Shown here: positions 1 through 55,842 of the stretch, one piece after another
How positions within the stretch are numbered: the stretch's first letter is position 1
How the letters are laid out: each line of letters begins with the position of its first letter
Source of the DNA: a virus
Taxonomy: Duplodnaviria; Heunggongvirae; Uroviricota; Caudoviricetes
Virus record (IMG/VR): IMGVR_UViG_2923350032_000003
Strand: one strand, 5' to 3'
DNA length: 55,842 nt
Made by a program: the position numbers and the translations under genes
The notes under the pieces: model-generated
The model's database searches: none
Told to the model about the DNA's origin: nothing
What the model saw: the letters and a program-made list of their open reading frames with translations, nothing else

Positions 1-183
1 ATGAAATCAAAAGACACCCTAAAGTGGTTCCCTGCGCAGCTTCCTGAAGTAAGAATTATCCTAGGGGATGCTGTAGTGGAAGTAGCAAAACAGGGAAGAC
101 CTATCAATACCAGAACATTGCTTGATTACATTGAAGGAAACATAAAGAAAAAATCATGGCTGGATAACAAAGAATTATTATAA
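1..183 (+). CDS. ynaE: YnaE/YdfK-family small prophage protein, 60 aa as encoded; in-frame TAA followed by 17 more sense codons to a second stop at 232-234
   Basis: ORF starts at window position 1 (MKSKDTLKWFPAQ...); recalled similarity to Rac/Qin YnaE/YdfK; position next to pinR as in K-12 Rac. Confidence 0.5.
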   Translation: MKSKDTLKWFPAQLPEVRIILGDAVVEVAKQGRPINTRTLLDYIEGNIKKKSWLDNKELL

Positions 184-550
184 ACAGCGATATCAGTTCT
201 TAAAGACAACCAAAATTTAAATGGTAAAATGTAATATAATAAACTTACTTTTTTATCATTTTTCCACTTTAACAACATTTTGCTCCACTTTTCCACGACC
301 AAACAACTTGAAATCTGGTTAAAATAACACGCAACACTATTCTTCTTCCTTGAGTCCGCCCGGAACTCGAAAAACAAACCGAGTTAAAGCCATTTTTCAC
401 AAAATCGATTTTGGGTCTCACCAAAATTACGGGATTGCATACGCATTCGTTTATTTTCGAACGTGTACATACAAATATGCACAAAAATAATCATAATTAT
501 TTTCTGAGATGCATTATGATATGAACACCAATTTCGTATAGAGTCTCACT

Positions 551-1141
551 ATGTCTCAAATTTTTGCTTACTGTCGGATATCAACGCTGGATCAGACCAC
601 CGAAAATCAACGCCGGGAAATCGAAAGTGCAGGTTTTAAAATCAAACCTCAGCAAATAATCGAAGAACACATTAGTGGCTCAGCAGCAACCAGTGAGCGT
701 CCTGGTTTTAACCGGTTGCTTGCTCGCCTGAAATGTGGTGATCAATTGATTGTGACAAAACTGGATCGCCTTGGTTGTAATGCAATGGATATCAGGAAAA
801 CAGTGGAACAACTGACCGAAACAGGTATCAGAGTGCATTGCTTAGCATTGGGGGGCATTGACCTGACCAGTCCAACAGGAAAAATGATGATGCAAGTAAT
901 TTCAGCAGTCGCTGAATTTGAACGAGACCTTTTACTTGAACGCACTCATTCCGGGATAGTAAGAGCCCGCGGCGCAGGGAAACGTTTTGGTCGACCACCT
1001 GTGTTAAATGAAGAACAGAAACAGGTGGTATTCGAACGAATTAAGTCAGGTGTAAGTATAAGTGCCATTGCCCGGGAATTCAAAACCTCGCGGCAAACCA
1101 TTTTAAGAGCCAAAGCAAAACTTCAGACACCTGACATATAA
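551..1141 (+). CDS. pinR: Serine recombinase / DNA invertase (Pin family)
   Basis: 196 aa; N-terminal catalytic motif YCRISTLDQ with the nucleophile Ser, C-terminal HTH; adjacent to tail fiber genes. Confidence 0.8.
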
Positions 1142-1238
1142 AAAATAATCTCGGTGTGAGATGCTTTACGTCTTCCAAGCCCCCTTCCTTGCCGTAAATG
1201 GAAAGATACATCTAATTATAGAATTTATATGTTTTACC

Positions 1239-1814
1239 CTACGGCAGTGCTGGCCATTCAATATCCTGTGAAGTTGACGTATCAACACGGTTCAGCAATA
1301 CCCGATACTTTTTCCATGCTTCCAGCAACGAGATTTCTTCCTCCGTTGCAATTTCCAGATCTGCAGCATCCTGAAGCGGCGCAATATGCTCACTGGCTAC
1401 CTGCATCAGGTTGTTTTTTGTTTCTTCCGCCTCCCGGATCCGGAACAGTTTTTCTGCTTCCGTATCCTTCACCCAGGCTGTGCCGTTCCACTTCTGAAAC
1501 TCCCCTTCCGGCGATAACCAGGTAACATTTTCCGGTAACGGACCGAGTTCAGAAATAAATAACTCGTCCCCTGACGCTACGTCATAAACCGTTTTACCCC
1601 GATGGTCTTCAACGAGATGCCACGATGCCTCATCACTGTTGAAAACAGCCACAAAGCCAGCAGGAATATCTGGTGGTGCAATATCGGTACTGTTTGCTGG
1701 CAGACCTGTATGAGGCGGAATATATGCGTCACCTTCACCAATAAATTCATTAGTTCCGGCCAGCAGATTATAAATTTTTATGGTCCGTGGTTGTTCACTC
1801 ATTCTGAATGCCAT
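1239..1814 (-). CDS. tfaR: Tail fiber assembly protein
   Basis: 191 aa, [24 protein letters not shown]...; immediately downstream of the side tail fiber gene with abutting stop/start. Confidence 0.8.
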
Positions 1815-4800
1815 TATGCAAGCCTCACAATATAGTTAAATGCGATGTTTTTGACGGTGTTTTCCGCGTTACCAGCAGCGTTAACGGTGATGGTGTGTCC
1901 ATGTGAACCAATCGCAACGGAGTGCGTATGAGCACCAATACCGACAGTATGCGCGTGTGCACCTGCAGATGCTGCTGTGCCGGACAGTGAGTGGCTATGA
2001 TTACCATCTGTACTGGTATTAGCTAACCACCCCGTAGACATACCTACTGAGCCTTGTACACCCCAGGTATTTTGACCTGAGCTTGTATAACCATATTGAT
2101 AAGTATCTTTAAAAACACTGGGGTTAAATCGACGGCCATCTCTATGGCTGTGATTACCAGCTGCATTCGTGCTGCCACTTAAACTATGGGTATGCGCACC
2201 AGTGTTATTCGTGGATTTAGTGCCGTAATCAAACGACGATGTGGTTTTCGCCCCCAAATCCGTACTGGATGCGCTGGCGCTGTGGGTATGCGATTTAATG
2301 CCGTCCTGTTCCTGAGACAATACGGCCCGACCACTGGCAGGTTTGCCCTTAATCGTCCAGCCACGCATATCAGGGATCACGCCTGACGGATAAGCCGCTG
2401 CAAGTTTCGGGTATGCAGATTTGTCAAAAGCCTGCCCCTGCATCAGGGCATAACCAGACGGAACGGTATCTGATGGCCACGGGATTGGTGCGCCGACTGG
2501 GTAGCTTTCTGGTGGAAGATTTTTCGAGGTATAAACTTCTGCCCAGTCTTCCTCAAAACCATAGCCATCTCTTGAGGAACGGTAGAACAGACCTCCATTT
2601 CTGTAATGTGCCTTCATCTGCAAGGTCCGGCAACTTCCGACTCCGGTATAGAAGTTAACCAGAATATAGCTGTCGCCAGAGCGGGTGACATTGTAAGCGC
2701 CTGATTCGGCATTCCATGGAACGCCCCCATCCGCATCGGCATACGTATCCGTTGCTCTTCTGGCAAAAGCAGCAACATGCGCAGCGGTTAAAGTGATATC
2801 AGTAGAACCATCAAACGAAACACCAGATATTTTTATTGCTGTCTGAAGTTTCGTAGCTGTATCAGAATTTCCCTTAATCCCCTTAGGAGAATTAAGTGGT
2901 GTATTGATCGTCACTTCACCTGTTGCGTTATTTACTGCAAATGGTCGAAGACCGTTCCAGCCACCGTACTGGTCGCCTTTATCAGTCATGAGCAAGTAAG
3001 TATTTGCTCCATCATTTCGCCATATGACACCGTAATCACCTGCAATCATCCTTAACGCGTTCTGACTACGGACAATAACTTCATCATTAGCGTAAATCTT
3101 ATTCCCGCTAATGTCTGACTTACTCAAAACAGGATACGAACTATAAAATCCATTACCTTGTTTAAAATCTAAAATTAAATTTACCGCAACTGATTCAGAA
3201 TAAGGATCAGTTGCGCCAAATTTATAAGTCGTTTCAGCAACAATATAATCAGAAGCAGGTGCAGTAACGGAGAGACCTTCTTCTAAAAAGACCTCTACGG
3301 GAAATGCCCCACCTTCTATATAGAATACGCTGTCTACGGTATCGCCTTTATTACTCATCAGAATGGAATGAATAGCGCGTTCCGATGTTGAATAAGCCCA
3401 GAACATACCACAGGCATAGCTACCCCGGTCCGTCCAGCCGCCTGCGCAAACAAAACCATTAAACTCACAATTATTCATTCTGTGATTAGCTGAGCGACTT
3501 GGCGTTGAAATGACAACGCGGGATGCCCGATGGCTGTCATTCCTTTTTATCACTAACGGATAATATTTACCTTCCTGGACACCCGCCGGGGCATTTACCA
3601 CAACGTATCGCATCCCCTTTTTCTGATCCACTTCACCTTTGCTGTAAACATTAATGTTACTCAGGAAGCGGTCCTTGTCGGGAATATCAGCACCGTTCTG
3701 GTCTTTCTGCAGACGTTTCTCTGCATTGTCATAGGCTGCTTTTACTGCCTTTGGCGTTGCCGCCAGCGTTTCAGACGTGCTGTTGGTCGCACTGCTGAGC
3801 TGTACTACCCCCTTTTTCGTCGTGCTCGCATCCTCAAGCGCCACGGCGGATGCAATATCCTCTGCACGTTTTGCCGCTGTCTCAGCGCGCGTTGCTGCGG
3901 ATTCTGCCGTACTTTTGCTCTGTGCTGCCGCTGCCGCACTGCCAGCAGCCTCTGTCGCCTTCGTGGATGCTGTCGTGGCGCTGCCCTTCGCTGCGGATGC
4001 TTGTCTTGTCGCCTCATCTTTTGAAGCAGACGCCGATGATGCCGATGACGCCGCCGAACTGGCGGACGATGCGGCAGCCGTTTTTGAGGATTCTGCGCTG
4101 GTTTCCGACGCTTTCGCGTTCGTCTCGGATGTCTTCGCTGCGGAAGCAGACCTCGCTGCTGCACTGGCCTGTTCAGTGGCTTCGCCAGCCTTCGTTGTGG
4201 CTGTTGAAGCGGACGATGCGGCGCTTTCTGCCGATTTTCCGGCGGCGCTAGCACTGGCTGAGGCCTGCCCGGCACTTGTTGACGCGGCACTGGCAGATGA
4301 TGCAGCCGCTGTTTTTGAGCCTGCCGCAGCTGAGGCACTCTGTCCCGCTGCCGTTTCAGAAGACCTGGCGTTCGTCTCGGACGTTTTTGCCGCCTTCGCA
4401 GAATTTGCTGCCGCCGTTGCCGAGGAAGCGGCACTACTGGCGCTTGATGATGCGTTCGTTTCTGATGATTTCGCTGCCTCTTTTGAGGCCGCCGCATCCC
4501 GGGCTGAGGTGGCAGCTTCTGACGCCTTCGTGGTCGCGGCGGATGCAGAAGTGGCTGCAGATTTTTGTGACGCTGCCGCATTCGTTTCTGACGTTTTCGC
4601 GGCACTGGCACTGGTAGCTGCCGCGCTTTTTGAGGACTCTGCAGCAGCAGCACTTTTCGATGCTTCAGTGGCCTTTGTTGATGCCGTTCCTGCGCTGGAA
4701 GACGCTGACTGAGCCGACGAAGCGGCCTGTCCGGCTGACGTGCTGGCTGCGCGTGCTGAGCCTGCAGCATCAGTCGCATGGGTTGCCGCCTCACGGGCTG

Positions 4801-5215
4801 ATGTGCCGGCATCGCTGGCTGACTTCTTCGCGGCTGCCGTGTTCTGTGCCACCGCGGACGCGTTACGCGCCACCTCTTCCACCATCAGTTCAAAACGGCG
4901 CAGTGCCTCAGGACGGGCATCATCCTCCGTCATGGCACCGAGAAAATCATTCAGCGTACCGGGTCGGGAATCTTCATACACGGTGATGGTCCCGGCATGT
5001 GACGGCGGGAATCCCTCCACCAACAGAATAACGCTGTACTGCCCGTACTCAACGTCCATGCTGTAACGCCCGGCTTCATCCGGATTTTCTGAGGCCAGCG
5101 TGTTCACCACCACCGTGGTGCTGTTACGTTTTGCTTTCAGCTGGATTGTGCAGTTCTGTACCGGTTTACCTGCACCGTCTTTCAGTACACCTGAAATCTT
5201 TACTGCCATATTCAC
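1814..5215 (-). CDS. stfR: Side tail fiber protein (lambda Stf-like)
   Basis: 1133 aa; conserved Stf N-terminus, long Ala/Ser/Thr-rich repeat region, His-rich HxH C-terminal tip. Confidence 0.8.
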
Positions 5216-5273
5216 CCCACAAAAAAGCCCGCCTGAACCGGCGGGCTGTCATAACACTGTGTTACCTGGCTAA

Positions 5274-5873
5274 TCAGAATTTATAACCGACACCCACGAT
5301 GAAACCGTCAGTGCGCCAGTCACCACTGCCGGAGCCTTCATAAGCAATATCAATGGCCACCGATTCGGTCAGGTTAAACTGCACGCCAGCTCCCCACGCC
5401 AGAGACGTGTTGCTGTGGCGACCGTCATCACTTCCGGTCAGCACATCGTGCGTTTTCCCCTTGTTGTCAGTTACGCGGATATAATCCCCGGAGAAAGTCG
5501 ACACACGGCTGTAAGCCATACCCGCCATCGCATACGCGCTGAACCATTCATTCACGCGCACAGACGGCCCCGCCATCACGCTGAACCAGCGATTACGCAC
5601 GGAATCCTCATGCCAGCGGGTATCGCTGTAATGCGTTTTTTGCTCATCTTCAGCGTTGGCATAACTGAATGACGTAATCAGCCCCAGCGTGTCCGTAAAC
5701 TCATAACGGTATTTCACGTTAATCCCGTTCAGATTATCGCTGCCGGGAGCGTTCGTACGGGCATGAAGATACCCTGCGCTCAGTGTGGCCTGCTGCTCAG
5801 ACGCCCATGCAGGCGCACCGGATACGGCCAGACAGATGGCTGCGGACAAAATGGCTGCACAAACTTTACGCAT
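5274..5873 (-). CDS. lomR: Lom/Ail-family outer membrane beta-barrel protein
   Basis: 199 aa with signal peptide and C-terminal aromatic residue (ends GYKF); located between J and stf as in lambda. Confidence 0.8.
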   Translation of the reverse strand: MRKVCAAILSAAICLAVSGAPAWASEQQATLSAGYLHARTNAPGSDNLNGINVKYRYEFTDTLGLITSFSYANAEDEQKTHYSDTRWHEDSVRNRWFSVMAGPSVRVNEWFSAYAMAGMAYSRVSTFSGDYIRVTDNKGKTHDVLTGSDDGRHSNTSLAWGAGVQFNLTESVAIDIAYEGSGSGDWRTDGFIVGVGYKF

Positions 5874-5940
5874 AATTACCTCTCGCTTTTCTGCAATAAA
5901 AAAGGCGCCATTTCTGGCGCCCGTATATGGGTTATAAAAT

Positions 5941-8900
5941 TCAGCTGATACTGATGCCTGCGGTGGCTTTCTTCATCACCACAACCAGCAAATCGCTGAT
6001 ACTTGCTGTGGGATACCAGTCATTTACCAGCCATGCTGACACCGAAAACTCCAGCGTCATGTGGCCGTGACCAGCTGGCATATCAATAACACCACTGTAA
6101 ATCAGCGTATTATCCAGCGCGGTACGGTTATAAATTTCAGCACCATTTTTCTTCACTATCAGGCGGCATGAGGAGTAAATATCAGTATGCTCTCTCTCAT
6201 GTTTAGCACCGCTGAATGCCACCGCCGGAATAACAATCTGCCGGTCAAACGGCTGATCGTCATAAATCCTGACGGTAATGGTTCCTGATGGCCACCGCTC
6301 CGGTGCACGGGAGTCCCGCGGGAAAGCCTTACCCACTGTTTTGACAATATCGCCTTCAATCTGGTTGGCTGACAGTTTCCCTTTAATCTGACAGTTCTCA
6401 TTTATCGTAACGTTGTTGAGCGTCCCGGAGTTCGCATTCACACTGCCACTGATATCCGCATTTTTAGCGGTCAGCTTTCCGTCCGGTGTCAGGGAAAAGG
6501 CCGGAGGATTGCCGCCGCTGGTAATGGTGGGGGCCGTCAGGCGCTTCAGGAACACTTCATTCATGAATATCTGATCACCCTGACCAACAAACATCGGTTT
6601 TGTGTTGCCATTCGCAGGATTAATCATCGCAATCCTGTCTGCCGCCAGCAGCACCTGACTCTGCATTCCTGCTGGCGTATTCTCAATACCGGCACCGATA
6701 CCCGCAATATAAAGGCGTCCGTCCTTCATCTGTTGCAGCTTCACAGCCCACATGCTGTTCAGATTATTATTTGTATCAACCTGAACCTTCTGTATCTGCT
6801 GGATCGCTGCACTCTGGTCTTCCAGTTTCTTATTGACGGTCTGTGTGATTTCATTGCTGACATCCGTAATGGACGTCCTGATTTCAGCCAGGTCAGGCGC
6901 AAGCTGACCGTTATCAATCTGCGTCCACAGCTCCTGAGCCAGATGGGTTTTCCCTATCTCGCCTTTGAAAAAATCCAGATAGCCTGATGCATCATCACTC
7001 GGCTGACCGACAGCCTCCACGAATGCCGATTTGCCAACGGTGTTCACACTGCGAACGTAAAAATAATAATCATGGCCCGGTTTGATATTGATACTGGCGG
7101 CTATCCAGTACAGTGCCGTACCAAGATAACGCGCGCTGGTTTCAACCTGCCTGATATCCGCAATCCGTTTTTCCGAGAACCAGAACTCAAACTGTACCGT
7201 CGGGTCATAAACCGCAAGATGCGGCGTGGCGGTTATCTGAAAATAGCCCGGCGTCAGCTCAATCCGCGACGGCGCTGCCGGTGCGGCAATCCGGAACGAT
7301 ACCGACGCCGGATCGCCCTGCTGCCCCCACGCATTTACTGCCCGGACTGTCAGCCTGTAGTTCCCCAGAGCCAGTTGTGTGAAGCGGTAAGTGGTTTCCG
7401 TCGTCCGGGCCGTGCTGACCAGCCGCTCACGGCCGTCATCCGCTGCCACGGTCAGGCGAAGCAGGAAGCTCACGCCCTTCACCACCTTCGGCGTGTCCCA
7501 GCGGGCCAGCACCTGGTATTCCCCGCTGTCTGCGGTGACTTCTGCGGTCAGGTGCTGCACCGCTGGCGGCGTGACACCATTTACCGTGCCGCTCTGGTCG
7601 CCGTCAAAGTGCGCCCCGTTATCCACGATGGCCTCTTTTTCCGGTACATGCTGCACGGCGGTGATGGCATACGTGCCGTCGTCGTTCTCACGGATACTCA
7701 CGCAGCGGAACAGGCGCTGGCGCAGCGTCGGCAGCTTCAGCCCCCATACGCTGTATTCAGCAACGCCGTCAGGAACACGGCTCACTTTCACCTTCACGCC
7801 GTCGGTGACGGACTGAACCTCCACGCTGACCGGACTCCCCTGCCCGTCAACCAGGCTTATCAGCGTGGTGCCGGAAGATGGCAGCGTGATTTCACGGTCG
7901 AGCGTCAGCGTCCGGGTCTGGCTGTTTACCGCCAGCACGCGCCCGCCGGTGCGGATACCGGCATAGTCATCATCGCAGATTTCAATGACATCGCCCGGTA
8001 CATGGCGAAGCCCTTCGGCACCCACGCTGAAGTCCACGGTCTGCGTTTCCAGCAGTTCTGTTTTAATCAGCCACAGCCCGGCGCGGTGTGCCTGCCCCCG
8101 GCTGGTACAGCCAAAAGCATCCATCTTCGTGACGTTACGACCGTAACGGGCAATGGCCTGCGTGTCCTCCACAAGCTCTGTCGCCGTCTCCCAGCCGTTA
8201 TTCGGGTCAATCCAGTTCACCTCAACGGCATTATGGCGGTCCTTCAGGGCGCTGAAGCTGTAGCGGAACGGCGCACCATCATCCGGCATCACCACATTAC
8301 TGCGGTTATAGGTCCACACCTTATCCGACGGTCGGTCCTGCACGAACGTCAGCGTCTGCCCGTTCCATACCGGCATACAGCGCATCGCAGAGCAGAAATC
8401 ACTGAGCACATCCCACGCCTTGCGCTGTGTGGTCAGGTACGCATTACAGGTGATGCGCGGCTCCGTGCCGCCAAAACCGTCCGGCACCGACTGATCGCAA
8501 TGCTGGCCGATGACATACAGCGCCCATTTGTCCACATCCGCCGCACCAAGACGTTTCCCCATGCCGTAGCGCGGATGGGTCAGCATATCCCACAGACACC
8601 AGGCCATGTTGTTGCTGTATGCTGGCTTAAACGTTCCGTCCCAGATACCGCTGTATTGCCGCGTCTGCGGGTTATAGTTCGACGGCACCTGCAGAATGCG
8701 CCCGCGCAGATGATAATTACGGCTCACCTGCTGGCTGCCGAACTGCTCCGAATCCACCTGCACGCCGACCAGTGCCGTGTTCGGGTAGCACTGTTTCACA
8801 TCGATGATTTCGGTGTATGACGACCAGAGCGTTTTGTTCTGCAGCTGGTCTGTGGTGCTGTCCGGCGTCATTCTGCGCATCCGGATATTAAACGGGCGCG

Positions 8901-9420
8901 GCGGCAGGTTATCCACCACCACCGAGGCCAGATACTGCGAGGTGGTTTTGCCCTTAATGGTGATGTCTTTTTCCGTCACCCAGCCACCGTTACGTTGTAT
9001 CTGAACCAGCAGGCGAACTTCCGACGGATTCCGGTCCCCCTTTGAGGTGGTTTCCACCAGTGCCTGCACACCGAAGGTAAAGCGCAGTCGGTCGATGTTT
9101 GCCGACGTGATGGTGCGGGTGATCGGCGTGTCGTATTTCACTTCCGTACCCAGCACCGTCTCGGAGCCGGAGGATTCAAATCCCTCCGGCGGAGTCTGCT
9201 CCTGCTCACCAGCCCGGAACACCACCGTGACACCGACGATGTTGGTATTCCCCTCACTGTCCAGCACCGGCGTACTGTTCAGCAGCACGCTTTTTAATCC
9301 ATCCACCGGACCTTCAATCGGCCCTTCACTGATGGCATCAATCACACTCAGCAACTGCGTGGATTTCAGGTTGTCCTTCGCTTCGCGCGGGGTATGCCCC
9401 TTACTGCTGCCTTTACCCAT
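5941..9420 (-). CDS. Host specificity protein J (central tail fiber)
   Basis: 1159 aa, [24 protein letters not shown]... lambda J-like; synteny after I. Confidence 0.85.
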
Positions 9421-9480
9421 TCATCACGCTCCATAAACGACAAAACCGCCCGCAGGCGGTTTCACATAAAATGTTTTGCA

Positions 9481-10128
9481 TCAGCGACCAATCACCACAA
9501 CCTGACCACCATCCCCTTCGTCTGCCGTGCTGATCTCCTGAGAGACCACCCGCGACCCCACGCGCATTTCACCGTACAGAACGGGCAGAACATTGCCCTG
9601 GGCAACCATGTTATCCAGTGAGGAGAAATAGGTGTTCTGTTTGCCGTTATCTGTACTTGCTGCCGTGGGCGTCCTGGCTTTCGGTGCCAGCATCTGCGCC
9701 ACTCCGCCCAGGATCATACTGGCCCCTGCCGCATACATGCCCGATACAGCCGCGGCACCCAGCCAGCCCACAGGGTTCCACCATGCCACCGCAATCAGAG
9801 CCGCCCCCAGCACCACCTGAAACACACCGCCACTTTTAGCTCCCGCCAGACGCGGCACGATGTGGATCACGGCACCATTTGCCAGCGGCTCATTAAGACG
9901 GGCAGACAATTCGGTTTCACCGGCATCACGCCCGGCAATGCGTACCTGGTACCAGCCGTCGCTCAGTTTCTGACGAAACGCCGGGATCTGCATGGCCAGC
10001 GCCCGGATGGCTTCGGACCCCGTTTTCACTCGAAGGTCGATGCGGCGGCCAAATCGTTGTAAATCCCCGTAAAGGCAGATGCGTGCCATGCCCGGTGACG
10101 CCAGAGGGAGTGTGTGCGTCGCTGCCAT
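9481..10128 (-). CDS. Tail assembly protein I
   Basis: 215 aa, lambda I-like with C-terminal hydrophobic Gly/Ala-rich segment; start may be an internal Met because the ORF overlaps K by about 100 nt. Confidence 0.7.
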   Translation of the reverse strand: MAATHTLPLASPGMARICLYGDLQRFGRRIDLRVKTGSEAIRALAMQIPAFRQKLSDGWYQVRIAGRDAGETELSARLNEPLANGAVIHIVPRLAGAKSGGVFQVVLGAALIAVAWWNPVGWLGAAAVSGMYAAGASMILGGVAQMLAPKARTPTAASTDNGKQNTYFSSLDNMVAQGNVLPVLYGEMRVGSRVVSQEISTADEGDGGQVVVIGR

Positions 10129-10778
10129 TTGTCGGTGTACCTCTCTCGTTTGCTCAGTTGTTCAGGAATATGGTGCAGCAGCTCGCTGTCACCACAGTAA
10201 ATGGCGGCATGATTCGGCACCGATGAACCAAAACAGCACAGCAGCACATCGCCCGGCTGCGCCGCTGACAACGGCACCTGATACAGCCCTGTGGCCTCCA
10301 GATTATCCAGATAGAGATTCTGACCGTGACGCCACCAGTCATCCTCGCGATGAAAATCCGGCATCTCAATCCCCGCCAGATGGTAAGCATCCCGGAACAG
10401 CGTGTAACAGTCCGTCACCCCGTGCTCAAAGCGCCGCCCGGAAAGATGTGGCACACAGCGGAACTTGTGAATCGCCCCCCGGCAAACCAGCCACCACGGC
10501 AAATCACTCTGCACCTGCAGCCGCCGGTCGGTCTCACTCAGCCAGGGCAGACCACCGGGGTGGCTGTGGACCAGCGCCACAATCTCACCCTGCATCTCTG
10601 CCCGCAGCCAGTCCTCCGGCGACATCCGGAAATACTCCTCCGGCTCACCGGAGATATTCACGCAGGGAAAATATCTTTCCCCCTCCGGTGTTCTCACCAC
10701 GAAGCCGCACGACTCCGCTGGCGCACATCGCCGGGCGTGCGCCAGAATCGCTGATTCTGTCTCTGTCATGGGATTCAC
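10026..10778 (-). CDS. Tail assembly protein K (JAB/MPN plus NlpC/P60-like domains)
   Basis: 250 aa with HSHP and Cys/His motifs typical of lambda K family; synteny L-K-I. Confidence 0.7.
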   Translation of the reverse strand: MNPMTETESAILAHARRCAPAESCGFVVRTPEGERYFPCVNISGEPEEYFRMSPEDWLRAEMQGEIVALVHSHPGGLPWLSETDRRLQVQSDLPWWLVCRGAIHKFRCVPHLSGRRFEHGVTDCYTLFRDAYHLAGIEMPDFHREDDWWRHGQNLYLDNLEATGLYQVPLSAAQPGDVLLCCFGSSVPNHAAIYCGDSELLHHIPEQLSKRERYTDKWQRRTHSLWRHRAWHASAFTGIYNDLAAASTFE

Positions 10779-11473
10779 TGCGAAAGTTTGTTAATGGAAA
10801 GGAAGCCGCCAAAGTTGCCGACGTTATTGCGAAACTTACAGCCGCTCAGGCATTTGCTGCATTTATCCTTCGTGATATCGGACGTCGGCTGATCATATTC
10901 ATCCGCGACCGCCGGACCGTGATAACCGCACTCATCACCGCGATAGGTCCAGGTGCAGGTGTTGGCCAGCATGATACGTCCCGGAAAAACGGCACCGTCC
11001 GTTTCCGTCGGCGTGGACAGTACAAAAGAGGCACTGACCGCGCTCAGTTCGCTGCACTGCTCGATGCGCCAGCGGCTGATCACCTCCTGCTCCGGATCGG
11101 CTTCGCTGTTTCCGTTGACGAAGTTCACCGCATCCAGAAAGCGGGCGTAAACCTTACGCCGGACCACCGTTCCGCCGACCAGACTCTGCAGATCTTCCGC
11201 CATCCCGGTGATCATGCCGTGCAGGTTAGAGACCGTCAGTGTCGGACGGGCAGCACTGCCCTTGCCGTTCATCTCAAATCCACTCCCCTGAATGGGATAG
11301 GCCTGATACTGCCGACTCTGCCAGGTGACAGACTCACCTTTTTCGTTCTGCTCATTACAGAAAAAGTAGCGATCCCCGCCTACCTCGGTCAGGTCGATTT
11401 CCCAGAGCACCACGCTGGCCGACTGCTCCGCACGAATGCATTCATTCAGCGTTTCCTGTTGTATGTCCTGCAT
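10775..11473 (-). CDS. Minor tail protein L
   Basis: 232 aa, lambda L-like including C-terminal Cys cluster; synteny. Confidence 0.8.
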   Translation of the reverse strand: MQDIQQETLNECIRAEQSASVVLWEIDLTEVGGDRYFFCNEQNEKGESVTWQSRQYQAYPIQGSGFEMNGKGSAARPTLTVSNLHGMITGMAEDLQSLVGGTVVRRKVYARFLDAVNFVNGNSEADPEQEVISRWRIEQCSELSAVSASFVLSTPTETDGAVFPGRIMLANTCTWTYRGDECGYHGPAVADEYDQPTSDITKDKCSKCLSGCKFRNNVGNFGGFLSINKLSQ

Positions 11474-11811
11474 CAGATCACCACTTCGTCAAACTGACAC
11501 GAAAAATCGGTATAGGTGATATGTTCTGTCGCTGACCACGTTCGACACACCACTCTGATTTTTCTGTTAATACCCGGCGGGCGCCAAAAAAAAGATTTAT
11601 AGCCTTCATGCCGGGCTAAAAATTTTTCAAATGAATCACGTTCATTCGCCTCAACTTTGAAATCACAGGTGAAAACGCGCAGAGAATGATTAAGTCCATT
11701 TGGACTTCGTTGCTCATAACCATCGCCAAATCTTACAGTTTTTATCGATGGTTTATTTTCTGTTTTCATTCCATCCTCTGGTAACCAGTGAAATTCTTCC
11801 GTATTAGCCAC
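11473..11811 (-). CDS. Minor tail protein M
   Basis: 112 aa; synteny between tape measure and L. Confidence 0.75.
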
Positions 11812-14800
11812 TTAATATTCCCCCATCACGTCGCATATTTAACAGATTGCCCTGCACCCGCTGATCAACCATCCCCATAAGTGCTTTTATTGCCTGAGGG
11901 CCAATCTCTCCATTCTGGCCGTCATTTTGAATAGTGATTTGGTATACAGGGGCATAGGTAATATCTCCGCCTCCATTACCACTTTTACTATTAATAGCTC
12001 TGACACCAAGAGAACCATCGGAAGTTCGTGTTAATGGCATAATGGCTTCCGGTCCAGCCTCACCAAAAACACCAGCCCCTTTTGCAAAAGCAAAAAATTG
12101 CGGGGAATCATAAATACCGTTCGAATACGTGCTCAATGACGGAGACTCATAAATACCGCCCTTTGCATTCGGAATAAATTTACTAATAGCACTCCCGATA
12201 GTTCCTAAAATCCCCCCAGAAGAACTGTTACTAATGCTGTCGAAAATCCCAGTAATTGAAGCCTTTAATGCCATTCGACTAAGATCCGAAATCACGGAAG
12301 TAGCGAAAGAACGAAAATTTGCCTTGCCTGTCGTGACAAAATCACCCAGCGCATCGGTCATCCCATCAAACATCTGAGTCGTGGTTGATTTTATCTGCTC
12401 ACTGATATCCTTAGTGTCATCCAGCCAGTTATTGAATCCCTGGGAGGCACCACTAACCCAGTCTCCTGCCTGAATATCGAGCTGCTCGTTTTTCTGTCTG
12501 ACAATTTCTTTTTCCCGTTCCAGAGCATCATTCAGAGCCTGCATTTTCTCTTGAAAAACATGATCTGACATTCCACGGGATTTATCTGCATAGTCACGTT
12601 CAAGTTGCAGACGCTGATTGTTATATCCATGTTCAATCCGCAGTAATTCCTGCTGGCGTTGCTGATTTTTATCGCCAACCCCATAACCAGCAATCTGAAT
12701 ATCATACCCCTGCTGACGATTATCAATCGAAGCCTGCAATGAATCACGCCATGCTGTTATTTCGGCGGATTCCTTGATTAGCCTGTTATTCTTTTCAATC
12801 GCAACATTTTTCTCCATCAACGCGGTTATTTCTTCCCGGTGTAAGAGAAGCGATTTCTGATCCTGGGTTAATTTCGATGATGGTCGTGACTCTAGGTCGG
12901 CAATCCGCTGACGCCACTTAACCAGTTCCTGTTCAGAGGAACTTAATTTAACGGTCAACTCAGCTTGTGAACTTAGTAACGCATTCTGTTGATTCAGATG
13001 ATCAATCATTCGTTGGGCTGCATCATCAGAATAACCTTTCGCCTTTGGTTGCTTTGGATCTTTATAACGCTCATTTATTTGAGCGATAAGATTATTATAT
13101 TCTTCCTTTGAATACTGATTCTTTAGCTTTTCCAGTTTTGCAAGTTCACTAGCTCTCTGCTGCTCCCGGGTCTGATATTGTTTTGAAAAGGCATCTGCTC
13201 TCTGTCTGAGTTCAATTCCTTCCTGTTGTCGCTTGTTGTAATCGTTTATTGATGAATTTAGTACGTCCTGAGCAATTTTTTCTGCTTGAAGTACGCCCAA
13301 TTGCTGCTTTAATCGTGCCAGCCTTTTATTTTGAGCTCCGCCATCTCCAATGCCACCTAACCCGAAAACTCCGGGTCGGGTATTTTTTTCTATTTCATCA
13401 ATTTGACGGAGAACATCTGAGATTTTTTGATCAAGGGAGGCCTCACGGCCAATATCCAGCATGGAATCCCATGCCCATTTTGCGGAGTCTGCGACAGCTT
13501 TCCATGCAGTCTCAAGATAACCAAGATTTTCTTTAATCTGGTTGGTGCGCTGGATCATTGAGGATGAGTATTCTTCTGTCGCAATGCGGGCGGCCTCCTG
13601 CTGGTTCCCTTCATCCTGTAGCGCCTTAATCTGGTTATAAGTCGCAAGTGTCAGAAAATGGTACTGATCATTAAGTTTTGATATGGCACTGACAGGATCC
13701 TTTGCAATTTCATTGAAGTCATTAACCAGTTGTTCGGTTGATATTCCTGTTACTTCGCTCGTTTTTACTATCGCTGTCGTCACTTGCTCCAGCGAACTGC
13801 TCGCTACCTTTCCCGAACGCACAAGCTGATTTAATACTGCCGCCGCAGCACCAGTTGTCGAATCAGCCGCATTCCCGGCACGTTGAGCTATATCGCCCAA
13901 TTGCCCGCTGGTTGTCCCCAACTGATTTCCGGTAAGAATAAGAGATTTATTAAATTCGTCCTGCTCCTGAGAGCCTTTATAGTAAGCCAGTCCTAAGACC
14001 CCAACGGCTGCTGCGGCCAGGGTAAAAGGATTAATTAATCCCAGCACATAAGAACCTACACCTTTGATCGCCGGGCCAATCCCACCGAACATATCTTTTA
14101 GCTGGCCGCCCTGCTGCATTAACACCATAAATGGCGACTGACCAGTGGACAACCCAACAACAATATCCGTCATTTGTGCAGGCAACATGCGCATAGCAAA
14201 AGCCGTTTGTTTTGCCGACATTCCGGTTTTGCTTAATTGTGATTGAGTAACCTCAAGCTCACTCCGCATAGCACGAAGTTTTCCAGAAAGCTCCTCATAC
14301 ATTTCAGGAGAAAGCATCCCCTTAGCTTTTGCTTCATTGAGCTGTTTCTGTTGTTCTACCAGACGATTAAAAGCAGTTCCGACAGGATCAAGTTGAGCAA
14401 TCAGACGTTGCAAAGCAACAACCTGTTCATCATGCGCTTTTGCTGCTTCTCGCTCTGCCTGAGCCTCTCCGGTAAGCTCTCGCCGTGTTTCCTGTATTTT
14501 TCGGCTATAATTCTCAAACTGAGAACCATTTATTTTCCCGGATGCAAACGCAGCATTAAGTTCATCATGCTGTTGTTCAAGATTTCTTAGCGCCGCAGCC
14601 AGAGGGTCGATCTTGTCCAGCATTCTTTGAAAGGCCTGAGCCTGCGCTTCCTGCTGGGCGGCAGCAAGTTTTCCGGCCTTCTCGGCTTCTCTCTGCGCTT
14701 GCGCAACCCCGCTCAATTCCTCTGTGGTTTCATTAAGTTTACGGACAAGAAATTCATATTCTTCTTTATCAATAAGCCCTTTATCGAAAAATTTCTTTAA

Positions 14801-15037
14801 TTCAGAATAGCGTCGACCGACAGTATCAATTGCGGCACCAACTGGATCAATAGCTGCTTTTAATTTTGCGAGCGCGTTCTTCTCATCTTCTGTTGCCTTA
14901 GTCACTTTCCCTGCGCTATTTGCAGCAGTTTCCCCAGCCTGCGTCATTTTGACTAATGAGGAGGTCAGATTGTCAGCATTATTTTTCGCTCCAGTGCTAT
15001 CAATAATTATTGCGAGACGCGAGGTTTGCTCTGCCAT
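11804..15037 (-). CDS. Tail tape measure protein
   Basis: 1077 aa, coiled-coil-rich (Ala/Gln/Glu/Lys-rich N-terminal half), directly downstream of G/GT. Confidence 0.8.
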
Positions 15038-15202
15038 TTATTAAAACTCCTGACAACAAAAAACCCACCGCGAAGTGGGTTTCAGGCGACATAATAGTAG
15101 ATATAGCGATTACGAGGCCACGCGATGCTTTTCTCCAGGAGCATCATCGATTTAATTAAAGACACCATCACATCTCTGTAACAGAGTGTACGTAATTAAC
15201 AA

Positions 15203-15972
15203 CTACACACACTGCTCCTGAAAATACTGGTCATCCAGTGCAAAGATCACTGCTTCAAATTCATCGCGCTCAATCAATACCGGATGAGTGGCTAAATATT
15301 CATTTATCTCTGTCAGAGATAAAGGCAAAGGCACCCCAGCCATTCCAGCATAACGTCGGGCACGGGATATTACCGAATAGGCGTACAACAACTCCTTAAG
15401 CACCGGGTCTATTTCTGGTTCCGGTATCGGTGGCAACCTGAGTTTTTCTCGCTTCCATCTTGCCTTTTCCCCCCTTTCTCCCCCGAACTCCGATAACCAC
15501 CGCTGGGCAGCTATGGCTTTTTTATCGTATCCTGCTTCTGCTGCTCTTTACCCTGGGCGATGCTGGCTGCTTCTGCAAGGATCTGCCAGTACAACTCTGG
15601 ATTCTGCTTAAGCAGCGCGATCCCTCGTTCTGCCGTATATTCCAGTGCAACCTCAACACCATTAACCAGTTCACCAACCCCTTTCCAGTCTTTCAGCAGA
15701 TAACGAGCGGCATTATCAATGAGTAAATCATCAACAGAATCCACCTCGGAAACCTTTGAAATATCAAACTCCTTCGTTCCGACGTGCAAACTGGCATCCA
15801 TTTTCTCAATGTGGCGACGGATTAATGCATTACGGGAGCGATACTGATCGTTATCGCTGCTTGCCACCAACAGTTTTAACCCGTCTACAGGTTTTAAGTC
15901 CTTCATTGGCGTAAACCAGCGTTCTCCACCAATGATAATTTTCTGATTAAGAATAAACATCCATAACCTCAT
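15203..15972 (-). CDS. Tail assembly chaperone GT, predicted -1 frameshift fusion product
   Basis: The -1 frame is open with no stop from the slippery site (15517-15523) to the stop at 15203; translated by hand. Confidence 0.55.
15511..15972 (-). CDS. Tail assembly chaperone G
   Basis: 153 aa between major tail gene and tape measure gene; ends 6 nt after an A AAA AAG slippery heptamer. Confidence 0.6.
   Translation of the reverse strand: MRLWMFILNQKIIIGGERWFTPMKDLKPVDGLKLLVASSDNDQYRSRNALIRRHIEKMDASLHVGTKEFDISKVSEVDSVDDLLIDNAARYLLKDWKGVGELVNGVEVALEYTAERGIALLKQNPELYWQILAEAASIAQGKEQQKQDTIKKP
15517..15523 (-). other. Programmed -1 ribosomal frameshift slippery heptamer A AAA AAG (G to GT)
   Basis: Forward-strand ctttttt; in G frame as ATA AAA AAG CCA TAG. 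Confidence 0.6.
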
Positions 15973-16475
15973 TCAATGCGTCCCCCTGTAGGGCAGTACC
16001 ACAGGAGGAATAACGGAAAATCAACTAATCGCCTCAGCACTGGCTTTTGCGATCACGGCAGCCGGGGAATTTTTTTTTCTGGTTATCGTAGGTGCTTCAT
16101 CTGCTGCGGTAATGCTCAATTGAACCTGGATAATGTCGCTATTACCCCCATCAGGCCATTCACCTGACACCTGAACCTTCGGGAAACTGAAAGTGTATGC
16201 CCCCTCTCCATTCGAAAGCGTGAAGCTGAACGGAACTGTTTCTCCAGTCAGTGTTTTACTCCAGATTTCCCACGCGGCTTTAGACCATGAAAGCGTCACC
16301 GTACCGGACGGTGTAAAAGTAGTCGGAATATTTGCTCCTGCATAAGGCGAGCCAGTCCCGATACAACGCTGTGTCTGGAGTTTGTTATCGAACTGAATAT
16401 CAAAACTGTCGATACAAAAACTGAACCGCCCCGGAAATCCTGGAGACTAAACTCCCTGAGAAAGAGGTAAACAGG

Positions 16476-16802
16476 ATGACTAAAAATACTCGTTTTTCCC
16501 CCGAAGTCCGTCAGCGGGCGATTCGTATGGTTCTGGAAAGTCAGGATGAATATGACTCACAGTGGGCGGCAATTTGTTCCATTGCCCCAAAGATTGGCTG
16601 TACGCCGGAGACTCTGCGTGTCTGGGTTCGCCAGCATGAGCGGGATACCGGGAGTGGTGATGGTGGACTCACCACCGCTGAACGTCAGCGTCTGAAAGAG
16701 CTGGAACATGAAAATCGTGAACTGCGCCGCAGTAACGATATCCTTCGCCAGGCTTCCGCTTATTTTGCGAAGGCGGAGTTCGACCGCCTCTGGAAAAAAT
16801 AA
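16476..16802 (+). CDS. IS629 transposase OrfA
   Basis: 108 aa, [23 protein letters not shown]..., HTH plus leucine zipper. Confidence 0.85.
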
Positions 16803-17689
16803 TGCCACTGCTGGATAAGCTGCGTGAGCAGTACGGGGTCGGACCGGTATGCAGCGAACTGCATATTGCCCCGTCAACGTATTACCATTGTCAGCAACAG
16901 CGACATCATCCGGATAAACGCAGTGCCCGTGCGCAGCACGATGACTGGCTGAAGAAAGAGATACAGCGCGTATACGATGAAAATCACCAGGTATACGGTG
17001 TGCGTAAAGTCTGGCGTCAGTTGTTACGGGAAGGTATCAGAGTGGCCAGATGTACAGTGGCGCGCCTCATGGCAGTTATGGGACTTGCCGGTGTTCTCCG
17101 GGGTAAAAAGGTCCGCACTACCGTCAGCCGGAAAGCCGTTGCCGCATGCGACCGCGTAAACCGTCAGTTCGTGGCAGAACGTCCAGACCAGTTGTGGGTG
17201 GCTGATTTTACCTGGGTAAGCACATGGCAGGGCTTCGTTTATGTGGCGTTCATCATTGATGTGTTCGCCGGATACATCGTGGGATGGCAGGTCTCATCAT
17301 CCATGGAAACAACATTCGTGCTGGATGCACTGGAGCAGGCGTTGTGGGCCCGTCGGCCGTCCGGCACAATCCATCACAGTGATAAAGGTTCTCAGTATGT
17401 ATCGCTGGCCTACACGCAGCGGCTTAAGGAAGCCGGATTACTGGCATCAACAGGGAGTACTGGCGACTCGTATGACAACGCGATGGCTGAGAGCATCAAT
17501 GGTCTTTACAAAGCGGAGGTAATACACCGTAAGAGCTGGAAAAACCGGACAGAAGTGGAACTGGCCACACTAACGTGGGTGGACTGGTATAACAATCGAC
17601 GATTGCTGGAAAGGCTGGGCCATATTCCTCCGGCAGAAGCAGAAAAAGCTTATTATGCTTCCATCGGAAATAATGATCTGGCAGCCTGA
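16802..17689 (+). CDS. IS629 transposase OrfB (DDE domain)
   Basis: 295 aa with integrase-core motifs. Confidence 0.85.
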   Translation: MPLLDKLREQYGVGPVCSELHIAPSTYYHCQQQRHHPDKRSARAQHDDWLKKEIQRVYDENHQVYGVRKVWRQLLREGIRVARCTVARLMAVMGLAGVLRGKKVRTTVSRKAVAACDRVNRQFVAERPDQLWVADFTWVSTWQGFVYVAFIIDVFAGYIVGWQVSSSMETTFVLDALEQALWARRPSGTIHHSDKGSQYVSLAYTQRLKEAGLLASTGSTGDSYDNAMAESINGLYKAEVIHRKSWKNRTEVELATLTWVDWYNNRRLLERLGHIPPAEAEKAYYASIGNNDLAA

Positions 17690-18322
17690 GTTCACAGATA
17701 AAATACTCTCCAGGAAACCCGGGGCGGTTCAAACCGTTACCTCCGGCAACACCATTCAGGCTTACTGCTGAAACCTCCTTAAACGAATAACGTAGCTTTC
17801 CTGCACTATCCACAGGTTCGCCTTTGATAAAATTCGTATCATCGGCCTTTGATTCCCAGTCCAGTCCGGCAAAGGTTACGGTCGCTGTAATATCGCCGTC
17901 GTTAGGGATCTGCATTTTCCATGAGCCAACCTGCGCTCCTCTGACGACAGAGGCAATTCCGACATCGGACGCATAGGTCGCCAGAGAAAATGTTATTCGC
18001 TCATTCCCCATTGTCAGAGAATCGCCTGACCATTCCGCGCCGAAACAGGATGCAAGAAAATCATCATGTTGACCCCAGCGAAATTTGGTACCAACATCAC
18101 CGCCGACATCCACAGTGCCAGGCGTCGCCCCCTGAGCCATCCGGGAGCCACCAATCTCATTATTTTCGCCTTTATTCTGGGTGGGTTTTACTCCCCAGCT
18201 TGTGCGTTTTAATAAACTCCAGTCACCACTTGCTGGCGTAGTGCCTGCAACCGTCTCCCGGATAAATGCCGAGATAACCTTTGCACCTGAACTCACAGGA
18301 GCCTCCTATGTCATTAATTGCG

Positions 18323-18715
18323 CTAGAGCGCGCGATATGGAATTTGAAGATTAAGCTGGAACCAGCCATTCTTTTCGCCAACGGCTATTGAGGAAACAGC
18401 CTGGTAACTGAGACGATCGTCATCCTGAAACTCAAACAGTTCCCGCAATTTATCGGCTGTCTCAGTAATGAGTTTTGAACCAGAACCTGCGGGGACAAAT
18501 AACTGAATAATGATTATCCCCGTGCGATAAACAATCGGCCCCGCGCCAATTTCATTAACTCCAGCCTGCCCGGGAATATTACTTAACCGCGCCCAGATTA
18601 ACTTACCGGAAGGATCGAACGTTGGCCCGTTCGGATACAATACGTCTTTTCCATCAATAATCGTCTGTGCCGTCATTCTGGAAATAACCGTATTTCTGAT
18701 TTCAGTAAACTTCAT
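18323..18715 (-). CDS. Tail terminator protein (U-like position)
   Basis: 130 aa directly upstream of the major tail gene; assigned by synteny and size only. Confidence 0.4.
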   Translation of the reverse strand: MKFTEIRNTVISRMTAQTIIDGKDVLYPNGPTFDPSGKLIWARLSNIPGQAGVNEIGAGPIVYRTGIIIIQLFVPAGSGSKLITETADKLRELFEFQDDDRLSYQAVSSIAVGEKNGWFQLNLQIPYRAL

Positions 18716-19092
18716 TTGTAAGCCTGTAAAACACCATGAAAAGCGTTGGCATACACGCCAGTTGGCGCTTGTTGTGAATGACCGTTTTCAAGAGCCTCTG
18801 CATAAGGAAGGTTATTCTGGATATAAATAACCCCGTAATTTGCAGCTTTCGAAATAACCCCGATCCCACGCTGAACAGCAATCGTACCGTTCGGATCCAC
18901 GTTATCAGATATACCAAAATCGGGATGCTGTAACGACACCAGGTTGTTATTTCTGAAACGTCCGGTATCAACCGGAGCAGCAATATCAATAGCAGTAAGA
19001 ATCTGAATAGCGATGTAGCGAATCTTCAGCCCTACATCTTCCTCAATCATCCCGGCAAATATTGACGGTTCTATATCCCATGCCTTTGCCAT
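18712..19092 (-). CDS. Tail completion / head-tail joining protein (Z-like position)
   Basis: 126 aa; synteny. Confidence 0.4.
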   Translation of the reverse strand: MAKAWDIEPSIFAGMIEEDVGLKIRYIAIQILTAIDIAAPVDTGRFRNNNLVSLQHPDFGISDNVDPNGTIAVQRGIGVISKAANYGVIYIQNNLPYAEALENGHSQQAPTGVYANAFHGVLQAYK

Positions 19093-19476
19093 TTACGCTC
19101 TCCTTAACTGGATAGAGTAAACTGATGCGGAAGGATCTACACTTGCTGTAATTACCTCGTATCGTTGTAACTGCCTTGATACAGGATCATAAATCTCAAT
19201 AATATGGTCGACAGCTGGTTTATCCGTAACCTCGCATACCAGAGCGGTTAATTTAAGGTCACCATGCAAAATATTAATCCCATCAATTCTGCCCAGCTTA
19301 TAACGTGTCAACACGCCTCGCCCGGTATAGATTGCGGTGGATTCGCCGCCAGTTTCCGTCACAGGATCCCAGTGCCGGTGCGTAACGTAAGAACCAGAAA
19401 AATCACTCACGGCGTCCGCTAAATCCTCATCAAAAGCAGCGGCAACCTCTGACTGAATCTCTTCACGAAGCCCCAT
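19093..19476 (-). CDS. Head-tail adaptor protein
   Basis: 127 aa; synteny between connector and tail completion genes. Confidence 0.4.
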   Translation of the reverse strand: MGLREEIQSEVAAAFDEDLADAVSDFSGSYVTHRHWDPVTETGGESTAIYTGRGVLTRYKLGRIDGINILHGDLKLTALVCEVTDKPAVDHIIEIYDPVSRQLQRYEVITASVDPSASVYSIQLRRA

Positions 19477-19871
19477 TATCCCCCCCTCACAACCCTGACT
19501 TGTGAGCGACTAAGTCCGTACGGTTTCAGCAGTGCTATCGCAAGCTGTAAATCGGGTTCAAGCAATGCAGTGCTGTTTGCTGGCAACTCAGAAAATGATT
19601 TCGATACACTGACCCCGTCAGCCGACACGGCTTTACTGATAACAACGCCAGAATCATTTTTCTGCTGAAACAACTTACCGAATGAGGCAATTCTGGCTGC
19701 ATATGCTCCCGCAAGTTTTACCTCTTCAGGAATACGGGATGGGTTAATTTTCAGGTTGAAGCCATTAAGCCAGGCATTAGCCATTAAAACAGCTTTATTT
19801 TTAGCGTTCTCACTCGTCCAGGCGTTCCCAAACGCATTATCAACGTCATCACAGGTCACGTAAGTGATCAT
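19476..19871 (-). CDS. Head-tail connector / head completion protein
   Basis: 131 aa; synteny downstream of capsid gene. Confidence 0.4.
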   Translation of the reverse strand: MITYVTCDDVDNAFGNAWTSENAKNKAVLMANAWLNGFNLKINPSRIPEEVKLAGAYAARIASFGKLFQQKNDSGVVISKAVSADGVSVSKSFSELPANSTALLEPDLQLAIALLKPYGLSRSQVRVVRGG

Positions 19872-19874
19872 GTG

Positions 19875-20051
19875 TTACTCCTGAGTTTTCCAGCCCATAG
19901 CCTTCCAGTTGTCAACTTCATCAGGATGAACATTAGCGATAGTTGGTGCGCCGGGAAACATCTGATAATCGGTCACCATAACCACTAACTCAATTTGCGT
20001 TTTTTGTGCGGCTTCACGCTGTGCTCTTTGCTCTTTAGTTAATCCGGCCAT
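19875..20051 (-). CDS. Small hypothetical protein (58 aa), below the ORF-track cutoff
   Basis: Hand-translated MAGLTKEQRAQREAAQKTQIELVV...; its stop lies 4 nt before the next gene start. Confidence 0.3.
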   Translation of the reverse strand: MAGLTKEQRAQREAAQKTQIELVVMVTDYQMFPGAPTIANVHPDEVDNWKAMGWKTQE

Positions 20052-20060
20052 ATGCCCCCC

Positions 20061-20083
20061 ATTAAAAATGGGGCCGAAGCCCC
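20061..20083 (-). terminator. Intrinsic terminator-like hairpin downstream of major capsid gene
   Basis: GGGGCTTCGGCCCC stem-loop followed by ATTTTTAAT on the - strand. Confidence 0.45.
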
Positions 20084-20093
20084 GTTTGAATGT

Positions 20094-21233
20094 TTAACCA
20101 AGAATCAGACAACCATGTGCCGGCTTCACTGATGAAACACCCCATGCCAGTCCAACTTCATAGCGCACCTGGCGATACTGACGATACAGTGCAATCTGGA
20201 ACGTAATCCCTGAAATCGGGTCCGTAACATTCATTACATCATCAGCATTATCGCCACCTTCCGGCATTGCCGGAGTACGGGATGCCAGCAGAAACGCGTT
20301 GCGATCAAACGCCATATTTGCAGTAAAGGCCCCAACAACTGTGATGGCAGTATCATCGGCCAGATCCTGACGCAGTCCGGGCGCTGCAAGAGTAATCAGA
20401 TTGCTGGTCGCTGCTGCCACAACATACTGATTCGGATCACCAGCGAACGTAACAATCTGACCTGCAGAAATACTCCCCGAACCAGTATCAATGGAAATAA
20501 GAACATCGCCTTCTTTTTTCTCTCCATTCACGAGATAACCAGTTGCAGCAACCTTTGGCGCTCGTTTCACACCTGCCGAACTGTGAATATTGAATCCCTC
20601 CAGACGCCCCAACACGCCCTCACGCAGTAGCTGTTCAGTGCCGGATTCATTCACTTTAAACAATACAGACTGTTTTCCGCGCAAATTAGCAATGGCAGTG
20701 GAGCCAAGCACCATCTGCAGATCGGTTGTCGGTGCGCCGTTATCCTCCAGAACCTGACGAGCCAGAGCAGCATCAGAAAGATCATCTTTAACACCAAACG
20801 GCGTTGTCCCTGCGGTTCCCACGGCGCGGGAAGCACCGAAATACAACGCACCAAGATCAGCCTCAACCTCGTTTGCAAGGGCGCGAAAAGCCTGCTTGAA
20901 CTGATCAGCCAGAATGGTGTTGTAAGTCCCTGAAGGGCCAAGAGCCAGTTGTTCTTCACCATTCCATTTAACCGGTGCCATTTTGGATTTAGTAATTTTT
21001 ACATCAACAGTGCCAATATTTTGATCACCGGTATTCGGAGCTGACGGCCCCGGTACGATATCTTCGGTTTTCGCCTCAGGCGCAACTGGCGCGGTTACCG
21101 TCTGATCTTTTGCTGCGGCGTCAGCTTTTGCGTTTTTTGCTACCGCAGGGATAAAACCTACCTGCTCACGGGATACAACATCCAGGGCGGTATAAATAGT
21201 CGGGATCAACCCGGTCAGGGTATTTCCAGCCAT
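20094..21233 (-). CDS. Major capsid protein
   Basis: 379 aa from MAGNTLTGLIP...; AAGGAA ribosome binding site before this Met; follows scaffold gene. Confidence 0.7.
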   Translation of the reverse strand: MAGNTLTGLIPTIYTALDVVSREQVGFIPAVAKNAKADAAAKDQTVTAPVAPEAKTEDIVPGPSAPNTGDQNIGTVDVKITKSKMAPVKWNGEEQLALGPSGTYNTILADQFKQAFRALANEVEADLGALYFGASRAVGTAGTTPFGVKDDLSDAALARQVLEDNGAPTTDLQMVLGSTAIANLRGKQSVLFKVNESGTEQLLREGVLGRLEGFNIHSSAGVKRAPKVAATGYLVNGEKKEGDVLISIDTGSGSISAGQIVTFAGDPNQYVVAAATSNLITLAAPGLRQDLADDTAITVVGAFTANMAFDRNAFLLASRTPAMPEGGDNADDVMNVTDPISGITFQIALYRQYRQVRYEVGLAWGVSSVKPAHGCLILG

Positions 21234-21331
21234 AATTAAATATTCCTTAAAAATTTGCGTAATTGTGAATAGATGGAGTAATGAGCTATCCAGCCCTGAC
21301 ACCAGCTCCCATCCGGAAGCTGACAAATGTG

Positions 21332-22096
21332 TTAATCAACAATTGTGATACCGTCTTTCAATGCGTTTTGCTTACCTGCAACATCCAGTGCATCAAAAGC
21401 AGAGCGTTTCATCGTTTTCTGACCAACATCATGCTGTGTCGGACGGGAGCCGCCGCCATTGTTGCCACTGGCTTTCAGGATGTAGTCTTTCTGAGGGTAA
21501 TTTTCGACGAGGAACTCCAGCGCCTCATCAAACTGCGCCAGTTCGCCAGGCTTCGCGCGGGAATAAATTTTGTTGCCGGAAGCGTCATAAGCAACGATCT
21601 TCCCTTCTTCCACTTTGAATGCCTGCCCGAAGCGGGCTTGTAATAAATCTGCCGGGATCGCAATTTTATCGGCAATATATTTTGAACCCGCAAAACTACC
21701 GCCAATCATAGAATCGTAAAGCTGCGTCTCCAGCATCTGAGAGCGTTGCTTTTCTTCATCTAATTGCTGCTGAAAATTTTTCGTAATTTCTGCCTTAACC
21801 TGGTCAACCTGTCCCGCATCGATCAGCTTTTTCTGGTCGATTTTTGACAGCATTTCCAGTGCCTCGATCGCCTTCTTCGGGTCTTCGATAGCGGCAAACT
21901 TAGCCAGTTTTTCCTCTGCAGCTTCTTTAGCCAGGCGATGATTTTTTGCCTCGCCATTAAGCTCTGTAATTTTTTTTATCGCCAGCGGTGCATCGAAGCC
22001 GATTTCTTTACCATCGTCGTGCACATAAACTGGCAGGCCAGCAGTATCAATTTCTGCGTATTGTTTTCCGTTAATCTCGACCGTTTTCAGTTTCAT
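21332..22096 (-). CDS. Head scaffolding protein
   Basis: About 254 aa, highly charged and helical (Lys/Glu/Ala/Gln-rich), between head morphogenesis and capsid genes; start codon uncertain. Confidence 0.55.
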   Translation of the reverse strand: MKLKTVEINGKQYAEIDTAGLPVYVHDDGKEIGFDAPLAIKKITELNGEAKNHRLAKEAAEEKLAKFAAIEDPKKAIEALEMLSKIDQKKLIDAGQVDQVKAEITKNFQQQLDEEKQRSQMLETQLYDSMIGGSFAGSKYIADKIAIPADLLQARFGQAFKVEEGKIVAYDASGNKIYSRAKPGELAQFDEALEFLVENYPQKDYILKASGNNGGGSRPTQHDVGQKTMKRSAFDALDVAGKQNALKDGITIVD

Positions 22097-22200
22097 ATTA
22101 GTACCTGGTTTAAGTCTTCCGACAGTTACGCTGCTCACCATCCGGATCGCAGCAATAAAAAAGGCCACCCGAAGGTAGCCTGTTGTAATAAATGATTTAT

Positions 22201-23316
22201 TTAAATCCCTGCTTTTCTGAATACCTGTGCATCACGCTCACGGAGTTGCTTCAGCGTCAGCCATTCGCCTTTATCGGTGTAAAATTCATCTGGCGACATA
22301 CCGCCATCCCGAATCAGCTTTGCCCGGGTTTCCCCCACAATCTGTTTTTGTCTGGTGTAAGGCTGACGCAAAAACCATTCCCTGTAGGTTGTATCTCCGG
22401 CCACCACGCCATCCATGCTGGCCCGCTCAGCCGGGGAAATATCACGAACATCAATACCCAGTTCCTTCGCTGATTTCAGAATGAACGTTTCCGTTGAGCG
22501 GCAGCAGAAATGAATTTTTCCCGGCCCATGCAAATAAGGCACACTGTGACCTACAGGTTTATTATCCAGCGTATATTTGAGGCGATCCCTGATTCGACAT
22601 TGTGGCGTAGTACGATTATCAAGCGTTGATAACCATTGCTTACCCTTAATCAAATCATTATTCGCGCTGGCAAAACTCTCACGGGCAGTAGCAGCAAGAT
22701 GTCCAACCGCTGTTTTTGCAATGCTGGCCGCATTAGCCCGGCTCATCTGCAATGCACCATCCTGAAATCCCTTGCTGACATGTCCCCGAATTTTTCTTGC
22801 GATCTGCTCATTGGTATCCCCCAGCAAAAAACCCTGACGCACCGTATTTGTTATGCGTCTGAGCCGATCCGCCTCAAGATCCAAGGCCCACTCACTGAGC
22901 AGTCGTCCCTGGAATGGTCGCGCCATTGCAGCGGCGTAAAGTGCATCAGAAGATATACCAACCAGAGGGTGAACATCAGCAACAAAATCAGGTAGCAGAG
23001 AATCAAACAGACTTAACTGATAACCAGCCTCATAAATTGCCAGCTCGTTCAGCTCTCCGGAGAGACTGGTAAACATGCTGTTAATAGCAGCGCGGTTAAC
23101 CTCTCTGACACTCGCCAGAAGTGACTCTAGGCGCGTAACGGTAAAACTACCAGGATCGAGGCTGTCCAGTGCTACCAGCAGGCGAGCTGTAAGCTCCGCA
23201 TCGCTGTCATTCAGTATTTTCACCATTCTGGCAGCCACACCAGTGCTATAGCGGGATATCCAGACTGCATGAGCAATTGATTCATCACGCAGCCGTTCAT
23301 TCACGGTTTGCATCAT
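22201..23316 (-). CDS. Head morphogenesis protein (minor head protein, SPP1 gp7 / Mu F-like)
   Basis: 371 aa immediately after portal gene. Confidence 0.6.
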   Translation of the reverse strand: MMQTVNERLRDESIAHAVWISRYSTGVAARMVKILNDSDAELTARLLVALDSLDPGSFTVTRLESLLASVREVNRAAINSMFTSLSGELNELAIYEAGYQLSLFDSLLPDFVADVHPLVGISSDALYAAAMARPFQGRLLSEWALDLEADRLRRITNTVRQGFLLGDTNEQIARKIRGHVSKGFQDGALQMSRANAASIAKTAVGHLAATARESFASANNDLIKGKQWLSTLDNRTTPQCRIRDRLKYTLDNKPVGHSVPYLHGPGKIHFCCRSTETFILKSAKELGIDVRDISPAERASMDGVVAGDTTYREWFLRQPYTRQKQIVGETRAKLIRDGGMSPDEFYTDKGEWLTLKQLRERDAQVFRKAGI

Positions 23317-24703
23317 TGATTTCCATCAACATTACACTCTGATTTTTTAATTCATCGATCACATCCTCTGGACGGGAATCCTGATCGATAAATTTCAACG
23401 CCTGTAACACCCGAACCGCATCAATCTGACGTATATCACCGCCCTGACGCAATGACTGAACAGCCAGCGCGGAGGATGAGTCAAACACCTGGGCAGATAC
23501 ATCCAGTTCAGTGCGCACATCCACATTGCCACCGCAACTCTCTCCGCTCCATTCCGCCATTATCTGGAGAATATTATCGAGGGCATCTTCGAGGGAGTTC
23601 GCCATTGTATAAAGCGGCGAGTGTTCCTGCATCCGCTCTTCATTAGTCTGATCAACAGATTTGGTGGATGTATTTTCAGCCCGCAGAAGTTTAGCGCCGG
23701 CATGACGCATCTGATTTTCCAGCTTCTCAAGTGATGTTTCGCCAGATTCTATCGCTGCGCCACTATGTTCAACATATTCGAGGCCATTTTTTGTTCTGTC
23801 CTCAAAAATCGTAGCCGTGGATGCACCAACCGTCAGTTCTTCATTCCTGTCCAGCCCGTAGGCCACCAGCAATGGAACGCGGGCAACATGAAGAATATTG
23901 TCCTGCTCGCTCTGGCTTTGCCAGTGCTTGATATTCAGCAAGCCAAGATTAAGCAATGGCGGTGTACCACGCATAAACCCTGTTTTCTTCGTATACAGTG
24001 TTACCAGAGGAATATCATCACGGCTGGTATTCCATGACTCATGAAGCATCCAGACAGATTCGCCATTAGTACCTTCGCTGCGTCGATAAATTTCTACTCG
24101 ACGGGGCATAATATGGCGGATCTGCTCCACCTTCTTCTGCCCGAAATCATCACCATCAATAATGATGACCTCTTTTATACGCAAATCAGTGAGAACAACT
24201 TTCCCTTTTTCAACTTTCGATTTCCATCCAATAACCTGGCGTGGATTCAGCATCGTAACGTACGGGCGACCACCGGCCGCGTTTTCATCGGCTTTTGTCC
24301 GAATCTCGTTCATATCCGTTCGTGGATAGTCCACCAGCGCATGTGCCACACCATACTGAAATGCGAGACTGAAAAATTGCTGCGCCCACACATCCAGTCG
24401 GCTCCCCTCCATGTCGATATTTTCTGCATATTCCCTGATTTTTTCCGGCGTTTCCTCACTCAATACTGTCGGCTCTGCAAATATGCGCCCAATATTTTGT
24501 TTGATGCTTTCTTCATACACAGGAAGTAACGTAGCCACAGACAGGCGTTTTTTATAAGCGTCTTCATCTTCATTAGGCCATTTGGGGAGATAATTTTCCC
24601 CCTGCCTGCGCATTTCAAGCGTACCGCCCATCAATGCGTCGTTAATATCCCACGCCTCCAGCATATCGTTATAGTCGAGGTTGGGTGTTGATATATCAGC
24701 CAT
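23297..24703 (-). CDS. Portal protein
   Basis: 468 aa directly downstream of large terminase. Confidence 0.7.
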   Translation of the reverse strand: MADISTPNLDYNDMLEAWDINDALMGGTLEMRRQGENYLPKWPNEDEDAYKKRLSVATLLPVYEESIKQNIGRIFAEPTVLSEETPEKIREYAENIDMEGSRLDVWAQQFFSLAFQYGVAHALVDYPRTDMNEIRTKADENAAGGRPYVTMLNPRQVIGWKSKVEKGKVVLTDLRIKEVIIIDGDDFGQKKVEQIRHIMPRRVEIYRRSEGTNGESVWMLHESWNTSRDDIPLVTLYTKKTGFMRGTPPLLNLGLLNIKHWQSQSEQDNILHVARVPLLVAYGLDRNEELTVGASTATIFEDRTKNGLEYVEHSGAAIESGETSLEKLENQMRHAGAKLLRAENTSTKSVDQTNEERMQEHSPLYTMANSLEDALDNILQIMAEWSGESCGGNVDVRTELDVSAQVFDSSSALAVQSLRQGGDIRQIDAVRVLQALKFIDQDSRPEDVIDELKNQSVMLMEINDANRE

Positions 24704-24705
24704 AA

Positions 24706-26016
24706 TTAAATCCGAAGTGATGTGACTCTTCCGGTCGGTTTGACAATAGGGAATTGCTTAACGATGAAATAACCTCCGGCATCATTCGGGTGATCATTGC
24801 CAGATTTTTTATCAGGCTCCCCCTTATCATCCCAGACCTGTTGCTCCAGAGATTCGGCATATACCGGACAACGCTTCACATTAACTTTATAGCGACGCTC
24901 ACCATTGGCATTGCAGAACATTGCATTCATTGAGTTAACGCGATCTTTTACTGGCGGGTTCGAGCTGTTCACCACAACGTTAAAACCTGCCTGCTTAAGC
25001 TGGGCTATATCCGTCGTACTTGCGTTACTTGATTTTCTGGAATCTCCGGAAGCATCTGGATAAATATAAATCTCCCTCACTTTCCGGTAATCATGCCCGT
25101 CATACAGCCAGAAGCGTTCTTTAATGAGGCGGATCATATCCGGCGTATCGTAGGCATTGATGATTTCAGTTACCGCACATGGAAGCCCCAAACGCAGCAC
25201 ATGGACGATTCCCGCCATCTTTCCAACGTTAAAATCCATCCCAATATAAATCGGCTCCCCTGGCTGCTCCACTTCTTCGCAATTATTCAGTTTCCGGTCA
25301 AACTGATGGTAAACAGTACCACTTGTCAGGTTAGTAAACCGTCCTAGAAGATAGGCTTTAATCAGCTCTGGAGGGTATGATTCAAGAAGTGAAGGAATGT
25401 AATCTGCTGGCAGGTTCTTTTCATTATCGAAAGTAGATGCCTGCACCAGACCATACAGTGAGGCCAGCTCTGTTTTTTCACGCACGGCTTTAACAAACTG
25501 CTCGTAGACAAATTTGAATCCTTCCGGCGTGGTTGTAACGTCAATACCGTTGCGAAGTCCATCAATCTTATAACGCATACGCGCAATTATCTTGCGCCAC
25601 GCCATTCTGGCTTTTTCCTTCGGCAAAATGTCCAGTTCATCCACCAGCGCATTACCAATTTTGAAACCGACGATCGTTTGTGGCTTCTCCATCGATCTGC
25701 AGATAGTGGTTCCCCGATACTGGCGTCCGTAATAAAAGTGAACCTCTTTATTTCCCTCATTAATTTTTACGTTCAATCCCCAGTCAGCAGCAACTTCTTC
25801 CACTGTAGGGTAAAAAATATCGCGAATTTGGGGATACGTTGGCGCAAAATATCCCTGATTTATACCTGGATGCTCCCAAATCCCCTTGCATATGCCGCCA
25901 CACCCAACCCATGTTTTGCCCGAGCCAAAACCAGCAATATAGGCTTTAAATTTATGGGGCATTGAAAGAAATCGCGCCTGAGGCACATTAAGCGTCGGAG
26001 AGATCATCTTCATCAC
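24706..26016 (-). CDS. Terminase large subunit
   Basis: 436 aa with Walker A-like motif AGFGSGKT near the N-terminus. Confidence 0.8.
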   Translation of the reverse strand: MMKMISPTLNVPQARFLSMPHKFKAYIAGFGSGKTWVGCGGICKGIWEHPGINQGYFAPTYPQIRDIFYPTVEEVAADWGLNVKINEGNKEVHFYYGRQYRGTTICRSMEKPQTIVGFKIGNALVDELDILPKEKARMAWRKIIARMRYKIDGLRNGIDVTTTPEGFKFVYEQFVKAVREKTELASLYGLVQASTFDNEKNLPADYIPSLLESYPPELIKAYLLGRFTNLTSGTVYHQFDRKLNNCEEVEQPGEPIYIGMDFNVGKMAGIVHVLRLGLPCAVTEIINAYDTPDMIRLIKERFWLYDGHDYRKVREIYIYPDASGDSRKSSNASTTDIAQLKQAGFNVVVNSSNPPVKDRVNSMNAMFCNANGERRYKVNVKRCPVYAESLEQQVWDDKGEPDKKSGNDHPNDAGGYFIVKQFPIVKPTGRVTSLRI

Positions 26017-27082
26017 TCCTTAATCTGGCATCAACCACATTAATATTGATCGCCACAGGCTGGGGATGTTCATTATCCTCCACCGTTTCGATCTCTTTGC
26101 GCAGCTTCTGGTTCTCTATTCTGCGCCGTTCAATTTCCAGTTCCTGTAGCCGCTTATCTGCACATAATGCCCCGCCAGCAGAAAGCAAACGCAACAATTC
26201 ACGCCGGGCGGCAGCCTTATCCTCCAGCAGGATCTCAACACCGTATTTTCCGAGCTTTGACCCTGCATATAATTGCCGCGCATCCCCATCAAGCAGTGTG
26301 GTATCAGCCATATAAAGCTGTCCTGTTCCCTCACCGCAGCACTTCGGGCAATCAGGATTGGGTATGGCGTTATCAACAAAGCCGAGGCCTCCATATTCCG
26401 GCTCGGGTTTACCATCTCTGGAGGCCTGTGCCGCAGCCTTATCGAATTCTGCAATATCACGCCACTGGTAGAGATGATTCTCGCCCCAGCAATAACGGCA
26501 GTTAACACGGCGAAATTGTGCCAACTGATTGGGGTCGGCCTGGACAATGGCCATCAACTGGCTCACCAGTAAATCCAGGTCTGCGGTATAGCGTTTCTGG
26601 TACTGATTGCGGAAGTAGCTGATAGCACGATAAACCCTGGCATTTCTAAGCATACGGCTGGCGTTGCTGTTAGCTGTCGCACCTTGCCCCTCATAACCAG
26701 CCAGTCGGTATGCCTCTGTCGGCTTTTTCCCCTGAGCAACCAACATGGCGAATTTTGCCTGCTGGTCAGAAATACCGAATTCATCGGGGCAGAACGAAAT
26801 TTCTTCCGTGTCCCCCTCAATCAGGAGTGCATCGGATACAGCCTTTTTTTTCTGAGATTTTCCGTTCTGCCTTTGCGCAGTCTGCGCAGTTTTTTTTCGC
26901 GCACTTTTTTGCGCAGTTTTGCGCATTTCTTTCTGCGCATTTTTCGGAGTTTTTTTGATGTAACGACGGGCTGTTGCGTAGTTCAGTCCCCTTGCTTCAC
27001 ACCATGCCACCGGAGATATACCGGAGCGGGTGTATTCAGCAATATACTCCTGCTGCAACGCCCCCCAGTCCGGTCTGCTCAT
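25988..27082 (-). CDS. Terminase small subunit (with N-terminal extension)
   Basis: 364 aa; internal segment resembles small-terminase DNA-binding domain; position upstream of TerL. Confidence 0.55.
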   Translation of the reverse strand: MSRPDWGALQQEYIAEYTRSGISPVAWCEARGLNYATARRYIKKTPKNAQKEMRKTAQKSARKKTAQTAQRQNGKSQKKKAVSDALLIEGDTEEISFCPDEFGISDQQAKFAMLVAQGKKPTEAYRLAGYEGQGATANSNASRMLRNARVYRAISYFRNQYQKRYTADLDLLVSQLMAIVQADPNQLAQFRRVNCRYCWGENHLYQWRDIAEFDKAAAQASRDGKPEPEYGGLGFVDNAIPNPDCPKCCGEGTGQLYMADTTLLDGDARQLYAGSKLGKYGVEILLEDKAAARRELLRLLSAGGALCADKRLQELEIERRRIENQKLRKEIETVEDNEHPQPVAININVVDARLRSDEDDLSDA

Positions 27083-27085
27083 CAG

Positions 27086-27295
27086 TTAGTCCTGATTTTT
27101 ATCCACCCTGAGTAGTTCGCGCAGAGCAAAGGCATCCCCTTTTCTGGCAAGCTTAAACAATGCCGCTCGTAACTCGGCTTCACCTTTCGCTCTGCCCTTA
27201 CGGATGGCCGCATAAAAATCTGTCATTGCTTCCCGATTTTCTTTCAGTCGGTTCAGATCAACATCCAGAACGTCAGCGATTTGTTGTGCAGTCAT
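27086..27295 (-). CDS. Small putative DNA-binding protein
   Basis: About 69 aa from MTAQQIADVLDV...; HTH-like; start chosen to avoid overlap with upstream gene. Confidence 0.3.
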   Translation of the reverse strand: MTAQQIADVLDVDLNRLKENREAMTDFYAAIRKGRAKGEAELRAALFKLARKGDAFALRELLRVDKNQD

Positions 27296-28205
27296 CCGGC
27301 ACGCTGCCAGAGACTCGACTTTCGAATACGGAATCATTTGTCACCCCCATTGATATGCAGGGTGTCTTCTTCCTGTATTTTTCGTGAAGGATTTTTACTG
27401 CAGCGTTGTTCCAGGTGACCTGATGGTGAATGCGTTTATGGCTGGCACCCATCAGTGAGATTTTTACGCACGACGGCGAATACATGACGGAGTAAAAACT
27501 TTTAACGTAGGTTCCGGAATCCAGATACAGCTCGGTCATTCCGCCGCTGTTTTTCTGCGTCTGTTTCTGCCCTAACTGGACAGCACCGATCGTCATAAAC
27601 AATTCACCACAGCGACCGAGATTCGTGTACGTATTCACATCCTCGTTAATGCGCCCCATGAATGAGAACGGTCGATCAACCGAACAGATAAAGCTGTTCA
27701 TTGCCTTGCGTTTCACCCACGAAGCATGGCCGCCATTGTCACCAAGAAAATCCCCGCCCTGCGACATAGCGATGGAAAGCGCGGGTATTGATTCGTAATA
27801 CGCCAGCATTTCAGAAAGGATCGCATCCAGTTTCCTTATCGGGAAATAGGCCTGGTCATAGTTGCGATCCACCCGAAACTGGAACTCGTGATAATCATCA
27901 TCGAGCTGAATGAAGTATTTACACCCGACCAGTTTTGCCAGGTCGAAACAGGCATTACGGGCGTAAAAAATTGAGCGGCGATCACCAAAATTATCGGCTT
28001 CGTCAAAACGACTGGCAATATCGGCTTTGGAAAATACCAGCACCTGTTCACCAAATTCAGCCATGTACTGATGCCGTGTCTTATCTTCATCATCAACAAC
28101 GATAAAAATTTTCCCGGTATAGCCAGCACGACGCAACGTCCGGTAAGTCAGAACTTTGTCCGGTCGCCCGTGAGTCAGAATAAAGGCGCAAAAATCATCA
28201 CGCAT
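27273..28205 (-). CDS. Hypothetical protein with GT-A-like glycosyltransferase features (DxD-type motif QLDDDY)
   Basis: 310 aa from MRDDFCAFILTHGRPDKV...; start overlaps the stop of the ParB-like gene (ATGCGTGATGA). Confidence 0.35.
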   Translation of the reverse strand: MRDDFCAFILTHGRPDKVLTYRTLRRAGYTGKIFIVVDDEDKTRHQYMAEFGEQVLVFSKADIASRFDEADNFGDRRSIFYARNACFDLAKLVGCKYFIQLDDDYHEFQFRVDRNYDQAYFPIRKLDAILSEMLAYYESIPALSIAMSQGGDFLGDNGGHASWVKRKAMNSFICSVDRPFSFMGRINEDVNTYTNLGRCGELFMTIGAVQLGQKQTQKNSGGMTELYLDSGTYVKSFYSVMYSPSCVKISLMGASHKRIHHQVTWNNAAVKILHEKYRKKTPCISMGVTNDSVFESRVSGSVPDDCTTNR

Positions 28206-28516
28206 ATTCCTCCTCCTCCTCCCCGCCATGCATGATCTCCACCATGCGCTGCGTCATTCGGACAAATCCATTTTCAATAGCCTGCTGATAATCAATGATC
28301 ACCAGCGCCGACTCCTCGAAAAGGCACTGAATTTCAGCGGGGGCATGAGCGTAATAGTCCGCAATTCTGCTGAAATTAAACACTGTGTGACGTTCTGCCG
28401 CACACAGGAGGAATTTCTCAATATCAGGATCAAGGGACGCCGAACGTATCCGGCTGATCAGCTCCTGAGTTTTCGTATCGTCGTACAGTTCACTGATATC
28501 CGGTTTACTGTAGTGG

Positions 28517-29914
<1,398 letters not shown>

Positions 29915-30390
29915 TAGGTCCGACAGCTCCATCCGCAACAGATCTTCATCCCAGCCAGCATTCATCGGCAGGCGATTATCTGCCAGGCGGTACGCCTTTT
30001 TCTGCTCATCCGTCAGGCCAGACAGAACAATGACCGGAACAGAATCCATTTTGAGCATTTCAGCCGCCATAACACGACCGTGACCCGCAATAATTTCGCC
30101 CTTTTCGTCAATCAGCACCGGATTAGTCCAGCCGAATTGCTTAATACTTTCTACCAGTTGTGCCACCTGCTCAGTACTGTGCGTCCTGGCGTTGTGCGCA
30201 TACGGTGACAATTCTTGTAATGGGCGATAGACTATCTTTAATTTCTCGCTCATACAGCCTTGCTTTATGAATAAAACGCACCCCAGCAGCCAGTGCTACT
30301 GGGGGCGGAGGTGTTGCTGGTAAAGTTAGGTATTGGATCAATGAGTGAGTCAACATAATATTAAACTCACAATTATAAATCAGCCATATA

Positions 30391-31848
30391 TTAGGAGCGC
30401 CAAAAAAAACCTGAAAACAATATAATAACAGGATAAATTTCAAGGCGACCAAGAATCATAGCTATGCACATTAAATATTTTGCAATGTCATTAAGCACTC
30501 CGAATGACGATGCAGTAGCCCCAAAACCTAATCCCATATTATTAATACATGCAGCCACTGTTGCAAATGATGTAAGAAAATCATATCCCATACCATTTAA
30601 CACCAGTATAAAAAACACCGTGAAGAGAGTATAAAGAAAAAAGAAACTCCATACAGACCTCATTACACGATCTGTAACTATCTTCCCTCCTACATTTACA
30701 CTCAACAACGCTCTGGGATGAGAAAGCTGATTTATCTCGTGTTTGCTTTGTTTGAAAAGTATAAGAAATCGAAGTGACTTAATTCCACCACAGGTTGAAC
30801 CTATACATCCCCCAAAGAAACTTGACAACAGCAAAAACACTATCGTGTGCGTGGGCCAGTTTGCATAATCCTGCGTAGCTAAACCATTATCAGTGAGCAT
30901 GGAGCTGGCAAGAAAAAACGAATGAATAAAACTTCCATGCAAGTCATACATACCTATATGCCAGACCTGGAAAGAGGTAACAATGATCACCCCTAAGGCT
31001 ATTAACAGAAAGAAACGAAGTTCAATATCTCTGATTAAAGGTTTTATCGTTTTTCTGCTAATAACAATATACCAAAGAGTGAAGTTGAAAGCCGATAGCA
31101 GGGAAAAAGAACCAGCCACCAGCTCAACCAAATAGTTATTAAAATATCCGATACTCTCGCTATGAGTTGAGAAACCACCAAGCGAAACTGTGGAAATCCC
31201 GTGACAAATAGCATCAAACAAAGGCATTCCTGCAAGTCTATAACAGACAATACAAGCAATACCTAATAAAGAATAAGTTATCCACAGTGTCCGTGACGTA
31301 TCGGCCAGGCGGGGAGTGAGTTTGTCATCCTTAAATGGCCCCGGCATTTCTGACTGATAAAGCTTTGCACCACCAATACCCAATAATGGCAATACTGCAA
31401 CCGCCAGAACAATAACTCCTAAACCACCTATAAAATTTAACTGTGACCGATAGTACAAATATGCCCGAGGTAATGAACTAACATCATCAATTACAGTTGC
31501 TCCTGTTGTTGTTATTCCAGAAACCCCTTCAAACAGAGCATCAATGAACGTTAAATTAAGTTCTGAGTCAAACCATAAAGGGAATGCACTAATAACAGAA
31601 AACAAAATCCAAAACATTACAATTATAATAAACCCATCACGGGTACGTAATTGAATGCCAGATTTCTTAGTTGTATACCACGCTCCGCCACCAATGCAAA
31701 AAAATATAACGAAAGTTATAAAGAAAACGAACAGGCTTTTTTCTTTATAAAACAATGCTACAACCATTGGTGGCAACATTGAAAGACTATAGAGCCAAAC
31801 CAGGAACCCACACATATGAGTAACAACTCTTACATGAGATGTATTCAT
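30391..31848 (-). CDS. trkG: Potassium uptake protein TrkG (Rac prophage moron)
   Basis: 485 aa from MNTSHVRVVTHMCGF...; multi-pass membrane protein of Trk family. Confidence 0.85.
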   Translation of the reverse strand: MNTSHVRVVTHMCGFLVWLYSLSMLPPMVVALFYKEKSLFVFFITFVIFFCIGGGAWYTTKKSGIQLRTRDGFIIIVMFWILFSVISAFPLWFDSELNLTFIDALFEGVSGITTTGATVIDDVSSLPRAYLYYRSQLNFIGGLGVIVLAVAVLPLLGIGGAKLYQSEMPGPFKDDKLTPRLADTSRTLWITYSLLGIACIVCYRLAGMPLFDAICHGISTVSLGGFSTHSESIGYFNNYLVELVAGSFSLLSAFNFTLWYIVISRKTIKPLIRDIELRFFLLIALGVIIVTSFQVWHIGMYDLHGSFIHSFFLASSMLTDNGLATQDYANWPTHTIVFLLLSSFFGGCIGSTCGGIKSLRFLILFKQSKHEINQLSHPRALLSVNVGGKIVTDRVMRSVWSFFFLYTLFTVFFILVLNGMGYDFLTSFATVAACINNMGLGFGATASSFGVLNDIAKYLMCIAMILGRLEIYPVIILFSGFFWRS

Positions 31849-31985
31849 ATCTAAATATTCTTTCAATTATAACCACCTTGCTGCAATATTATGATTATAC
31901 TGTATAAAATTTAACTCCTCTTAGATCTTACTTCACTGTTCCTTATGAAACAATCATCAAAATGAATCATATTGTAGTTAAGATT

Positions 31986-32450
31986 TTACTTTAAACACTG
32001 TTCGGTTATGTATTGCTGAGCACCTTCAAGTTGGGCCTGCATCATTACCAGTCGTTCCCGGAGGGTGAAATAATCCCGTTCAGCGGTGTCTGCCAGTCTG
32101 GGGGAGACTGCATTATCCACGCTGGAGGTGGCGGTGGCTTCACGCACTGACTGACAGACTGCTTTGATGCGCAACCGACGACGACCAGCGGCAACATCAT
32201 CACGCAGAGCATCATTTTCAGCTTTCGCATCAGCTAACTCCTTCGTGTATTTTGCATCGAGCGCAGCAACATCACGCTGACGCATCTGCATGTCAGTAAT
32301 TGCCGCGTTCGCCAGCTTCAGTTCTCTGGCATTTTTGTCGCGCTGTTCTTTGTAGGCGATGGCGTTATCACGGTAATGATTAACACCCCATGACAGGCAG
32401 ACGACGATGCAGATAACCAGAGCGGAGATAATCGCGGTTACTCTGTTCAT
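31986..32450 (-). CDS. rzpR: Spanin inner-membrane subunit Rz
   Basis: 154 aa from [11 protein letters not shown]...; N-terminal TM helix then coiled coil; start overlaps endolysin stop (ATGA). Confidence 0.75.
32045..32230 (-). CDS. rzoR: Spanin outer-membrane lipoprotein subunit Rz1 (embedded in Rz, +1 frame)
   Basis: 61 aa, lipobox LVVVGC, Pro-rich; entirely inside Rz. Confidence 0.75.
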
Positions 32451-32944
32451 TGCTGACCCCACAAACAGATTTCACGCTCAATCTCACGACGAGTCATGAG
32501 ACCTTTCCATTGCTTACCGCCAGCATATGTCCAGCGACGTAGCTGATCACATGCGCCTTTGATATCGCCCTGGTTTATTTTGCGAAGAAGCGTCGATGTT
32601 CTGAAATTGCCAGCACCCACGTTGTAAACGAATGAGTAAAGAGCGCCGCGCGTTGTTTCCGGTATATCGACTTTGATGTACGGGTTAATTTGTCTGGCGA
32701 CCGTGGCAAGGTCTTTATTCAAGAGTGTTTTGCATTCTGCTTTGGTATACGTTTTACCGAGCATGATGTCTTTTCCTGTATGCCCGTGACATACAGTCCA
32801 TACACCAACAATATCTTTGTATGGTATGTAGCTGACACCTTCCAGACCATCGTTACCACTTGGGCCAGTGATTAACACTGATGCTATAGCAATTGCTCCG
32901 CCACCAATAGCAGCAGCAACGACTTTTCGTAATGATGGAGGCAT
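32447..32944 (-). CDS. SAR endolysin (T4-lysozyme-like muramidase, phage 21 R-type)
   Basis: 165 aa; N-terminal Gly/Ala-rich weakly hydrophobic SAR segment [16 protein letters not shown] followed by lysozyme domain. Confidence 0.8.
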
Positions 32945-33159
32945 TATTCACCTCTCGCAGCCTTGCGCTTATCTTCTTTAATCTTGAAATAAAGGTTTGT
33001 CAGGTACGTCAGTAGGCCAAATACCAGACTACCCAGCACACCGATTGCAGCCCACTGTGACGGAGTTACTCTATCGAGCAACTGTAAAAACCAGTAGCCA
33101 GCACTGCCTGCGGAGGTGCCGTAGGCAATGCCTGTTGAAATTTTGTCCATGGATTTCAT
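32944..33159 (-). CDS. Pinholin (phage 21 S-type) with dual-start motif
   Basis: 71 aa from [14 protein letters not shown]...; Met1 and Met4 dual start; two TM segments. Confidence 0.75.
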
Positions 33160-33257
33160 AGCCTCACCTCCGCACGGAACGGATGGCATAGTTATTATGT
33201 GTAGGCTTTCAGACACATCAATCAGAGCCTTAATTGATATATATGCTGGAGACGATG

Positions 33258-33286
33258 CAATATAAAAAGCTCGCCGTAGCGAGCTA
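33258..33286 (-). terminator. Intrinsic terminator downstream of TolA-like lipoprotein gene
   Basis: AGCTCGC-TACG-GCGAGCT hairpin followed by TTTTTATA on the - strand. Confidence 0.5.
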
Positions 33287-33410
33287 ATAAAATGTATTTC
33301 TCTGATATTATGTTTATTTGTATTAGCTCAGACTTGACATCACAGGTTTCGTATATAGAACATCATCAAATCTGTCAGTTTGCTATGAATGAGATATAGT
33401 AATTGAAGAG

Positions 33411-33806
33411 CTAACCTCGCATGTCAAAGCCAGATTTCTGAAAATCTCTGTAGACTTCCGGATTGTTGAAGGCCGGAAATTTGGCTTTATGAGCTGCGGA
33501 CTTTATCGCTTCGCAATAGGCTTTATCACCGTTACTGGTAGATATTTTTAACGCCGTGCCATCCTGAGAGAATTCCATATGCAACCTGCATTTTTTCCCT
33601 TTCCAGTTATGCGGCTCATCAAGTTTGGCATTAATTGCAGCTCTGATTCCCCGCGCTTGCGCCCCCCATTCATCCTGATCATCCCAGCGTCCTGAACTGC
33701 AACTACCTGTAGCAGTAGTTTTGTGGCAATCTGAAGGGTGTAAAGGTGTGCATCCCGCAACAAAACCGACCCAAAAAGTCAACATAACGATTTTCTTTAA
33801 TCCCAC
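33411..33806 (-). CDS. Lipoprotein with TolA C-terminal (domain III)-like region
   Basis: 131 aa; signal peptide with lipobox VAGC; C-terminal region shares the K-x-C-x-L...C...P..P..VY..FQ pattern with the paralog below. Confidence 0.55.
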   Translation of the reverse strand: MGLKKIVMLTFWVGFVAGCTPLHPSDCHKTTATGSCSSGRWDDQDEWGAQARGIRAAINAKLDEPHNWKGKKCRLHMEFSQDGTALKISTSNGDKAYCEAIKSAAHKAKFPAFNNPEVYRDFQKSGFDMRG

Positions 33807-33956
33807 TTCTTGCTCCTCAATCCATTAAAATCTCAGCAATAGTAGTTGTTACGTCCGCCACTGGCTCAGAGCTGACTATCCGCTAAATTTAGCTCAGTGC
33901 CGTAGCTGTGTCAGAACAAACCTAAGCCGAAACCGTTTATTACAAAACAATAAATA

Positions 33957-34385
33957 TCAGGGTTTAAAATCCAGCACCCCATTTTGAAATACTTTATATA
34001 CTTCCGGCGAAGGGGGGGCAGGTATATCAGCATTCTTTATCGCATTCATCGCTTCACGACATAAATCGAGGTCTCCACTTTCTCTTTTAACCTCCAGTAG
34101 AAGGCCATTCGGGGCCATATGCATTCTCAGTGTACACTCTTTTCCTGAATACTTACTCGCATCCCCGAACTGTTTTTCGATGGCGCTCTTGATTTGATGG
34201 GCATACAGACGGATATCCTCACTAACATCAGAAGTACGTTCAGATGAACTCACATACTGTGTCTCTATTGCTTTATCGGAGTAATATGATGTACGGTCAT
34301 GATAATTTGTCGATACAGCATCAGTGCACCCGATAATAATCCCACTAATAATCAACGTAAGAATTGATGCGCTACGAAAACCCAT
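33957..34385 (-). CDS. Lipoprotein with TolA C-terminal (domain III)-like region
   Basis: 142 aa; lipobox IIGC; C-terminal roughly 80 aa close to the recalled E. coli TolA C-terminus (YAGQIKSAIESKFYDASSYAGKTCTLRIKLAPDG...VYEVFKNAPLDFKP). Confidence 0.65.
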   Translation of the reverse strand: MGFRSASILTLIISGIIIGCTDAVSTNYHDRTSYYSDKAIETQYVSSSERTSDVSEDIRLYAHQIKSAIEKQFGDASKYSGKECTLRMHMAPNGLLLEVKRESGDLDLCREAMNAIKNADIPAPPSPEVYKVFQNGVLDFKP

Positions 34386-34414
34386 TTTTCCTCACATATG
34401 TCATATAGTAAAGG

Positions 34415-34444
34415 ATTATATATACCGTTGTTTTGGACGCTCAA
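34415..34444 (-). promoter_or_regulatory. Sigma70-like promoter for the TolA-like lipoprotein genes
   Basis: On - strand TTGAGC, 18-nt spacer, TATAAT, then GAGG ribosome binding site before the ATG at 34385. Confidence 0.4.
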
Positions 34445-34975
34445 ACAGCGAATCAGATCAAATAAAACGCACATTTGTTAACATTTACACAAAGTCTGCG
34501 TGGGATATTCTGAAAGAATATCCATAATGTGGAGAGAATCTATTGAAGTGCATGGTGCCGGGTGCCTCCCGGTGAACAAAATGTTCGTGATACCTGTCGG
34601 CGACAGAAAAGGTTAATGGTATCACCCCACCGCACAGGGGGATTCACCATGCAGGAGTTTTCTTAGCAAACTCACTGCGCGCCCGGCAACTCCCAACCAC
34701 ATAAAATGCGGAGTTTGTGGTATTTATGCATATAACTCGCAGGAATTATCTTAAAAAACTGATGTCGATCCGGATTAAAAAGAAGCAGGTCATCATCAGA
34801 TGACTGGAAAAAAGGAAAACAAAAAATACTCATCATACAGTTTTGATTGCAGGGATGAGCCTGCTATGCACAATATGCAGAATATAAGCAAGATAAAAAT
34901 ATGCAGGCATATTATTTCGGATTTTGTTATTAACACAACCTTTTTAATAATCATTTGGCATACAATAAACCAGCC

Positions 34976-35002
34976 CAAAAAGAACCGCCTAAACAGGCGG
35001 TT
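34976..35002 (-). terminator. Intrinsic terminator-like hairpin in the Q-to-lysis intergenic region
   Basis: AACCGCC-loop-GGCGGTT followed by CTTTTT on the - strand. Confidence 0.45.
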
Positions 35003-35322
35003 GGTCAATACAAAGGATGCTTCGTCTTTATTATAGTAATCTGAGGCGTCGGGTGTCTTGTATCAGACAACATATTGTCCCGCTAAACAGCGAATTACAA
35101 ACCACCCTGCAATGATCTCTCATCTCATTTTATATGAGTTGACGACATCAGGATAACGCATCATCAGCCCCTGCCAAGAAATATCAAAACTCCCGCCAGC
35201 AATGTGTTATCACAATATTGTAAAAAAAACACAGCACCGAAACTATAACTGGTCTCTGTTATAATTTGGAGCAGAAAGACCAGTTGCCCAACTAGCAGCA
35301 TTCTCCCCTGCTTTCCTGACGT

Positions 35323-35349
35323 AAAAAAACCGCATTAAGCGGTTTTTTT
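35323..35349. terminator. Bidirectional intrinsic terminator, candidate tR'-like terminator about 80 nt downstream of Q
   Basis: AAAAAAACCGC-ATTAA-GCGGTTTTTTT; perfect hairpin with A-run and T-run on both sides. Confidence 0.55.
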
Positions 35350-35429
35350 ACGATGTCCATGTCTGCAATCCGCCTCGCGATACAGCTTTGCGAAGCATAG
35401 CAAAATTGAAGCAGTTTATACGTAAGAAA

Positions 35430-35972
35430 TCAAGCCATTTTCTCAGCAAATGATTCACGCATGGGAATATATAGGGCATACTCAGCAACAGCTAACCAAT
35501 TAGCAATCCGTTTTTCGCATGTGCTAAAACACCACTCTGGGTGTGCATCATTTAGCAATTCAGCCATTTTGCGCTTAGTCATCCCCCGCCCTTCATAGCG
35601 TTGCCGGAGAATGCAAATCAATCCTGGATGCTCTGCCAGCACCTCACTTATGACTCGATCAATACATAACGCCTCTGCATCAGTACAATGCGCCAGCCAG
35701 CTCTTTTGCTTGCCGTTGATCATCTCTCGCAAAAACGCTTCCAGCTCAGCTTTCTCTATTCCCGCTTTTTTCATTCTGCGCAGGGCTTCATTAATGGCTG
35801 TTTTCGTCAGTTTTTTGGATGCCAACAACTGATTGAACATATTCCCTGACCTGCCACCGCCAATATACGACCAGCGCCCCCACATACGTAGTTTTCCCTG
35901 AATCCAGACACTTTCCAGCGTGGTGAGGCGAAGGTGTTCTCCGCTTTTTCCTGTATTCGTTGGGTAAATCAT
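35430..35972 (-). CDS. Late gene antiterminator Q-like protein
   Basis: 180 aa; position immediately upstream of the late terminator and lysis genes; weak recalled family resemblance. Confidence 0.45.
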   Translation of the reverse strand: MIYPTNTGKSGEHLRLTTLESVWIQGKLRMWGRWSYIGGGRSGNMFNQLLASKKLTKTAINEALRRMKKAGIEKAELEAFLREMINGKQKSWLAHCTDAEALCIDRVISEVLAEHPGLICILRQRYEGRGMTKRKMAELLNDAHPEWCFSTCEKRIANWLAVAEYALYIPMRESFAEKMA

Positions 35973-36259
35973 AAATGACCTTTCTTTCTCCAGATTTCTT
36001 GTGTGCGAAAAACCCCTTCAGCATGCATCAGGCGCAATTCTTCTTTGGTGTAATCGCTGGTTTTTACCCGCCCGTCGATTAGATCGTGGCATGAGCTACA
36101 GGCTATCGCCGCCTGCATATCGTGTGGTTTTGTCGCTGTTCCGCACGTCCCCGCCAGCCTGTAATGCGCCAGCACAGAGGTTTCGGGATTGTGATTGCAG
36201 TAGCCAGGGATTCTGATCTGGCACATCTGGCCTTTAGCCGCTTTACGTAAATTCACCAT
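35969..36259 (-). CDS. DUF1364-type Cys-rich nin-region protein (YbcO-like)
   Basis: 96 aa with Cys/His cluster; position upstream of Q. Confidence 0.45.
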   Translation of the reverse strand: MVNLRKAAKGQMCQIRIPGYCNHNPETSVLAHYRLAGTCGTATKPHDMQAAIACSSCHDLIDGRVKTSDYTKEELRLMHAEGVFRTQEIWRKKGHL

Positions 36260-36858
36260 TACGCAAACTCCAGTAGTTGTGCGGCCACATTTTCAACTTC
36301 CTCCTGAGAGGAGAATTTACGAAACAGAATCCAGTTCCACAGCACATTCAGTACAGATTTATAAACCTGCTGAAACTCGACTTCGTCCATATTCGCAAAA
36401 GCGATGGATTTTGCCCGACGCCCACGGCTACCGTCCGGATAAATATGCTCGGTGTAAAATCCGGCCTGAATGGTTACCCACTCGCGGAAAGCCTCAAACG
36501 ACTTTAGCAACGCCGTATCCCGGGTTCTACGAGTCGCAACGGTGTTAAGGTATTGCTCTGCGGCATCACTCAGGGCTGGCGTGTGTTCCCGACCAACTGA
36601 TTCGCACAGGTAATCAACGAAACCAGACAGCAGTTCTCGTTCGCGAGGCGTGATCGCCCCACCGACCGGAGTCCAGTAATCGAATCCCAGTTGCAGGAGT
36701 TTGAAAAAACGCTTGTGGAATGCGTAGTTACGCACACGCTTAAAGTCTGCGTGTATCCACTCACCTATTTTGATTTGATGCAGAAAATCGCAACTCTCCG
36801 GCGTCGCCGGGAGAAGTAAACCAGAAGAAGTTTGTTTGACCAGTTGTATATGCGCCAT
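36259..36858 (-). CDS. DUF1367-type nin-region protein (YdfU-like)
   Basis: 199 aa; nin-region position. Confidence 0.4.
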   Translation of the reverse strand: MAHIQLVKQTSSGLLLPATPESCDFLHQIKIGEWIHADFKRVRNYAFHKRFFKLLQLGFDYWTPVGGAITPRERELLSGFVDYLCESVGREHTPALSDAAEQYLNTVATRRTRDTALLKSFEAFREWVTIQAGFYTEHIYPDGSRGRRAKSIAFANMDEVEFQQVYKSVLNVLWNWILFRKFSSQEEVENVAAQLLEFA

Positions 36859-37138
36859 TTCTCAATCTCTCGATGGCGCAGCGCAGCAGATGCCAGTTGT
36901 TCAGGCTGACGAATAAAGTATAAATAAACTGGCTATGGTGTAAAGCCCCACATAGCATGAACAAACACTACATATCAAATAGCTGGTACAAGGATAGAAA
37001 TACGACATTTATTATTAAAAACGATTAGATAAATTACATTTTAATGTTATGCAAAAGTTCTTTTTTATCATAACATTTCAATAAAAGCATTACAGATGCA
37101 ATCATCCCGTCATCATCAATTATTTAAGGTGGTTAAAC

Positions 37139-37225
37139 ATGGAAAATAACAAGTTCGCACATCTCGCTCCTTTTTTATCCGTAATCCTTTTCGCTTGTTG
37201 TTTTATATGGGCATTATTTTTATAA
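37139..37225 (+). CDS. Small hydrophobic peptide (28 aa), putative
   Basis: Hand-translated MENNKFAHLAPFLSVILFACCFIWALFL; AAGGTGG ribosome binding site 6 nt upstream; in an AT-rich intergenic region. Confidence 0.25.
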   Translation: MENNKFAHLAPFLSVILFACCFIWALFL

Positions 37226-37626
37226 AGTAGCCACATGATAAGTTGCTGGAATCATATTTCCCACTCAAGTCATTAACATTTGATAAGATATATCTAAAAG
37301 GACGCCTTTACATTATTTATGTGTATATAATTTATTTATATACACAGTAAAGGCATCCTGGGAAAATATTTATCGTTAAAAAATACATCATAAATAATCA
37401 AGCTGAAATTTCAGAACACAACTAATACACACAATAAGGTTCAGTAACAATAATCTATGTGGACTACATCGAGATTTTTTGATTAAACTTTAATAACTTA
37501 TTCCTAACACACAGAATGCATAAACTAAAAGTAAAACAAATAGTTATACGAAAAACAACCATATTTATTATATCTTCTCCTCTAATCAACATATCAATTA
37601 TGTGTTTCATAACAGCTTGACATAAC

Positions 37627-37663
37627 CCTCAAAAACACGCATTTATAATGCATGTTTTTGAGG
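37627..37663 (+). promoter_or_regulatory. 37-bp palindromic operator (NsrR-box-like) overlapping the promoter of the yeaR-like gene
   Basis: Perfect 11-bp arms cctcaaaaaca / tgtttttgagg flanking cgcatttataatgca; TTGACA at 37617-37622; GGAGG ribosome binding site at 37662-37666. Confidence 0.5.
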
Positions 37664-37671
37664 AGGTGGTT

Positions 37672-38010
37672 ATGACACACAAGAGAATTCCTAAAGATTG
37701 GGTAATCAAACGCTCAACTCCGTTCTTCACAAAAGAGAACGTACCTTCAGCGTTATTAACACATCATAATACAGCAGCAGGTGTTTTTGGGCAGTTGTGC
37801 GTAATGGAAGGCACTGTAACATATTATGGTTTTACTGATGAGAATGCTACTGAACCGGAGATAAAAGTAGTCATTAATGCTGGCGCTTTTGCAACAAGCC
37901 CACCACAATACTGGCACCGTGTTGAACTAAGCGATGATGCTCAGTTTAATATTAACTTTTGGGTCGCTCCAGACTTCTCGGGCGAAAAAGTCTATAGCAC
38001 CAAAAAATAG
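37672..38010 (+). CDS. DUF1971 protein, YeaR-like
   Basis: 112 aa from MTHKRIPKDW...; recalled similarity to E. coli YeaR; strong ribosome binding site. Confidence 0.65.
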   Translation: MTHKRIPKDWVIKRSTPFFTKENVPSALLTHHNTAAGVFGQLCVMEGTVTYYGFTDENATEPEIKVVINAGAFATSPPQYWHRVELSDDAQFNINFWVAPDFSGEKVYSTKK

Positions 38011-38037
38011 ATGATCATATTAAAAATGCTTTAACAG

Positions 38038-38075
38038 TCAGACCCGGCAGGGCTATCCCCGACGGGTCTCATTTT
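38038..38075 (+). terminator. Intrinsic terminator after yeaR-like gene
   Basis: GACCCGGCAGGG...CCCCGACGGGTC stem followed by TCATTTTTGT. Confidence 0.5.
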
Positions 38076-38733
38076 TGTAAATATATTGGTTCTACATTGA
38101 CAGGAGACTTCAACCATAAGAAGTAATCTGAATACTTGAGCAATAAATTTACTTAAGATTAATGAGCGCACCTTGCCGGACAAAGATAAACCAAGGTAAC
38201 ACCTTTTTTCTAGCCAGTATGTAATCAATCAGAAAGCCGCTCCATAAGAACAACAGCAAGACAATAAATTGCCATTACAGCCGCAATAGCTAGCGCACAT
38301 TTGAGAACCAGCACGACAACCTCCTGTATTGGACGTACACCAGTTCTGATAAATATGAGGCTGTCTCATCATTGATTCAATATAACTATTGGGTATAGTT
38401 TCTGTGATTTTGTTCTGTAGAAATGGAACACAACAACCAGTCACCACCAGCACTTCTTTAAATACGCCAAGTCCGACGCAAGCTAACCTTCTAGTCCGCT
38501 TTGAGCGAGGAGCGGACCAAACCCGGCCAACTGACTCTTAAAGGGGCCGCAGGAATTTTTCGTCTGAACTTTCGAAGCTCCTCTCCCTGAAGACAGAAAA
38601 CTTCTGTGTGCTGTGGGAATATTGAATCTTTGCCTTAGATATAAATAATTTTATCCCGCCTGAAGTTTACATTATTTTATTTATCTGTTTTTCTAAATCA
38701 GACTGCACTCCTTACTTAAATCAGGAGCCAGTC

Positions 38734-39933
38734 ATGCCATTTGTTATTTATGTGTTTACTATCAGTGCCTTTGCGCTCGGACTCGCGGAATTTGTCCCCA
38801 TTGGGCTGACAGACGTTATGGCTCAGGGGTTGTGTGTGGGTGTGGAGCAGACCGGGGCAGCGGTTACAACCTATGCACTGGGGGCAACGTTCGCGGCACC
38901 CGTACTGTCTGCGCTGACAGCAAGCTGGAGCCGGAAAAATGTAATGCTTACAACTGCCGTTGTGTTTACTGCCGGTAGTCTGGCGGCCGCGTTTGCAGCC
39001 ACATTACCTCAGCTCCTGTTAGCGCGGTTCATTGCTGGTCTGGGACACGGCCTGTTTCTGGCTGCGGCATCCAGTACCGCAGCTCGTCTTGCTGGACCGG
39101 GTAAAGCAGGCAGAGCGGTGGCTGTGGTATTTGGTGGCTTTACTCTGGCGATGGCAATCGGCGTACCGCTGAGTACATGGTTGGGGGGGGTGGTCTCATG
39201 GCGTCCAGTTCTCGGCGCTATTGCCGCTTTTGGCGCGTTCGGATTCCTTGGACTGTTGTTCGGTATGAAAGATCCCGTACGCAGCGTGCCCGGTGAACAT
39301 AGTGACTCAGCAATGCAGAATATCGGCATGCTGTTTAACCGTAAGTTGCTGGCCGGCGCGCTGGTTACGGTGCTGGCGTATGCAGGCTCGTTTACGGCTT
39401 ACACCTTTATCGCACCTATTCTGACGCAGGTGACAGGGGTTACCGGAGCAACGGTGAGTCTGTTTATGCTGGTTTACGGTATTACAGCTGCGGTAGGTAA
39501 TATTCTTGGTGGGAAACTTACCGACAGCATGGGGGTTAATCGTGCCAATATACTCATCATTAGCGGCATTGTTGTTGTCGTGCTTGGTATGTGGCTGCTG
39601 TCATCCTCACCGGTGAGCATGGGCATTCTGGTTGCGCTGCTGGGTATGGTGACATTTGCCGCAGTGCCGGCACTGCAGGCCCGTCTGATTGGTGTCGCTG
39701 AGCAACATGCTCCTCATGCGCATGGTGTTGCTGCCGGCCTGAATATTGCGGGCTTCAACTCAGGTATAGCGCTGGGATCAGTACTGGGCAGCATTACTAT
39801 AAGCCACGCCGGTATCGTGTATACCGGTATCAGCGGTGCGATTGTTTCTCTGCTCGGCCTGCTGTTGCTGCTTGCACAAATCCGTCGCAGCCACAGTCGT
39901 AAATTTCAACAGGTTAAAATCGTAGGCCAGTAA
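38734..39933 (+). CDS. MFS transporter (12-TM efflux type)
   Basis: 399 aa, hydrophobic throughout with MFS-like loop motifs. Confidence 0.7.
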   Translation: MPFVIYVFTISAFALGLAEFVPIGLTDVMAQGLCVGVEQTGAAVTTYALGATFAAPVLSALTASWSRKNVMLTTAVVFTAGSLAAAFAATLPQLLLARFIAGLGHGLFLAAASSTAARLAGPGKAGRAVAVVFGGFTLAMAIGVPLSTWLGGVVSWRPVLGAIAAFGAFGFLGLLFGMKDPVRSVPGEHSDSAMQNIGMLFNRKLLAGALVTVLAYAGSFTAYTFIAPILTQVTGVTGATVSLFMLVYGITAAVGNILGGKLTDSMGVNRANILIISGIVVVVLGMWLLSSSPVSMGILVALLGMVTFAAVPALQARLIGVAEQHAPHAHGVAAGLNIAGFNSGIALGSVLGSITISHAGIVYTGISGAIVSLLGLLLLLAQIRRSHSRKFQQVKIVGQ

Positions 39934-39944
39934 AGGGAGGTTAT

Positions 39945-40637
39945 ATGCTTACCCGTGAAAATATGCTTAATGGCACATTTGTCAGGGTGCATGAAGCGCT
40001 GCTCCCGGCGAATATGCTCTGGGACGCTGAAAAAATACGCGCATCAATGAACTCTACTCTGGAGGAGCGCCCGACGGGTGCTCCTGTCTGGATATTTGCC
40101 TACGGGTCATTGATGTGGAATCCCGTGCTGGCGATTGAAGAAATGCAACGGGCCCGTCTGAAAGGATGGCAGCGCAGTTTCTGCATTCGTTTGATATCCG
40201 GACGAGCGACTCCTGATGTCCCCGGCAGGATGTTATCGCTCGACGAAGGTGGAATTACCGAAGGTATTGCGTTCAGACTGCCGGAATCGACTCTTATTAA
40301 TGAGCTGGAAATTGTCTGGACGCGCGAGATGATAACCGGTCTTTACCGTCCGGTCTGGGCAGACGTTTCGCTAGGAAACGGTGAGGAAATTCAGGCGCTG
40401 GCTTTCGTATCAGACAGACTGCATCCGCATTATGAACAGGACAATCTTACAGCGACCGTAGCGTTGAGCATCGCATCTGCCCGTGGAGACATTGGCACGA
40501 ATGCAGATTATGTATGGAAACTGCAGGCCACTCTGGGTGCGTTGGGAATACGGGATGATTACGTGAGTGAACTGGCCCTTGCTCTGCATGAGTCTCCCTG
40601 TAACGATAAACTTCATCAGCGAGGCGCTTCACTATGA
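39945..40637 (+). CDS. ChaC-like gamma-glutamylcyclotransferase
   Basis: 230 aa; WIFAYGSLMWNP motif and overall resemblance to E. coli ChaC. Confidence 0.7.
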   Translation: MLTRENMLNGTFVRVHEALLPANMLWDAEKIRASMNSTLEERPTGAPVWIFAYGSLMWNPVLAIEEMQRARLKGWQRSFCIRLISGRATPDVPGRMLSLDEGGITEGIAFRLPESTLINELEIVWTREMITGLYRPVWADVSLGNGEEIQALAFVSDRLHPHYEQDNLTATVALSIASARGDIGTNADYVWKLQATLGALGIRDDYVSELALALHESPCNDKLHQRGASL

Positions 40638-41515
40638 GCCATCTGAGCCATCTGCGAACGTTTCTTGAGGCCTATCGCTCTGGCTCCTTTTCAAAGGCGG
40701 CAGAACTACTGGGCATCACTCAGCCCGCGGCGTCACAGCATATCCAGTCTCTTGAGACTCTGGTTGGTAAGCGTCTGTTTATCAGGCAGGCCAGAGGCGT
40801 GACGGCAACCGAAGCTGCGGATGAGCTTGCCCGCTCAGTTTCACCCTTCATTGATGGTCTGGAAGAAAAGCTGTCCTCTTTCCGGTCAGGCTCTGTACGC
40901 GGGGGAACAATTAATCTGGCAGGACCGCCAGATTTTATTCATTCCCGGCTTGGGACAGTAATGGCTCCACTAATGAAGGAGGGGTATCGCCTACGCTTTC
41001 ATACCGGCAATAAGCAACGTATTTATTCCCTTTTGCATGACGGGAGCGCCGATCTCGCTGTTACCGCATCTATGCCTGATGACCGTCTGTACGGCTATGC
41101 ACATCTACTGACTGAACGCATGCTCCTTGTTCATGCTCCCGCCATGTCAGAGATCATCGGATCAGAACCTGGTGCTGAAACGCTTGCCTCATTACCGCTG
41201 ATTGCTTATGACGAAGAGTTGCCACTGATTAGAGCGCTCTGGGCCTCCATGTTTCAGAGAGCCCCTGAGATGCAGGCTACATTCACCATTCCGGATTTAC
41301 GTATTATCCGCGACTTGGTCTGTGACGGCCACGGGTGGACAGTGCTGCCGGATTATCACTGTGACAATGACCTGAAAAGTGGTCGCCTGATTTCAGTGAC
41401 ACCTGCAGACCTCGCTCCGACTAATCATCTTTATCTGGTCTGGAACAAAAGGACGGCTAATAACAGCCGAACCGCCTATGTTCGGGATTACATTCTTAAA
41501 ACGTTTCCGCGTTGA
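40634..41515 (+). CDS. LysR-family transcriptional regulator
   Basis: 293 aa; N-terminal HTH (FSKAAELLGITQPAASQHIQSLE); start overlaps chaC-like stop. Confidence 0.8.
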   Translation: MSHLSHLRTFLEAYRSGSFSKAAELLGITQPAASQHIQSLETLVGKRLFIRQARGVTATEAADELARSVSPFIDGLEEKLSSFRSGSVRGGTINLAGPPDFIHSRLGTVMAPLMKEGYRLRFHTGNKQRIYSLLHDGSADLAVTASMPDDRLYGYAHLLTERMLLVHAPAMSEIIGSEPGAETLASLPLIAYDEELPLIRALWASMFQRAPEMQATFTIPDLRIIRDLVCDGHGWTVLPDYHCDNDLKSGRLISVTPADLAPTNHLYLVWNKRTANNSRTAYVRDYILKTFPR

Positions 41516-41560
41516 TGTTTGAAACGGATGATTGGAGATGCGTATCATAAGTTACGTATG

Positions 41561-41600
41561 TCCGCTTCTGGCACAAAGCAGACGCCCACTCTCACGCGAA
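41561..41600. repeat. Copy A of an about 36-bp direct repeat (core TGGCACAAAGC-GAC-CCAC)
   Basis: Matches 45225-45260 at about 28 of 36 positions. Confidence 0.4.
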
Positions 41601-41645
41601 TGCTTTGCCCTTGACTTGCCAACAACCGTATCGCTTGCTCCGCAA

Positions 41646-42938
41646 CTATGGTTTTTTATTAGAATCTTCGCCACTAAATAAATTATAATAAATTGATTTT
41701 ATTAGATATCTATCAGAATCTATATGGTCAGCACGAGTAGCATGCTCTAATGTTTCAAATGCTAGGGTTTGTGCGGCTTCAGCAAAAATTCCAGGCCAAC
41801 CCTTACTCAGCATCGACAGTCCTTTAAGTACCCTTATCTGAATTTCCCTCATACTGGCACCATCGCGCGCAACAGGTGAGAAAAAGTCTTCAAGTAGATC
41901 GTTATTCTGAAGTGGTGCAACATGTACAGAAGGATATTTCACTTCTATTTCATCAGATTTATTCTGCGCGTAAGCGGAAAGTATACGTACACCTCTGCCA
42001 ATGACATCAATGGCGGTTCCAGGATCGTTCACTGCGGGGGAAAGGGCTCGGCAGGCTATTTCGGCCATGACGCTAAGACAAAATCGGGGGTCCTGAGCAA
42101 ATGAACGTACATCCGAGACAATAATCGTCTCAAGTAAATCGGTGCTGATTGATGACTCCTGGCCCTGACTCAGGTACAAAACTGGCGTGGACGGATGTAT
42201 GAAACTGCCCGGCTGCGCCACGAGGTATACATGACGGGGATCATTGGTCAGCAGCTTGCTGAGTTTCACCATATCAACATATTCAACATAGCCAATCTTT
42301 TTCGGATAAACTGCAACCGTTCCTTTCGGCTGTTCATTGTTCTCAAGCCATGGATATCCGCCGAGACAGGGATTTCTTGCTCTCGCAATAAATGTTTCGA
42401 TGGCCGCCTGTTCTACTTTTGCCGTTGTCTCACCAACCCTCCCCAGAGAGGTCAAATGCTGTATCCAGCGAAGCAATGTGATGAGGATTAAGGCAATGAC
42501 AACCAGTGTTACAATGAATAAAATGACTCTCCCCCTTTCTCCATAAGCTCCCATATTGAGGGCAATAATCCCTACCAGACTGAAGAGAAAAGAACCGATG
42601 AAGGTGGCCAGTACATTTTGTGTGGTGACGTCTTCAACAACTAAACGAGTAGCTCTGGGAGTCACATTAGTAGTGGCTGAACCGTAGGCTGTGACCATGA
42701 TGCTCAGCGAAAATGTGGTCACTGCCAGCATACTCGATGCCAGTATGTTCAGAATGTTATCGACTGCTTCCGCACCAACCTTCACGGAAACCGACTCAGG
42801 TATCATTGATTTAAAAAGAATTGATAAAAGGGCCGTTATTATTGCGACAATTGCGAATAACGTTGCCCTGAACCATAGTTTTTTAAATGTCTGCTTCAGC
42901 ATCCATTTCCAGCGTGAAATCATTCTGCATTCCCTCAT
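41646..42938 (-). CDS. DUF2254-like membrane protein
   Basis: 430 aa; N-terminal multi-TM region plus C-terminal soluble domain. Confidence 0.5.
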   Translation of the reverse strand: MRECRMISRWKWMLKQTFKKLWFRATLFAIVAIITALLSILFKSMIPESVSVKVGAEAVDNILNILASSMLAVTTFSLSIMVTAYGSATTNVTPRATRLVVEDVTTQNVLATFIGSFLFSLVGIIALNMGAYGERGRVILFIVTLVVIALILITLLRWIQHLTSLGRVGETTAKVEQAAIETFIARARNPCLGGYPWLENNEQPKGTVAVYPKKIGYVEYVDMVKLSKLLTNDPRHVYLVAQPGSFIHPSTPVLYLSQGQESSISTDLLETIIVSDVRSFAQDPRFCLSVMAEIACRALSPAVNDPGTAIDVIGRGVRILSAYAQNKSDEIEVKYPSVHVAPLQNNDLLEDFFSPVARDGASMREIQIRVLKGLSMLSKGWPGIFAEAAQTLAFETLEHATRADHIDSDRYLIKSIYYNLFSGEDSNKKP

Positions 42939-42986
42939 ATTGCAGCCGGGATAAATAAATGCCGCCTCTGTGGCGGCATGTTGCTG

Positions 42987-44990
42987 TTAACGAACCAGAT
43001 GCAGGAAGTGCAGGTGTTTTTCGTACTGGTCCAGTATGTCATTAATCAGCTGTTCCTGATTCCAGCCCATTACATCATAATTTTGGCCGCCCTCTTTGAG
43101 ATAGACTTCAGCGCGATAATATCGATGTTGTTCACTCTGCTGCTCATCATTATCCAGCGCAGCGAGCGCGAAGGTCGGTGAGTTATACCCGCGAAGCCTC
43201 ACTTCATATATATAATTCAGCTCGTTGCCCAAATCGACTTCAAGGCGAATACGATCCTCGGCGGCGTCACTGATGTGGCTTATCGTTCCCTGCTTGTTAA
43301 GTTCCTCCTGAACCAGCGTCATGGCGGGTTGGATAATGTCGTCCATAAAACGTTTCACAAGAGAGCGCTTCGGCAAATACGCGATATTGCGTAACCTTCT
43401 CTGCCAGGGAATTGGGTTACGTGCAGCCGTAGGAGCAATAGTCGCCATGCTAAGGCTTTCACGCTTGGTCAAATCCCGACGCAGGGCTTTTAACAGTCCG
43501 TATATGGATATTAATAAGATAACTGAGAAGGGCAATGCACTCGCTATCGTTACGGTTTGCAACGCACTCAGCCCCCCTGCGATCAGCAGGGCAATAGCAA
43601 CAACGCCCATGAGCGATGCCCAGAAAATTCGCTGCCAGACGGGCGTGTTTGCCACCCCACCTGATGCCAGAGTATCCACAACCATTGCCCCCGAATCAGC
43701 AGACGTTACAAAGAAGACGATGACCATCGCCATTGCAATGAATGACAGCACGGAAGAGAACGGGAAATGCTCCAGGAAATTAAACAGGGCAAGCGCAACA
43801 TCCTGCTGAACGGTATTGGCGAGGTCAGTGGCGCCCTGGTTCATGATGAGATAGATGGCGCTGTTTCCAAACACCGTCATCCACATGAGCGTAAAGCCGG
43901 CGGGAACAAACAACACGCCAGTCACGAACTCACGAATTGTCCTGCCGCGGGAAACGCGTGCAATGAACATACCTACAAACGGCGACCATGAAAGCCACCA
44001 TCCCCAGTATAATAATGTCCAGCCCCCCAGCCAGTTGCTCGACTTGGGTTCATACGCGTAAAGGTTGAACGTTTTACTCACCAGTTCCGACAGATAACCA
44101 CCCGTATTTTCCACAAATGACTTCAGCAGAAGCACAGTGGGACCCAGGCACAAGACCAGCGCCAGGAGCAACACCGCCAGGCCCAGATTAAGCTCAGACA
44201 GGATGCGTATTCCCTTGTCCAGGCCGGACACCACCGAAATCGTCGCTAACCCCGTGATGACCACGATCAAAATGACCTGTACCGTTTCATTGATGGGCAC
44301 GCCGAAAAGATGGTTCAAACCGGCATTCACCTGCAATACACCGTAACCCAGCGATGTTGCAACGCCAAAGACAGTGCCTATCACGGCGAAGATATCAACC
44401 GCGTGGCCTATAGGCCCGTAAATGCGATCGCCGATAATGGGATAGAGCGCAGAACGCAGCGTTAAAGGCAGACCGTGACGGTAACTGAAAAAGGCCAGAA
44501 TCAGCGCCACGATGGCATAAATTGCCCATGCGTGCAGACCCCAGTGGAAGAACGTCAGGCGCATGGCTTCCTTCGCTGCCGCAACGGTCTCTGGAGTGCC
44601 GACAGGTGGCGAAAGATAATGCATCACAGGTTCGGCAACGCCAAAGAACATCAGGCCGATCCCCATCCCTGCCGAAAAAAGCATCGCGAACCAGGAGTGG
44701 TAGCTGAAATCAGGCTGCGCATGGTCTGGGCCCAGCTTTATATCACCGTAACGTGAGAGTCCAAGGAACGTGACGCTCAGTAAAATCAGGGCCACAGCAA
44801 GTATGTAGAACCAGCTGGCATTCGTGAAGATTTGTTGCTGAAGTAGTTTAAAATTTTTGTCGGCGACATCCGGGAATACGGCGGCAAAGGCGACAAGAAG
44901 GAAAATTAGCAAAGCAGATGTAAAGAATACCGCTTTGTTAATCTGGCTTGTAGACTTCTTTGGGGTTGTATCATTTTCACTCATAATCAT
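42987..44990 (-). CDS. BCCT-family transporter (BetT-like)
   Basis: 667 aa; BCCT-type TM topology and long cytoplasmic C-terminal tail as in recalled BetT. Confidence 0.75.
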   Translation of the reverse strand: MIMSENDTTPKKSTSQINKAVFFTSALLIFLLVAFAAVFPDVADKNFKLLQQQIFTNASWFYILAVALILLSVTFLGLSRYGDIKLGPDHAQPDFSYHSWFAMLFSAGMGIGLMFFGVAEPVMHYLSPPVGTPETVAAAKEAMRLTFFHWGLHAWAIYAIVALILAFFSYRHGLPLTLRSALYPIIGDRIYGPIGHAVDIFAVIGTVFGVATSLGYGVLQVNAGLNHLFGVPINETVQVILIVVITGLATISVVSGLDKGIRILSELNLGLAVLLLALVLCLGPTVLLLKSFVENTGGYLSELVSKTFNLYAYEPKSSNWLGGWTLLYWGWWLSWSPFVGMFIARVSRGRTIREFVTGVLFVPAGFTLMWMTVFGNSAIYLIMNQGATDLANTVQQDVALALFNFLEHFPFSSVLSFIAMAMVIVFFVTSADSGAMVVDTLASGGVANTPVWQRIFWASLMGVVAIALLIAGGLSALQTVTIASALPFSVILLISIYGLLKALRRDLTKRESLSMATIAPTAARNPIPWQRRLRNIAYLPKRSLVKRFMDDIIQPAMTLVQEELNKQGTISHISDAAEDRIRLEVDLGNELNYIYEVRLRGYNSPTFALAALDNDEQQSEQHRYYRAEVYLKEGGQNYDVMGWNQEQLINDILDQYEKHLHFLHLVR

Positions 44991-45224
44991 TTATTCCATT
45001 AATTAAATCCGCACTGGATAGAAGGTACTACCTCTCACAGAGTAGCAAAGTTCAACTGGCTATGCGGGGTTAATCGGAATGCATGGTGGAATGAGTGCCG
45101 ATACAAATCATCCTATATTCTAAGGAGTTTTAAGTTACTCAGCCTGCCAATTACTGGGGCATTTAATTTGTATGATCTGTATCAAAGCTGGGATATAAGT
45201 TAAGTGAAGTATATTAGGCACGAA

Positions 45225-45260
45225 TTACCAGCGTCTGCTCTTGGCACAAAGCGGACAACC
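45225..45260. repeat. Copy B of the about 36-bp direct repeat
   Basis: Matches 41561-41600; lies about 240 bp upstream of the BCCT gene start. Confidence 0.4.
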
Positions 45261-45324
45261 ACGCTAGCTCTACCCTGTGCCACAAAATGTCAATTTGCAT
45301 CTGAACTAATGCACTTTAATCTCG

Positions 45325-45747
45325 TCACTTCAATAAATACCGAACATCCCCCTGATAAAACGACAATATGCGCTGCATAACTTCGCTCTTCCGGCACTCG
45401 CGACAGATTATGTTTAGGCGACTGTCGTAGCGACGTATTTCTCCGTCAGGTAATGACCAGATAAGGTCCGGATCAACCACAACCGGTTTCTTCAGCTTTG
45501 CCCTCGATAATTTTTTGCGGGCATTTTGCCAGTCTTTACGAGCCTGTTCAGACGGGAACAACCCGTAGCCAGAATTGTATACATCGCCACTGGCAACCAG
45601 CTCTCTGGCCAGAACGCTCATCAGATATCTTGTTGCCCCAGTTTTAGCTTCCAGTTGTCGTAACGTCTCGCGCCCACTCTGGCGTACGAGTTCAAGAACC
45701 TGCCCTTTAATTTTTTCCCGCTCTTCTTGTGTAAAAACTTTTGCCAC
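45325..45747 (-). CDS. Hypothetical protein in the replication module (possible winged-HTH)
   Basis: 140 aa, follows the ydaU-like gene where K-12 Rac has DnaC-like ydaV; no Walker motif. Confidence 0.35.
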   Translation of the reverse strand: MAKVFTQEEREKIKGQVLELVRQSGRETLRQLEAKTGATRYLMSVLARELVASGDVYNSGYGLFPSEQARKDWQNARKKLSRAKLKKPVVVDPDLIWSLPDGEIRRYDSRLNIICRECRKSEVMQRILSFYQGDVRYLLK

Positions 45748-45787
45748 AAGCCCTCCTGAAAATTACCTCATGACCAGAAATTAACAC

Positions 45788-46864
45788 TTACCCCCTGAAG
45801 CCCGGCGGAATTTCGTTATCCGGTTCAGAAATATGATTCACACAACGCTGGTTGTTCGTGCCGCTTACCGGGAGCAACCAGGGGTTCTCAAAATTCCGGT
45901 CCGGTCCAAAAAACGTCGTCGCTCGCTGAACAAATTCCGTTCCCGTTTTCCCGGTAGCCGCCAAGTATCTTGCGTAACGCCTCACGCCATCCAGCATGGC
46001 CTCTGGTGGCACCCCCTCGCGTAATCTGGCCTTCCAGGCACTGAAAGCGGATTTCTTCGGGTTTGCCCCAGCACGCAACGGGTACTCCCGCCAGACCTGT
46101 TCGAACACATCCGGATAATCCACTCGTCCCACAGACTGCCCGGTGTTTTCCGGGACTACCCGATCGGCTTCCCGCTGAATGGCGGAATCGGCTTCAGGCT
46201 GCTGCAGTTGGTGTGATTGCTCCGCCCTTGCGGTCATCACCTGCTGCACAGCGCCCGAATCGGCTTTCAGCGCATACGCTGAATCGGCTTCCGGTGTCGT
46301 GCCTGCTGGCTGACCAAGATTGACGGTCTGAACATCCCCTGCCTGGTTCGTGGCGTTTTTTACGCCATGGACCATAGTGTTTTGATCTTCTTGATCTGTA
46401 TCTTTATCTGTATCTTTATCTGTCGTGACTCGTCGTGACATGTGCGTGACATTTCGTGACGCGCCGTGACAATCGCCATTTTGTTCCCGCTTTCTTTCCC
46501 TCTCTCGCTGCGCCCTCTTGCGCTCTGCAGGAGATTTTGCGATTTGCGAAATATTGCCGTTGTCCTCTTTAAGCACCTGGCGTTTTTCCCATCCAGTGAT
46601 TAAATCACCATCAAGTACCCGCCCCTGCATCGTCTGCAAAATTGAATCAATTACCTCTTCTGTCACGTCGAGCGCACTTGCCAAATCTTCTGTCGTGACA
46701 TCAATGTGACCTCGCGTGACATTTCGTGACGCGCTCACCAGGAGGTGGATATACACTGCCATCACTGTTGCAATTGGCTGTCCTGACACCCTGGCAATTG
46801 TTCGCCACTTAGGGTCATTTGGCATGTCATGCCATAATCTGAGCCAGGCGTTAGCCATACTCAC
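45788..46864 (-). CDS. YdaU-like replication initiation protein
   Basis: 358 aa; internal acidic repeat TDKDTDKDTD; contains two iteron-like arrays in its coding sequence. Confidence 0.5.
   Translation of the reverse strand: MSMANAWLRLWHDMPNDPKWRTIARVSGQPIATVMAVYIHLLVSASRNVTRGHIDVTTEDLASALDVTEEVIDSILQTMQGRVLDGDLITGWEKRQVLKEDNGNISQIAKSPAERKRAQRERERKREQNGDCHGASRNVTHMSRRVTTDKDTDKDTDQEDQNTMVHGVKNATNQAGDVQTVNLGQPAGTTPEADSAYALKADSGAVQQVMTARAEQSHQLQQPEADSAIQREADRVVPENTGQSVGRVDYPDVFEQVWREYPLRAGANPKKSAFSAWKARLREGVPPEAMLDGVRRYARYLAATGKTGTEFVQRATTFFGPDRNFENPWLLPVSGTNNQRCVNHISEPDNEIPPGFRG
46391..46470. repeat. Iteron-like array 1 inside the ydaU-like gene (tandem atctgtatcttt repeats, then five CGTGAC at about 10-bp spacing)
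   Basis: tgtcgtgac / tcgtcgtgaca / tgtgcgtgac / atttcgtgac / gcgccgtgac. Confidence 0.5.
46691..46730. repeat. Iteron-like array 2 inside the ydaU-like gene (four GTGAC at 10-bp spacing)
   Basis: tgtcgtgaca / tcaatgtgac / ctcgcgtgac / atttcgtgac. Confidence 0.5.
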
Positions 46865-46929
46865 CTCTTTTGATACCGAATCTTTTTACTCACAAATTGC
46901 CGGAAGTGATCCGGTATGAATATTGCGAG

Positions 46930-47355
46930 TCAATGCACAGCCACAATATTTCCTGCAGGGCCACCACGATTCATCTGGTTGAAACCAGCGATCGCCACTG
47001 CGACAAAATCATCAGCGTCTCTCACCAGTCGTTCCCGCGTCTCCACTAGTTCCCGAAAATAGGCTGAGCTATGGCTGCGCATTCGGGCCACCAGCAGAGG
47101 TGGCATTGCTTTTTCGATAGCTGGTAACAACGCCTGAATTTTTTCAACTGCATCAGGGGTGTCTTTCTCTACCCAGCGGAAAATTTTCTGGGTATTGCGA
47201 GCCAGGGCTTCCGGATGGCTGTCGTCATACAGTTCTGGGAACGTCATACCCAGTTCAAAATAAGCCCTGGTTATTTCAGCTGCCGGAACTTTTTCACCGT
47301 CCGGATGCGCCCAGGCATTCATCGCCATGCGGATGTGTTCATGCTTGATTTTCAT
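46930..47355 (-). CDS. ydaT: YdaT-family protein (cII-like position)
   Basis: 141 aa, starts MKIKHEHI as I recall K-12 YdaT; downstream of Cro-like gene. Confidence 0.55.
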   Translation of the reverse strand: MKIKHEHIRMAMNAWAHPDGEKVPAAEITRAYFELGMTFPELYDDSHPEALARNTQKIFRWVEKDTPDAVEKIQALLPAIEKAMPPLLVARMRSHSSAYFRELVETRERLVRDADDFVAVAIAGFNQMNRGGPAGNIVAVH

Positions 47356-47620
47356 GAATCAAGCTCCTAGAAAGTGGTTGTGTTAACATTTTGGTATCTT
47401 CCAGCTCGGGCCAAATATTCATCCAATCAAAAGGCCTTAGTTGCTGACGTGTAACTTCACCATTACTGGCTCGCTCAATAAGGACACATAACGATGCCCC
47501 TAACACTTGACCTTTACTCAATGCCTTTCTTAGATAACCGATGCTGGTACCACACTCGCATGCAAACATACGCTGTTCATCTGACGAAAGAGAATTGAGA
47601 AATATTCTTAATTCTTCCAT
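47339..47620 (-). CDS. Cro-like HTH protein (YdaS-like position)
   Basis: 93 aa, divergent from repressor gene. Confidence 0.45.
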   Translation of the reverse strand: MEELRIFLNSLSSDEQRMFACECGTSIGYLRKALSKGQVLGASLCVLIERASNGEVTRQQLRPFDWMNIWPELEDTKMLTQPLSRSLIHENQA

Positions 47621-47650
47621 AGCTACTCCTTAGTAAACACAGCAAAGAAA

Positions 47651-47724
47651 ACCCATAGGTAAACAAAAGTCAATACCCACAGGTTGTTTACCTTGCAGTA
47701 ATCGCATCTATTATTTACCTATGG
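47651..47724. promoter_or_regulatory. Operator-like repeats (oR side) between the cro-like gene and racR
   Basis: acccataggtaaac, tacccacaggttgtttacc and tttacctatgg; the last overlaps the racR start codon. Confidence 0.45.
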
Positions 47725-48140
47725 ACAAATATGAATTTAGACGACAGCAACTCATCAAAATTCGTGATGAGAAATGCGATGGTAAAGCGGTTAACGTGGC
47801 CAGAAAGATCGGGCGCGAGCCTTCTTATGTATCAAGAATGTTGTACCCAGAGGGGAAAAAGGGAAAAAAACGGATCGCTGATGATATGGTGGAGATTATC
47901 GAAGAGTCCTTTGGGTTACCCCGGGGATGGATGGATGGTATCGTTTCATCATCAACGAACACAGCCTCCAGTTATGAAACAAGGGTTCTAACGCCACGAC
48001 AACGTATTTTTTTAGATCTCTTAGACGAACTGCCAGAAAGTGAAGCGGATAACTTATTAAAAACTCTTGAAGAGAAAAAACAGTATTACAATATGATCTA
48101 CGAAGAAATCCGTAAAAAGAAAGCACAAAACGCATCATAG
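47721..48140 (+). CDS. racR: Prophage repressor (RacR-like, HTH)
   Basis: 139 aa with HTH (KAVNVARKIGREPSYVSRML); divergent from the cro-like gene and flanked by operator repeats. Confidence 0.5.
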   Translation: MDKYEFRRQQLIKIRDEKCDGKAVNVARKIGREPSYVSRMLYPEGKKGKKRIADDMVEIIEESFGLPRGWMDGIVSSSTNTASSYETRVLTPRQRIFLDLLDELPESEADNLLKTLEEKKQYYNMIYEEIRKKKAQNAS

Positions 48141-48181
48141 CTCACCAAACAACTAGTCACCAGTTAAGACACCGCAAAAAG

Positions 48182-48220
48182 TTACCCATGGGTATTTACT
48201 TTTTAAATACCTATGGGTAT
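48182..48220. promoter_or_regulatory. Operator-like palindromes (oL side) downstream of racR, upstream of ydaG
   Basis: ttacccatgggtattt and aaatacctatgggtat; same TACC-ATGGGTA core as the oR-side repeats. Confidence 0.45.
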
Positions 48221-48394
48221 CCTTCTTTTCATACCAACCCACCCCGCCCCACAGAATGCAGGGCAATACTTCGAGTTACCAGGCAGTGGTCAGGGGTTAA
48301 GTAGCCAGCCCGAGGCGTAAGAACATGACGGCGGGATTCAAATTTTGCAGTGCAGCAGTTAGTTCCGCCACCCGGCGTTAAGGGGAGAGATAAG

Positions 48395-48529
48395 ATGGTG
48401 CATTACGAAGTAGTTCAGTATTTGATGGATTGTTGCGGTATCACTTACAACCAGGCTGTGCAGGCTTTACGCAGCAACGACTGGGATCTCTGGCAGGCAG
48501 AAGTCGCTATACGTAGCAACAAGATGTGA
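48395..48529 (+). CDS. ydaG: YdaG (44 aa)
   Basis: Hand-translated MVHYEVVQYLMDCCGITYNQAVQALRSNDWDLWQAEVAIRSNKM; below ORF-track cutoff. Confidence 0.65.
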   Translation: MVHYEVVQYLMDCCGITYNQAVQALRSNDWDLWQAEVAIRSNKM

Positions 48530-48539
48530 GATTCGCAAA

Positions 48540-48695
48540 ATGCAAAAAATCGACCTCGGCAACAACGAATCCCTGGTGTGCGGCGTGTTCCCCAACCAGG
48601 ATGGAACGTTCACTGCCATGACGTATACCAAAAGCAAAACATTTAAAACCGAAACTGGTGCGCGCCGATGGTTGGAGAAGCACACAGTAAGCTAA
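48540..48695 (+). CDS. ydaF: YdaF (51 aa)
   Basis: Hand-translated MQKIDLGNNESLVCGVFPNQDGTFTAMTYTKSKTFKTETGARRWLEKHTVS; below ORF-track cutoff. Confidence 0.65.
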   Translation: MQKIDLGNNESLVCGVFPNQDGTFTAMTYTKSKTFKTETGARRWLEKHTVS

Positions 48696-49180
48696 CGATT
48701 AAAACGTCTACTCCTGCTGTTCCAGAATAACTTCATAAAATGGGAGTATTTTTCGGTGACGAGATAATAAGAACAGTTTGCGCTATCACTCTGATGTTGA
48801 ATGATGCCCTTCCGTTCTAATTTTTTCATAACCGGGTTACGGCAAGGAGAAGTGATAATAAGATTTCCTGTTTTAAGGAAATCTTTAAATACAGCGATTT
48901 CTTTCTCAGATAAACGAAGCAATACTCGTTGCTCTGGTAGTAATGAATAATGCTTTTGAATATGTGCTCGCAATCTTGAGAAGGAAATGGCGACCACGAA
49001 AGAAAAGGCAAAAACGATAATCTGAAAGAGCCAAGGTATTTCAGTATAAGCATTGAATGCGACAGTAAACTCTTTCGGTATCAGCCAGAGAGTGAGACCA
49101 AAAATGATAATCGTATACATAAGTCTTTCGAGTGGCTCGTTAGCAAAAAGTTTCAACAATGGAGTAAATACATCCAACAT
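48692..49180 (-). CDS. sieB: Superinfection exclusion protein B
   Basis: 162 aa from MLDVFTPLLKLFANE...; two TM helices. Confidence 0.8.
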   Translation of the reverse strand: MLDVFTPLLKLFANEPLERLMYTIIIFGLTLWLIPKEFTVAFNAYTEIPWLFQIIVFAFSFVVAISFSRLRAHIQKHYSLLPEQRVLLRLSEKEIAVFKDFLKTGNLIITSPCRNPVMKKLERKGIIQHQSDSANCSYYLVTEKYSHFMKLFWNSRSRRFNR

Positions 49181-49621
49181 ATCAATAACTCTCAACTGTA
49201 AGGGTATTGAAATGTTAACACAAGCTCTCGCTGTAGGGGTATAGCCGAGACCACCGAAGCCCGGAGGTGGTGAAATAAAACCGGGCACAACACGAAGGCG
49301 CATTTCCGATATCCATAAAGAGTCGGTCTTGTCTGTTAAATTTAAATGGTGGGAGTGCGCCTCCGGTTGTAAATAACGACATTGCTGTGTGTAGTCCTGG
49401 CGGCATCAGTTTTTTTCTTGAAGTTCGGCTGATGTCCGCCCTTTTTAAAGTGAATTTTGTGATGCGGTGAATGCGGCTAAGCGCACGTGGCACAGTTAAA
49501 AGTCATGTCAGTCCTTATTGGTTTGGGTGGGAAAGCCGACTGTAATTGTTAACTGGTTGCAGTCACCTGGAGGCACCAGACACCGCATCAACAAAGTTCA
49601 TTTGTAAAAATGGAGATAATT

Positions 49622-49843
49622 ATGATTGCACATCACTTCGGAACTGATGAAATACCACGTCAGTGTGTGACTCCTGGCGATTATGTTCTTCATGAAGGCC
49701 GGACATATATTGCCTCGGCAAACAATATTAAAAAGCGAAAACTATATATTCGTAACCTGACCACAAAAACATTCATTACTGACCGCATGATTAAAGTCTT
49801 CCTCGGTCGTGATGGTTTACCTGTAAAGGCGGAGTCATGGTGA
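49622..49843 (+). CDS. kilR: Killing protein KilR (FtsZ inhibitor)
   Basis: 73 aa from [14 protein letters not shown]... Confidence 0.8.
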
Positions 49844-50013
49844 TGACTAAGAAAATAAAATGTGCTTACCACCTTTGCAAAAAAGACGTTGAAGAAAGCA
49901 AAGCTATTGAAAGAATGCTTCACTTCATGCACGGGATTTTATCAAAAGACGAACCGAGAAAATATTGCAGTGAAGCTTGTGCCGAAAAAGACCAGATGGC
50001 ACATGAACTTTAA
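49843..50013 (+). CDS. ydaE: YdaE (56 aa, Cys-rich)
   Basis: Hand-translated [56 protein letters not shown]; start overlaps kilR stop. Confidence 0.7.
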   Translation: MTKKIKCAYHLCKKDVEESKAIERMLHFMHGILSKDEPRKYCSEACAEKDQMAHEL

Positions 50014-50087
50014 TTAATTGACTATTCGAAACTGAATTTATGCCAGAAATGGCAGGTATTCGCTCAACCTTAATTAAGGAGAAAAAC

Positions 50088-50363
50088 ATGATTACCAATT
50101 ATGAAGCCACTGTTGTAACTACCGATGACATTGTTCACGAGGTGAATCTGGAAGGAAAGCGCATTGGCTACGTAATTAAAACAGAAAATAAAGAAACCCC
50201 ATTCACTGTGGTTGATATCGATGGTCCATCAGGCAACGTAAAAACACTTGATGAAGGTGTCAAAAAAATGTGCCTGGTGCATATCGGAAAGAATCTGCCC
50301 GCAGAAAAAAAAGCCGAATTTCTGGCAACTCTAATTGCAATGAAATTAAAAGGTGAAATCTGA
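50088..50363 (+). CDS. racC: RacC
   Basis: 91 aa from MITNYEATVVTTDD...; AAGGAG ribosome binding site. Confidence 0.75.
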   Translation: MITNYEATVVTTDDIVHEVNLEGKRIGYVIKTENKETPFTVVDIDGPSGNVKTLDEGVKKMCLVHIGKNLPAEKKAEFLATLIAMKLKGEI

Positions 50364-50464
50364 AAGAAATAGCCTGCGTATGGCGCAGGCTATGAACAGT
50401 GTGTATCCGGCAAGATCATTCACTGAACAAAACGAATTTTAATCTGAGTTGAGGTTAAAAAACA

Positions 50465-53056
50465 ATGAGCACAAAACCACTCTTCCTGTTACGGAAAGCG
50501 AAAAAATCATCCGGTGAACCTGACGTCGTCCTGTGGGCAAGCAACGATTTTGAATCGACCTGTGCCACTCTGGACTACCTGATCGTTAAGTCAGGTAAAA
50601 AACTGAGCAGCTATTTTAAAGCTGTTGCCACGAATTTTCCTGTCGTTAATGACCTGCCCGCTGAAGGTGAGATCGATTTTACCTGGAGTGAACGCTATCA
50701 ACTCAGCAAAGACTCCATGACATGGGAACTAAAACCGGGAGCAGCACCAGACAACGCTCACTATCAAGGCAATACCAACGTCAACGGCGAAGACATGACT
50801 GAGATTGAGGAGAATATGCTACTCCCAATTTCTGGCCAGGAACTGCCCATTCGTTGGCTTGCTCAACACGGCAGCGAAAAACCGGTAACGCACGTTTCAC
50901 GCGACGGACTCCAGGCATTACACATTGCTCGGGCTGAAGAACTACCGGCTGTTACTGCCCTGGCTGTTTCCCACAAAACCAGCCTGCTCGACCCGCTGGA
51001 AATTCGCGAACTCCACAAACTGGTTCGTGACACTGACAAAGTTTTCCCTAATCCTGGTAATTCAAACCTGGGACTGATAACTGCTTTTTTCGAAGCATAC
51101 CTGAACGCTGACTACACCGATCGAGGACTGCTGACAAAAGAGTGGATGAAGGGTAATCGTGTTTCACACATCACTCGCACGGCTTCCGGTGCTAATGCTG
51201 GCGGCGGAAACCTCACCGATCGCGGCGAAGGTTTCGTACACGATCTGACGTCACTGGCGCGCGACGTAGCCACTGGCGTACTGGCCCGTTCAATGGATCT
51301 GGACATCTATAACCTTCATCCGGCACACGCTAAACGCATTGAGGAAATTATCGCTGAAAATAAACCGCCCTTTTCTGTTTTCCGCGACAAATTCATCACC
51401 ATGCCTGGCGGGCTGGATTATTCCCGCGCCATCGTGGTTGCGTCCGTAAAAGAAGCACCAATTGGGATCGAGGTCATCCCCGCGCACGTCACTGAATATC
51501 TGAACAAAGTACTGACTGAAACCGATCATGCCAACCCTGATCCGGAAATCGTGGATATTGCCTGCGGTCGCTCCTCTGCCCCGATGCCGCAGCGAGTAAC
51601 AGAAGAAGGAAAACAGGATGATGAAGAAAAACCGCAACCATCTGGAACAACGGCAGTTGAACAGGGAGAGGCTGAAACAATGGAACCGGACGCAACTGAA
51701 CATCATCAGGACACGCAGCCGCTGGATGCTCAGTCACAGGTAAATTCTGTTGATGCGAAATATCAGGAACTGCGGGCAGAACTCCATGAAGCCCGGAAAA
51801 ACATTCCATCAAAAAATCCTGTCGATGACGATAAATTGCTTGCTGCATCACGTGGTGAATTTGTTGACGGAATTAGCGATCCGAAATGGGTAAAGGGGAT
51901 CCAGACTCGCGATTGTGTGTACCAGAACCAGCCAGAAACGGAAAAAACCAGCCCAGATATGAATCAACCTGAGCCAGTAGTGCAACAGGAACCGGAAATA
52001 GCCTGCAATGCCTGCGGCCAGACTGGCGGGGATAACTGCCCTGACTGTGGTGCGGTGATGGGCGACGCAACATACCAGGAAACATTCGCTGAAGAGAGTC
52101 AGGTTGAAGCTAAGGAAAATGATCCGGAGGAAATGGAAGGCGCTGAACATCCGCACAATGAGAATGCTGGCAGCGATCCGCATCGCGATTGCAGTGATGA
52201 AACTGGCGAAGTCGCAGATCCCGTAATCGTAGAAGACATAGAGCCAGGTATTTATTACGGAATTTCGAATGAGAATTACCACGCGGGTCCCGGTATCAGT
52301 AAGTCTCAGCTCGATGACATTGCTGATACTCCGGCACTATATTTGTGGCGTAAAAATGCCCCCGTGGACACCACAAAGACAAAAACGCTCGATTTAGGAA
52401 CTGCTTTCCACTGCCGGGTACTTGAACCGGAAGAATTCAGTAACCGCTTTATCGTAGCACCTGAATTTAACCGCCGTACAAACGCCGGAAAAGAAGAAGA
52501 GAAAGCGTTTCTGATGGAATGCGCAAGCACAGGAAAAACGGTTATCACTGCGGAAGAAGGCCGGAAAATTGAACTCATGTATCAAAGCGTTATGGCTTTG
52601 CCGCTGGGGCAATGGCTTGTTGAAAGCGCCGGACACGCTGAATCATCAATTTACTGGGAAGATCCTGAAACAGGAATTTTGTGTCGGTGCCGTCCGGACA
52701 AAATTATCCCTGAATTTCACTGGATCATGGACGTGAAAACTACGGCGGATATTCAACGATTCAAAACCGCTTATTACGACTACCGCTATCACGTTCAGGA
52801 TGCATTCTACAGTGACGGTTATGAAGCACAGTTTGGAGTGCAGCCAACTTTCGTTTTTCTGGTTGCCAGCACAACTATTGAATGCGGACGTTATCCGGTT
52901 GAAATTTTCATGATGGGCGAAGAAGCAAAACTGGCAGGTCAACAGGAATATCACCGCAATCTGCGAACCCTGTCTGACTGCCTGAATACCGATGAATGGC
53001 CAGCTATTAAGACATTATCACTGCCCCGCTGGGCTAAGGAATATGCAAATGACTAA
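50465..53056 (+). CDS. recE: Exodeoxyribonuclease VIII (RecE)
   Basis: 863 aa; Rac recE-like throughout, including C-terminal nuclease domain. Confidence 0.9.
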
Positions 53057-53858
53057 GCAACCACCAATCGCAAAAGCCGATCTGCAAAAAACTCAGGGAA
53101 ACCGTGCACCAGCAGCAGTTAAAAATAGCGACGTGATTAGTTTTATTAACCAGCCATCAATGAAAGAGCAACTGGCAGCAGCTCTTCCACGCCATATGAC
53201 GGCTGAACGTATGATCCGTATCGCCACCACAGAAATTCGTAAAGTTCCGGCGTTAGGAAACTGTGACACTATGAGTTTTGTCAGTGCGATCGTACAGTGT
53301 TCACAGCTCGGACTTGAGCCAGGTAGCGCCCTCGGTCATGCATATTTACTGCCTTTTGGTAATAAAAACGAAAAGAGCGGTAAAAAGAACGTTCAGCTAA
53401 TCATTGGCTATCGCGGCATGATTGATCTGGCTCGCCGTTCTGGTCAAATCGCCAGCCTGTCAGCCCGTGTTGTCCGTGAAGGTGACGAGTTTAGCTTCGA
53501 ATTTGGCCTTGATGAAAAGTTAATACACCGCCCGGGAGAAAACGAAGATGCCCCGGTTACCCACGTCTATGCTGTCGCAAGACTGAAAGACGGAGGTACT
53601 CAGTTTGAAGTTATGACGCGCAAACAGATTGAGCTGGTGCGCAGCCTGAGTAAAGCTGGTAATAACGGGCCGTGGGTAACTCACTGGGAAGAAATGGCAA
53701 AGAAAACGGCTATTCGTCGCCTGTTCAAATATCTGCCCGTATCAATTGAGATCCAGCGTGCAGTATCAATGGATGAAAAGGAACCACTGACAATCGATCC
53801 TGCAGATTCCTCTGTATTAACCGGGGAATACAGTGTAATCGATAATTCAGAGGAATAA
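53049..53858 (+). CDS. recT: Recombinase RecT (single-strand annealing protein)
   Basis: 269 aa from [13 protein letters not shown]...; start overlaps recE end. Confidence 0.9.
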
Positions 53859-53914
53859 TTCAGCCTGGCGGTGTAATGCACCGCCAACTTGAAATATTTT
53901 TTATGAGAAAAATT

Positions 53915-54109
53915 ATGAGATATGACAATGTTAAACCATGTCCATTTTGTGGTTGTCCATCAGTAACGGTGAAAGCCATTTCAGGATATTACCGAGCGAA
54001 GTGTAACGGATGCGAATCCCGAACCGGTTATGGTGGAAGTGAAAAAGAAGCACTCGAAAGATGGAATAAACGAACCACTGGAAATAATAATGGAGGTGTT
54101 CATGTATAA
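53915..54109 (+). CDS. ralR: Restriction alleviation protein Lar/RalR
   Basis: 64 aa from MRYDNVKPCPFCGCPSV...; Cys4 zinc-ribbon-like. Confidence 0.8.
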   Translation: MRYDNVKPCPFCGCPSVTVKAISGYYRAKCNGCESRTGYGGSEKEALERWNKRTTGNNNGGVHV

Positions 54110-54311
54110 AATTACCGCCACTATTGAAAAGGAAGGTGGCACTCCTACTAACTGGACAAGATATTCAAAATCTAAACTAACGAAATCAGAATGCGAAAAA
54201 ATGCTCTCAGGTAAAAAAGAAGCAGGCGTTTCCAGAGAGCAGAAAGTAAAACTGATAAATTTTAATTGCGAGAAACTTCAGTCCTCGAGAATTGCATTGT
54301 ATTCAAATTAA
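54102..54311 (+). CDS. ydaC: YdaC
   Basis: 69 aa from MYKITATIEKEGG... Confidence 0.7.
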   Translation: MYKITATIEKEGGTPTNWTRYSKSKLTKSECEKMLSGKKEAGVSREQKVKLINFNCEKLQSSRIALYSN

Positions 54312-54389
54312 AACTTCATAGCTGATTATTAATAATCAACATCGGGCGTCAATTTCAGTCTAACATTGGCGCCTGCCAGAGGTGATGCG

Positions 54390-54605
54390 ATGGCACAAGT
54401 AATCTTTAATGAAGAGTGGATGGTTGAATACGGCCTGATGCTTCGCACTGGTCTGGGGGCCAGACAAATTGAAGCATACCGCCAGAACTGTTGGGTGGAG
54501 GGCTTCCACTTCAAACGAGTATCTCCTTTAGGTAAGCCAGACAGCAAACGAGGGATTATCTGGTACAACTATCCAAAGATAAATCAGTTTATCAAAGACT
54601 CATGA
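54390..54605 (+). CDS. xisR: Excisionase-like protein XisR (YdaQ)
   Basis: 71 aa from [15 protein letters not shown]...; immediately upstream of integrase. Confidence 0.7.
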
Positions 54606-54606
54606 T

Positions 54607-55842
54607 ATGTCTAAATTACCAACAGGTGTCGAGATTAGAGGTAGATACATTCGCATCTGGTTCATGTTTCGAGGAAAACGATGTCGGGAAACATTAAAAG
54701 GCTGGGAGATTACAAACAGTAATATTAAAAAGGCCGGAAATTTAAGATCGCTGATAGTTCATGAAATAAACTCCGGTGAATTTGAGTATTTAAGACGTTT
54801 TCCCCAGTCCAGCACTGGGGCAAAAATGGTGACAACGAGAGTCATAAAAACGTTCGGAGAGCTTTGTGATATCTGGACAAAAATTAAAGAGACAGAGTTA
54901 ACAACAAACACAATGAAGAAAACGAAATCACAATTAAAAACACTCAGAATAATAATTTGTGAAAGTACCCCGATATCACATATTCGTTATAGCGATATCT
55001 TAAACTACCGGAATGAACTGCTGCATGGAGAAACTCTTTACCTGGATAATCCAAGATCCAACAAAAAAGGAAGAACCGTGCGCACAGTTGATAACTATAT
55101 CGCCCTGCTCTGTTCGCTGTTGCGTTTTGCGTATCAGTCGGGATTTATATCAACTAAACCATTTGAAGGAGTAAAAAAATTACAGCGAAACAGAATAAAG
55201 CCTGATCCGTTATCTAAAACAGAATTCAATGCATTAATGGAAAGTGAAAAAGGACAGAGCCAGAACTTGTGGAAATTTGCCGTTTACTCAGGACTTCGTC
55301 ACGGGGAACTGGCAGCTCTGGCGTGGGAGGATGTGGATCTCGAAAAGGGAATAGTGAATGTCAGAAGAAACCTGACGATACTTGATATGTTCGGTCCCCC
55401 AAAAACAAATGCCGGGATCCGAACAGTAACACTACTGCAGCCTGCTCTTGAAGCACTGAAGGAGCAATACAAACTGACCGGGCATCATCGCAAAAGCGAA
55501 ATCACCTTTTATCATCGGGAGTACGGCAGAACCGAAAAGCAAAAACTGCATTTTGTTTTCATGCCCAGGGTGTGTAACGGAAAACAAAAACCTTATTACT
55601 CGGTAAGCAGTTTGGGGGCAAGGTGGAATGCAGCAGTAAAACGTGCTGGTATTCGCCGCCGTAATCCGTACCATACGCGGCATACTTTTGCCTGCTGGCT
55701 GTTGACGGCAGGAGCGAACCCGGCATTTATAGCCAGCCAAATGGGGCATGAAACTGCGCAGATGGTGTATGAAATTTACGGTATGTGGATTGATGACATG
55801 AACGACGAACAGATAGCCATGTTGAATGCGCGGTTATCGTAG
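54607..55842 (+). CDS. intR: Tyrosine integrase IntR
   Basis: 411 aa; C-terminal catalytic region with R...HTRHT...Y motifs; ends at the window edge. Confidence 0.9.
   Translation: MSKLPTGVEIRGRYIRIWFMFRGKRCRETLKGWEITNSNIKKAGNLRSLIVHEINSGEFEYLRRFPQSSTGAKMVTTRVIKTFGELCDIWTKIKETELTTNTMKKTKSQLKTLRIIICESTPISHIRYSDILNYRNELLHGETLYLDNPRSNKKGRTVRTVDNYIALLCSLLRFAYQSGFISTKPFEGVKKLQRNRIKPDPLSKTEFNALMESEKGQSQNLWKFAVYSGLRHGELAALAWEDVDLEKGIVNVRRNLTILDMFGPPKTNAGIRTVTLLQPALEALKEQYKLTGHHRKSEITFYHREYGRTEKQKLHFVFMPRVCNGKQKPYYSVSSLGARWNAAVKRAGIRRRNPYHTRHTFACWLLTAGANPAFIASQMGHETAQMVYEIYGMWIDDMNDEQIAMLNARLS

What the first reader, a model, noticed from the sequence alone, without database searches (positions are those of the whole stretch)
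1..55842. Rac-type prophage carrying the full late region missing from the K-12 remnant
The early genes match my recollection of K-12 Rac gene for gene (intR through sieB). Unlike K-12, this copy keeps Q, a complete lysis cassette, packaging, head and tail genes, an intact lom and J, and extra cargo. Only the major tail gene (IS629) and the ParB-like gene (IS911-like) are visibly inactivated.
Basis: partly seen in the sequence, partly recalled or inferred. Interest (0 to 1): 0.4.

Follow-up and report, generated by a model that had tools for sequence, protein, structure and literature searches.

The report
Near-complete Rac prophage, grounded by IS629
The window is a nearly full-length version of the well-known E. 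coli Rac prophage at its usual chromosomal site, disabled by two insertion sequences; hundreds of sequenced E. coli genomes carry the same prophage, so it is ordinary.

Summary

- **Identity:** The window is one collinear Rac-type lambdoid prophage. It runs from the ynaE start codon to the intR stop codon.
- **Site:** Identical copies in complete genomes sit between ynaM/uspF and ttcA. They are bounded by the same 26-bp att repeat as K-12 Rac.
- **Match to K-12:** Every K-12 Rac block recurs here in the same order and orientation. intR to ydaG is 99.7% identical, and the scattered K-12 late remnants are 87–99.9% identical.
- **How K-12 differs:** K-12 has three internal deletions, an IS5 in lom, and a different immunity/replication module.
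- **Intact genes:** All 55 CDSs annotated as intact in the reference strain CDF6 and compared here have full-length ORFs; 52 are identical to the RefSeq proteins and 3 carry one missense change.
- **Disrupted genes:** IS629 (16422–17731) splits the tail-tube gene. An IS3-family element (28509–29766) splits the ParB-like gene; it is ISEc31-like, not really IS911. Removing each in silico restores the ORF.
- **Minor correction:** ynaE carries a premature stop.
- **Cargo:** trkG, two TolA-like morons, DUF1971, and two transporter/regulator cassettes of different origin.
- **Known already:** Full-length Rac-like prophages are published (Sp10, CP-933R). This late region occurs in about 390 of 5426 complete E. 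coli genomes.

Interest is low.

The parts
1..183 (+). ynaE-like gene, truncated to 60 aa (77 aa in K-12) by a stop at codon 61
551..1141 (+). pinR, serine recombinase (196 aa, 99.5% to K-12 PinR). No flanking inverted repeats, so no invertible segment was detected.
1239..5215 (-). tfaR (1239-1814) and an intact side tail fibre gene stf (1814-5215, 1133 aa, 83.7% aa to K-12 StfR)
5274..5873 (-). Intact lom (Ail/Lom family, 199 aa). K-12 lomR is truncated and split by IS5.
5941..11811 (-). Tail tip genes: J (5941-9420, 1159 aa), I (9481-10128), K (10026-10769), L (10775-11473), M (11473-11811). All absent from K-12.
11804..15037 (-). Tape measure protein, 1077 aa. K-12 ynaA is its first 312 codons fused to lom sequence.
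15203..15972 (-). Tail assembly chaperone G (the longest ORF spans 15511-15972; CDF6 annotates 15511-15870). The T extension (15203-15436) is in the -1 frame. The slippery heptamer A_AAA_AAG lies just before the G stop. K-12 ydaY is the C-terminal 116 aa of G.
16021..18296 (-). Tail tube (major tail) gene, split after about codon 188 by IS629. Removing the IS and one target-duplication copy in silico gives a 320-aa protein identical to WP_000094292.1.
16422..17731 (+). IS629, 1310 bp, with target duplication AAC at 16419-16421 and 17732-17734. orfA is 108 aa and orfB 295 aa. The ALIL frameshift pseudoknot lies at 16757-16873. This insertion site was not found in any of 5426 complete E. coli genomes.
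18323..20051 (-). Tail terminator-like gene (18323-18715) and four small head-tail connector or completion genes
20094..24703 (-). Head genes: capsid of the P22-coat family (20094-21233, 379 aa; 75% aa to phage HK639), DUF6651 scaffold-like gene (21332-22096), MuF-like minor head gene (22201-23313), DUF4055 portal (23297-24703)
24706..27295 (-). Packaging genes: TerL (24706-26007, Terminase_6N/6C), TerS (25988-27082), and a small ORF (27086-27295)
27273..28205 (-). TAGT-family (TET-associated glycosyltransferase-like, 'GREB1-related') gene, 310 aa, intact
28198..30253 (-). ParB_N-domain gene, split by an IS3-family element. Removing the IS in silico restores a 264-aa ORF about 98% identical to the intact 263-aa copy in ON470595. 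K-12 ynaK is its first 86 codons.
28509..29766 (-). IS3-family insertion sequence, 1258 bp, target duplication TAC, inverted-repeat ends TGTAGTGG. It is about 92-93% identical to ISEc31-family copies and is neither IS3 nor IS911. It contains the Rfam isrC match at 29576-29698. The same insertion is present in strains CDF6, EC_J_9 and fEC.1.
30391..31848 (-). trkG potassium transporter cargo gene (485 aa, 99.4% to K-12 TrkG)
31986..33159 (-). Lysis cassette: Rz (31986-32450), embedded Rz1 (32045-32230), endolysin R (32447-32944), holin S (32944-33159). K-12 keeps only the Rz 3' part and Rz1.
33411..35059 (-). Region downstream of Q: two TolA C-terminal-domain morons (33411-33785; 33957-34385), the STnc100 sRNA match (34496-34682), and a promoter-like site followed by a terminator-like hairpin (35059-34983) that could be PR'/tR'. 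About 99% identical to phage mEp460 across query positions corresponding to w32943-34576.
35430..36858 (-). Q antiterminator (35430-35972, DUF1133 / Phage_antitermQ, phrog_753), DUF1364 HNH-like gene (35969-36259), DUF1367 NinB-like gene (36259-36858)
37672..38010 (+). DUF1971 cargo gene. Another strain has hokD at this position.
38621..41518 (+). Cargo cassette A: MFS transporter (38734-39933), ChaC-like gamma-glutamylcyclotransferase (39945-40637), LysR regulator (40634-41515). 84-87% nt identity to chromosomal loci of Enterobacter sp. and Pantoea rwandensis.
41564..45093 (-). Cargo cassette B: DUF2254 membrane protein (41646-42923) and BCCT transporter (42987-44984). About 94% nt identity to an accessory chromosomal locus of E. 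coli ST131-type and B strains.
45325..48224 (.). Immunity/replication module, not the K-12 allele: DUF977 Ren-like gene (45325-45747, -), replication initiator / DnaD-like loader (45788-46858, -), YdaT-family CII-like gene (46930-47355, -), YdaS-family Cro-like gene (47339-47620, -), 139-aa repressor (47721-48140, +). Operator-like repeats lie at 47627-47720 and palindromes at 48178-48224.
48230..55842 (.). Early-left region, 99.7% identical to K-12 Rac: ydaG, ydaF, sieB(-), kilR, ydaE, racC, recE (50465-53056), recT, ralR, RalA sRNA (54108-54286, -), rcbA, xisR, intR (54607-55842)

Best explanation
**What it is.** The window is a single, nearly full-length Rac-type lambdoid prophage at the canonical ttcA attachment site. 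It is about 56.7 kb from att to att, or about 54.1 kb without the two insertion sequences. It shows what K-12 Rac looked like before decay.

**How K-12 differs.**
- Three internal deletions: ydaW to Rz, ParB-like gene to chaperone G, and tape measure to lom.
- An IS5 inserted in lom.
- A different immunity/replication cassette.

**Gene order.** It is the standard lambdoid order: int-xis, recET-kil-sieB, repressor / cro-like / cII-like, replication, a cargo hotspot, nin-like genes, Q, lysis, trkG, ParB-like/TAGT-like pair, terminase, head, tail, J-lom-stf-tfa, pin.

**Shown.** All of these genes are intact ORFs except two.
- IS629 splits the tail-tube gene. This insertion is private to this strain, so it is probably recent.
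- An ISEc31-like IS3-family element splits the ParB-like gene. This insertion is shared with several strains, so it is probably older.

**Inferred.**
- The element can probably still excise, because Int and Xis match the excision-proficient K-12 proteins (Xis identical, Int 99.8%).
- It can probably replicate, lyse the cell and fill heads.
- It cannot build tails, so it is a 'grounded' prophage.
- It persists as a carrier of recET, ralR/RalA, kilR, sieB, trkG and a 6.5-kb transporter/regulator cargo.
For: - **Collinear with K-12.** Six blocks match K-12 Rac in the same order and orientation, and the early proteins are 99.5-100% identical.
- **Same site and att.** Identical copies lie between ynaM/uspF and ttcA. 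A 26-bp exact att repeat sits 760 bp left and 75 bp right of the window ends, and the same 26-mer is at both ends of K-12 Rac.
- **Simple deletion junctions.** The ydaW|Rz and ynaK|ydaY junctions are simple joins with 2 bp of overlap; the ynaA|lomR junction could not be resolved to the base because K-12 lom differs there.
- **Intact genes.** 52 of 55 compared CDSs are identical to RefSeq proteins and 3 carry a single missense change. The G/GT slippery site is preserved.
- **Family assignments.** Q, replication, repressor, terminase, portal and capsid are all assigned to their families.
- **Insertion sequences.** IS629 identity and target duplication are shown. In-silico excision restores both ORFs exactly. 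The IS629 junction is absent from 5426 complete genomes.
- **Cargo is internal.** The same cargo sits inside Rac at ttcA in another strain.
- **Widespread.** At least 80% of w17735-37000 is present in 388 genomes, of w1-19000 in 223, and of w37000-55842 in 248.
[quoted passage not shown] Sp10 keeps all morphogenetic genes and is transferable to K-12 (PMC2669165).
Against: - The att sites and flanking genes lie outside the window. They were read only in 99.97-100% identical copies from other strains.
- No experimental evidence exists for this element. The closest 'phage' records (vB_EcoS-...) are computationally predicted prophages, not isolates.
- The immunity/replication module and stf differ from K-12, so 'Rac' here means a mosaic family, not one lineage.
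- The role of the ParB-like gene is unknown, so the effect of its loss cannot be judged.
- At about 54 kb without the IS elements, the genome is about 9% longer than the nearest isolated phage with this head type (HK639, 49.6 kb).
Confidence: 0.87

Rival explanations
1. **Chimera.** The early half (intR to the DUF977 gene) and the late half (DUF1367 gene to ynaE) are remnants of two different prophages. They would have been joined by rearrangement, with chromosomal genes (MFS to BCCT) trapped between them.
For: - The 8-kb stretch between the two halves carries non-phage transport and regulator genes. These are related to chromosomal loci of Enterobacter/Pantoea and of E. coli.
- The immunity/replication module is not the K-12 one.
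Against: - K-12 Rac, which has no such cargo, carries pieces of both halves in the same order and orientation, at 99-99.9% identity, between the same att repeats.
- ON470595 has the K-12-type racR-ydaSTUVW module joined to the same Q, lysis, head and tail region, with different cargo at the same position.
- There is only one integrase and one att pair.
- Other Rac variants carry other inserts at this spot, so it behaves as a variable hotspot (H82, H84, H85).
Confidence: 0.03
2. **Still mobile.** Despite the IS629 insertion the element would still spread as a phage. This could happen through tail proteins supplied by another lambdoid prophage in the cell, or after precise loss of IS629.
For: - All other morphogenetic, lysis, packaging, replication and excision genes are intact.
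- In O157 Sakai, prophages with defects are packaged and transferred through prophage-prophage complementation. Rac-like Sp10 reaches K-12 this way (PMC2669165).
- E. coli genomes usually hold several lambdoid prophages with similar tail genes: the matches have a median of 6 places per genome.
Against: - The tail-tube gene is split at about codon 188 of 320, and the window holds no second copy.
- Precise excision of IS3-family elements is rare (established knowledge).
- Whether a compatible helper is present in this strain is unknown.
- The oversize genome and the loss of the ParB-like gene may add further blocks.
Confidence: 0.08
3. **More defective than it looks.** Besides the two IS hits, the element could not have made viable phage even before IS629 arrived. 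Possible reasons:
- The cargo makes the genome too long for its head.
- The ParB-like/TAGT-like pair next to terS is needed for packaging or DNA modification.
- The repressor cannot be inactivated.
For: - The IS-free length of about 54.1 kb compares with 49.6 kb for HK639 and 47.0 kb for Klebsiella phage 5 LV-2017, the nearest isolated phages with this capsid.
- The ParB-like/TAGT-like pair is conserved next to terminase genes in very distant phages. It is repeatedly damaged in Rac copies: by deletion in K-12, by truncation in S6aCHROMc, and by an IS here.
- The 139-aa repressor has no peptidase domain. The same is true of non-SOS-inducible Sp10.
Against: - Head capacity cannot be read from sequence.
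- Rac-SA53 is recorded as a 52.3-kb phage.
- All ORFs are intact and identical across many strains, which argues against long neutral decay.
- The function of the ParB-like pair is untested.
Confidence: 0.3

Closest known systems
Cryptic prophage Rac of E. coli K-12 MG1655 (NC_000913.3, 1411899-1434958)
   Same: - Same integration site and the same 26-bp att repeat.
- intR to ydaG 99.7% identical at the nucleotide level.
- trkG, the ynaK part, ydaY, ynaA, tfaR, pinR and ynaE are 98.7-99.9% identical.
- Same order and orientation throughout.
   Different: - K-12 lacks w5632-14102, w15863-29999 and the Q/nin/holin/endolysin region.
- K-12 has IS5 in lom.
- K-12 carries racR-ydaS-ydaT-ydaU-ydaV-ydaW where the window has a different repressor/cro/cII/replication set (YdaT only 33% aa).
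- stf is only 87% identical at the nucleotide level.
- K-12 lacks the MFS-to-BCCT cargo.
Rac-like prophages Sp10 (O157:H7 Sakai) and CP-933R (EDL933)
   Same: - Full-length lambdoid prophages integrated in ttcA.
- They share the int-proximal ~8 kb with K-12 Rac.
- Sp10 keeps all morphogenetic genes, has intact ExoVIII-type recombination, has a repressor without a peptidase domain, and is transferable (PMC4632033, PMC2669165).
   Different: - Not compared at sequence level here.
- According to the literature only the leftmost ~8 kb is close to K-12 Rac. In the window the late remnants also match K-12 at 99%, so the window is the closer model of the K-12 ancestor.
Predicted prophage record ON470595 (vB_EcoS-683R6) and its relatives
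   Same: - The Q, lysis, trkG, ParB-like, TAGT-like, terminase, head and tail-tube regions are 98-99% identical.
- The ParB-like and tail-tube genes are intact there.
   Different: - It carries the K-12-type racR-ydaSTUVW module.
- The hotspot holds different cargo (LygF, kinase, FtsH-like, S8 peptidase).
- It has tRNA genes downstream of Q.
- It is a computational prophage prediction that includes host flanks, not an isolated phage.
Lambdoid phage HK639 (head module) and phage mEp460 (region downstream of Q and the holin)
   Same: - The capsid is 75% aa identical to HK639.
- The TolA-like moron and holin region is 99% nt identical to mEp460 (H43).
   Different: These are module-level relatives only. 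The rest of each genome is unrelated at the nucleotide level.

Membership tests
Rac prophage family (E. coli, ttcA-integrated lambdoid) | Integration at the 5' end of ttcA with duplicated att core | tested here: met
   The att sites lie just outside the window. In strain CDF6 (99.97-100% identical) the 26-bp repeat AAGAAAGAACAATACAACCTGAACAA flanks the element, and one copy lies inside ttcA. The same 26-mer is at both ends of K-12 Rac. The flanks of the window's own strain could not be read.
Rac prophage family (E. coli, ttcA-integrated lambdoid) | IntR/XisR and the early-left genes recE, recT, ralR/RalA, kilR, sieB | tested here: met
   These proteins are 99.5-100% aa identical to K-12. RalA scores 225 bits in Rfam.
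Rac prophage family (E. coli, ttcA-integrated lambdoid) | RacR-YdaS-YdaT immunity module and YdaU/YdaV replication genes | tested here: not met
   racR, ydaS, ydaU and ydaV have no match, and YdaT is only 33% aa identical. A functionally equivalent but different module is present. This is mosaic substitution, as is usual in lambdoid phages.
Rac prophage family (E. coli, ttcA-integrated lambdoid) | Late-region remnants (trkG, ynaK, ydaY, ynaA, lomR, stfR, tfaR, pinR) collinear with K-12 | tested here: met
   Five blocks at 86.8-99.9% identity, in the same order and strand.
IS629 (IS3 family) | About 1310 bp, terminal inverted repeats, 3-bp target duplication, orfA/orfB with a -1 frameshift, high identity to a reference copy | tested here: met
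   The element is 1310 bp with ends TGAACCGCCCCGG and target duplication AAC. It is 99.2% identical to the annotated IS629 in BP-4795. The ALIL pseudoknot is present.
IS911 | High nucleotide identity to IS911 | tested here: not met
   Only 41 nt (88%) and 80 nt (80%) align to the 764 bp of IS911 held in K-12. There is no match to IS3. The closest named family is ISEc31, at 92-93%. It is an IS3-family member only.
Functional (plaque-forming) temperate phage | Complete set of intact essential genes, including the tail tube | tested here: not met
   The tail-tube gene is split by IS629.
Functional (plaque-forming) temperate phage | Induction, particle production, infectivity | not testable with these tools
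   Needs wet-lab induction and plaque or transduction assays.

The most novel reading that the evidence does not exclude
**Resurrecting Rac.** The IS-free form of this element would be the living ancestor form of K-12 Rac. Repairing the tail-tube gene, and possibly the ParB-like gene, would then give a plaque-forming 'Rac phage'.

**A possible new module.** The ParB_N-domain and TAGT-like (GREB1-related) gene pair just upstream of terS also recurs side by side in phages of Lactobacillus and Haloarcula, and the TAGT-like gene alone also matches phages of Nocardia and Vibrio. The pair would be an uncharacterised, widely conserved DNA-modification or packaging-accessory module. K-12 ynaK would be its remnant.
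Probability: 0.25. Interest if true: 0.45.

Novelty: already known. Interest (0 to 1): 0.15.

Why it matters
- **Explains odd K-12 genes.** It maps orphan K-12 Rac genes to their origins:
  - ynaK is the 5' end of a ParB-like gene.
  - ydaY is the 3' part of tail chaperone G.
  - ynaA is the first 312 codons of the tape measure, fused to lom sequence.
  - The last 37 codons of ydaW are read from the Rz region.
- **Fresh grounding.** It is a clean example of a prophage immobilised very recently by a single IS629 hit.
- **No new biology.** Full-length Rac-like prophages are published, and this exact late region is annotated in hundreds of RefSeq genomes.

Tried and rejected
- **Invertible tail-fibre segment next to pinR:** the inverted-repeat search of w1-6000 found nothing convincing.
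- **Second IS as IS3 or IS911:** no match to IS3 and only short, weak matches to IS911.
- **tRNA genes as cargo or att markers:** none found.
- **Cargo as an anti-phage defence system:** no PADLOC hits for the cargo proteins, the TolA-like morons, the TAGT-like protein or the DUF977 protein.
- **Source strain or shared IS629 insertion:** no complete genome has the junction.
- **vB_EcoS-... records as evidence of viable phage:** rejected, because they are in-silico prophage predictions from clinical isolates.
- **Phage Rac-SA53 as a relative of the late region:** only 11% coverage at 85% identity.
- **Mobile-element ends flanking the cargo:** only a short hairpin-like repeat of about 24 nt at three cassette borders. 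No IS ends or long repeats.


Full report
**1. What is in the window**

The window holds about 60 genes in the standard lambdoid order, read right to left (RefSeq annotation of near-identical copies):
- intR-xisR, then rcbA-ralR-recT-recE-racC-ydaE-kilR, then sieB-ydaF-ydaG
- a repressor facing a cro-like / cII-like / replication / Ren-like operon
- about 8 kb of non-phage cargo
- DUF1367, DUF1364 and Q
- two TolA-like morons, then S-R-Rz/Rz1
- trkG, then a ParB-like gene and a TAGT-like gene
- terS-terL-portal-MuF-scaffold-capsid and the head-tail connectors
- tail tube, G/GT, tape measure, M-L-K-I-J
- lom-stf-tfa, then pinR and ynaE

There are no tRNA genes.

**2. Comparison with K-12 Rac**

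BLASTN against MG1655 Rac (locus L003, annotated) gives six collinear, same-orientation blocks.

| Window | K-12 content | Identity |
|---|---|---|
| 48230-55842 | intR to ydaG | 99.7% |
| 30000-32430 | ynaK, trkG, rzoR/rzpR | 99.3% |
| 14103-15862 | ydaY, ynaA | 99.9% |
| 5458-5631 | lomR fragment | 97.7% |
| 2174-5463 | stfR | 86.8% |
| 1-1999 | tfaR, pinR, ynaE | 98.7% |

- Twelve early proteins (IntR to YdaG) are 99.5-100% identical.
- racR, ydaS, ydaU and ydaV have no counterpart, and YdaT is 33% identical.
- In their place the window has a 139-aa repressor (phrog_5736), a YdaS-family Cro-like protein, a YdaT-family CII-like protein, a 358-aa replication initiator / DnaD-like loader (phrog_3729) and a DUF977 Ren-like protein.
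- Operator-like repeats lie in the divergent promoter region. Two palindromes lie just before the point where K-12 identity resumes at 48230.

K-12 therefore differs by three deletions, an IS5 in lom, and a module swap.
- The ydaW|Rz and ynaK|ydaY junctions are simple joins with about 2 bp of overlap. At the ynaA|lomR junction the window match ends cleanly in the tape measure, but K-12 lom sequence is diverged on the other side, so that join was not resolved to the base.
- This explains several odd K-12 genes:
  - ynaK is the first 86 codons of a 264-aa ParB-like gene.
  - ydaY is the last 116 aa of tail chaperone G.
  - ynaA is the first 312 aa of the 1077-aa tape measure, fused to lom sequence.
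  - The last 37 codons of ydaW are read from the Rz region, out of the Rz frame.

**3. One prophage or two?**

- Copies 99.97-100% identical to the window are found in complete genomes.
- In strain CDF6 the element lies between ynaM/uspF/ompN and ttcA.
- A 26-bp exact direct repeat sits 760 bp left of the window start and 75 bp right of the window end, inside ttcA.
- The same 26-mer is at both annotated ends of K-12 Rac.
- There is one integrase and one att pair.
- The cargo lies inside the same element at ttcA in strain S6aCHROMc.
- A related copy (ON470595) joins the K-12-type immunity module to the same late region, with different cargo at the same spot.

The att-to-att length is about 56.7 kb, or about 54.1 kb without the two IS elements.

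**4. Integrity of the genes**

- I mapped the 57 CDSs that RefSeq annotates as intact in CDF6 (stf is IS-split there and was checked separately).
- Of the 55 that are not IS-split in the window, 52 are identical, stop codon included.
- J, the ChaC-like gene and the replication gene each differ by one missense change.
- stf is intact here (1133 aa). In CDF6 it is split by a second copy of the IS3-family element.
- The -1 frameshift heptamer A_AAA_AAG lies immediately before the chaperone G stop, and the T part is open in the -1 frame.
- Rz1 is present inside Rz.
- Q matches DUF1133, Phage_antitermQ and phrog_753.

**5. The two insertion sequences**

*IS629*
- Position 16422-17731, 1310 bp, target duplication AAC.
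- 99.2% identical to the IS629 annotated in phage BP-4795. The ALIL frameshift pseudoknot is present.
- It splits the tail-tube gene. Removing it with one duplication copy gives a 320-aa protein identical to WP_000094292.1.
- No complete E. coli genome among 5426 has this junction, so the insertion is private and probably recent.

*IS3-family element*
- Position 28509-29766, 1258 bp, target duplication TAC.
- It splits the ParB-like gene. Removing it restores a 264-aa ORF about 98% identical to the intact copy in ON470595.
- It is not IS3 and aligns to IS911 over only 121 nt. ISEc31-family copies are 92-93% identical.
- This insertion is shared with CDF6, EC_J_9 and fEC.1.

*Other small defects*
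- ynaE stops at codon 61 of 77.
- PGAP flags one TolA-like moron as partial, although a 142-aa ORF with a full TolA C-terminal domain is present.

**6. Cargo**

- trkG is in the same place as in K-12.
- Two TolA C-terminal-domain morons lie downstream of Q. This stretch is 99% identical to phage mEp460.
- DUF1971 is replaced by hokD in another strain.
- Cassette A (MFS, ChaC-like, LysR; w38621-41518) is 84-87% identical at the nucleotide level to chromosomal loci of Enterobacter sp. and Pantoea rwandensis.
- Cassette B (DUF2254, BCCT; w41564-45093) is about 94% identical to an accessory chromosomal locus of E. coli.
- None of these proteins matches a known defence family.
- Other Rac variants carry defence-like genes at the same spot, so this is a variable cargo hotspot. 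Examples are SIR2 with adenosine deaminase, an FRG-domain protein, and an S8 peptidase with an FtsH-like protein and a kinase.

**7. How it most likely works**

*Shown*
- A complete lambdoid gene set, apart from a split tail-tube gene and a split ParB-like gene.

*Inferred*
- Excision should work. Int and Xis match those of K-12 Rac (Xis identical, Int 99.8%), which excises (PMC4632033).
- Replication, Q-dependent late transcription, lysis and head filling are plausible.
- Tail assembly is blocked, so the prophage is grounded.
- Mobilisation with the help of another lambdoid prophage is conceivable, as shown for defective O157 prophages, including Rac-like Sp10 (PMC2669165).
- Two caveats apply: the genome is about 9% longer than the nearest isolated phage with this capsid type (HK639, 49.6 kb), and the role of the ParB-like/TAGT-like pair is unknown.

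**8. Comparison with what is known, and novelty**

- Full-length Rac-like prophages at ttcA (Sp10, CP-933R) and the incompleteness of K-12 Rac are established in the literature (PMC4632033, PMC6379469, PMC2669165).
- At least 80% of the window's middle late region is present in 388 of 5426 complete E. coli genomes.
- The 'phage' records closest to it are in-silico prophage predictions.
- The finding is correct but already known, and interest is low.
- The only strain-specific feature is the IS629 hit in the tail-tube gene.

Noticed in passing
window 27273-30253 (- strand): A TAGT-family (TET-associated glycosyltransferase-like, 'GREB1-related') gene directly follows the ParB_N-domain gene, overlapping it by 8 bp, just upstream of terS. 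The same two genes lie side by side in Lactobacillus phage phi jlb1 and Haloarcula hispanica tailed virus 2. The TAGT-like gene alone also matches L. delbrueckii phages (near their left genome end), Nocardia phage NTR1 and ~190-kb Vibrio phages at 39-47% aa. The window has no TET/JBP or hydroxymethylase gene. The function of the pair is unknown. The ParB-like gene is damaged in different ways in K-12 (deletion), S6aCHROMc (truncation) and here (IS).
   Followed up: partly
window 36858-45325; L004 25439-29457; one search hits H82, H84, H85: The interval between the Ren-like DUF977 gene and the nin-like/Q genes is a variable cargo hotspot in Rac-type prophages. Here it holds transporter/regulator cassettes. 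Other strains hold SIR2 with adenosine deaminase and an NTP pyrophosphatase, an FRG-domain protein, or LygF with a kinase, an FtsH-like protein and an S8 peptidase.
   Followed up: partly
window 38481-38517, 41560-41592, 45233-45265: A hairpin-forming repeat of about 24 nt (GTCYGCT..GCACAAAGCRGAC) sits at the three borders of the two cargo cassettes, and one copy is inverted. It could be shared terminators or a small repeat element that helped assemble the cassettes.
   Followed up: partly
window 1-234: ynaE has a premature stop at codon 61 (77 aa in K-12). The same allele is annotated as a 60-aa hypothetical protein in CDF6.
   Followed up: yes
window 15511-15530 (- strand): The classic -1 slippery heptamer A_AAA_AAG lies two codons before the stop of tail chaperone G, and the T extension (15203-15436) is open in the -1 frame. 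K-12 'ydaY' is therefore a remnant of a G/GT chaperone gene.
   Followed up: yes
window 47627-47720 and 48178-48224: Operator-like repeats (AGGTAAACAA / TTGTTTACCT, 3-4 copies) lie between the repressor and the cro-like gene. Two palindromes (TACCCATGGGTAT) lie just downstream of the repressor. The mosaic boundary with K-12 sequence (48230) falls immediately after these palindromes.
   Followed up: partly
window 29576-29698, 1273-1471, 34496-34682: Three Rfam matches above the gathering score: isrC lies inside the IS3-family element, IS009 lies inside tfaR on the coding strand, and STnc100 lies downstream of Q. A promoter-like site followed by a terminator-like hairpin at 35059-34983 (- strand) could be PR'/tR'.
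   Followed up: no
L001 9565-10823 (strain CDF6) versus window 28509-29766: CDF6 carries a second, 100% identical copy of the IS3-family element inside stf of the same prophage, and it has no IS629. Closely related strains therefore carry different IS hits in this one prophage.
   Followed up: partly

Follow-up and report, generated by a model that had tools for sequence, protein, structure and literature searches.

An IS629-type insertion in the predicted tail tube gene of a Rac-type prophage

The window analysed, a 55,842-nucleotide stretch of DNA (IMG/VR record IMGVR_UViG_2923350032_000003), is an entire Rac-type prophage of 55.8 kb at the ttcA locus, collinear with a region of the E. coli 13KWH46 genome (NZ_CP019250.1) that is flanked by uspF, ompN and ynaM on one side and by ttcA on the other. 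Its gene order begins with pinR, tfaR, a tail fibre gene, lom, J, tail tip genes, the tape measure gene, ydaY and the tube gene, continues with head-tail connectors, a P22-type capsid gene, portal, terminase, a ParB-like gene, trkG and lysis genes, and closes with an 8-kb cargo block, replication and immunity genes, kilR, racC, recET, ralR, xisR and intR, the stop codon of which coincides with the end of the window. The Rac-type character of the prophage is seen in its ttcA-adjacent integration and in its possession of intR/xisR, recET, kilR, sieB, trkG and pinR. The Rac prophage of E. coli K-12 occupies the same integration locus (ttcA/intR through pinR, adjoining uspF and ompN) and has recET, racC, kilR, sieB, ydaS/T-like genes, trkG, ydaY, tfaR and pinR in common with the window, but it is a 23-kb remnant without the terminase-to-tube genes, whereas the window copy has kept the whole head and tail module.

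The prophages of the window and of 13KWH46 are 99.99-100% identical and collinear, differing by four SNPs and one 1-nt indel over approximately 54.5 kb. Each of these two near-identical prophages also has one private insertion sequence: the IS629 element described below is found only in the window, and another IS3-family element is found only in 13KWH46 (positions 35184-36513 of 13KWH46 region L003, corresponding to approximately 33242 of the window), where it lies between essD and a TolA-like gene. Both prophages carry approximately 8 kb of non-phage cargo (window ~37600-45000) between the nin-like and replication regions, encoding a DUF1971 protein, an MFS transporter, a gamma-glutamylcyclotransferase, a LysR regulator, a DUF2254 protein and a BCCT transporter. 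The indel affects a poly-C run (19474-19480) that is one C longer in the window than in 13KWH46, where the product is 135 aa long and bears the RefSeq name 'protein singed'. The possibility that this indel, at 19480, is a second lesion was dismissed, because the 131-aa form of the head-tail gene in the window is the common one, shared with LD91-1 and ON032529.1.

The morphogenesis genes from terminase to tail fibre are all full-length and collinear with intact copies, the split tube gene apart, and the IS629 insertion in the latter is the only lesion noted in the head and tail module relative to 13KWH46. The features of the locus, and a second insertion sequence elsewhere in the window, are as follows.

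11804-15037, minus strand: tape measure gene, 1077 aa (open reading frame list, annotation comparison)
15203-15972, minus strand: downstream neighbours, a G-like tail chaperone reading frame (15511-15972, ydaY) and its -1 frame extension to 15203 (heptamer, frame reading)
16021-16421, minus strand: 3' part of the tail tube gene, from the remainder of codon 189 to the stop (comparison with the intact gene)
16419-16421, no strand: target-site duplication, copy 1 (AAC; single copy in the intact gene)
16422-17731, plus strand: IS629-type insertion sequence of the IS3 family, 1310 bp (limits from empty-site comparison with 13KWH46)
16422-16446, plus strand: left terminal inverted repeat (TGAACCGCCCCGG...), outer 13 bp perfect, 22 of 25 positions matching the right end
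16476-16802, plus strand: orfA, 108 aa, HTH_Tnp_1 (Pfam PF01527, 1.4e-12), with the private substitution R78H
16757-16873, plus strand: ALIL pseudoknot, a -1 frameshift stimulator across the orfA/orfB overlap (Rfam RF01497)
16802-17689, plus strand: orfB, 295 aa, HTH_21 (Pfam PF13276) and rve/DDE (PF00665, 1.5e-26)
17707-17731, plus strand: right terminal inverted repeat (...CCGGGGCGGTTCA; scripted sequence check)
17732-17734, no strand: target-site duplication, copy 2 (AAC; single copy in the intact gene)
17496-18296, minus strand: current reading frame, 266 aa, with 188 native residues and 78 from the antisense strand of the IS (open reading frame list, scripted check)
17732-18296, minus strand: 5' part of the tail tube gene, codons 1-188 plus 1 nt (comparison with the intact gene)
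18323-18715, minus strand: upstream neighbour, a tail terminator-like gene (RefSeq annotation of the identical 13KWH46 gene)
28509-29766: second IS3-family element, 1258 bp, with reading frames on the minus strand and ends TGTAGTGG...CCACTACA

The original prediction described a 1310-bp insertion sequence with perfect terminal repeats and a flanking 3-bp duplication, AAC. Direct reading of 15900-18400 and a scripted check place the element at exactly the predicted positions, 16422-17731, with its transposase genes antisense to the tail operon. It starts with TGAACCGCCCCGG and finishes with CCGGGGCGGTTCA, and the TG opening, the CA closing and the length of 1310 bp are those of IS629 (IS3 family). 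The terminal inverted repeats are perfect for the first 13 bp from the outside (TGAACCGCCCCGG), but over 25 bp they are imperfect, with identity at 22 positions, and to that extent the description needed amendment. The AAC duplication is present on both sides of the element, and the empty site in 13KWH46 has GTT/AAC once only; because the intact gene possesses a single copy, the pair is evidently a true target-site duplication and not a 1-in-64 coincidence.

The tube gene starts with GTG at 18296, with AGGAGG five nucleotides upstream, and the insertion point lies after nucleotide 565, at codon 188/189. Joining 17735-18296 to 16021-16421, which removes IS629 and one AAC copy, gives the continuous frame that had been anticipated (963 nt, 320 codons plus stop); this restored gene has no mismatch in 963 nt with the intact gene of 13KWH46 (WP_000094292.1, named 'phage tail tube protein' in RefSeq), and its product is identical to a 320-aa CDS of GenBank ON032529.1. 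The reading frame thus runs on across the two halves, and each intact homologue compared is a continuous 320-aa protein, contrary to the possibilities, raised beforehand as grounds for refutation, that the halves would not join in frame or that the gene would naturally end near 17732. A different C-terminus or a frameshift at an A9 run (16070-16079), hinted at by a tblastn alignment ending at residue 307, was ruled out by the identical 320-aa C-terminus of the intact homologues. The exact 266-aa fusion product of the present reading frame has no record in the contig collection.

ON032529.1 is entitled 'Salmonella phage SPF_0923', but it was rejected as an isolated phage that could attest activity of the intact module: it carries the host genes uspF, ompN, nifJ (pyruvate-flavodoxin oxidoreductase) and sitABCD, ends within the lysis region, and looks like an E. 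coli-type Rac prophage with host flank, not a virion genome. The vB_EcoS-xxxR records were likewise rejected as isolated phages, being in-silico prophages from clinical isolates (bioRxiv 10.1101/2022.06.29.498070).

The identification of the element as IS629, also part of the original prediction, is supported by its length, its architecture and an OrfB protein 100% identical to the entry 'IS629 transposase OrfB [E. coli O157:H7 str. Sakai]' (found on 454 contigs). The IS629/IS1203/IS3411 group of O157:H7 Sakai and Shigella has the same length of 1310 bp, TG...CA ends, imperfect repeats of approximately 25 bp, 3-bp duplication and 0/-1 arrangement of orfA and orfB with an ALIL pseudoknot. The coordinates of the two genes (16476 and 16802) place orfB of the window in the -1 frame relative to orfA, and the match of the pseudoknot to RF01497 is full-length (120.3 bits versus a gathering score of 50, E 7e-32). 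RefSeq annotates closely related copies as programmed-frameshift transposases.

Among 5,426 complete E. coli genomes, 4,257 contain DNA matching the IS629 copy, at approximately 31,000 places in total; the median for IS629-type elements is 4 places per genome and the maximum 52. None of the ~31,000 places in the 5,426 genomes is an exact DNA match to the window copy; its best E. coli relative is 99.5% identical (6 differences), and the copies labelled 'IS1203 family' in RefSeq and the LD91-1 copy are 95.4-95.8% identical, the LD91-1 copy at 95.4% and one IS1203-labelled copy at 95.8%. Unlike the other E. coli IS629 copies compared, this one has two private substitutions, R78H in OrfA and T at IS position 1283. 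The former (window 16708) lies in a basic, leucine-zipper-like stretch, and the latter, a change from C to T (window 17704), is close to the right inverted repeat. In a collection of 15 billion proteins, just one other contig (1282 bp) carries exactly this OrfA. With no feature that appears inactivating, this IS629 copy looks intact.

Identification of the split gene as the major tail (tube) gene, as originally predicted, is supported by domain content, RefSeq naming and gene order. The restored protein matches Pfam PF18906 (Phage_tube_2; 9e-32, 111.1 bits versus a cut-off of 27), with residues 4-293 aligned to profile positions 1-266 of 266, and residues 1-300 match the sequence of PDB chain 8xan_B, titled 'Major tail structural protein' (E 2.5e-12). 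PHROGs assigns the protein to phrog_290 (E 3e-112), labelled 'minor tail protein', which conflicts with the Pfam, RefSeq and PDB naming and is regarded as imprecise. The gene is preceded by the terminator-like gene and followed by the ydaY reading frame, which has a canonical slippery heptamer (A_AAA_AAG at 15523-15517, minus strand) four codons ahead of its stop; a -1 shift at this heptamer would yield a 256-aa GT-like fusion ending at 15203. At this G/GT-like locus RefSeq annotates only a 119-aa 'YdaY'. The order of terminator, tube, frameshifted G/GT-type chaperones and tape measure is that of siphoviruses, and because this classic order accompanies the PF18906 match, 'major tail protein' is probably the right name.

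The further description of the gene as V-like stands for function and gene order only. The operon position is that of lambda gpV (terminator, tube, G/GT chaperones with a -1 frameshift, tape measure), and the same role may be presumed, but sequence homology to lambda V is not detectable by BLASTP (best E ~1); the Pfam family is PF18906, and the protein is 320 aa long versus 246 aa for gpV.

Of 734 complete genomes that carry the tube gene, 707 have 80% or more of it as a single contiguous stretch; in about 96% of carriers the gene is contiguous, with conservation of 98% or higher. Disruption is the exception among carriers. Neither the left nor the right IS629 junction was found by megablast in the 5,426 complete RefSeq E. 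coli genomes, and a left-junction 30-mer has no exact match in GTDB representative genomes or JGI metagenome contigs. Since the junctions are absent from the 5,426 genomes, the insertion is recent and probably confined to the source lineage, and would have come after the split from a 13KWH46-like ancestor.

The tube gene is also interrupted in other carriers. E. coli LD91-1 (NZ_CP192621.1) has the same 963-nt gene split by an IS629-type element that is likewise 1310 bp long and oriented as in the window (positions 3148-4457 of region L006), with a 3-bp duplication, but its insertion lies approximately 120 nt into the gene, its duplication is GGG, and the two IS variants differ at 60 positions; because site and variant differ, the LD91-1 insertion is evidently an independent event. 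In strain 2017.06.04CC the tube gene match falls in two pieces, with an IS5 family transposase annotated there, and in NT1F31 the tube gene is found in two places; the records listed beside LD91-1 for these strains are NZ_AP025209.2 and NZ_CP045190.1. There are thus at least three independent IS-associated disruptions of the tube gene (the window, LD91-1 and 2017.06.04CC) among approximately 735 carriers, a number compatible with chance.

Transposition of an IS629-type element into codon 188/189 of the 320-codon tube gene, duplicating AAC, would account for the present arrangement. The predicted tube product now consists of 188 native and 78 IS-derived residues and would lack the C-terminal 132 residues; the PF18906 domain spans residues 4-293, and because the insertion sits in the middle of this single tube domain, the truncated product should not form a tube. 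It can soundly be inferred from the sequence that tail-tube production is lost, and without a functional tube subunit the prophage would not assemble its own tails. Defective O157 prophages can be rescued by other prophages (PMC2669165); because co-resident prophages can do so, the loss would concern this genome's own gene, not necessarily the cell. The insertion may also be polar on the chaperone, tape measure and tip genes that lie downstream of it, although an Stx2 phage with IS629 in its late operon still transcribed the late genes beyond the element and was still produced (PMC7430833). Taken as a whole, the explanation that a recent, lineage-specific IS629 insertion in the tube gene of a Rac-type prophage has left it with no functional tube subunit and no tails of its own is very probably correct.

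The alternative that survives best accepts the insertion as real but makes it inconsequential, the Rac-type prophage having been 'grounded' earlier, so that IS629 would represent neutral decay and not the inactivating lesion. The ParB/Srx (ynaK-like) gene adjoining the terminase genes is split by the 1258-bp IS3-family element at 28509-29766, which is flanked by a TAC duplication (28506-28508 and 29767-29769) and the removal of which yields one long reading frame; the gene is intact as a 792-nt CDS in ON032529.1. Because the same insertion is present in 13KWH46, this element is older than the IS629 event. The early region bears the 8-kb cargo of transporters and a regulator, Rac is a classic cryptic prophage, and every 'phage' database record with this module is an in-silico prophage region, not an isolated virion; the split ParB-like gene and the in-silico origin of these records are the reasons why the prophage may already have been grounded. 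Against this, the ParB-like gene may not be essential, the terminase-to-tail-fibre genes are full-length and collinear with intact copies, and the tube gene is so widely conserved and contiguous among its carriers. Prior grounding is therefore a possible but less favoured reading, and loss of the tube subunit through the IS629 insertion is preferred.

It could also be proposed that the Rac-type tube gene is a recurrent IS target, either through host selection to disarm virions yet keep the prophage, or as a reversible switch dependent on excision; this appears distinctly improbable. The narrower proposal that the disruption in the window is reversible, with precise excision restoring the tube gene in a subpopulation and leaving the prophage conditionally competent, has in its favour that IS629 and both AAC copies are intact, so that exact removal of the element would give back the 963-nt gene in its wild-type form, and that the IS-excision enhancer of some E. 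coli acts on IS629; as the window contains no excision-enhancer gene and no sign of selection for switching, it is considered highly improbable. Least probable of all is an assembly artefact, in which a repeat-resolving assembler misplaced an IS629 copy into the prophage: the high repetition of IS629-type elements in E. coli and the absence of the junction from every other genome searched might suggest it, but the private substitutions of this copy speak against it, and it is very unlikely because both inverted repeats are present down to their final base and the three flanking base pairs, found once in the empty site, are exactly duplicated, which marks transposition and not a collapsed repeat.

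The preferred reading, a recent IS629 insertion that has cost the prophage its tube subunit, describes a routine, ordinary event: IS629 and its 3-bp duplication are already known, and prophage decay mediated by IS elements has been well documented in E. coli (PMC2669165, PMC7430833). IS insertions inactivate E. coli prophage genes in, for example, nu1::IS of Sakai Sp4 and stx2::IS629 of FRIK1275 (PMC2669165, PMC7430833); in the latter strain the IS is in a non-essential gene, phage is still produced, and the downstream late genes are transcribed (PMC7430833). As in these cases, a lambdoid prophage has a late or morphogenesis gene interrupted by an IS, often IS629; unlike them, the gene hit here is that for the tube of a Rac-type prophage and does not belong to an Stx or Sp phage.

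The IS629 insertion raises no new biological question and is of value mainly for annotation: a single pseudogene with IS629 inside it is the fitting annotation for 16021-16421 and 17732-18296, and the prophage is best classed as tail-defective. The independent hits on the same 963-bp gene in other strains are only a mildly interesting side point. As a clean, recent and lineage-specific event, the insertion may serve as a strain-typing marker, in the manner of IS629 sites in O157, and it offers an example of step-wise decay in a nearly complete Rac-type prophage.

Follow-up and report, generated by a model that had tools for sequence, protein, structure and literature searches.

Two predicted lipoproteins with the TolA domain III fold between Q and the holin of an Escherichia coli Rac-type prophage: possible decoys for Tol-dependent colicins and filamentous phages

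Why would an Escherichia coli prophage carry, just ahead of its lysis genes, two small genes whose products resemble the C-terminal domain of the host protein TolA? The window, by which we mean the whole stretch of 55,842 nucleotides analysed (IMG/VR record IMGVR_UViG_2923350032_000003), holds this pair, hereafter A and B, in an intact E. coli Rac-type prophage, as a cassette between a Q-like gene and the holin. All features described here lie on the minus strand. The slot is bounded upstream by the gene in the Q position (35430..35972), whose product belongs to DUF1133 (Pfam, 2.5e-107) and is a borderline Phage_antitermQ member, barely at the cut-off (26.1 bits versus 26). Its downstream boundary is a holin of the P21 S type (32944..33216; Phage_holin_2_1, 4.5e-35), in agreement with the first-pass annotation, which had placed the pair between Q and the holin. 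The lysis cassette (31986..32944) comprises a lysozyme (32447-32944; Pfam Phage_lysozyme), Rz (31986-32462; Phage_lysis) and an embedded Rz1 (32045-32230; Rz1). Upstream, gene A (33957..34385) adjoins an sRNA of the STnc100 family (34496..34682; Rfam RF02076, 86.6 bits against a gathering threshold of 47, E 3e-17; folding z-score -3.25), which a preprint (10.64898/2026.05.13.724894) describes as a relative, encoded by prophages, of the sRNA PasD from the Q-holin region. Gene B (33411..33806) lies between A and the holin. Compared with K-12, both are prophage genes that stand outside the ybgC-tolQRA-tolB-pal-cpoB operon, unlike tolA itself.

Gene A starts with ATG behind the Shine-Dalgarno sequence GAGGAAAA, and gene B with GTG, 6 nt downstream of GAGGAG; the position of the B start is supported by a pO157 homologue with ATG at the same place. 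The 142-aa product of A consists of a signal peptide (residues 1-19, MGFRSASILTLIISGIIIG, followed by C20), a disordered linker (21-52) and a TolAIII-like domain (53-142), and the 131-aa product of B of a signal peptide (1-18, MGLKKIVMLTFWVGFVAG, followed by C19), a strongly conserved Cys/Trp-rich linker (20-44) and a TolAIII-like domain (45-131). As the first-pass annotation had it, both carry lipoprotein signal peptides: in each N-terminus a basic n-region is followed by a hydrophobic core and a lipobox, whose pattern [LVI][ASTVI][GAS]C is found as IIIG-C20 in A and FVAG-C19 in B, and all 20 homologues compared retain the lipobox Cys. Both proteins are thus predicted from their sequences to be lipidated. 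Lipoproteins without Asp at position +2 are targeted to the outer membrane, and the Thr found at this position in both A and B suggests that they are sorted there.

The domain itself is readily recognised. Both proteins match PF06519, the TolA C-terminal domain of Pfam (cut-off 25), A with 82.6 bits (2.4e-23) and B with 54.6 bits (1.3e-14). In BLASTP, A is 60% identical to K-12 TolA over 86 aa (TolA 336-421, E 7e-31), and B is 34% identical to it over 77 aa (31-34% identity with TolA domain III) and 29% identical to A. This bears out the earlier description of the 142-aa protein as close to TolA domain III and of the 131-aa protein as its divergent paralogue. Structure prediction, which had been set beforehand as the test that could overturn this likeness, recovered the alpha-beta-beta-alpha-alpha-beta TolAIII fold for both (AF2 and Foldseek), with pLDDT values of 85-96 in the domains. 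The best Foldseek matches were two E. coli TolAIII structures, 2x9a_B for the A model (rmsd 0.6 Å, TM 0.94) and 3qdp for the B model (rmsd 1.1 Å, TM 0.92). The disulfide pair of TolA, C363/C388, is kept as C84/C109 in A and C73/C98 in B, and is invariant in 20-22 homologues. A and B therefore share with E. coli TolA domain III (PDB 1TOL, 2X9A, 3QDP/3QDR, 1S62) the Pfam family, the fold and the disulfide cysteines.

They are nevertheless not TolA. Genuine TolA has an N-terminal transmembrane anchor with an SHLS motif and a helical domain II; A and B have a lipoprotein signal peptide and a short linker instead, and neither their sequences nor their models contain the anchor or domain II. Coupling to TolQR is therefore impossible, and the prediction is a domain suspended from the outer membrane which, unlike that of TolA, cannot be energised by TolQR. 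In the same sense, A and B score 107.8 and 53.7 against the equivalog model for genuine TolA, NF007065, both below its cut-off of 213, and their match is confined to model positions ~265-387, short of its full length. The other TolA equivalog model, TIGR02794 (cut-off 59.45), is passed by A with 75.6 on the C-terminal domain alone, hence the misleading name 'tolA' given to this gene.

The same misnaming leads to a first alternative, namely that A and B are decaying, functionless fragments of a captured tolA, as is suggested by the RefSeq label of A: PGAP flags it as a pseudogene ('tolA, incomplete, missing N-terminus') in ECCHD184 and in many other genomes. However, the flag arises because A passes the TIGR02794 cut-off (75.6 versus 59.45) yet is far shorter than TolA. 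The open reading frame of A is intact and has a start codon, a Shine-Dalgarno sequence and a lipoprotein signal peptide of its own; its domain is confidently modelled, and A is conserved at ~100% in 774 genomes. Between A variants that differ by 32-35% in protein, dN/dS is 0.24-0.36, and for B it is 0.08-0.12; these ratios, well below 1, indicate that both genes are under purifying selection. The values for A effectively refute decay, and the pseudogene label is thus an artefact. We consider the decay reading extremely improbable.

As the RefSeq annotation already names a TolA C-terminal domain protein and PHROGs holds the family as phrog_5772 ('unknown function'), what is new here concerns the function of these genes and not their existence. 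The first-pass annotation knew of no described prophage system of this kind, which stands for function: our full-text literature search for studies of prophage or mobile-element TolA-domain lipoproteins returned only host tolA or a bare 'TolA' annotation. It does not stand for the genes themselves, which these resources had already recorded. One candidate from the literature, a ciprofloxacin-induced EDL933 gene discussed as TolA-like, was set aside, as it could not be tied to the A/B family and is only called 'tail fiber protein' in the supplement. The PADLOC defence models gave no match for A or B.

The cassette is present in 774 of 5,426 complete E. coli genomes. Among IMG/VR loci, 35 show the order Q-A-B-holin, the Q being of one of two unrelated types, and an identical A-B cassette is found behind either a DUF1133 or a PF03589 Q and before two lysozyme types. 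In other lambdoid prophages, single A-type genes occupy the stx-like slot, in the order Q, tRNAs, A-type gene, nanS-p and holin. Genes such as stx and cspB/F are known as morons of the Q-to-S slot elsewhere, and the A-B cassette, on the same strand as its neighbours and present or absent among related prophages, is placed like a lambdoid moron of this slot. A cassette protein is encoded in one of 50,697 GenBank phage records and has no structural match in BFVD, which argues that the cassette is a feature of resident prophages and not of isolated phages.

The family is not restricted to prophages, since pO157-like plasmids also carry B-type genes, and in Enterobacter and Serratia such genes stand alone on the chromosome. 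Short exported TolA-domain proteins are numerous and diverse: 70 of the best 150 cluster representatives have 100-175 aa, and at least 43 of these 70 have a lipobox. Klebsiella ColRNAI plasmids have a cloacin-type bacteriocin operon. Adjoining this operon, they encode a 123-aa lipoprotein with the TolA_C domain that is 39% identical to A over 92 aa, and beside it a 121-aa signal-peptide protein with a TonB C-terminal domain. The Klebsiella lipoprotein is likewise borne by a mobile element, but its gene is on a plasmid, neighbours a bacteriocin operon and has a TonB C-terminal domain as its companion, whereas that of A is a second TolA domain.

What might such proteins do? TolAIII serves the TolB N-terminus as its docking hub and is also the target of parasites, namely group A colicins (directly for ColN and ColA, via TolB for the E-type) and the N1 domain of filamentous-phage g3p. 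The first-pass annotation had suggested a periplasmic decoy against Tol-dependent colicins and Ff phage, or a disturbance of Tol-Pal during lysis. We infer that the most likely function of A and B is that of outer-membrane-tethered decoys or competitors for Tol-dependent colicins and filamentous phages, and hold this with about even confidence. As moron-encoded lipoproteins with a predicted anchor in the outer membrane's inner leaflet, they would each hold a free copy of TolA domain III in the outer periplasm on a tether of 25-32 residues. Lacking a motor, this copy would capture ligands unproductively where they emerge from porins or pili, and it may be a rival for the colicin-activated TolB N-terminus as well; in this way the lysogen would become tolerant of Tol-dependent bacteriocins and Ff-type phages. 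According to PMC4339652, the KD of ColN for TolA is 1 µM versus 40 µM for TolA-TolB. Given that the parasites bind TolAIII ~40-fold more tightly than TolB does, a modest quantity of the decoy could suffice to stop invaders and yet do Tol-Pal little harm.

The residues at the mapped ligand sites speak differently for the two proteins. In A, the beta3 docking strand of TolA, LDFKP (L417-D-F-K-P421), is identical, D418 and K420 included; proline substitutions at D418 / K420 abolish the binding of ColN, g3p and TolB, as given in PMC4339652. The ColA site on TolA includes cation-pi lysines and the L375-P380 strand (PMC3365938), and A keeps two of the three lysines and most of the strand. The unchanged LDFKP strengthens the decoy explanation circumstantially. 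B has diverged at both sites, with FDMRG as beta3 and at most two of nine ColA-site residues kept, which makes the decoy logic much weaker for this protein. Another TolA residue, Y352 in the numbering of PMC2707214 (Y353 in that used here), is genetically implicated in TolB binding; the corresponding position holds Gly in A but Asp in B, which could point to weaker TolB binding or to an altered specificity and weighs against the decoy explanation.

The linker of B may hold a clue to its partner. With a dN/dS of 0.015-0.10 it is more constrained than the B domain, which suggests a specific interaction. It has the conserved pattern C-x8-C, then SSGRWDDQDEWG, with two tryptophans in an acidic stretch. 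One may speculate that this stretch is loosely reminiscent of the TolB boxes of colicins; the resemblance has no statistical support, a Pfam search at E≤1 finds nothing in the linker, and the Trp spacing is presumably unlike that of the ColE9 box.

These features of B fit a second alternative, in which A and B, and B especially, are accessory envelope proteins that bind another periplasmic or outer-membrane protein for a host benefit unrelated to colicin or phage entry, the TolA/TonB-type C-terminal fold acting as a general module for beta-strand augmentation. Across Citrobacter, Enterobacter, Serratia, Raoultella and Klebsiella, B-type proteins share 78-89% identity and often stand alone in ordinary chromosomal neighbourhoods, and this identity, the tight linker, the loss of the mapped ligand sites and the abundance of short exported TolA-domain proteins would all be expected of such a role. 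Yet the closeness of A to E. coli TolAIII, docking strand included, makes an entirely different partner improbable in its case, and the pairing of TolA and TonB C-terminal domains on bacteriocin plasmids points at the import machinery. On balance we find a partner outside Tol parasitism rather doubtful. For the solitary non-phage B-type genes of Enterobacter and Serratia, a housekeeping envelope role fits as well as defence, which counts against the decoy explanation.

The gene order invites a third alternative, that A and B are late-phase antagonists of Tol-Pal. Expressed mainly by Q-dependent read-through after induction, they would compete with TolA for TolB, loosen the attachment of the outer membrane to the cell wall and raise vesiculation or leakiness, aiding lysis, particle release or the export of periplasmic cargo and not the protection of the lysogen. 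Downstream of Q, the pair shares its strand with the holin, lysozyme and Rz/Rz1 genes and immediately precedes them, and A-type genes sit exactly at the stx position of Stx phages, a slot that is transcribed from the late promoter. Modulation of TolB-TolA or TolB-Pal could regulate vesicle production (review PMC7391070), and an exported fusion of a signal peptide to TolAIII makes E. coli leaky and is used for that purpose, according to PMC6195910 (citing Wan & Baneyx 1998, Levengood-Freyermuth et al. 1993). Nonetheless, a complete spanin pair already deals with the outer membrane, related lambdoid prophages manage without A-B, and the non-lytic plasmid and chromosomal homologues cannot serve lysis. 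We regard a role in lysis as unlikely, and the transcription signals around the pair also weigh against it.

Between B and the holin, the sequence AGCTCGC-TACG-GCGAGC followed by a T-run (33285..33268) forms a 7-bp stem with 5 GC pairs and a 4-nt loop, and is the downstream terminator that had been claimed at this place; it reads as a clear, strong intrinsic terminator that insulates the holin from the A-B unit. The sigma-70-like promoter claimed for the pair fared less well. A candidate site before A, TTGAGC-18-TATAAT (34444..34415), matches 10 of 12 consensus positions and is a plausible promoter of the unit, but it is not conserved at divergent A-type loci, upstream of which an alignment showed no shared -35/-10 elements. 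Upstream of B-type genes, aligned conservation is limited to the ribosome-binding and start region, and a weak promoter-like site in the A-B spacer, CTGACA-17-TAAATT (33886..33914; 9 of 12), is at chance level. Over the whole scan, 11 promoter-like sites were found against 6.3±2.2 in shuffles, so that the site before A is a plausible candidate. A strong terminator after B combined with a promoter-like site before A would be the signature of independent expression in the lysogen. If A and B are decoys, the unit would be transcribed there from its own promoter and stopped before the holin, and after induction it would be read through, along with the lysis genes, by polymerase that Q has modified.

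Several known systems resemble the proposed decoys in part. The engineered periplasmic TolAIII, a fusion to the ribose-binding-protein signal, is free, exported and devoid of domains I and II, as are A and B, and through its interference with Tol function and the resulting leakiness it offers an experimental precedent for the decoy explanation; it is artificial, soluble, overexpressed and identical to the host domain, whereas A and B are natural, diverged, mobile-element-borne and, as predicted, lipid-anchored. The 1993 study of Levengood-Freyermuth reportedly found that periplasmic TolAIII also gave tolerance to colicins E1, E2, E3 and A. A free TolAIII may also harm the host through leakiness, an observation that counts against a decoy. 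Cor (phi80/N15), Llp (T5) and TraT (F), the first an accessory gene product of lambdoid phages, are small mobile-element lipoproteins that protect their carrier at an envelope entry route, as we propose for A and B, for which no relation to them in sequence or fold was found. Cor, Llp and TraT act by binding a host receptor (FhuA, OmpA) and inactivating it, whereas A and B would imitate a receptor domain and titrate the invader. Periplasmic g3p N1 occupies TolA and so confers superinfection resistance and colicin tolerance. This Ff exclusion uses the same TolAIII-g3p N1 interface (PMC7391070) that we propose for A and B, in mirror image: there the ligand blocks the receptor, whereas here the ligand would be mopped up by an extra copy of the receptor.

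The decoy explanation is further strengthened by the Klebsiella plasmids, where homologous lipoproteins lie beside a secreted TonB C-terminal domain on Tol-dependent cloacin-type elements. This pair represents free copies of both import hubs, an ecological link that is independent of the prophage, and suggests a general principle. In a wider and more tentative form, to which we give a small share of our confidence, mobile elements of Enterobacteriaceae would share a form of immunity in which exported, motor-less TolA or TonB C-terminal docking domains titrate hub-hijacking bacteriocins and phages. In the Rac-type cassette, A would trap TolA ligands and B would engage TolB or another partner via its conserved linker, and the two together would make the cell broadly tolerant of group A colicins with no need of an immunity protein.

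Were A and B indeed decoys, about one in seven sequenced E. coli strains would carry a prophage-borne tolerance, independent of immunity proteins, to group A colicins and filamentous phages. This would bear on how colicin competition in the gut is read, on the design of colicin and klebicin therapeutics, and on the use of phage display and Ff phages in wild strains. The protective cargo of prophages and plasmids would gain a new mechanism, namely mimicry of a host receptor domain in place of receptor masking. Comparison with K-12 shows that its Rac prophage lacks exactly the A-B segment, which may explain why these genes escaped genetic study and makes this strain a clean background for testing them.

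[quoted passage not shown] Gene A encodes 142 aa from an ATG start, and its paralogue B encodes 131 aa from a GTG six bases past GAGGAG, at a codon where the pO157 homologue has ATG. The lipoprotein signal peptides proposed in the first-pass annotation are evident in both N-termini: a basic n-region leads into a hydrophobic core, followed by a lipobox (IIIG-C20 in A, FVAG-C19 in B), and the lipobox cysteine is invariant across all aligned homologues. The following residue is Thr in both proteins, for which the lipoprotein +2 rule predicts outer-membrane sorting.

Both proteins match Pfam PF06519 (82.6 bits for A, 54.6 bits for B, cut-off 25). In BLASTP searches against K-12 TolA, A is 60% identical over 86 residues (TolA 336-421) and B 34% over 77 residues, in line with the initial view that A is the closer mimic; A and B share 29% identity. 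In AlphaFold2 models built on family alignments, the domains of both (pLDDT 85-96) have the order helix, strand, strand, helix, helix, strand. For the linkers, the models predict disorder in A (residues 21-52) and a short, low-confidence hairpin in B. E. coli TolAIII structures rank first in Foldseek searches of the PDB for A (2x9a_B, rmsd 0.6 Å, TM 0.94) and B (3qdp, rmsd 1.1 Å, TM 0.92), followed by Vibrio and Pseudomonas TolAIII and only distantly by TonB C-terminal domains; the predicted TolAIII fold was therefore recovered for both. TolA equivalog models match only over their last ~120 positions. Unlike genuine TolA, A and B lack the membrane anchor as well as domain II, and their genes lie outside the tol-pal operon, which rules them out as TolA itself.

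The domain family and the genes are already annotated, and the existence of A and B is not new. RefSeq also uses the name "TolA C-terminal domain-containing protein", and PHROGs places them in phrog_5772, of unknown function. PGAP labels A "tolA, incomplete, pseudogene" (truncated) and places the start of B at an internal ATG (NZ_CP033250.1 2184660-2184920), which deletes the basic n-region from its signal peptide; these calls recur in the RefSeq annotations of the inspected E. coli genomes, and both look wrong. A receives the tolA pseudogene name because its C-terminal domain alone exceeds the TIGR02794 cut-off (75.6 vs 59.45). The dN/dS ratio is 0.24-0.36 between A-type variants differing at about one third of residues and 0.08-0.12 for B-type genes, and within B the constraint is strongest on the linker (0.015-0.10, with synonymous sites saturated). 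The pseudogene label is thus an artefact, and it is extremely improbable that A and B are decaying gene fragments, a reading that this selection analysis rejects.

We give about an even chance to the reading that A and B are outer-membrane-tethered, motor-less TolAIII decoys or competitors, which would soak up Tol-dependent invaders as a spare receptor domain and might render the host tolerant. Exported TolAIII reportedly gives tolerance to colicins E1, E2, E3 and A, in work by Levengood-Freyermuth et al. in 1993. A further precedent is that TolAIII exported alone to the periplasm disturbs Tol and renders cells leaky (PMC6195910). Because TolAIII binds ColN at ~1 µM and TolB at ~40 µM (PMC4339652), a modest decoy pool would take up invaders preferentially. 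The TolB N-terminus, ColN and g3p-N1 dock on TolA strand β3 (PMC7391070, a review; PMC4339652), and D418P and K420P destroy all three interactions (PMC4339652). This strand (TolA 417-421, LDFKP) is identical in A and reads FDMRG in B, where the Asp and one basic residue are retained and nothing more. ColA docks on the opposite edge, at L375-P380 with K368, K379 and K396 (PMC3365938). There, A has LLEVKR for the LLDIKP of TolA 375-380, conservative changes, and keeps two of the three cation-π lysines, whereas in B the strand is not conserved, none of the lysines is kept and little of the ColA site is left. Since its β3 is identical and its ColA site largely kept, A is on sequence grounds a plausible partner for the known ligands of TolA.

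The linker of B (residues 20-44, window 33675-33749) reads TPLHPSDCHKTTATGSCSSGRWDDQDEWG. Across genera it varies less than the TolA-like domain, and it has two additional cysteines and an acidic W-x5-W motif, which together suggest a second binding function; a resemblance to the TolB box is speculation. An envelope role with another partner, for B above all, would fit this hyper-conserved linker, the diverged ligand sites and the chromosomal spread of B-type genes, and we regard it as rather unlikely.

Functionally, the nearest systems to the proposed decoys are the entry-blocking lipoproteins Cor, Llp and TraT, which mask the receptor, and TolA occupation by g3p, in which a ligand blocks the receptor; in A and B, by contrast, a spare receptor domain would absorb the ligand. 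In the full-text literature, with few subscription journals covered, we found no description of natural lipid-anchored TolAIII from prophages or plasmids, of its consistent placement in the Q-holin moron slot, of its pairing with a paralogue or, on bacteriocin plasmids, with a TonB C-terminal domain, or of the decoy interpretation, all of which appear to be undescribed so far.

The window is filled by a complete-looking Rac-type prophage integrated beside ttcA. On the minus strand, intR, xisR, ralR, recT, recE, kilR, sieB, the replication module, a cargo block, hokD, DUF1367, YbcO and DUF1133 (the Q-like gene) are followed by A, B, holin, lysozyme, Rz/Rz1, trkG, terminase, and head and tail genes, which agrees with the expected place of the pair between Q and holin. 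The non-phage cargo block (~6 kb, 38734-44990), between the replication module and the hokD/Q region, encodes an MFS transporter, a gamma-glutamylcyclotransferase, a LysR regulator, a DUF2254 protein and a BCCT transporter, and trkG (30391-31866), after the lysis genes, is further cargo. An IS3-family element lies within the tail-gene region (16476-17689, plus strand; two overlapping ORFs, ALIL frameshift pseudoknot at 16757-16873), so the prophage may be defective. Rfam also matches the minus strand for the RalA antitoxin sRNA of the RalR/RalA system (54108-54286), isrC (29576-29698) and IS009 (1273-1471).

Between the Q-like gene and A lies a strong Rfam match (34496-34682, minus strand; 86.6 bits) to the prophage sRNA family STnc100, which a 2026 preprint (10.64898/2026.05.13.724894) connects with the PasD sRNAs encoded between Q and the holin. 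The match ends ~50 nt ahead of a promoter-like site, TTGAGC-18-TATAAT (34444-34415, minus strand), 30 bases upstream of A's Shine-Dalgarno. Of the promoter and terminator first assigned to the pair, the terminator stands, as a hairpin with a GC-rich stem of 7 bp and a T-run (33285-33268, minus strand) between B and the holin start; the promoter is a consensus match against a high scan background and was not found upstream of divergent A-type genes. The terminator would shield the holin from any transcription in the lysogen, where A and B may be expressed. All these elements are on the same strand as Q and the lysis genes, so late read-through of A-B after induction is expected, as lambdoid biology has it for such genes. 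Their position would also suit a late role against Tol-Pal, in which the pair loosens the outer membrane and so aids lysis or vesiculation, and the leakiness caused by exported TolAIII (PMC6195910) favours this too. However, the prophage has a complete spanin pair, the terminator insulates the holin, and homologues occur on non-lytic plasmids and chromosomes; we consider such antagonism improbable.

Of 5,426 complete E. coli genomes, 774 carry the 1.3-kb cassette at ≥99% identity. Among 50,697 GenBank phage records it occurs in just one, the prophage-like mEp460_ev081, and BFVD yielded no structural match. K-12 Rac has lost the whole Q-to-lysozyme stretch. IMG/VR holds A at ≥99% identity in 38 loci, ordered Q, A, B, holin wherever flanks are present. 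The upstream Q is of the DUF1133 type in 28 loci and of the unrelated PF03589 type in 7, and two lysozyme types lie downstream, a mosaicism of the kind typical for moron cassettes. An A-type variant (65-68% identical) occurs alone in 23 further loci, where it occupies the stx position of Stx phages (Q, tRNAs, A-type gene, nanS-p esterase, holin). B-type genes are more widespread: pO157-like plasmids carry a copy (87% DNA identity) beside truncated nikB, and the chromosomes of Enterobacter, Serratia, Citrobacter, Raoultella and Klebsiella have solitary genes for proteins 78-89% identical, which lie in non-phage surroundings or border on degraded elements. On the pO157-type EHEC virulence plasmid NZ_CP041624.1 (6003-6434), the B-type gene is flanked by the relaxase gene nikB, which is truncated, and by IS remnants, with toxB nearby. 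Among the best 150 representatives of 50% clusters, 70 have lengths of 100-175 aa; a lipobox is present in at least 43 of these, and several others have ordinary signal peptides.

In K. pneumoniae, ColRNAI plasmids of ~10 kb encode a cloacin-type bacteriocin with its immunity and lysis proteins. Adjoining this operon (NZ_CP028788.2, 4908-5641) is a gene for a lipoprotein of 123 aa (lipobox LLLTA-C) that contains a TolA C-terminal domain, and after it one for a protein of 121 aa in which a cleavable signal peptide precedes a TonB C-terminal domain. By its predicted products, this bacteriocin plasmid encodes free, exported docking domains of both import systems, copies that are hard to explain otherwise than as interference with import. 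We found no literature on this pair beyond one survey that merely lists the genes (PMC10269471). With A as tblastn query, PLSDB gave matches in 660 Klebsiella plasmid records; among the rows sampled, the TolA-TonB pair is on plasmids of 10-27 kb, and larger IncF plasmids have the TolA-like gene alone. On the IncF plasmid pCuAs (4229-5258), a thioredoxin-fold gene immediately precedes the TolA-domain gene and could be linked to disulfide formation in that domain.

Follow-up and report, generated by a model that had tools for sequence, protein, structure and literature searches.

A predicted late-operon leader of three recombined modules beside a Q-like antiterminator gene in an Escherichia coli lambdoid prophage

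The window analyzed here is the whole of IMG/VR record IMGVR_UViG_2923350032_000003 (Caudoviricetes; 55,842 nt), and all genes around the stretch of interest lie on its minus strand. The stop codon of a Q-like antiterminator gene (35432-35430) and the next start codon (34385) are separated by a gap of 1,044 nt, and a holin of the P21 S type and a lysozyme follow downstream on the minus strand. This gap, in an E. coli lambdoid prophage, is an ordinary non-coding region for control and small RNAs; elements of this kind are known, and it holds nothing conceptually new. Judging from sequence comparisons, it probably serves the late operon of a Rac-like lambdoid prophage as its non-coding leader, composed of three recombined modules, all on the minus strand:

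35429-35270, minus strand: module A, Q-linked leader
35269-34715, minus strand: module B, decayed STnc100-like RNA
34714-34386, minus strand: module C, STnc100 small RNA and promoter-like site

The recombination breakpoints lie at about 35270, where BLAST matches to EHEC prophages end, and at about 34714 and 34728. The whole gap was found at an identity of at least 99% in about 445 genomes, and RefSeq places no annotation inside it among the full-length matches listed. In the phage genome collection, module C was present (in mEp460) together with the first 60 nt of module A, and module B had no match. All the features described in a first-pass annotation of this DNA were found where it had placed them, and its view that the gap contains no credible ORF and no tRNA-like motif was borne out, as none of the seven largest ORFs (45-78 aa) matches any Pfam or PHROG family significantly and neither ARAGORN nor Rfam finds a tRNA in the window. 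Related loci carry two to four tRNAs at the same position between Q and the lysis genes. Three terminator-like sites were counted in the gap, against 1.9 ± 1.6 in shuffled sequences, a number at chance level; terminators were judged real because their position is conserved in related loci, not from site counts.

Module C, next to the lipoprotein gene, contains a small-RNA element and a promoter-like site:

34682-34496, minus strand: STnc100-family small RNA (Rfam RF02076; 86.6 bits, cutoff 47)
34444-34415, minus strand: promoter-like site TTGAGC-18-TATAAT (10 of 12 consensus matches)

The STnc100 match lies above the gathering cutoff and covers the full model (positions 1-206, E = 3e-17), so the earlier suggestion that the gap could encode structured RNAs was upheld by the covariance-model scan, and the element accounts for the inverted repeats previously noticed at 34540-34650, which fall inside it. 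It folds with a z-score of -4.1. Six homologues show hardly any variation in the core GGUGAAUCCCCCU.UGCGG.GGGG ... ACCGGGAGGCACCCGGCACCA; the closing helix GCAUGGUG/CACCAUGC and the CCCCC...GGGG and CCGGG-AGGCA-CCCGG hairpins that it surrounds are all present, and the centroid fold recovers the core helices. Members of the family are expressed in EDL933, one of them with a Northern signal (PMC5331693), PasD is Hfq-dependent (PMC8550237), and a common ancestor has been argued for PasD and STnc100 (bioRxiv 10.64898/2026.05.13.724894). As reported for the family, the element sits between Q and the lysis genes in their orientation. The copy here differs from STnc100/PasD in its 3′ end, where in place of the GC-rich terminator hairpin and its U tail an AU-rich hairpin (GGAUAUUCU/AGAAUAUCC) is followed by CACGCAG and no U run, leaving only a weak match to the 3′ terminator part of the Rfam model, and in its position upstream of TolA-like genes rather than in an esterase or stx context. 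PasA, PasB, PasC and PasD1 were rejected as occupants of the gap, as BLAST against the E2348/69 loci returned an STnc100 copy only; the gap shows no BLAST similarity to PasD1. The TATAAT promoter-like site is found upstream of a TolA-like lipoprotein gene (34385-33957), the first of two, in a module that is 84-87% identical to its counterparts in other prophages and in phage mEp460.

Module B occupies the middle of the gap and contains the following features:

35240-34977, minus strand: decayed STnc100-like RNA ("tRNA-array trailer"; homology and fold)
35002-34977, minus strand: second terminator, stem 35002-34983 (AACCGCCTGTTTAGGCGGTT) followed by CTTTTT, at the 3′ end of the STnc100-like unit
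34976-34715, minus strand: AT-rich spacer, partly conserved with a related locus (L036; alignment)

The RNA consists of a long hairpin (35224-35139), a second domain with a 17-nt deletion, and the terminator, and the window copy is without the CGGGAGGCACCCG hairpin. It is 69-79% identical to a stretch just 3′ of tRNA-Gly in three related loci (L036, L037 and L004). The counterpart in L036 gives a full-length match to STnc100 that stays sub-threshold (27.3 bits against a cutoff of 47, E = 6e-4), and the module B sequence itself has no match to the Rfam STnc100 model at E up to 10, nor to any other Rfam family. On this homology, module B is best described as a decayed relative of STnc100 and not as a member of the family, from which the tRNAs seen in the arrays of related prophages appear to have been lost. 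Its consensus fold contains 73 pairs, 8 of them with compensatory changes. The second terminator, which had been noted at 34976-35002, is real, and it works on the minus strand but not in the opposite direction; its 51-nt stretch folds at -15.6 kcal/mol (z -2.9), and the stem is conserved in the alignment, with an A-U to U-A swap at the loop-closing pair. It is part of the decayed STnc100-like unit and not of the Q cassette.

These two modules raise the question of whether most of the gap, except for the terminator near Q, is inert debris left by prophage decay and recombination, a reading that we consider unlikely. It would fit the mosaic breakpoints at about 35270 and 34714-34728, the hairpin and tRNAs lost from module B, the STnc100 copy that scores 86.6 bits against 105-172 bits in relatives and has no U tail, and a genome in which IS1 interrupts the gap with no other sequence change. 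Against it stand the intact STnc100 core and the near-identity of the gap across the roughly 445 genomes, although the latter may reflect only recent common descent. Taken singly, either the STnc100 copy without its U-tailed terminator or the decayed module B could be inert.

The gene that precedes the gap belongs to an antitermination family:

35972-35430, minus strand: Q-like antiterminator gene, DUF1133/AntQ type, 180 aa (Pfam, PHROG and profile search)

The protein matches Pfam DUF1133 (E = 2.5e-107) and PHROG 753, "anti-termination protein Q-like" (E = 2e-79), has no match to PF03589 (the Q-lambda family), and reaches 26.1 bits against PF06530 (Phage_antitermQ), just above the cutoff of 26. 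A profile of 18 homologues finds the Q21 structures 6p18/6jnx with E = 1.4e-5, while the single sequence gives E = 0.27 only, so we call this homology remote. The "Q" of the first-pass annotation can be kept as a Q-like antitermination protein with the correction that it is of the DUF1133/AntQ type, a remote homologue of the Q21 family whose antitermination activity is predicted. Over residues 1-176 it is 84-89% identical to the products of genes directly upstream of isrK in a Salmonella locus (L015) and an E. coli locus (L011), both with isrK matches of gathering level (67-81 bits). AntQ of Gifsy-1 is encoded at the position upstream of isrK, and its expression interferes with termination (PMC4825925). 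This shared position suggests that the Q-like gene is of the AntQ type, for which the evidence of antitermination is genetic.

The region following this gene carries the features on which our interpretation of module A is built:

35433-35428, minus strand: predicted -35 TTGATT, overlapping the TGA stop (from conserved position)
35413-35405, minus strand: TGn and predicted -10 TTCAAT (35410-35405), in the invariant block CTGCTTCAATT
35399-35394, minus strand: TATGCT, candidate sigma-dependent pause element at the predicted start (about 35398; motif)
35398-35323, minus strand: predicted leader RNA of about 76 nt, with 5′ hairpin (35396-35372), linker and terminator (fold)
35349-35323, minus strand: tR′-like intrinsic terminator, A7-CCGC-TTAAT-GCGG-T7 (fold and conserved position)
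35322-35270, minus strand: post-terminator tail of the Q-linked module, common to EHEC prophages (BLAST, 72-78% identity, ending at 35270)

The stretch of roughly 65 nt that leads from the stop of the Q-like gene to the first hairpin is almost invariant across prophages that differ in the cargo that follows, which may be tRNAs, a methyltransferase or an HTH protein. The module A element was found in 1837 of 5426 complete E. coli genomes, with up to five copies in each, and it adjoins a DUF1133 gene in every match listed. The Salmonella locus L015 has a copy of the same leader beyond an isrK-C4-antirepressor insert that follows the Q-like gene, suggesting that the leader is the ancestral partner of this gene. 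Both leader groups have TTGNNN 17 nt upstream of TT[C/G/A]AAT. The block CTGCTTCAATT is invariant in a five-sequence alignment, with rare single-base variants among IMG/VR copies, and the assignment of TTCAAT as the -10 is tentative because it is without the usual A at position 2. Among 25 DUF1133 loci examined from an independent genome scan, 21 have TANGCT near the stop codon, against a chance expectation that we estimate at about 0.09 per locus. In a rival reading, TATGCT with TGn ahead of it would itself serve as the -10 and transcription would start near 35387, leaving the 5′ arm of the leader hairpin untranscribed. The CTGCTTCAATT block and a downstream TCGCAAAG/TCGCGAGG repeat are candidates only for Q-binding elements; no repeat of the Q21 type, with two 8-bp subsites, is evident in the spacer (35427-35411).

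The first hairpin had been described as perfect, flanked by A7 and T7 runs, and located about 80 nt past the Q stop, and this is exact: it reads A7 (35323-35329), CCGC, ATTAA, GCGG and T7 (35343-35349), 80 nt from the stop codon. It folds at -12 kcal/mol (z -4.3), and none of 200 shuffled sequences folds as well. Relatives have terminators at the same position built from other stems (CCCGCC/GGCGGG, CCACC/GGTGG, GCCCGAGG/CCTTGGGC and GGCCGC/GCGGCC), and these comparisons support reading the hairpin as a terminator that ends a short transcript close to its promoter, next to a Q-type antiterminator gene. The tR′ role proposed for it before fits; its supposed bidirectionality is less general, as the A-run upstream of the hairpin is present in only a few sequence types and missing in most relatives, and in this copy the hairpin could terminate transcription in both directions. 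The predicted leader RNA as a whole folds at -24.8 kcal/mol (z -2.9). Its 5′ hairpin is predicted at the same place in both sequence groups, from different sequences and including G-U pairs, and a few variants break one of its pairs. A covariation test of this hairpin says little, because the two stem types are out of register in the MAFFT alignment on which it was based.

The same hairpin could be a mere terminator of the early operon, with the conserved 65 nt as a promoterless 3′ UTR and the late genes driven from elsewhere. A distance of 80 nt past a stop is normal between a gene and its terminator, the proposed -10 is poor, and a consensus promoter scan made no call at the predicted late promoter. 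We nevertheless consider this distinctly improbable, as a 3′ UTR would hardly stay near-invariant while the C-terminal coding sequence and the cargo change. Moreover, the stop codon and the motif block overlap in the group with a 192-aa protein, where the -35-like TTG is kept as a Leu codon, written TTG in the sequences examined. In two loci (L015 and L019) the block lies 600-870 nt from the Q-like gene and is still upstream of the late cargo, and the TANGCT motif equals the annotated pause element of phage 21.

A late promoter that is followed closely by a terminator is best compared with phage 21, whose late cassette we took from the annotation of GenBank OL657228.1. There, the stop codon is followed by a -35, a 17-nt spacer, a -10, the start site, TAAGCTG, a terminator by +50, tRNAs and the S21 holin; the -35 begins 7 nt past the stop, the -10 (AACACT) is non-consensus, and TAAGCTG is annotated as a sigma-dependent pause element at +2 to +8 (OL657228.1). 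The locus studied here shares with it the position of the predicted -35 at the stop, the spacer length of 17 nt, a predicted -10 that departs from consensus, and a TA(A/T)GCT motif of the pause type where the transcript would start; an intrinsic terminator follows within 50-76 nt, and then come cargo and a P21-type holin and lysozyme. The antiterminator proteins are remote homologues. It differs in having no direct repeat of the ATTGAGCA type, in a pause-like motif about 2 nt nearer the -10, in a longer leader with an extra 5′ hairpin, and in a protein that is DUF1133 and not clearly PF06530. Direct DNA alignment with the phage 21 pR′ detected no homology, and the likeness is one of motif and position only. 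The first-pass annotation had compared the layout with that from pR′ to tR′ in lambda, and while its idea of a short-transcript terminator stands, phage 21 is the closer parallel. In lambda, transcription starts about 79 nt past Q and gives an RNA of about 194 nt. Here, the promoter overlaps the stop and the predicted RNA is about 76 nt, not the approximately 190 nt of lambda.

We propose that module A is the utilization site of the adjacent Q-like antiterminator. Transcription would begin at about 35398 from a sigma-70 promoter overlapping the stop codon (-35 TTGATT, 17 nt, TGn, -10 TTCAAT), and the start would lie on the -10-like TATGCT, where sigma could be recaptured and the polymerase pause, providing the step at which the Q protein is loaded. 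Without the Q-like protein, an RNA of about 76 nt would end at the 35349-35323 hairpin; with it, the polymerase would read through this terminator and the one at 35002-34983 into the TolA-like genes, the holin and the lysozyme. The STnc100 copy is co-oriented with the late operon and, as its U-tailed terminator is lost, its transcript probably continues into the TolA-like mRNA, which would also have its own promoter-like site. The start site, the pausing, the Q-dependent readthrough and any expression are all predictions from sequence.

The short RNA that such a promoter would release has precedents. In StxS (PMC7547250) and lambda 6S RNA, a constitutive late promoter and a nearby tR′ likewise yield a short by-product RNA of Q control, and in StxS this tR′-terminated by-product has become an Hfq-dependent regulator (PMC7547250). 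Those systems have Q proteins of other families and no sequence similarity, and the RNA here is predicted only. By this analogy, the leader of about 76 nt could be an unrecognized and very widespread regulatory small RNA, found in about one-third of complete E. coli genomes and not in Rfam; like StxS, it would be a constitutive product of lysogens, and its conserved 5′ hairpin, which differs between protein subgroups, might even help to load the antiterminator via RNA and not DNA. We regard such a regulatory role as quite unlikely. The antQ-isrK arrangement of Gifsy-1 is similar in having an antiterminator of the same family (84% identity in the Salmonella locus L015) and an RNA of about 75 nt that is made from its own promoter, starts about 33 nt past the stop and ends at a leaky terminator (PMC4825925). 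IsrK differs in belonging to a c4/antirepressor module and in its sequence, while the RNA here is the family's usual leader with no antirepressor downstream. It is very improbable that the short RNA is an IsrK homologue, leading a P1-immI-like c4/antirepressor module and acting both as a small RNA and as an mRNA leader in the control of an antirepressor: a whole-model match to Rfam isrK (RF01394) at 35396-35323 (E = 0.005 on 141 nt) and a like architecture (5′ hairpin, linker, terminator), size and position after an AntQ-type gene speak for it, but its 21.6 bits fall far short of the 50-bit cutoff, downstream there is neither a C4 RNA nor orf45 nor an antirepressor gene, and the true isrK of L015 and L011 differs in sequence and coexists in L015 with a separate copy of the leader. 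We rejected membership of the leader RNA in isrK for its score and context. The leader copy of L015 sits where the Gifsy-1 paper puts isrJ; Rfam has no isrJ match there or in the window.

With this interpretation, a stretch left unannotated by RefSeq in the genomes inspected is now explained, and a testable layout of promoter, pause motif and terminator is available for a Q-like family that is still DUF1133 in Pfam. If confirmed, it would allow late-gene control to be annotated in many prophages of E. coli, Shigella, Salmonella and other enterobacteria, and it would add one more candidate small RNA that arises as a by-product of antitermination. The STnc100 and STnc100-like units also point to the gap between Q and the lysis genes as an exchange site for structured RNAs and accessory cargo.

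Two further features lie around the boundary of modules A and B:

35257-35265, plus strand: TGTTATAAT, extended -10-like site facing the bidirectional hairpin (motif search; a lead only)
35301-35164, minus strand: 45-aa hydrophobic ORF (toxin of a rival reading)

Together they could be taken for a type I toxin-antitoxin-like pair, in which the ORF would encode the toxin and a convergent 78-nt antitoxin RNA (35272-35349, plus strand), with TGTTATAAT as its promoter and the bidirectional hairpin as its terminator, would overlap the start of the ORF. The hydrophobic character of the ORF would suit this reading, as would the position of TGNTATAAT, which occurs once in the 55.8-kb window (2.1 expected anywhere), 58 nt upstream of the first hairpin on the plus strand, the fold of the implied RNA (z -2.8), and weak plus-strand Rfam matches to the antitoxin RNAs OrzO-P and AgrB. 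However, these matches depend mainly on the terminator, relatives lack the plus-strand promoter motif, and several points count against the ORF: the spacing between its Shine-Dalgarno-like GGAG and the ATG is only about 1 nt, homopolymer frameshifts change its C-terminal half in near-identical copies (L059, L069 and L070), the ATG is missing in another copy (L003), and it has no Pfam or PHROG match, so that we give the pair hardly any credence. An EHEC 65-aa protein annotated at the same place is unrelated to the ORF. Under the reading, quite unlikely in our view, of the leader as a regulatory small RNA, a convergent plus-strand transcript begun at TGTTATAAT would use the same bidirectional terminator in this prophage and could base-pair with late transcripts that read through it.

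All genes around the gap lie on the minus strand, in this order:

36858-36259, minus: DUF1367 gene
36259-35969, minus: YbcO gene
35972-35430, minus: "Q" gene (DUF1133, 180 aa), followed by the 1,044-nt gap
34385-33957 and 33806-33411, minus: two lipoprotein genes with a TolA C-terminal domain, after the gap
33216-32944, minus: P21-type holin
32944-32447, minus: lysozyme

The gap is made of known kinds of elements, namely STnc100-family RNAs and a late-control cassette of Q type with promoter, pause element and terminator; we infer each mechanistic step of the cassette. Modestly new is that the DUF1133/AntQ family has a conserved leader, absent from Rfam and unannotated in the RefSeq loci inspected. 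The observations of the first-pass annotation are confirmed. Its perfect hairpin is exact (A7-CCGC-ATTAA-GCGG-T7, 35323-35349, 80 nt past the stop codon) and folds at -12 kcal/mol (z -4.3), its second terminator is a minus-strand hairpin at 35002-34983 followed by CTTTTT, and its inverted repeats are covered by an Rfam STnc100 match. In line with it, ARAGORN detects no tRNA, and none of the ORFs in the gap is backed by a family match. The number of terminator-like sites in the gap is not above chance (3 vs 1.9 +/- 1.6), so the case for function rests on comparison with related loci.

A BLAST search of the gap against 5,426 complete E. coli genomes revealed a mosaic. The whole gap is present at >=99% identity in about 445 of them, and the gene-proximal part (module A, 35429-35270) recurs at 72-94% identity next to other DUF1133 genes with quite different downstream cargo. 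Searched alone, this part occurs in 1,837 of the 5,426 genomes, at most five times in each, and a DUF1133 gene adjoins it in every row among the matches listed. Past the stop codon, about 65 nt are almost invariant, followed by a variable linker and a terminator at a constant place, whose stems vary (CCGC, CCCGCC, CCACC, GCCCGAGG, GGCCGC), suggesting that function is kept rather than sequence. In an independent scan with one genome per species, TANGCT lay no more than a few tens of nucleotides from the stop codon in 21 of the 25 DUF1133 loci examined, preceded by TGCTT(C/G/A)AATT and, 17 nt further up, TTGNNN; in the subgroup with a 192-aa protein, they coincide in part with the last coding nucleotides and the stop codon. 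In one genome, NZ_AP021890.1 (hits H1 and H32), an IS1A is inserted inside the gap between flanks that are otherwise 100% identical, so a lysogen tolerates an interruption of at least some of the gap.

The name "Q" had been given to a protein that RefSeq calls only "DUF1133 family protein", and it appears to be an AntQ-type, Q21-related protein. It belongs to DUF1133 over its full length (E 2.5e-107), passes the PF06530 cutoff of 26 only narrowly (26.1 bits), and is matched by PHROG 753, "anti-termination protein Q-like". The single sequence matched Q21 structures weakly (E 0.27), and a profile from 18 homologues reached E 1.4e-5, covering the N-terminal WxxGxLxxWGxW motif and the C-terminal half. 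Homologues with 84-89% identity over residues 1-176 immediately precede isrK matches of gathering level in one Salmonella and one E. coli locus, which is the place of antQ in Gifsy-1, where antQ expression interferes with termination (PMC4825925). The profile match and this position together point to the AntQ-type assignment.

The cassette that follows the gene contains these elements:

35433-35428, minus: predicted -35, TTGATT, overlapping the TGA stop codon
between TTGATT and TTCAAT, minus: predicted 17-nt spacer
35413-35405, minus: TGn and predicted -10, TTCAAT
35399-35394, minus: candidate pause element, TATGCT
ending at 35323, minus: terminator of the leader

The lambda pR'-to-tR' layout proposed earlier was essentially right as a Q-type late cassette, but phage 21, whose experimentally defined late-control elements are annotated in GenBank OL657228.1, is the better model. 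There, the -35 TTGACA begins 7 nt past the stop codon; the 17-nt spacer contains the Q-binding repeats ATTGAGCA and AATGAGCA; the -10 AACACT precedes the start site; a sigma-dependent pause element, TAAGCTG, occupies +2 to +8; and a terminator by +50 is followed by tRNAs and the S21 holin. The order of elements is alike and the spacing nearly so. No Q21-like direct repeat is visible in the window's cassette, and DNA alignment with phage 21 gave no alignable homology. Given the phage 21-like order and spacing, TATGCT reads as a pause element, with a predicted start at about 35398. In a rival register, TATGCT would itself serve as an extended -10 and transcription would begin near 35387; the predicted -10 TTCAAT has no A at position 2. 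With TATGCT as the pause element, transcription from about 35398 would yield an RNA of 76 nt that carries a 5' hairpin and then the terminator. This predicted leader folds at -24.8 kcal/mol (z -2.9), its 5' hairpin (GCUUCGC/GCGAGGC) lying at 35396-35372. In the second sequence group, a hairpin of different sequence (GCUCGG/CUGAGC) is predicted at the matching position, and the hairpins of both groups contain G-U pairs, which favours structure at the RNA level. In the MAFFT alignment made for a covariation test, the two stem types did not fall into register.

An Rfam isrK match covers exactly 35396-35323, at 21.6 bits, below the cutoff of 50. In Salmonella enterica strain s1 (L015), a true isrK, a C4 antisense RNA and an antirepressor gene lie in this order between an antQ-type gene and a separate leader copy:

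L015 3588-4500: isrK, C4 RNA and antirepressor module

This arrangement suggests that IsrK belongs to an inserted P1-immI-like module, the module A leader (35429-35270) being the usual partner of the DUF1133 gene. We therefore rejected the window leader as an isrK, since the score is sub-threshold, a true isrK coexists with a separate leader copy, and the likeness is one of architecture. The L015 leader copy lies at the place that the Gifsy-1 paper gives to isrJ, and its terminator looks disrupted; no Rfam isrJ match was found at this copy.

Module B (35269-34715) was absent from the sequenced phage genomes searched and is 69-79% identical to a stretch 3' of tRNA-Gly in other prophages. In several lambdoid prophages with tRNA arrays, this stretch is predicted to fold as a conserved RNA of about 270 nt, made up of a long hairpin, then a second domain with CGGGAGGCACCCG, then a terminator:

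L036 2652-2928, L004 1666-1938 and L085 2666-2939: structured RNA after tRNA arrays

Of the 73 pairs in its consensus fold, 8 show compensatory changes. It has no Rfam family, its only STnc100 match being sub-threshold (full-length in L036, 27.3 bits, E 6e-4), and it may deserve a family of its own. In the window, the long hairpin (35224-35139) and the terminator remain, a 17-nt deletion takes out the conserved hairpin of the second domain, and Rfam does not detect module B. Given the homology and the deletion, the second terminator marks the 3' boundary of a decayed STnc100-like unit that has lost its tRNA neighbours.

Module C (34714-34386) contains the STnc100 match (34682-34496, 86.6 bits), whose fold has z -4.1 and whose 3' hairpin is AU-rich and without a U tail. 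Across six homologues, the core is almost invariant and the middle varies. The module of STnc100 and a TolA-like gene also follows other Q types (E. coli 55989, phage mEp460), and tandem arrays of up to five STnc100 copies occur in other loci. E. coli 2013C-4282 (L008; 2944-3923 and 5682-5894) has five copies of 120-172 bits: a SASA-family esterase gene is preceded by a tandem run of four, and the fifth, beside a tolA-like gene, lies another 1.8 kb or so upstream. A base-pairing small RNA is not usually found in such a head-to-tail array, which hints at a dosage or cis-acting role. STnc100 copies are transcribed in EDL933, with a Northern signal for one (PMC5331693); the related PasD RNAs are Hfq-dependent (PMC8550237), and a 2026 preprint argues for a shared ancestor of PasD and STnc100. 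Upstream of the TolA-like gene lies one further element:

34444-34415, minus: promoter-like site, TTGAGC-18-TATAAT

The tandem lipoprotein-like genes between the small-RNA region and the holin have TolA C-terminal domains (Pfam E 2.4e-23 for 33957-34385 and 1.3e-14 for 33411-33806), and in other prophages and phage mEp460 they form a single module with STnc100. They may be accessory cargo ("morons") that acts on colicin or phage entry through Tol.

The first terminator is directly followed by a hydrophobic ORF of 45 aa. The spacing of its ribosome-binding site is poor, near-identical copies carry frameshifts, and one EHEC relative lacks the start codon; a 65-aa protein annotated at this place in EHEC loci is unrelated to it. 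On the plus strand, TGNTATAAT (35257-35265, its sole occurrence in the window) aims at the bidirectional hairpin 58 nt downstream, making a convergent 78-nt RNA a candidate; if made, it would be antisense to the start of the 45-aa ORF. Neither TGNTATAAT nor the A-run behind the hairpin's bidirectionality is conserved in relatives, so we regard this RNA as a lead and not a finding.

Elsewhere in the window, Rfam gave three gathering-level matches:

29576-29698, minus: isrC (150 bits)
1273-1471, minus: IS009 (221 bits)
16757-16873, plus: ALIL frameshift pseudoknot (120 bits)

At 54108-54286, minus, an Rfam match of 225 bits covers the full length of RalA, which is the antitoxin RNA in the RalR/RalA system of the Rac prophage. 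In matching genomes, trkG adjoins the lysis genes; together, these features mark the element as a Rac-like prophage.

Follow-up and report, generated by a model that had tools for sequence, protein, structure and literature searches.

How a set of host-like transporter and stress genes came to lie between the conserved modules of a lambdoid prophage is the question raised by positions 36859-45324 of the DNA analysed here, a viral record of 55,842 nucleotides (IMG/VR IMGVR_UViG_2923350032_000003; its full length is referred to as the window). A preliminary description had read this region as a single 8.5-kb block of six genes with AT-rich spacers, no integrase or IS at its borders, and an unclear route of arrival. 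Pfam, NCBIfam, and RefSeq annotation agreed with the six genes and their coordinates, and the spacers are AT-rich, with a GC content of 0.31 at 36859-37671 and 0.41 at 38011-38733 compared to 0.48 for the whole window. Neither inside 36.8-45.4 kb nor at the edges of this interval did we find an IS, transposase, or integrase. We consider it likely that the block is accessory cargo of one Rac-type prophage, built stepwise, with the cassettes of its larger part placed by recombination inside short palindromic sites.

The block lies within a single Rac-type prophage

IS differences aside, the window and the Rac-type prophage of Escherichia coli 13KWH46 are collinear at 99.99% from the pinR end to intR/ttcA, and the strain used for RefSeq annotation is 100% identical across positions 36500-45700. 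The prophage map runs from replication and ren-like genes through the cargo slot to ninB...Q, lysis, trkG, terminase, head, and tail genes, with int at ttcA. On its left the block is flanked by the first gene of the nin region, a DUF1367 gene of NinB/Orf type (36259-36858, minus strand; Pfam PF07105, 6e-98; phrog_319 NinB/Orf), and on its right by a Ren-like DUF977 gene (45325-45747, minus strand; Pfam PF06163) that adjoins the replication initiator (45788-46864, minus strand), with phrog_142 and phrog_3729 given jointly for these two genes. In addition to the NinB/Orf-type protein, the prophage encodes RecE/RecT. By collinearity, the window is not two remnants but one lambdoid prophage of Rac type at ttcA, and the six genes lie inside it, as first described.

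The earlier placement of the block where K-12 Rac has ydaV/ydaW needs amending. The ydaW position is taken by the DUF977 gene, whose protein had no similarity to K-12 YdaW that we could detect, and the block is just downstream of that gene. K-12 Rac itself has lost the whole region, with ydaW followed directly by rzpR'. Of 5426 complete E. coli genomes, 280 contain the full block. We carried out the suggested comparison with Rac-like prophages, which showed that the region between these conserved modules is replaced in sister phages with the same flanks: at least 12 alternative cargoes occur in 80 sister loci, and the free phages Evi, Tritos, and vB_EcoS-666R9 carry the flanks seen in the window with other cargo between them.

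Two variable spots are separated by conserved backbone

Rather than one imported unit, the block is, from comparison with sister prophages, made up of four parts: a leader of ~370 bp, a DUF1971 moron of ~1 kb, 284 bp of backbone, and a 6.76-kb cargo slot. It thus comprises two variable spots with conserved backbone between them, the larger of which holds two independently assorting cassettes. Two stretches, 36859-37226 and 38210-38493, belong to the conserved phage backbone and not to the imported cargo. The first is the AT-rich leader, in which block positions 23-368 share 73-77% identity with sister prophages that lack DUF1971, and which contains an ORF for a 28-aa hydrophobic peptide (37139-37225, plus strand). 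The second, piece B, ends exactly at the left border of the slot and is 93-100% identical in ~50 sister prophages and 94% identical in Evi and Tritos, irrespective of cargo; it contains a 29-aa hydrophobic ORF (38314-38225, minus strand). Part of the cargo has atypical GC content. Matches to the promoter consensus were no more frequent than by chance (15 compared to 14.0 expected), and terminator-like sites were enriched (16 compared to 8.8 expected).

The smaller spot is occupied by the DUF1971 moron (37227-38209, plus strand), which takes the place of hokD/mokW in sister phages; hok is found at this spot in relatives and is missing from the window. The YeaR-like DUF1971 gene (37672-38010, plus strand; mechanical ORF start at 37648; Pfam PF09313, 2.6e-26) encodes a protein with 41% identity to K-12 YeaR. 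Upstream of it lies a predicted NsrR-like operator, AACACGCATTTATAATGCATGTT (37631-37653), that agrees at 19 of 23 positions with the ytfE NsrR site used as a reference (PMC5320621). By sequence, the gene combines the DUF1971 domain with a predicted 11-1-11 NsrR inverted repeat in its promoter, and an NsrR-type operator likewise precedes yeaR in E. coli. The position of the predicted operator suggests that the gene has its own regulation, and by analogy with its family it is probably responsive to NO or nitrate through host NsrR. The module occurs in 449 of 5426 genomes independently of the slot cassettes, and IMG/VR relatives pair it with other slot contents.

The cargo slot carries two cassettes

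Cassette C (38518-41559, plus strand) contains genes for an MFS transporter (38734-39933), a ChaC-like gamma-glutamylcyclotransferase (39945-40637), and a LysR regulator (40634-41515), all on the plus strand and all assigned by Pfam. The ChaC domain, shared with E. coli ChaC, scores well above the Pfam cut-off (PF04752, 3e-35, 122 bits compared to 21), and the protein had no NCBIfam equivalog. From these families, cassette C probably provides a LysR-controlled transporter and a gamma-glutamyl cyclotransferase. It is found in 296-310 of 5426 E. coli genomes, and on the Klebsiella IncF plasmid NZ_LR890357 it occurs alone, at 92% identity, between an L-type and an R-type site (defined below), where homology stops.

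Cassette D (41584-45232, minus strand) encodes a DUF2254 membrane protein (41646-42938, minus strand; Pfam) and a BCCT transporter (42987-44990, minus strand; Pfam BCCT, 7e-199), with one of the terminator-like hairpins between them (42959-42979). The transporter belongs to the BetT subfamily, scoring 752 bits against NCBIfam NF007399 (cut-off 695), and aligns with K-12 BetT end to end, C-terminal domain included, at 42% identity over 672 positions. Whereas K-12 betT has no DUF2254 partner, the BCCT gene here always travels with the one for the DUF2254 membrane protein. Cassette D probably contributes to choline/betaine-type osmoprotectant uptake, judging from its family. It is present at ≥99% identity in 408 records and at 99.8-99.9% in 68 plasmid records, of which the one inspected, the IncY plasmid pPO125, also carries qnrS1. 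More distant versions occur at ~93% on >1300 mostly Klebsiella plasmids and at ~94% in ~1550 E. coli chromosomes; the two chromosomal copies inspected were in IS-rich regions near fec/fim, away from this locus.

Compared to E. coli BetT, YeaR, and ChaC, the block proteins are distant paralogues rather than orthologues. None of the six was an equivalog of a characterised protein, and the BCCT transporter passed a subfamily model only. The osmoprotectant, glutathione, and nitrosative-stress roles first suggested are reasonable as family-level assignments, given the BetT-subfamily transporter, the ChaC domain, and the operator match; the transporter and stress functions are to be read at the level of family membership.

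Palindromic sites mark the borders of the cassettes

The slot is bordered by two 24-bp palindromic sites, L (38494-38517; GTCCGCTTTGAG followed by CGAGGAGCGGAC) and R (45233-45256; GTCTGCTCTTGG followed by CACAAAGCGGAC), and a third, the R-type site M (41560-41583; GTCCGCTTCTGG followed by CACAAAGCAGAC), divides C from D. All three were identified by the arm pattern GTCYGCT-N10-AGCRGAC, which occurs three times in the window compared to 0.00 expected, every time at a module border. Each site pairs two 12-bp halves, both of the form GTCYGCTNNTNG, in inverted orientation. The sites differ in their cores, which read ...GAGCGA... in L and ...TGGCACA... in R; L and the reverse complement of R have GTCCGCTTTG.G in common. 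Target loci totalling 2.4 Mb contained 274 arm-matching 24-mers, ~260 of them with an L or R core, whereas none of 15 in the control loci (1.48 Mb) had either core, and by this survey there are only two core classes of site. Single-strand folding of the sites was weak (-3 to -7 kcal/mol; z-scores -1.3 to +0.2), so that a duplex protein-binding site fits better than a structural hairpin.

Across loci, GTCCGCTTTGAGCGA in site L and TTGGCACAAAGCGGAC in site R do not vary; what varies with the cargo is the ..GCRGAC that comes after the former and the GTCYGCTN that comes before the latter. The outer half of L stays with the backbone and its inner half changes with the cargo (12 cargo types); at R, the inner half changes with the cargo, and the outer half and flank are constant in 80 viral contigs. 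At site M, the left half differs among five arrangements according to the upstream partner and the right half stays with D, which is attached through this site to five different partners. Among 11 distinct L inner halves, eight match AGCRGAC with at most one mismatch, and half-sites in some cargoes are degenerate. The junctions are thus hybrids of a backbone half and a cargo half, a division that points to recombination inside the sites. Two exact-pattern scans for an empty slot found none.

Cassettes turn over among prophages, plasmids, and islands

The 80 sister loci, which in IMG/VR are largely E. coli prophages and not independent samples, hold at least 12 cargo types of 1.0-6.7 kb, several of them defence-like, and in every case backbone homology breaks off within a site. 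One 2.2-kb cargo is shared, at 99.87% identity, by a Rac-type and a Qin/relBE-type prophage, with homology from base 1 of L to the last base of R and a backbone-specific outer L half (TT in one, AA in the other). We found no target-site duplication at this cargo, the flanks being ...ccttcta / aaccacg... and ...tgctaat / agtgatc.... On pPO125, both D and a 1-kb cassette end at their sites, and flxA of K-12 Qin has an R-type site on one side and an L-type site on the other. A given cassette kept its L-to-R polarity in every context examined. By these shared junctions, cassettes circulate among prophages, plasmids, and islands, and the genes of the slot, first described as host-like, are better regarded as such circulating cargo.

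A small tyrosine recombinase is associated with the sites

A 200-aa protein was found repeatedly between sites of this kind, carried by prophages other than this one and by plasmids and islands. It comprises a catalytic domain only (Pfam Phage_integrase, 2e-17), with motifs of the kind that hold the tyrosine recombinase catalytic residues R..HxxR..H..Y. Its scores fell below the cut-off of every NCBIfam model; the best sub-threshold matches were Xer-type, and there were weak matches to tyrosine-type DNA invertases. No copy is encoded in the window. The gene is present in 717-932 of 5426 E. coli genomes, and strain MJ-T carries it together with this block.

We read 18 enterobacterial-type copies, 63-100% identical. 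A TCGCT/TTGCT stretch, the reverse complement of the L-type core, starts ~60 nt upstream of the start codon in 17 of them, constant on the gene side and variable on the far side; the eighteenth copy (L248) has the same element shifted by 2 nt. By the arm criterion, a full site at -63 was scored in 7 of 31 loci scanned. Directly after the terminator, 15 of the 18 copies have an R-type half-site, the three exceptions having a truncated or divergent gene end. Half-sites frame the gene in E. coli, Proteus, Nissle 1917, and a marine ICE-like element, and homologues at 55-66% identity also adjoin GTCCGCT...AGCGGAC palindromes. Given this consistent association between the sites and a protein with catalytic-type motifs, the 200-aa recombinase is likely the enzyme that acts on them.

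A model for assembly of the block and its alternatives

In the model that we favour, the YeaR-like gene with its NsrR-type operator would have taken the small variable spot, which holds hok/mok in sister phages, and C and D would have been placed in the slot, between the ren-like/replication genes and the nin region, by recombination inside the sites. L and R have different core types, and two replicons with the same site pair would swap the intervening DNA by crossing over L with L and R with R, in a manner resembling recombinase-mediated cassette exchange with two incompatible sites. The C-D joint, marked by the R-type site M, has one site and not two, so an extra R-with-R event would be needed. 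The putative catalyst is the 200-aa recombinase encoded elsewhere, with the cassettes as passengers delivered in trans. Recombination is read here wholly from comparative junctions, and it replaces an unclear route of arrival with a specific proposal, exchange within three 24-bp sites.

The palindromes could instead be mere linkers, such as regulatory or insulating elements, with cargo swapped by RecET/Red/NinB-Orf or general homologous recombination on microhomology and flanks. This view has in its favour the long-held idea of boundary sequences between lambdoid modules, the RecE/RecT and NinB/Orf-type proteins of the prophage itself, the lack of the small recombinase in the window, and the failure of the scans to find an empty site. 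We nevertheless regard linkers without a dedicated recombinase as unlikely: unrelated cargoes each carry a matching half-site (the 8 of 11 L inner halves above), exchange has occurred between backbones with only the 24-bp sites in common, crossovers are confined to ~12 bp, the cores fall into two discrete classes, and half-sites consistently frame the recombinase gene across genera. The shared GTCCGCTTTG.G, and the fact that homology common to two backbones includes both complete sites, would also suit non-autonomous transposon-like elements with 24-bp terminal inverted repeats and a transposase in trans. Such elements are a very improbable source of the cassettes, as target-site duplications are absent, the outer half-site goes with the backbone and not the cargo, the associated enzyme is a tyrosine recombinase and not a transposase, and the slot position is fixed instead of insertions being scattered.

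Little probability also attaches to use of the sites by host XerC/XerD, with the small recombinase as a bystander. Acinetobacter pdif modules, in which oppositely oriented short sites surround discrete cargo on several replicon types, have a similar architecture, and the best sub-threshold family matches of the recombinase are Xer-type; against this, the sites are tightly associated with the 200-aa recombinase and, compared by eye, do not resemble E. coli dif, GGTGCGCATAATGTATATTATGTTAAAT. The scenario named beforehand as one that would refute the first reading, two prophage remnants with ordinary chromosome between late and early regions, would draw on the chromosomal housekeeping look of the genes and on the 94% identical DUF2254-BCCT pair in many E. 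coli chromosomes. It is barely credible and is excluded by the collinearity: the modules on either side are neighbours on a single lambdoid map, the isolated phages Evi, Tritos, and vB_EcoS-666R9 combine this architecture with other cargo at the same spot, and the inspected chromosomal copies lie elsewhere, in IS-rich regions near fec/fim. Site-internal recombination thus remains our preferred account of the slot.

Relation to known systems

Lambdoid morons include Rac trkG and lambda lom/bor. The trkG gene of the prophage studied here is a classic moron. We know of no border sites or dedicated recombinase described for moron hotspots. Among prophage cargo hotspots, those of P2/P4 carry defence genes (Rousset et al., PMC9122126). 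Like morons and hotspots, the block places accessory genes at a fixed spot between conserved modules, replaced in sister phages, with alternative cargo that is partly defence-like and cargo GC that is partly atypical. It differs in the larger spot with 24-bp palindromic borders, each a backbone half plus a cargo half, and in that the cassettes, borders included, are found outside phages as well. Insertion by an IS or composite transposon was rejected, as there is no IS or transposase in 36.8-45.4 kb and no duplication at the cassette flanks.

Integrons likewise combine a tyrosine recombinase with exchangeable cassettes that are bounded by short palindromic sites and include defence and resistance genes, and crossovers inside a site make each junction a hybrid, as here. 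However, the recombinase is a 200-aa catalytic domain below all NCBIfam cut-offs and its gene has sites both before and after it, the sites are near-perfect 24-bp palindromes of two core classes whereas attC sites are 55-140-bp hairpins, and the cassettes are multi-gene, with their own regulators, in either orientation. We rejected an integron, as the block has no IntI-type integrase, the 200-aa recombinase is far below Xer/integron model cut-offs, and there is no attC (55-140-bp imperfect hairpins with R/L boxes), the borders being weakly folding 24-bp palindromes.

As with pdif modules, discrete modules lie between oppositely oriented short sites on various replicons, and homology ends there. 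The differences are a dedicated small recombinase, a site sequence unrelated to dif, hosts among Enterobacterales and other Gammaproteobacteria, and prophages, islands, and plasmids as carriers. Dif-like sites (XerC arm, 6-bp spacer, XerD arm) were also considered and rejected, with no resemblance to E. coli dif by eye. FimB/FimE invertases and shufflon Rci share with the recombinase a size of ~200 aa and the lack of an arm-binding domain, and it has the weak invertase matches noted above, but no fixed-segment inversion was seen here and in nature the system appears to serve for exchange between replicons. Engineered cassette exchange with heterospecific lox/FRT follows the same logic, in that two incompatible site types flank a segment.

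A limited full-text search of the searchable literature returned no prior description of such a cassette system. More tentatively than for the block itself, we suggest that the 24-bp sites may be part of a widespread exchange system, possibly comprising the 200-aa recombinase and two incompatible site classes, that swaps multi-gene cassettes among lambdoid prophages, plasmids, islands, and ICE-like elements across Gammaproteobacteria. Among the cargo seen are anti-phage defence genes, transporters, metal-resistance genes, and regulators. If there is such a system, the Rac-type and Qin-type slots, K-12 flxA, the Nissle 1917 island, and the qnrS1-carrying plasmid pPO125 would all be examples of it.

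A single Rac-type prophage carries the block

The preliminary description placed an 8.5-kb block of host-like transporter and stress genes at 36859-45324, and Pfam searches confirmed all six of its genes and their positions. These encode a DUF1971/YeaR-like protein (37672-38010), an MFS transporter (38734-39933), a ChaC-like protein (39945-40637), and a LysR regulator (40634-41515) on the plus strand, followed by a DUF2254 protein (41646-42938) and a BCCT transporter (42987-44990) on the minus strand. The spacers are AT-rich as described, with a GC content of 0.31 (36859-37671) and 0.41 (38011-38733) compared to 0.48 window-wide, and no IS, transposase, or integrase lies inside the block or at its edges.

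The block could instead have been ordinary chromosome between two separate prophage remnants, a scenario that fails on collinearity, on the flanking genes, and on free phages. The window matches one Rac-type prophage of Escherichia coli 13KWH46 with 99.99% collinearity; this prophage extends from a pinR/tail-fibre end adjoining ynaM/uspF to intR adjoining ttcA. The genes on either side of the block belong to adjacent lambdoid modules, with a replication initiator and a Ren-like DUF977 protein on one side and, on the other, a NinB/Orf-type DUF1367 protein, then a Q-like gene and the lysis genes, trkG, terminase, head, and tail. The phage isolates Evi, Tritos, and vB_EcoS-666R9 share these flanks and carry different cargo. 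The full block was present in 280 of 5426 complete E. coli genomes. In K-12 Rac the entire region is deleted, such that ydaW abuts rzpR'; YdaW did not align with the DUF977 flank protein and has no detectable similarity to it.

IS elements are the sole differences between the window and the 13KWH46 prophage. The window has an IS3-type insertion of ~1.3 kb in its tail-tube gene (16421-17731, with an IS3-type frameshift pseudoknot, Rfam ALIL, at 16757-16873) that is absent from 13KWH46, while only 13KWH46 has an IS3 between the lysis genes and the tolA-like genes. Since its tail-tube gene is interrupted, this prophage copy is probably defective and unable to make tails. A second IS3-family element (~28516-29693), with an Rfam isrC match at its edge (29576-29698), splits a ParB/Srx-like gene adjoining trkG. 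Three further Rfam matches scored above the gathering threshold, all on the minus strand: the STnc100 sRNA near the Q/tolA-like region (34496-34682), the RalA antitoxin sRNA of the ralRA system (54108-54286), and IS009 adjoining pinR (1273-1471).

The trkG gene (30391-31866, minus strand; GC 0.38 versus 0.48 for the window), the classic potassium-transporter moron of Rac, sets a precedent for Rac carrying transporters of host type. The block itself is prophage moron cargo of the same ordinary kind, and its genes are ordinary lysogenic-conversion material.

Predicted functions of the cargo genes

The functions first proposed for the block are supported, though only at the level of protein family. 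The BCCT transporter scored above the cut-off of the NCBIfam BetT subfamily (752 bits versus 695) and aligned end to end with K-12 BetT at 42% identity, and the DUF1971 protein is 41% identical to K-12 YeaR. We refer to the DUF2254-BCCT pair as cassette D, which probably provides choline/betaine-type uptake with DUF2254 as its constant partner. By family assignment, cassette C pairs the LysR regulator with the MFS transporter and a ChaC-type gamma-glutamylcyclotransferase. A lysogen could plausibly gain osmoprotectant uptake, gamma-glutamyl/glutathione turnover, and a nitric oxide-responsive gene from this cargo. A defence role for the block's own genes was also considered, and none of the six proteins matched a PADLOC model.

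Directly upstream of the DUF1971 gene, the palindrome AACACGCATTTATAATGCATGTT (37631-37653) matches the ytfE NsrR site (PMC5320621) at 19 of 23 positions, and a similar element is seen in the K-12 yeaR promoter. yeaR is an NsrR target that is induced ~160-fold by nitrate/NO in strain CFT073 (PMC5320621). Through this predicted operator, the prophage moron would be wired into the NO regulon of its host. Relatives carry hokD/mokW at the position of the DUF1971 gene, between two stretches of phage backbone, while the window has the DUF1971 gene and no hok.

Two small hydrophobic reading frames were also observed. Within the AT-rich leader that precedes the DUF1971 gene, a 28-residue ORF (37139-37225, plus strand; MENNKFAHLAPFLSVILFACCFIWALFL) follows the ribosome-binding site AAGGTGG, and ~350 bp around it are 73-77% conserved across sister prophages; this ORF may encode a small membrane peptide or represent a type-I-toxin-like gene. 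A 29-residue ORF with a GTG start and the ribosome-binding site AGGAGG (38314-38225, minus strand; MLVLKCALAIAAVMAIYCLAVVLMERLSD) lies within the second backbone stretch, which is ~200 bp from hokD/mokW in relatives.

The block is a mosaic of backbone and cargo

The genes were initially treated as a single block. They are indeed cargo inside one prophage, but the independent distributions of their sub-segments indicate a mosaic. Among the 5426 complete E. coli genomes, sub-segment searches found the DUF1971 part in 449 and cassette C in ~300. The leftmost part (36859-37226) is phage backbone, with 73-77% identity in relatives lacking DUF1971, as is segment B (38210-38493), which is 93-100% identical in ~50 sister prophages irrespective of their cargo.

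Cassette D occurs at ≥99% identity in 408 records and at ~94% in ~1550 further E. coli chromosomes. Two of these ~94% chromosomal copies were inspected; one adjoins fim and the other fec, both in IS-rich regions. Plasmids carry it too: 68 records have D at 99.8-99.9% identity, including the one inspected, IncY plasmid pPO125, which carries qnrS1, and >1300 plasmids, mostly from Klebsiella, have it at ~93%. A search of 185,579 species representatives gave no clear chromosomal source for D; the nearest DNA, at 90-92% identity, was from Citrobacter braakii, where it lies at the end of a prophage and lacks DUF2254, and from Raoultella. On the C. braakii ATCC 51113 contig (L006, ~9650-12250), the 90% identical BCCT gene lies between sites related to those described below (M-type and degenerate R), at a prophage end with tail genes and adjoining a tRNA-like fragment.

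Palindromic 24-bp sites delimit the cassettes

The pattern GTCYGCT-N10-AGCRGAC has three matches in the window compared to 0.00 expected from shuffled sequences, and each falls on a border: site L (38494-38517) between B and C, site M (41560-41583) between C and D, and site R (45233-45256) between D and the backbone. The 29-residue ORF abuts site L. Each site consists of two inverted 12-bp halves (GTCYGCTNNTNG) about a central GC, and the reverse complement of R resembles L with a different core. Of 274 arm-matching 24-mers from 2.4 Mb of target loci, ~260 contain one of two cores, GAGCGAG (L) or TGGCACA (R), versus none of 15 from 1.48 Mb of control loci.

Such palindromes could be structural hairpins or intrinsic terminators. 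Folded as single strands, the sites are weakly structured (-3 to -7 kcal/mol, z-scores -1.3 to +0.2), and no T run follows them, which argues against both. Rfam searches of 36.5-45.8 kb returned nothing credible and the sites match no family, so no known RNA element is involved. A better reading is that they are putative protein-binding sites in duplex DNA.

We then examined the slot between L and R in 80 IMG/VR loci containing both the R site and its flanking sequence. Between B and DUF977, these loci carry at least 12 cargo types of 1.0 to 6.7 kb, and phages Evi and Tritos have cargoes of 1.4 kb and 1.8 kb bracketed by the same L and R sites. Identified cargoes include PDC-S15/FRG, AbiH, a Lit-like peptidase, RES, an Mrr-like nuclease, and a GNAT acetyltransferase with an XRE/cupin regulator; in one, an IS110-family transposase has inserted next to the GNAT gene, another gave weak HEPN/RES-type matches below the Pfam cut-off, and several have no family match. 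The junctions obey a strict rule. L consists of constant GTCCGCTTTGAGCGA followed by cargo-specific ..GCRGAC, and R of cargo-specific GTCYGCTN followed by constant TTGGCACAAAGCGGAC. In M, a partner-specific left half precedes constant TGGCACAAAGCAGAC, and five different upstream partners are joined to D in this way. Of the 11 different L halves on the cargo side, eight depart from AGCRGAC by at most one mismatch, which greatly exceeds chance expectation for a 7-mer at a fixed position. Two scans of IMG/VR, with exact patterns only, found no empty slot.

Cassettes are shared across unrelated backbones

The same two site types occur in a second, Qin-like prophage family, in which the R site adjoins relB-relE and the outer L half is GTCCGCTAAGAG. 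One 2.2-kb cargo is 99.87% identical between Rac-type and Qin-type backbones. Its homology runs from the first base of L to the last base of R with no similarity outside the sites and no target duplication, and the two differences within L are both in the outer half and follow the backbone. In K-12 MG1655 Qin (L304, NC_000913.3 1645981-1646995), flxA is a 991-nt cassette between R-type and L-type sites (NC_000913 1645981 and 1646972). The annotated ydfV CDS crosses the Qin R site, and since it spans a backbone-cassette junction it may not be a real gene.

Plasmids and chromosomes carry the same units. A segment of one Klebsiella IncF plasmid is 92% identical to cassette C, which stands there alone between L-type and R-type sites in plasmid backbone. 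In pPO125, a site is followed by a 1-kb cassette (99.8% identical to one from a Rac slot), the recombinase, and a second site, then by another cargo, M, D, R, and relB; given this Qin-type right flank, the plasmid probably captured a prophage slot. The pPO125 locus (L002, NZ_MW077912, 3249-10700) is a truncated Qin-type slot of three or four cassettes and a small recombinase on an IncY (P1-like), qnrS1-bearing replicon, cut on one side by IS26, and links the cargo system to resistance plasmids. In the fim-linked chromosomal copy of D, the one that was read, a degenerate M site lies where homology ends.

Pairs of R-type and L-type sites exactly 18 nt apart recur in different elements (-1216 and -1174 from R in comparison loci L088 and L236; 3256 and 3298 in L243; 11723 and 11765 in L312, an island of strain Nissle 1917). 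These pairs resemble either a minimal linker joining two cassettes or a slot that has lost its recombinase gene.

A small tyrosine recombinase is associated with the sites

Some slots, as well as pPO125, encode a 200-residue protein consisting only of a tyrosine-recombinase catalytic domain (Pfam Phage_integrase, 2e-17), with the motifs KLRGCD, HSMRRT, LLGH, and VRYLG. No NCBIfam model passed its threshold, the best below it being Xer-type recombinases and tyrosine-type invertases, and the best PDB match was XerD (E = 0.004). It resembles minimal tyrosine recombinases of the FimB/E size in size only.

We read 18 enterobacterial-type copies (63-100% identical). In 17 of them, a stretch with TCGCT or TTGCT (the L-type core in reverse complement) starts ~60 nt before the start codon, and the eighteenth (L248) has the same element shifted by 2 nt. 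This upstream element is constant on the gene side and variable on the far side. In 15 of 18 copies, the stop codon is followed by a terminator hairpin that leads directly into an R-type half-site (..CCCTGTGCCA followed by NNAGCGGAC); the other three have a truncated or divergent gene end. Under our arm criterion, a full site at -63 was present in 7 of 31 loci scanned. Homologues with only 55-66% identity also adjoin GTCCGCT...AGCGGAC palindromes, with slightly different cores.

The recombinase family is very large, with at least 8000 candidates and 77-95% identity in many gammaproteobacterial genera among the matches listed; 717-932 of the 5426 E. coli genomes carry the gene. In the Nissle 1917 island (NZ_CP007799, ~279200-283600), the recombinase (280796-281398; WP_001305361) sits within a regular array of L-type and R-type sites, with an L-18 nt-R doublet and single-gene cassettes such as the ETEC_3214 family and hypothetical proteins, adjoining a dynamin/RdcB/patatin cluster. 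The flanking arrangement described above for the enterobacterial-type copies recurs in this island and in Proteus, where one identical protein is found in three distinct genomic contexts with different neighbours on both sides in each, including TIR, SMC-like, SIR2, restriction-modification, and UmuDC genes. A marine ICE-like element shows it as well, with the gene placed between arsenic and copper resistance determinants.

No copy of the small recombinase lies in the window; strain MJ-T (NZ_CP172111) encodes it and also carries the block. Because the half-sites contain GTCYG, we also considered the serine invertase PinR or a Tn3-type resolvase as the enzyme. These were dropped because it is a tyrosine recombinase that tracks the sites, and no serine recombinase does. 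K-12 intK/ydfW was likewise rejected as a remnant of the small recombinase, since YdfW is not related to it and no homologue is present in the K-12 segment of Qin.

A proposed cassette-exchange mechanism

The preliminary description left the route of arrival of the block unclear, and a specific mechanism can now be proposed. It builds on the observed site structure, junction rule, sharing of cassettes across backbones, and association of recombinase and sites; catalysis, directionality, and site compatibility are put forward as a proposal drawn from sequence comparison. Two replicons would each carry one L and one R site. An L-with-L crossover would fuse them and an R-with-R crossover would resolve the product, so that the intervening contents change places. 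An R-with-R crossover between arrays would give rise to M. Such exchange would explain why junctions are hybrid, why there are two site classes, and why joints such as M have a single site, as well as the lack of empty slots in our scans and of target duplications.

Known cassette systems are similar in part. The bordered slot works like integron cassettes, but there is no IntI and no attC; it also works like the pdif modules of Acinetobacter, but its sites are unlike dif. Full-text literature searches of a limited corpus gave no earlier account of the block, its sites, or the recombinase.

The block alone is of low to moderate interest, and the site-and-recombinase system that it exposed is the part worth following. 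Prophages and islands hold hotspots where defence and accessory genes turn over, and to our knowledge the exchange of cargo with clean borders at such hotspots is mostly unexplained. For one very common hotspot, the block offers a checkable answer, in the form of sites that are half backbone and half cargo and a candidate minimal recombinase. If correct, the proposal would provide a small natural tool for cassette exchange and a simple sequence rule for delimiting cassettes, and hence for finding new defence genes. It would also explain how a near-identical DUF2254-BCCT pair comes to be present in a Rac-type prophage and in 68 plasmid records.

Follow-up and report, generated by a model that had tools for sequence, protein, structure and literature searches.

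Two papers (PMC7527575 and PMC7082413, both citing Karlinsey 2012) place STM1808 of Salmonella in the NsrR regulon and ascribe to it a role in virulence. The Salmonella protein has been reported to aid growth under nitrosative stress and in mice. A related DUF1971 gene is found in the yeaR-yoaG operon of E. coli K-12, whose promoter is activated by NarL and repressed by NsrR. The NsrR box of yeaR overlaps the promoter-proximal half of a NarL 7-2-7 site centred at −43.5 and thus covers about −43 to −21, which is the −35 region. At ytfE and hmp, NsrR represses by occupying the core promoter. Host regulators are also known to control phage morons, for example the Fur-controlled stx1 gene of Stx phages, and bor and lom of lambda. 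No description of a prophage-borne NsrR unit, or of a moron controlled by nitric oxide (NO) or NsrR, was found in the searchable literature.

We analyzed a 55,842-nt stretch of DNA (hereafter, the window) that represents an almost complete E. coli Rac-type prophage, extending from pinR to intR and adjoining ttcA. It contains a DUF1971 gene preceded by a striking palindrome. We are confident that the inner part of this palindrome, 37634–37656, is an operator for the host regulator NsrR and that it overlies the −10 element and transcription start in the promoter of a cargo unit consisting of one gene. The cargo gene would very probably be switched on by the host NO response. This type of control is already known, and the prophage gene would be a new example of it. 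From sequence comparisons we infer that NsrR binds here and represses the gene, that NO induces it, and where transcription starts. The features of the locus are as follows.

37594–37613, no strand assigned: apparent decayed remnant of a Fur-box-like element, aligning with the GATAATGAGATTCATTATC-type 19-mers of Kluyvera-type orthologues
37617–37622, plus strand: −35 hexamer TTGACA, invariant in 27 of 27 E. coli prophage haplotypes
37627–37633, no strand assigned: outer left arm CCTCAAA, pairing perfectly with 37657–37663 and lying outside the NsrR box
37634–37656, no strand assigned: putative NsrR-type 11-1-11 operator AACACGCATTT-A-TAATGCATGTT, identified by matrix score and by conservation among alleles and orthologues
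37640–37645, plus strand: −10 candidate CATTTA (box positions 7–12), 17 bp from TTGACA and at the homologous position in orthologues
37644–37649, plus strand: alternative −10 candidate, a perfect TATAAT inside the box, with a 21-bp spacer to TTGACA
37657–37663, no strand assigned: outer right arm TTTGAGG, overlapping the Shine-Dalgarno region by its last 4 nt (the first GAGG)
37660–37666, plus strand: Shine-Dalgarno sequence GAGGAGG, ending 5 nt before the ATG at 37672
37672–38010, plus strand: DUF1971 gene of the STM1808 type, 112 aa (Pfam PF09313, E = 2.3e-26, residues 14–94)
38040–38076, plus strand: terminator-like stem-loop AGACCCG...CGGGTCT followed by CATTTTT (−19.4 kcal/mol for 38020–38085)

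The prophage DUF1971 protein matches a Vibrio fischeri protein of solved structure (PDB 3DL3, E = 3.5e-59). It shares 79% identity with the Salmonella protein encoded directly after fadR-nhaB-dsbB, a position that we take to be STM1808 in LT2 numbering, versus only 41% with K-12 YeaR. The first-pass annotation had spoken of a yeaR-like promoter; these identities assign the gene to the STM1808 type, and it is not a yeaR orthologue. Members of this subfamily, with 73–82% identity, occur in Kluyvera, Leclercia, Citrobacter, Klebsiella, Raoultella, Salmonella, and many Vibrionaceae. H32 and H82 are invariant in a 17-sequence alignment that includes the prophage protein, and both residues are reportedly needed for zinc binding and NO resistance. 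The PHROGs family of the protein is one of unknown function. The start codon at 37672 (112 aa) is backed by homologues, the Shine-Dalgarno sequence, and RefSeq. The longest open reading frame, 37648–38010 (120 aa), begins at an ATG inside the operator, and this operator-internal start is used in some database entries (P0001, 120 aa; P0002, 121 aa).

Having its own predicted promoter and the stem-loop at 38040–38076, the gene forms a self-contained one-gene unit. An 800-bp AT-rich spacer (31% GC) precedes the gene, and the unit has a GC content of 41% compared with 48% in its surroundings. The early and late phage genes, DUF977/ydaV on one side and DUF1367-YbcO-Q-like genes on the other, run in the other direction. 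No annotated gene lies between it and an MFS transporter at 38734, and yoaG (DUF1869) is absent. The predicted promoter and terminator, the opposite orientation, and presence or absence among related phages are all features of phage morons. The unit resembles known morons in these respects and in its lower GC content, and it would likewise be expressed from the prophage in answer to a host signal. It would differ from morons such as stx1 in that the signal is NO, acting through NsrR.

The 23-mer at 37634–37656, AACACGCATTTATAATGCATGTT, scored 20.7 bits against a symmetric weight matrix built from 26 distinct 11-1-11 sites published for E. coli CFT073 (PMC5320621, Table 4), some of which are predicted. 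These training sites score 12.0–31.3 bits on the same matrix (hmp 20.3, yccM 20.8, yeaR 23.9, and ytfE 31.3), and the prophage box is comparable to hmp and yccM. Ten of its 11 inner pairs are complementary. The runner-up in the window reaches 12.5 bits, leaving the main box ahead by 8 bits. The exact tail probability per position is 5e-8 on a uniform background and 2e-6 on an AT-rich one (70% AT), corresponding to about 0.003–0.12 matches expected by chance per window, or 5e-6 to 2e-4 for sites no more than 100 bp from this start codon. The former probability (ln −16.8) lies under the published PatSer cut-off of ln −14.28, a comparison between two matrices that are not identical. The box also fits the earlier comparative consensus gATGyAT-N5-ATrCATc save one base, and the window allele carries C at left half-site position 5, where T is well conserved.

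The first-pass annotation had counted about 18 of 22 matches to an NsrR consensus. The match stands, but its register was off by one: the best register is 37634–37656, where 17 of 22 half-site positions plus the centre agree with that consensus string in a hand count. Read on the opposite strand, the string is the ytfE site of E. coli K-12. A weak second NsrR-like 23-mer, AACAACCATATTTATTATATCTT, lies at 37554–37576, 80 bp upstream of the main box; with 12.0 bits it is the third best in the window and may reflect chance in AT-rich DNA.

The 37-bp palindrome with perfect 11-bp arms described previously is present at 37627–37663, as confirmed from the sequence and with a repeat finder. Its perfect inverted arms, CCTCAAAAACA (37627–37637) and TGTTTTTGAGG (37653–37663), enclose the centre cgcatttataatgca (37638–37652). 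Because this centre is itself palindromic (GCATT/AATGC), the repeat finder reports 17-nt arms (37627–37643 and 37647–37663) that are 94% complementary, with 16 of 17 positions paired around a 3-nt centre. No other inverted repeat of such quality (17-nt arms, at least 16 paired, loop of 0–5) occurs in the 55.8-kb window. Comparable repeats were likewise absent from 20 Markov-simulated windows and from 57 kb simulated at the local AT-rich composition. The earlier proposal that the palindrome is the operator applies to its inner 23 bp, which constitute the NsrR box; the outer arms, 7 bp on each side, lie outside it.

Conservation of the box was evaluated among E. coli prophages and across species. 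All 27 distinct E. coli prophage haplotypes carry the box in the same place, with alleles scoring 17.7–28.6 bits. One allele, AAGATGCATTTTTAATGCATCTT, fits gATGyAT-N5-ATrCATc perfectly and is an almost ideal site. Within the box, these haplotypes vary only at positions 3–5, 11–12, 17, and 21, which are low-information positions of the motif, and the elements AA, GCATT, AAT, CAT, and TT are invariant. In the coding sequence of the DUF1971 gene, 6.5% of columns are variable in the same set. A box scoring 18 bits or more lies 15–43 nt before the ATG (almost all 15–27 nt) in 53 of 80 species-representative loci, whereas 0.4% of control chunks taken from the same loci reach that score. These 53 boxes score 20.7–30.4 bits, except for one of 18.3 bits in Photobacterium damselae. 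The box is found in all enterobacterial loci apart from one Leclercia locus (L050), where it is shifted by one base and scores 12.2 bits. In the same 80-locus scan, a proximal box was missing from most Vibrionaceae relatives, and the link between gene and box is not universal in the family.

Kluyvera-type orthologues carry the exact K-12 ytfE box, AAGATGTATTTTAAATGCATCTT. Outside the box, the Kluyvera-type, the Citrobacter/Salmonella/Klebsiella-type, and the prophage groups have unrelated flanking sequences, which argues that the box is maintained on its own. Matrix score, allele conservation, and the presence of boxes in orthologues with unrelated flanks all support the original suggestion that an NsrR-type operator lies over the promoter of this prophage gene. 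Chromosomal orthologues of the Kluyvera and Leclercia type (79–82% protein identity) have the same layout of −35, box, Shine-Dalgarno sequence, and ATG, and the gene and its operator were probably captured jointly from an enterobacterial chromosome. Since both would have moved together, the unit would have been wired to the host sensor already.

Several further elements were seen in the orthologous loci. In Parendozoicomonas haliclonae (L110:815–861 and 902–1848), two adjacent NsrR-like boxes of 21.8 and 21.5 bits precede an ORF resembling a SAM methyltransferase, which is followed directly by the DUF1971 gene; this pair corresponds to the fused TehB architecture (PDB 3M70) divided into two ORFs. 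Strong boxes within about 1 kb also occur in Neptunomonas loci. A Fur-box-like 19-mer with 14–17 of 19 consensus matches, such as GATAATGAGATTCATTATC at L044:1417–1435, lies just upstream of the −35, 64–66 nt before the ATG, in L044 and L045–L065, and one is also present in L096. The carriers are orthologues of the Kluyvera, Leclercia, Pantoea, Enterobacter, and Buttiauxella type plus two from Photobacterium. These elements came from a mismatch scan, in which 0.6% of control chunks reach 14/19; no locus contains the exact Fur consensus. The best Fur-consensus match in the window is just 12/19, and the element appears to have been lost from, or never present in, the prophage copies and the Citrobacter/Salmonella/Klebsiella group. 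The pattern suggests dual control by Fur and NsrR in some lineages.

The arrangement of the promoter elements was compared between the prophage and its orthologues. A −35-like hexamer (TTTACA, TTGACG, TTGCCT) is located 17–18 bp upstream of box positions 7–12 in 50 of 58 distinct operators, and these box positions read TATTTT, TATATT, or CATATT in orthologues. This conserved geometry favors box positions 7–12 as the −10 element, so CATTTA is the probable −10 of the prophage promoter, even though it is a weak match to the −10 consensus in the window allele. We also considered the perfect TATAAT as the partner of TTGACA and rejected it, given its 21-bp spacer, its replacement by CATAAT or TTTAAT in other alleles, and the geometry of the orthologues. 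The promoter scan did not pick it as a standard promoter. As the first-pass annotation had stated, the box overlaps the −10 region, and both −10 candidates fall within it. Whichever −10 is used, the box would cover the −10 and the start site, spanning roughly −18 to +5. With both candidates and the predicted start inside the box and the −35 hexamer 17 bp upstream of box position 7, its position suits the block of a promoter by a repressor. The transcript predicted to begin near 37656 has a leader without stable structure and a free Shine-Dalgarno sequence. The GGAGG motif is conserved among orthologues, and the box in the window ends 15 nt before the ATG. Given the C at position 5 and the weak −10, the window allele, which is the common one in E. 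coli, may be a weaker or leakier operator and promoter than those of the orthologues.

In an unstressed lysogen, NsrR carrying its iron-sulfur cluster would occupy the box and exclude RNA polymerase. NO would nitrosylate the cluster and cause NsrR to leave the box, and the gene could then be transcribed with a short, unstructured leader. If this is correct, a temperate phage adds one more gene to the NsrR regulon of its host. The unit could then represent a lysogenic-conversion trait relevant to survival in the inflamed gut, urine, or macrophages.

The comparison with STM1808 is the closest. Besides their protein identity and shared H32 and H82, the two genes have a single 11-1-11 box tens of nucleotides before the ATG, positioned over a −10-like hexamer, and an extended palindrome. 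The Salmonella box, AAGGTGTATATTAAATACACCTT, scores 25.6 bits and is separated from the ATG by 27 nt, compared with 15 nt in the prophage. STM1808 is a core chromosomal gene after dsbB, whereas the prophage gene is cargo of a Rac-type element; the prophage promoter has a consensus −35 and a poorer −10, and the outer arm sequences are unrelated. The ytfE and hmp operators of E. coli have the same NsrR motif, but they lack the extended palindrome and precede core genes.

The yeaR promoter, proposed as the model in the first-pass annotation, is not an appropriate one. Both genes encode DUF1971 proteins and have an NsrR-type 11-1-11 box in the promoter. However, the prophage box lies on the −10 and start, not on the −35 region, and yoaG is lacking. 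A search of 35686–40078 revealed no NarL 7-2-7 site (TACYYMT-NN-AKRRGTA) with three or fewer mismatches. Only a lone heptamer-like TAACCCT is present, at 37623–37629. We rejected a yeaR-type architecture for the prophage unit on the absence of both the NarL site and yoaG.

In principle, an AT-rich palindrome that overlies a promoter could be bound by some other dimeric protein, for instance a phage repressor or a different Rrf2-family regulator (e.g. IscR), and the A-tract and T-tract flanking the hairpin resemble those of a bidirectional terminator. We consider it highly improbable that the palindrome is either of these. Additional sites would point to a phage repressor, yet the prophage, including its immunity region, contains no second copy or similar site, the next matrix score being 12.5 bits. 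Chromosomal orthologues without any phage context carry the same box, which also argues against a phage regulator. The terminator reading was rejected: the stem is AT-rich, the T run falls inside the stem and not after it, and the terminator scan made no call here. Host NsrR remains the preferred regulator for the inner 23 bp.

The NsrR model gives no reason for the 7 bp by which the palindrome extends past the box on each side. In the 27 haplotypes, the outer arms contain the most variable columns (9 of 14; five of seven in the left arm and four of seven in the right). The window and strain MB56 differ at 11 positions, of which eight fall within the palindrome, although it makes up 37 of the 349 columns (hand count from the alignment). 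Some changes among E. coli alleles are paired, A:T to C:G at 37631:37659 and C:G to A:T at 37628:37662 in the outer arms, and C:G to G:C at 37636:37654 inside the box, where pairing is also kept. Single-arm intermediates exist (L014/L020, L006). Across 65 operators, outer pairs are complementary in 56% of cells versus 43.6 ± 1.5 in shuffles, and the outer-arm covariation score of 0.337, versus 0.191, exceeds all 500 shuffles and all slid controls. For inner pairs, the value of 86.3% versus 84.3% from column composition is as expected for a protein site. Extended arms, differing greatly in sequence, are found in E. coli prophages, Salmonella (gtgattaa..ttaatcac, 8 of 10 pairs), Citrobacter (tggcatYtat..ataRatgcca, 10 of 10 pairs, covarying), Yokenella (8 of 10 pairs), and Raoultella planticola (9 of 10 pairs). 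The extension is absent from Kluyvera, Leclercia, and Klebsiella operators and from K-12 ytfE, hcp, hmp, and yeaR.

Hotspots of quasi-palindrome mutation, a process that uses one hairpin arm as the template for its partner as DNA replicates, have been described in E. coli. Template switching of this kind could have extended a palindrome nucleated by the NsrR box, leaving outer arms that are functionless by-products. We favor this explanation over a selected hairpin and hold it tentatively, as a real possibility. It is consistent with the occurrence of extended arms of unrelated sequence in several lineages and their absence from others, with near-identical haplotypes that differ mainly in the palindrome, with the high variability of the outer arms, and with the single-arm intermediates. 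However, the equally strong K-12 ytfE palindrome has no extension, nor do hcp, hmp, and yeaR (all from one genome), and the sequence data are also compatible with selection on the arms. Selection could act if a hairpin masked the Shine-Dalgarno sequence and silenced translation of any read-through transcript, such that the gene would be expressed only from the NsrR-gated start within the hairpin; we regard this as unlikely. Such arms would make the 37-bp element a combined DNA operator and RNA insulator, alleles of which, with differing operator strength (17.7–28.6 bits), would circulate among E. coli prophages.

A related proposal, to which we assign a slightly lower probability still, is that the palindrome functions as an RNA hairpin on transcripts started upstream; with half of the Shine-Dalgarno sequence (the first) masked, translation would be controlled or insulated independently of NsrR or alongside it. 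The predicted RNA fold of 37615–37690 has −23.8 kcal/mol (z −5.1), the GAGG of GAGGAGG forms the end of the right arm, and the compensatory changes at 37631:37659 and 37628:37662, like the covariation above all 500 shuffles, could reflect pairing in RNA. Yet by the conserved −35/−10 geometry, the gene's own transcript would start in the box and lack the left arm, and the promoter scan gave no convincing promoter upstream. In Salmonella and Citrobacter the arms stop at least 8 nt short of the Shine-Dalgarno sequence, any extension is missing from many orthologues, and the inner 23 bp are conserved by sequence and not by pairing. The element matched no Rfam family, yielding just sub-threshold miRNA-hairpin noise. 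Whether by templated mutation, which we favor, or by selection, the prophage palindrome offers a clear setting in which to ask why the palindromes of some transcription factors outgrow the protein footprint.

The unit is present in 466 of 5426 complete E. coli genomes (about 9%), in 37 IMG/VR contigs, and in three deposited phage genomes. In the isolated phage vB_EcoS-673R7, the one of these three genomes that was inspected, both the DUF1971 gene and the operator are present. The Rac region of K-12 presumably lacks the DUF1971 gene, and CFT073 probably does as well, its published table listing no such site. The unit also provides a natural operator-allele series for studying NsrR affinity.

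Additional features of the prophage were located by homology to NZ_CP019250.1. A block at 38734–46500 (3430010–3436260 in that sequence), between the DUF1971 gene and a DUF977 replication-region gene, contains the MFS transporter, a ChaC-like gamma-glutamylcyclotransferase, a LysR regulator, a DUF2254 protein, and a BCCT transporter. The same slot is occupied in other Rac-type prophages by Hok/Gef plus KilA-N or by QueH, and these differing contents indicate a variable cargo slot. The region at about 20000–31500 (placed by homology to 3418457–3424422) includes TolA-like ORFs, trkG, and two IS3-family insertions that interrupt the prophage. One insertion disrupts a ParB/Srx-like gene, the other lies close to the lysis genes, and the prophage of this strain is probably defective. 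Finally, the minus strand at 37299–37359 contains a large imperfect hairpin (−29.8 kcal/mol, z −8.4) with UUUU after it. Located between the DUF1971 gene and the DUF1367 gene of the nin region, it is possibly a terminator in the early rightward transcript of the phage, like tR2/tR3 of lambda.
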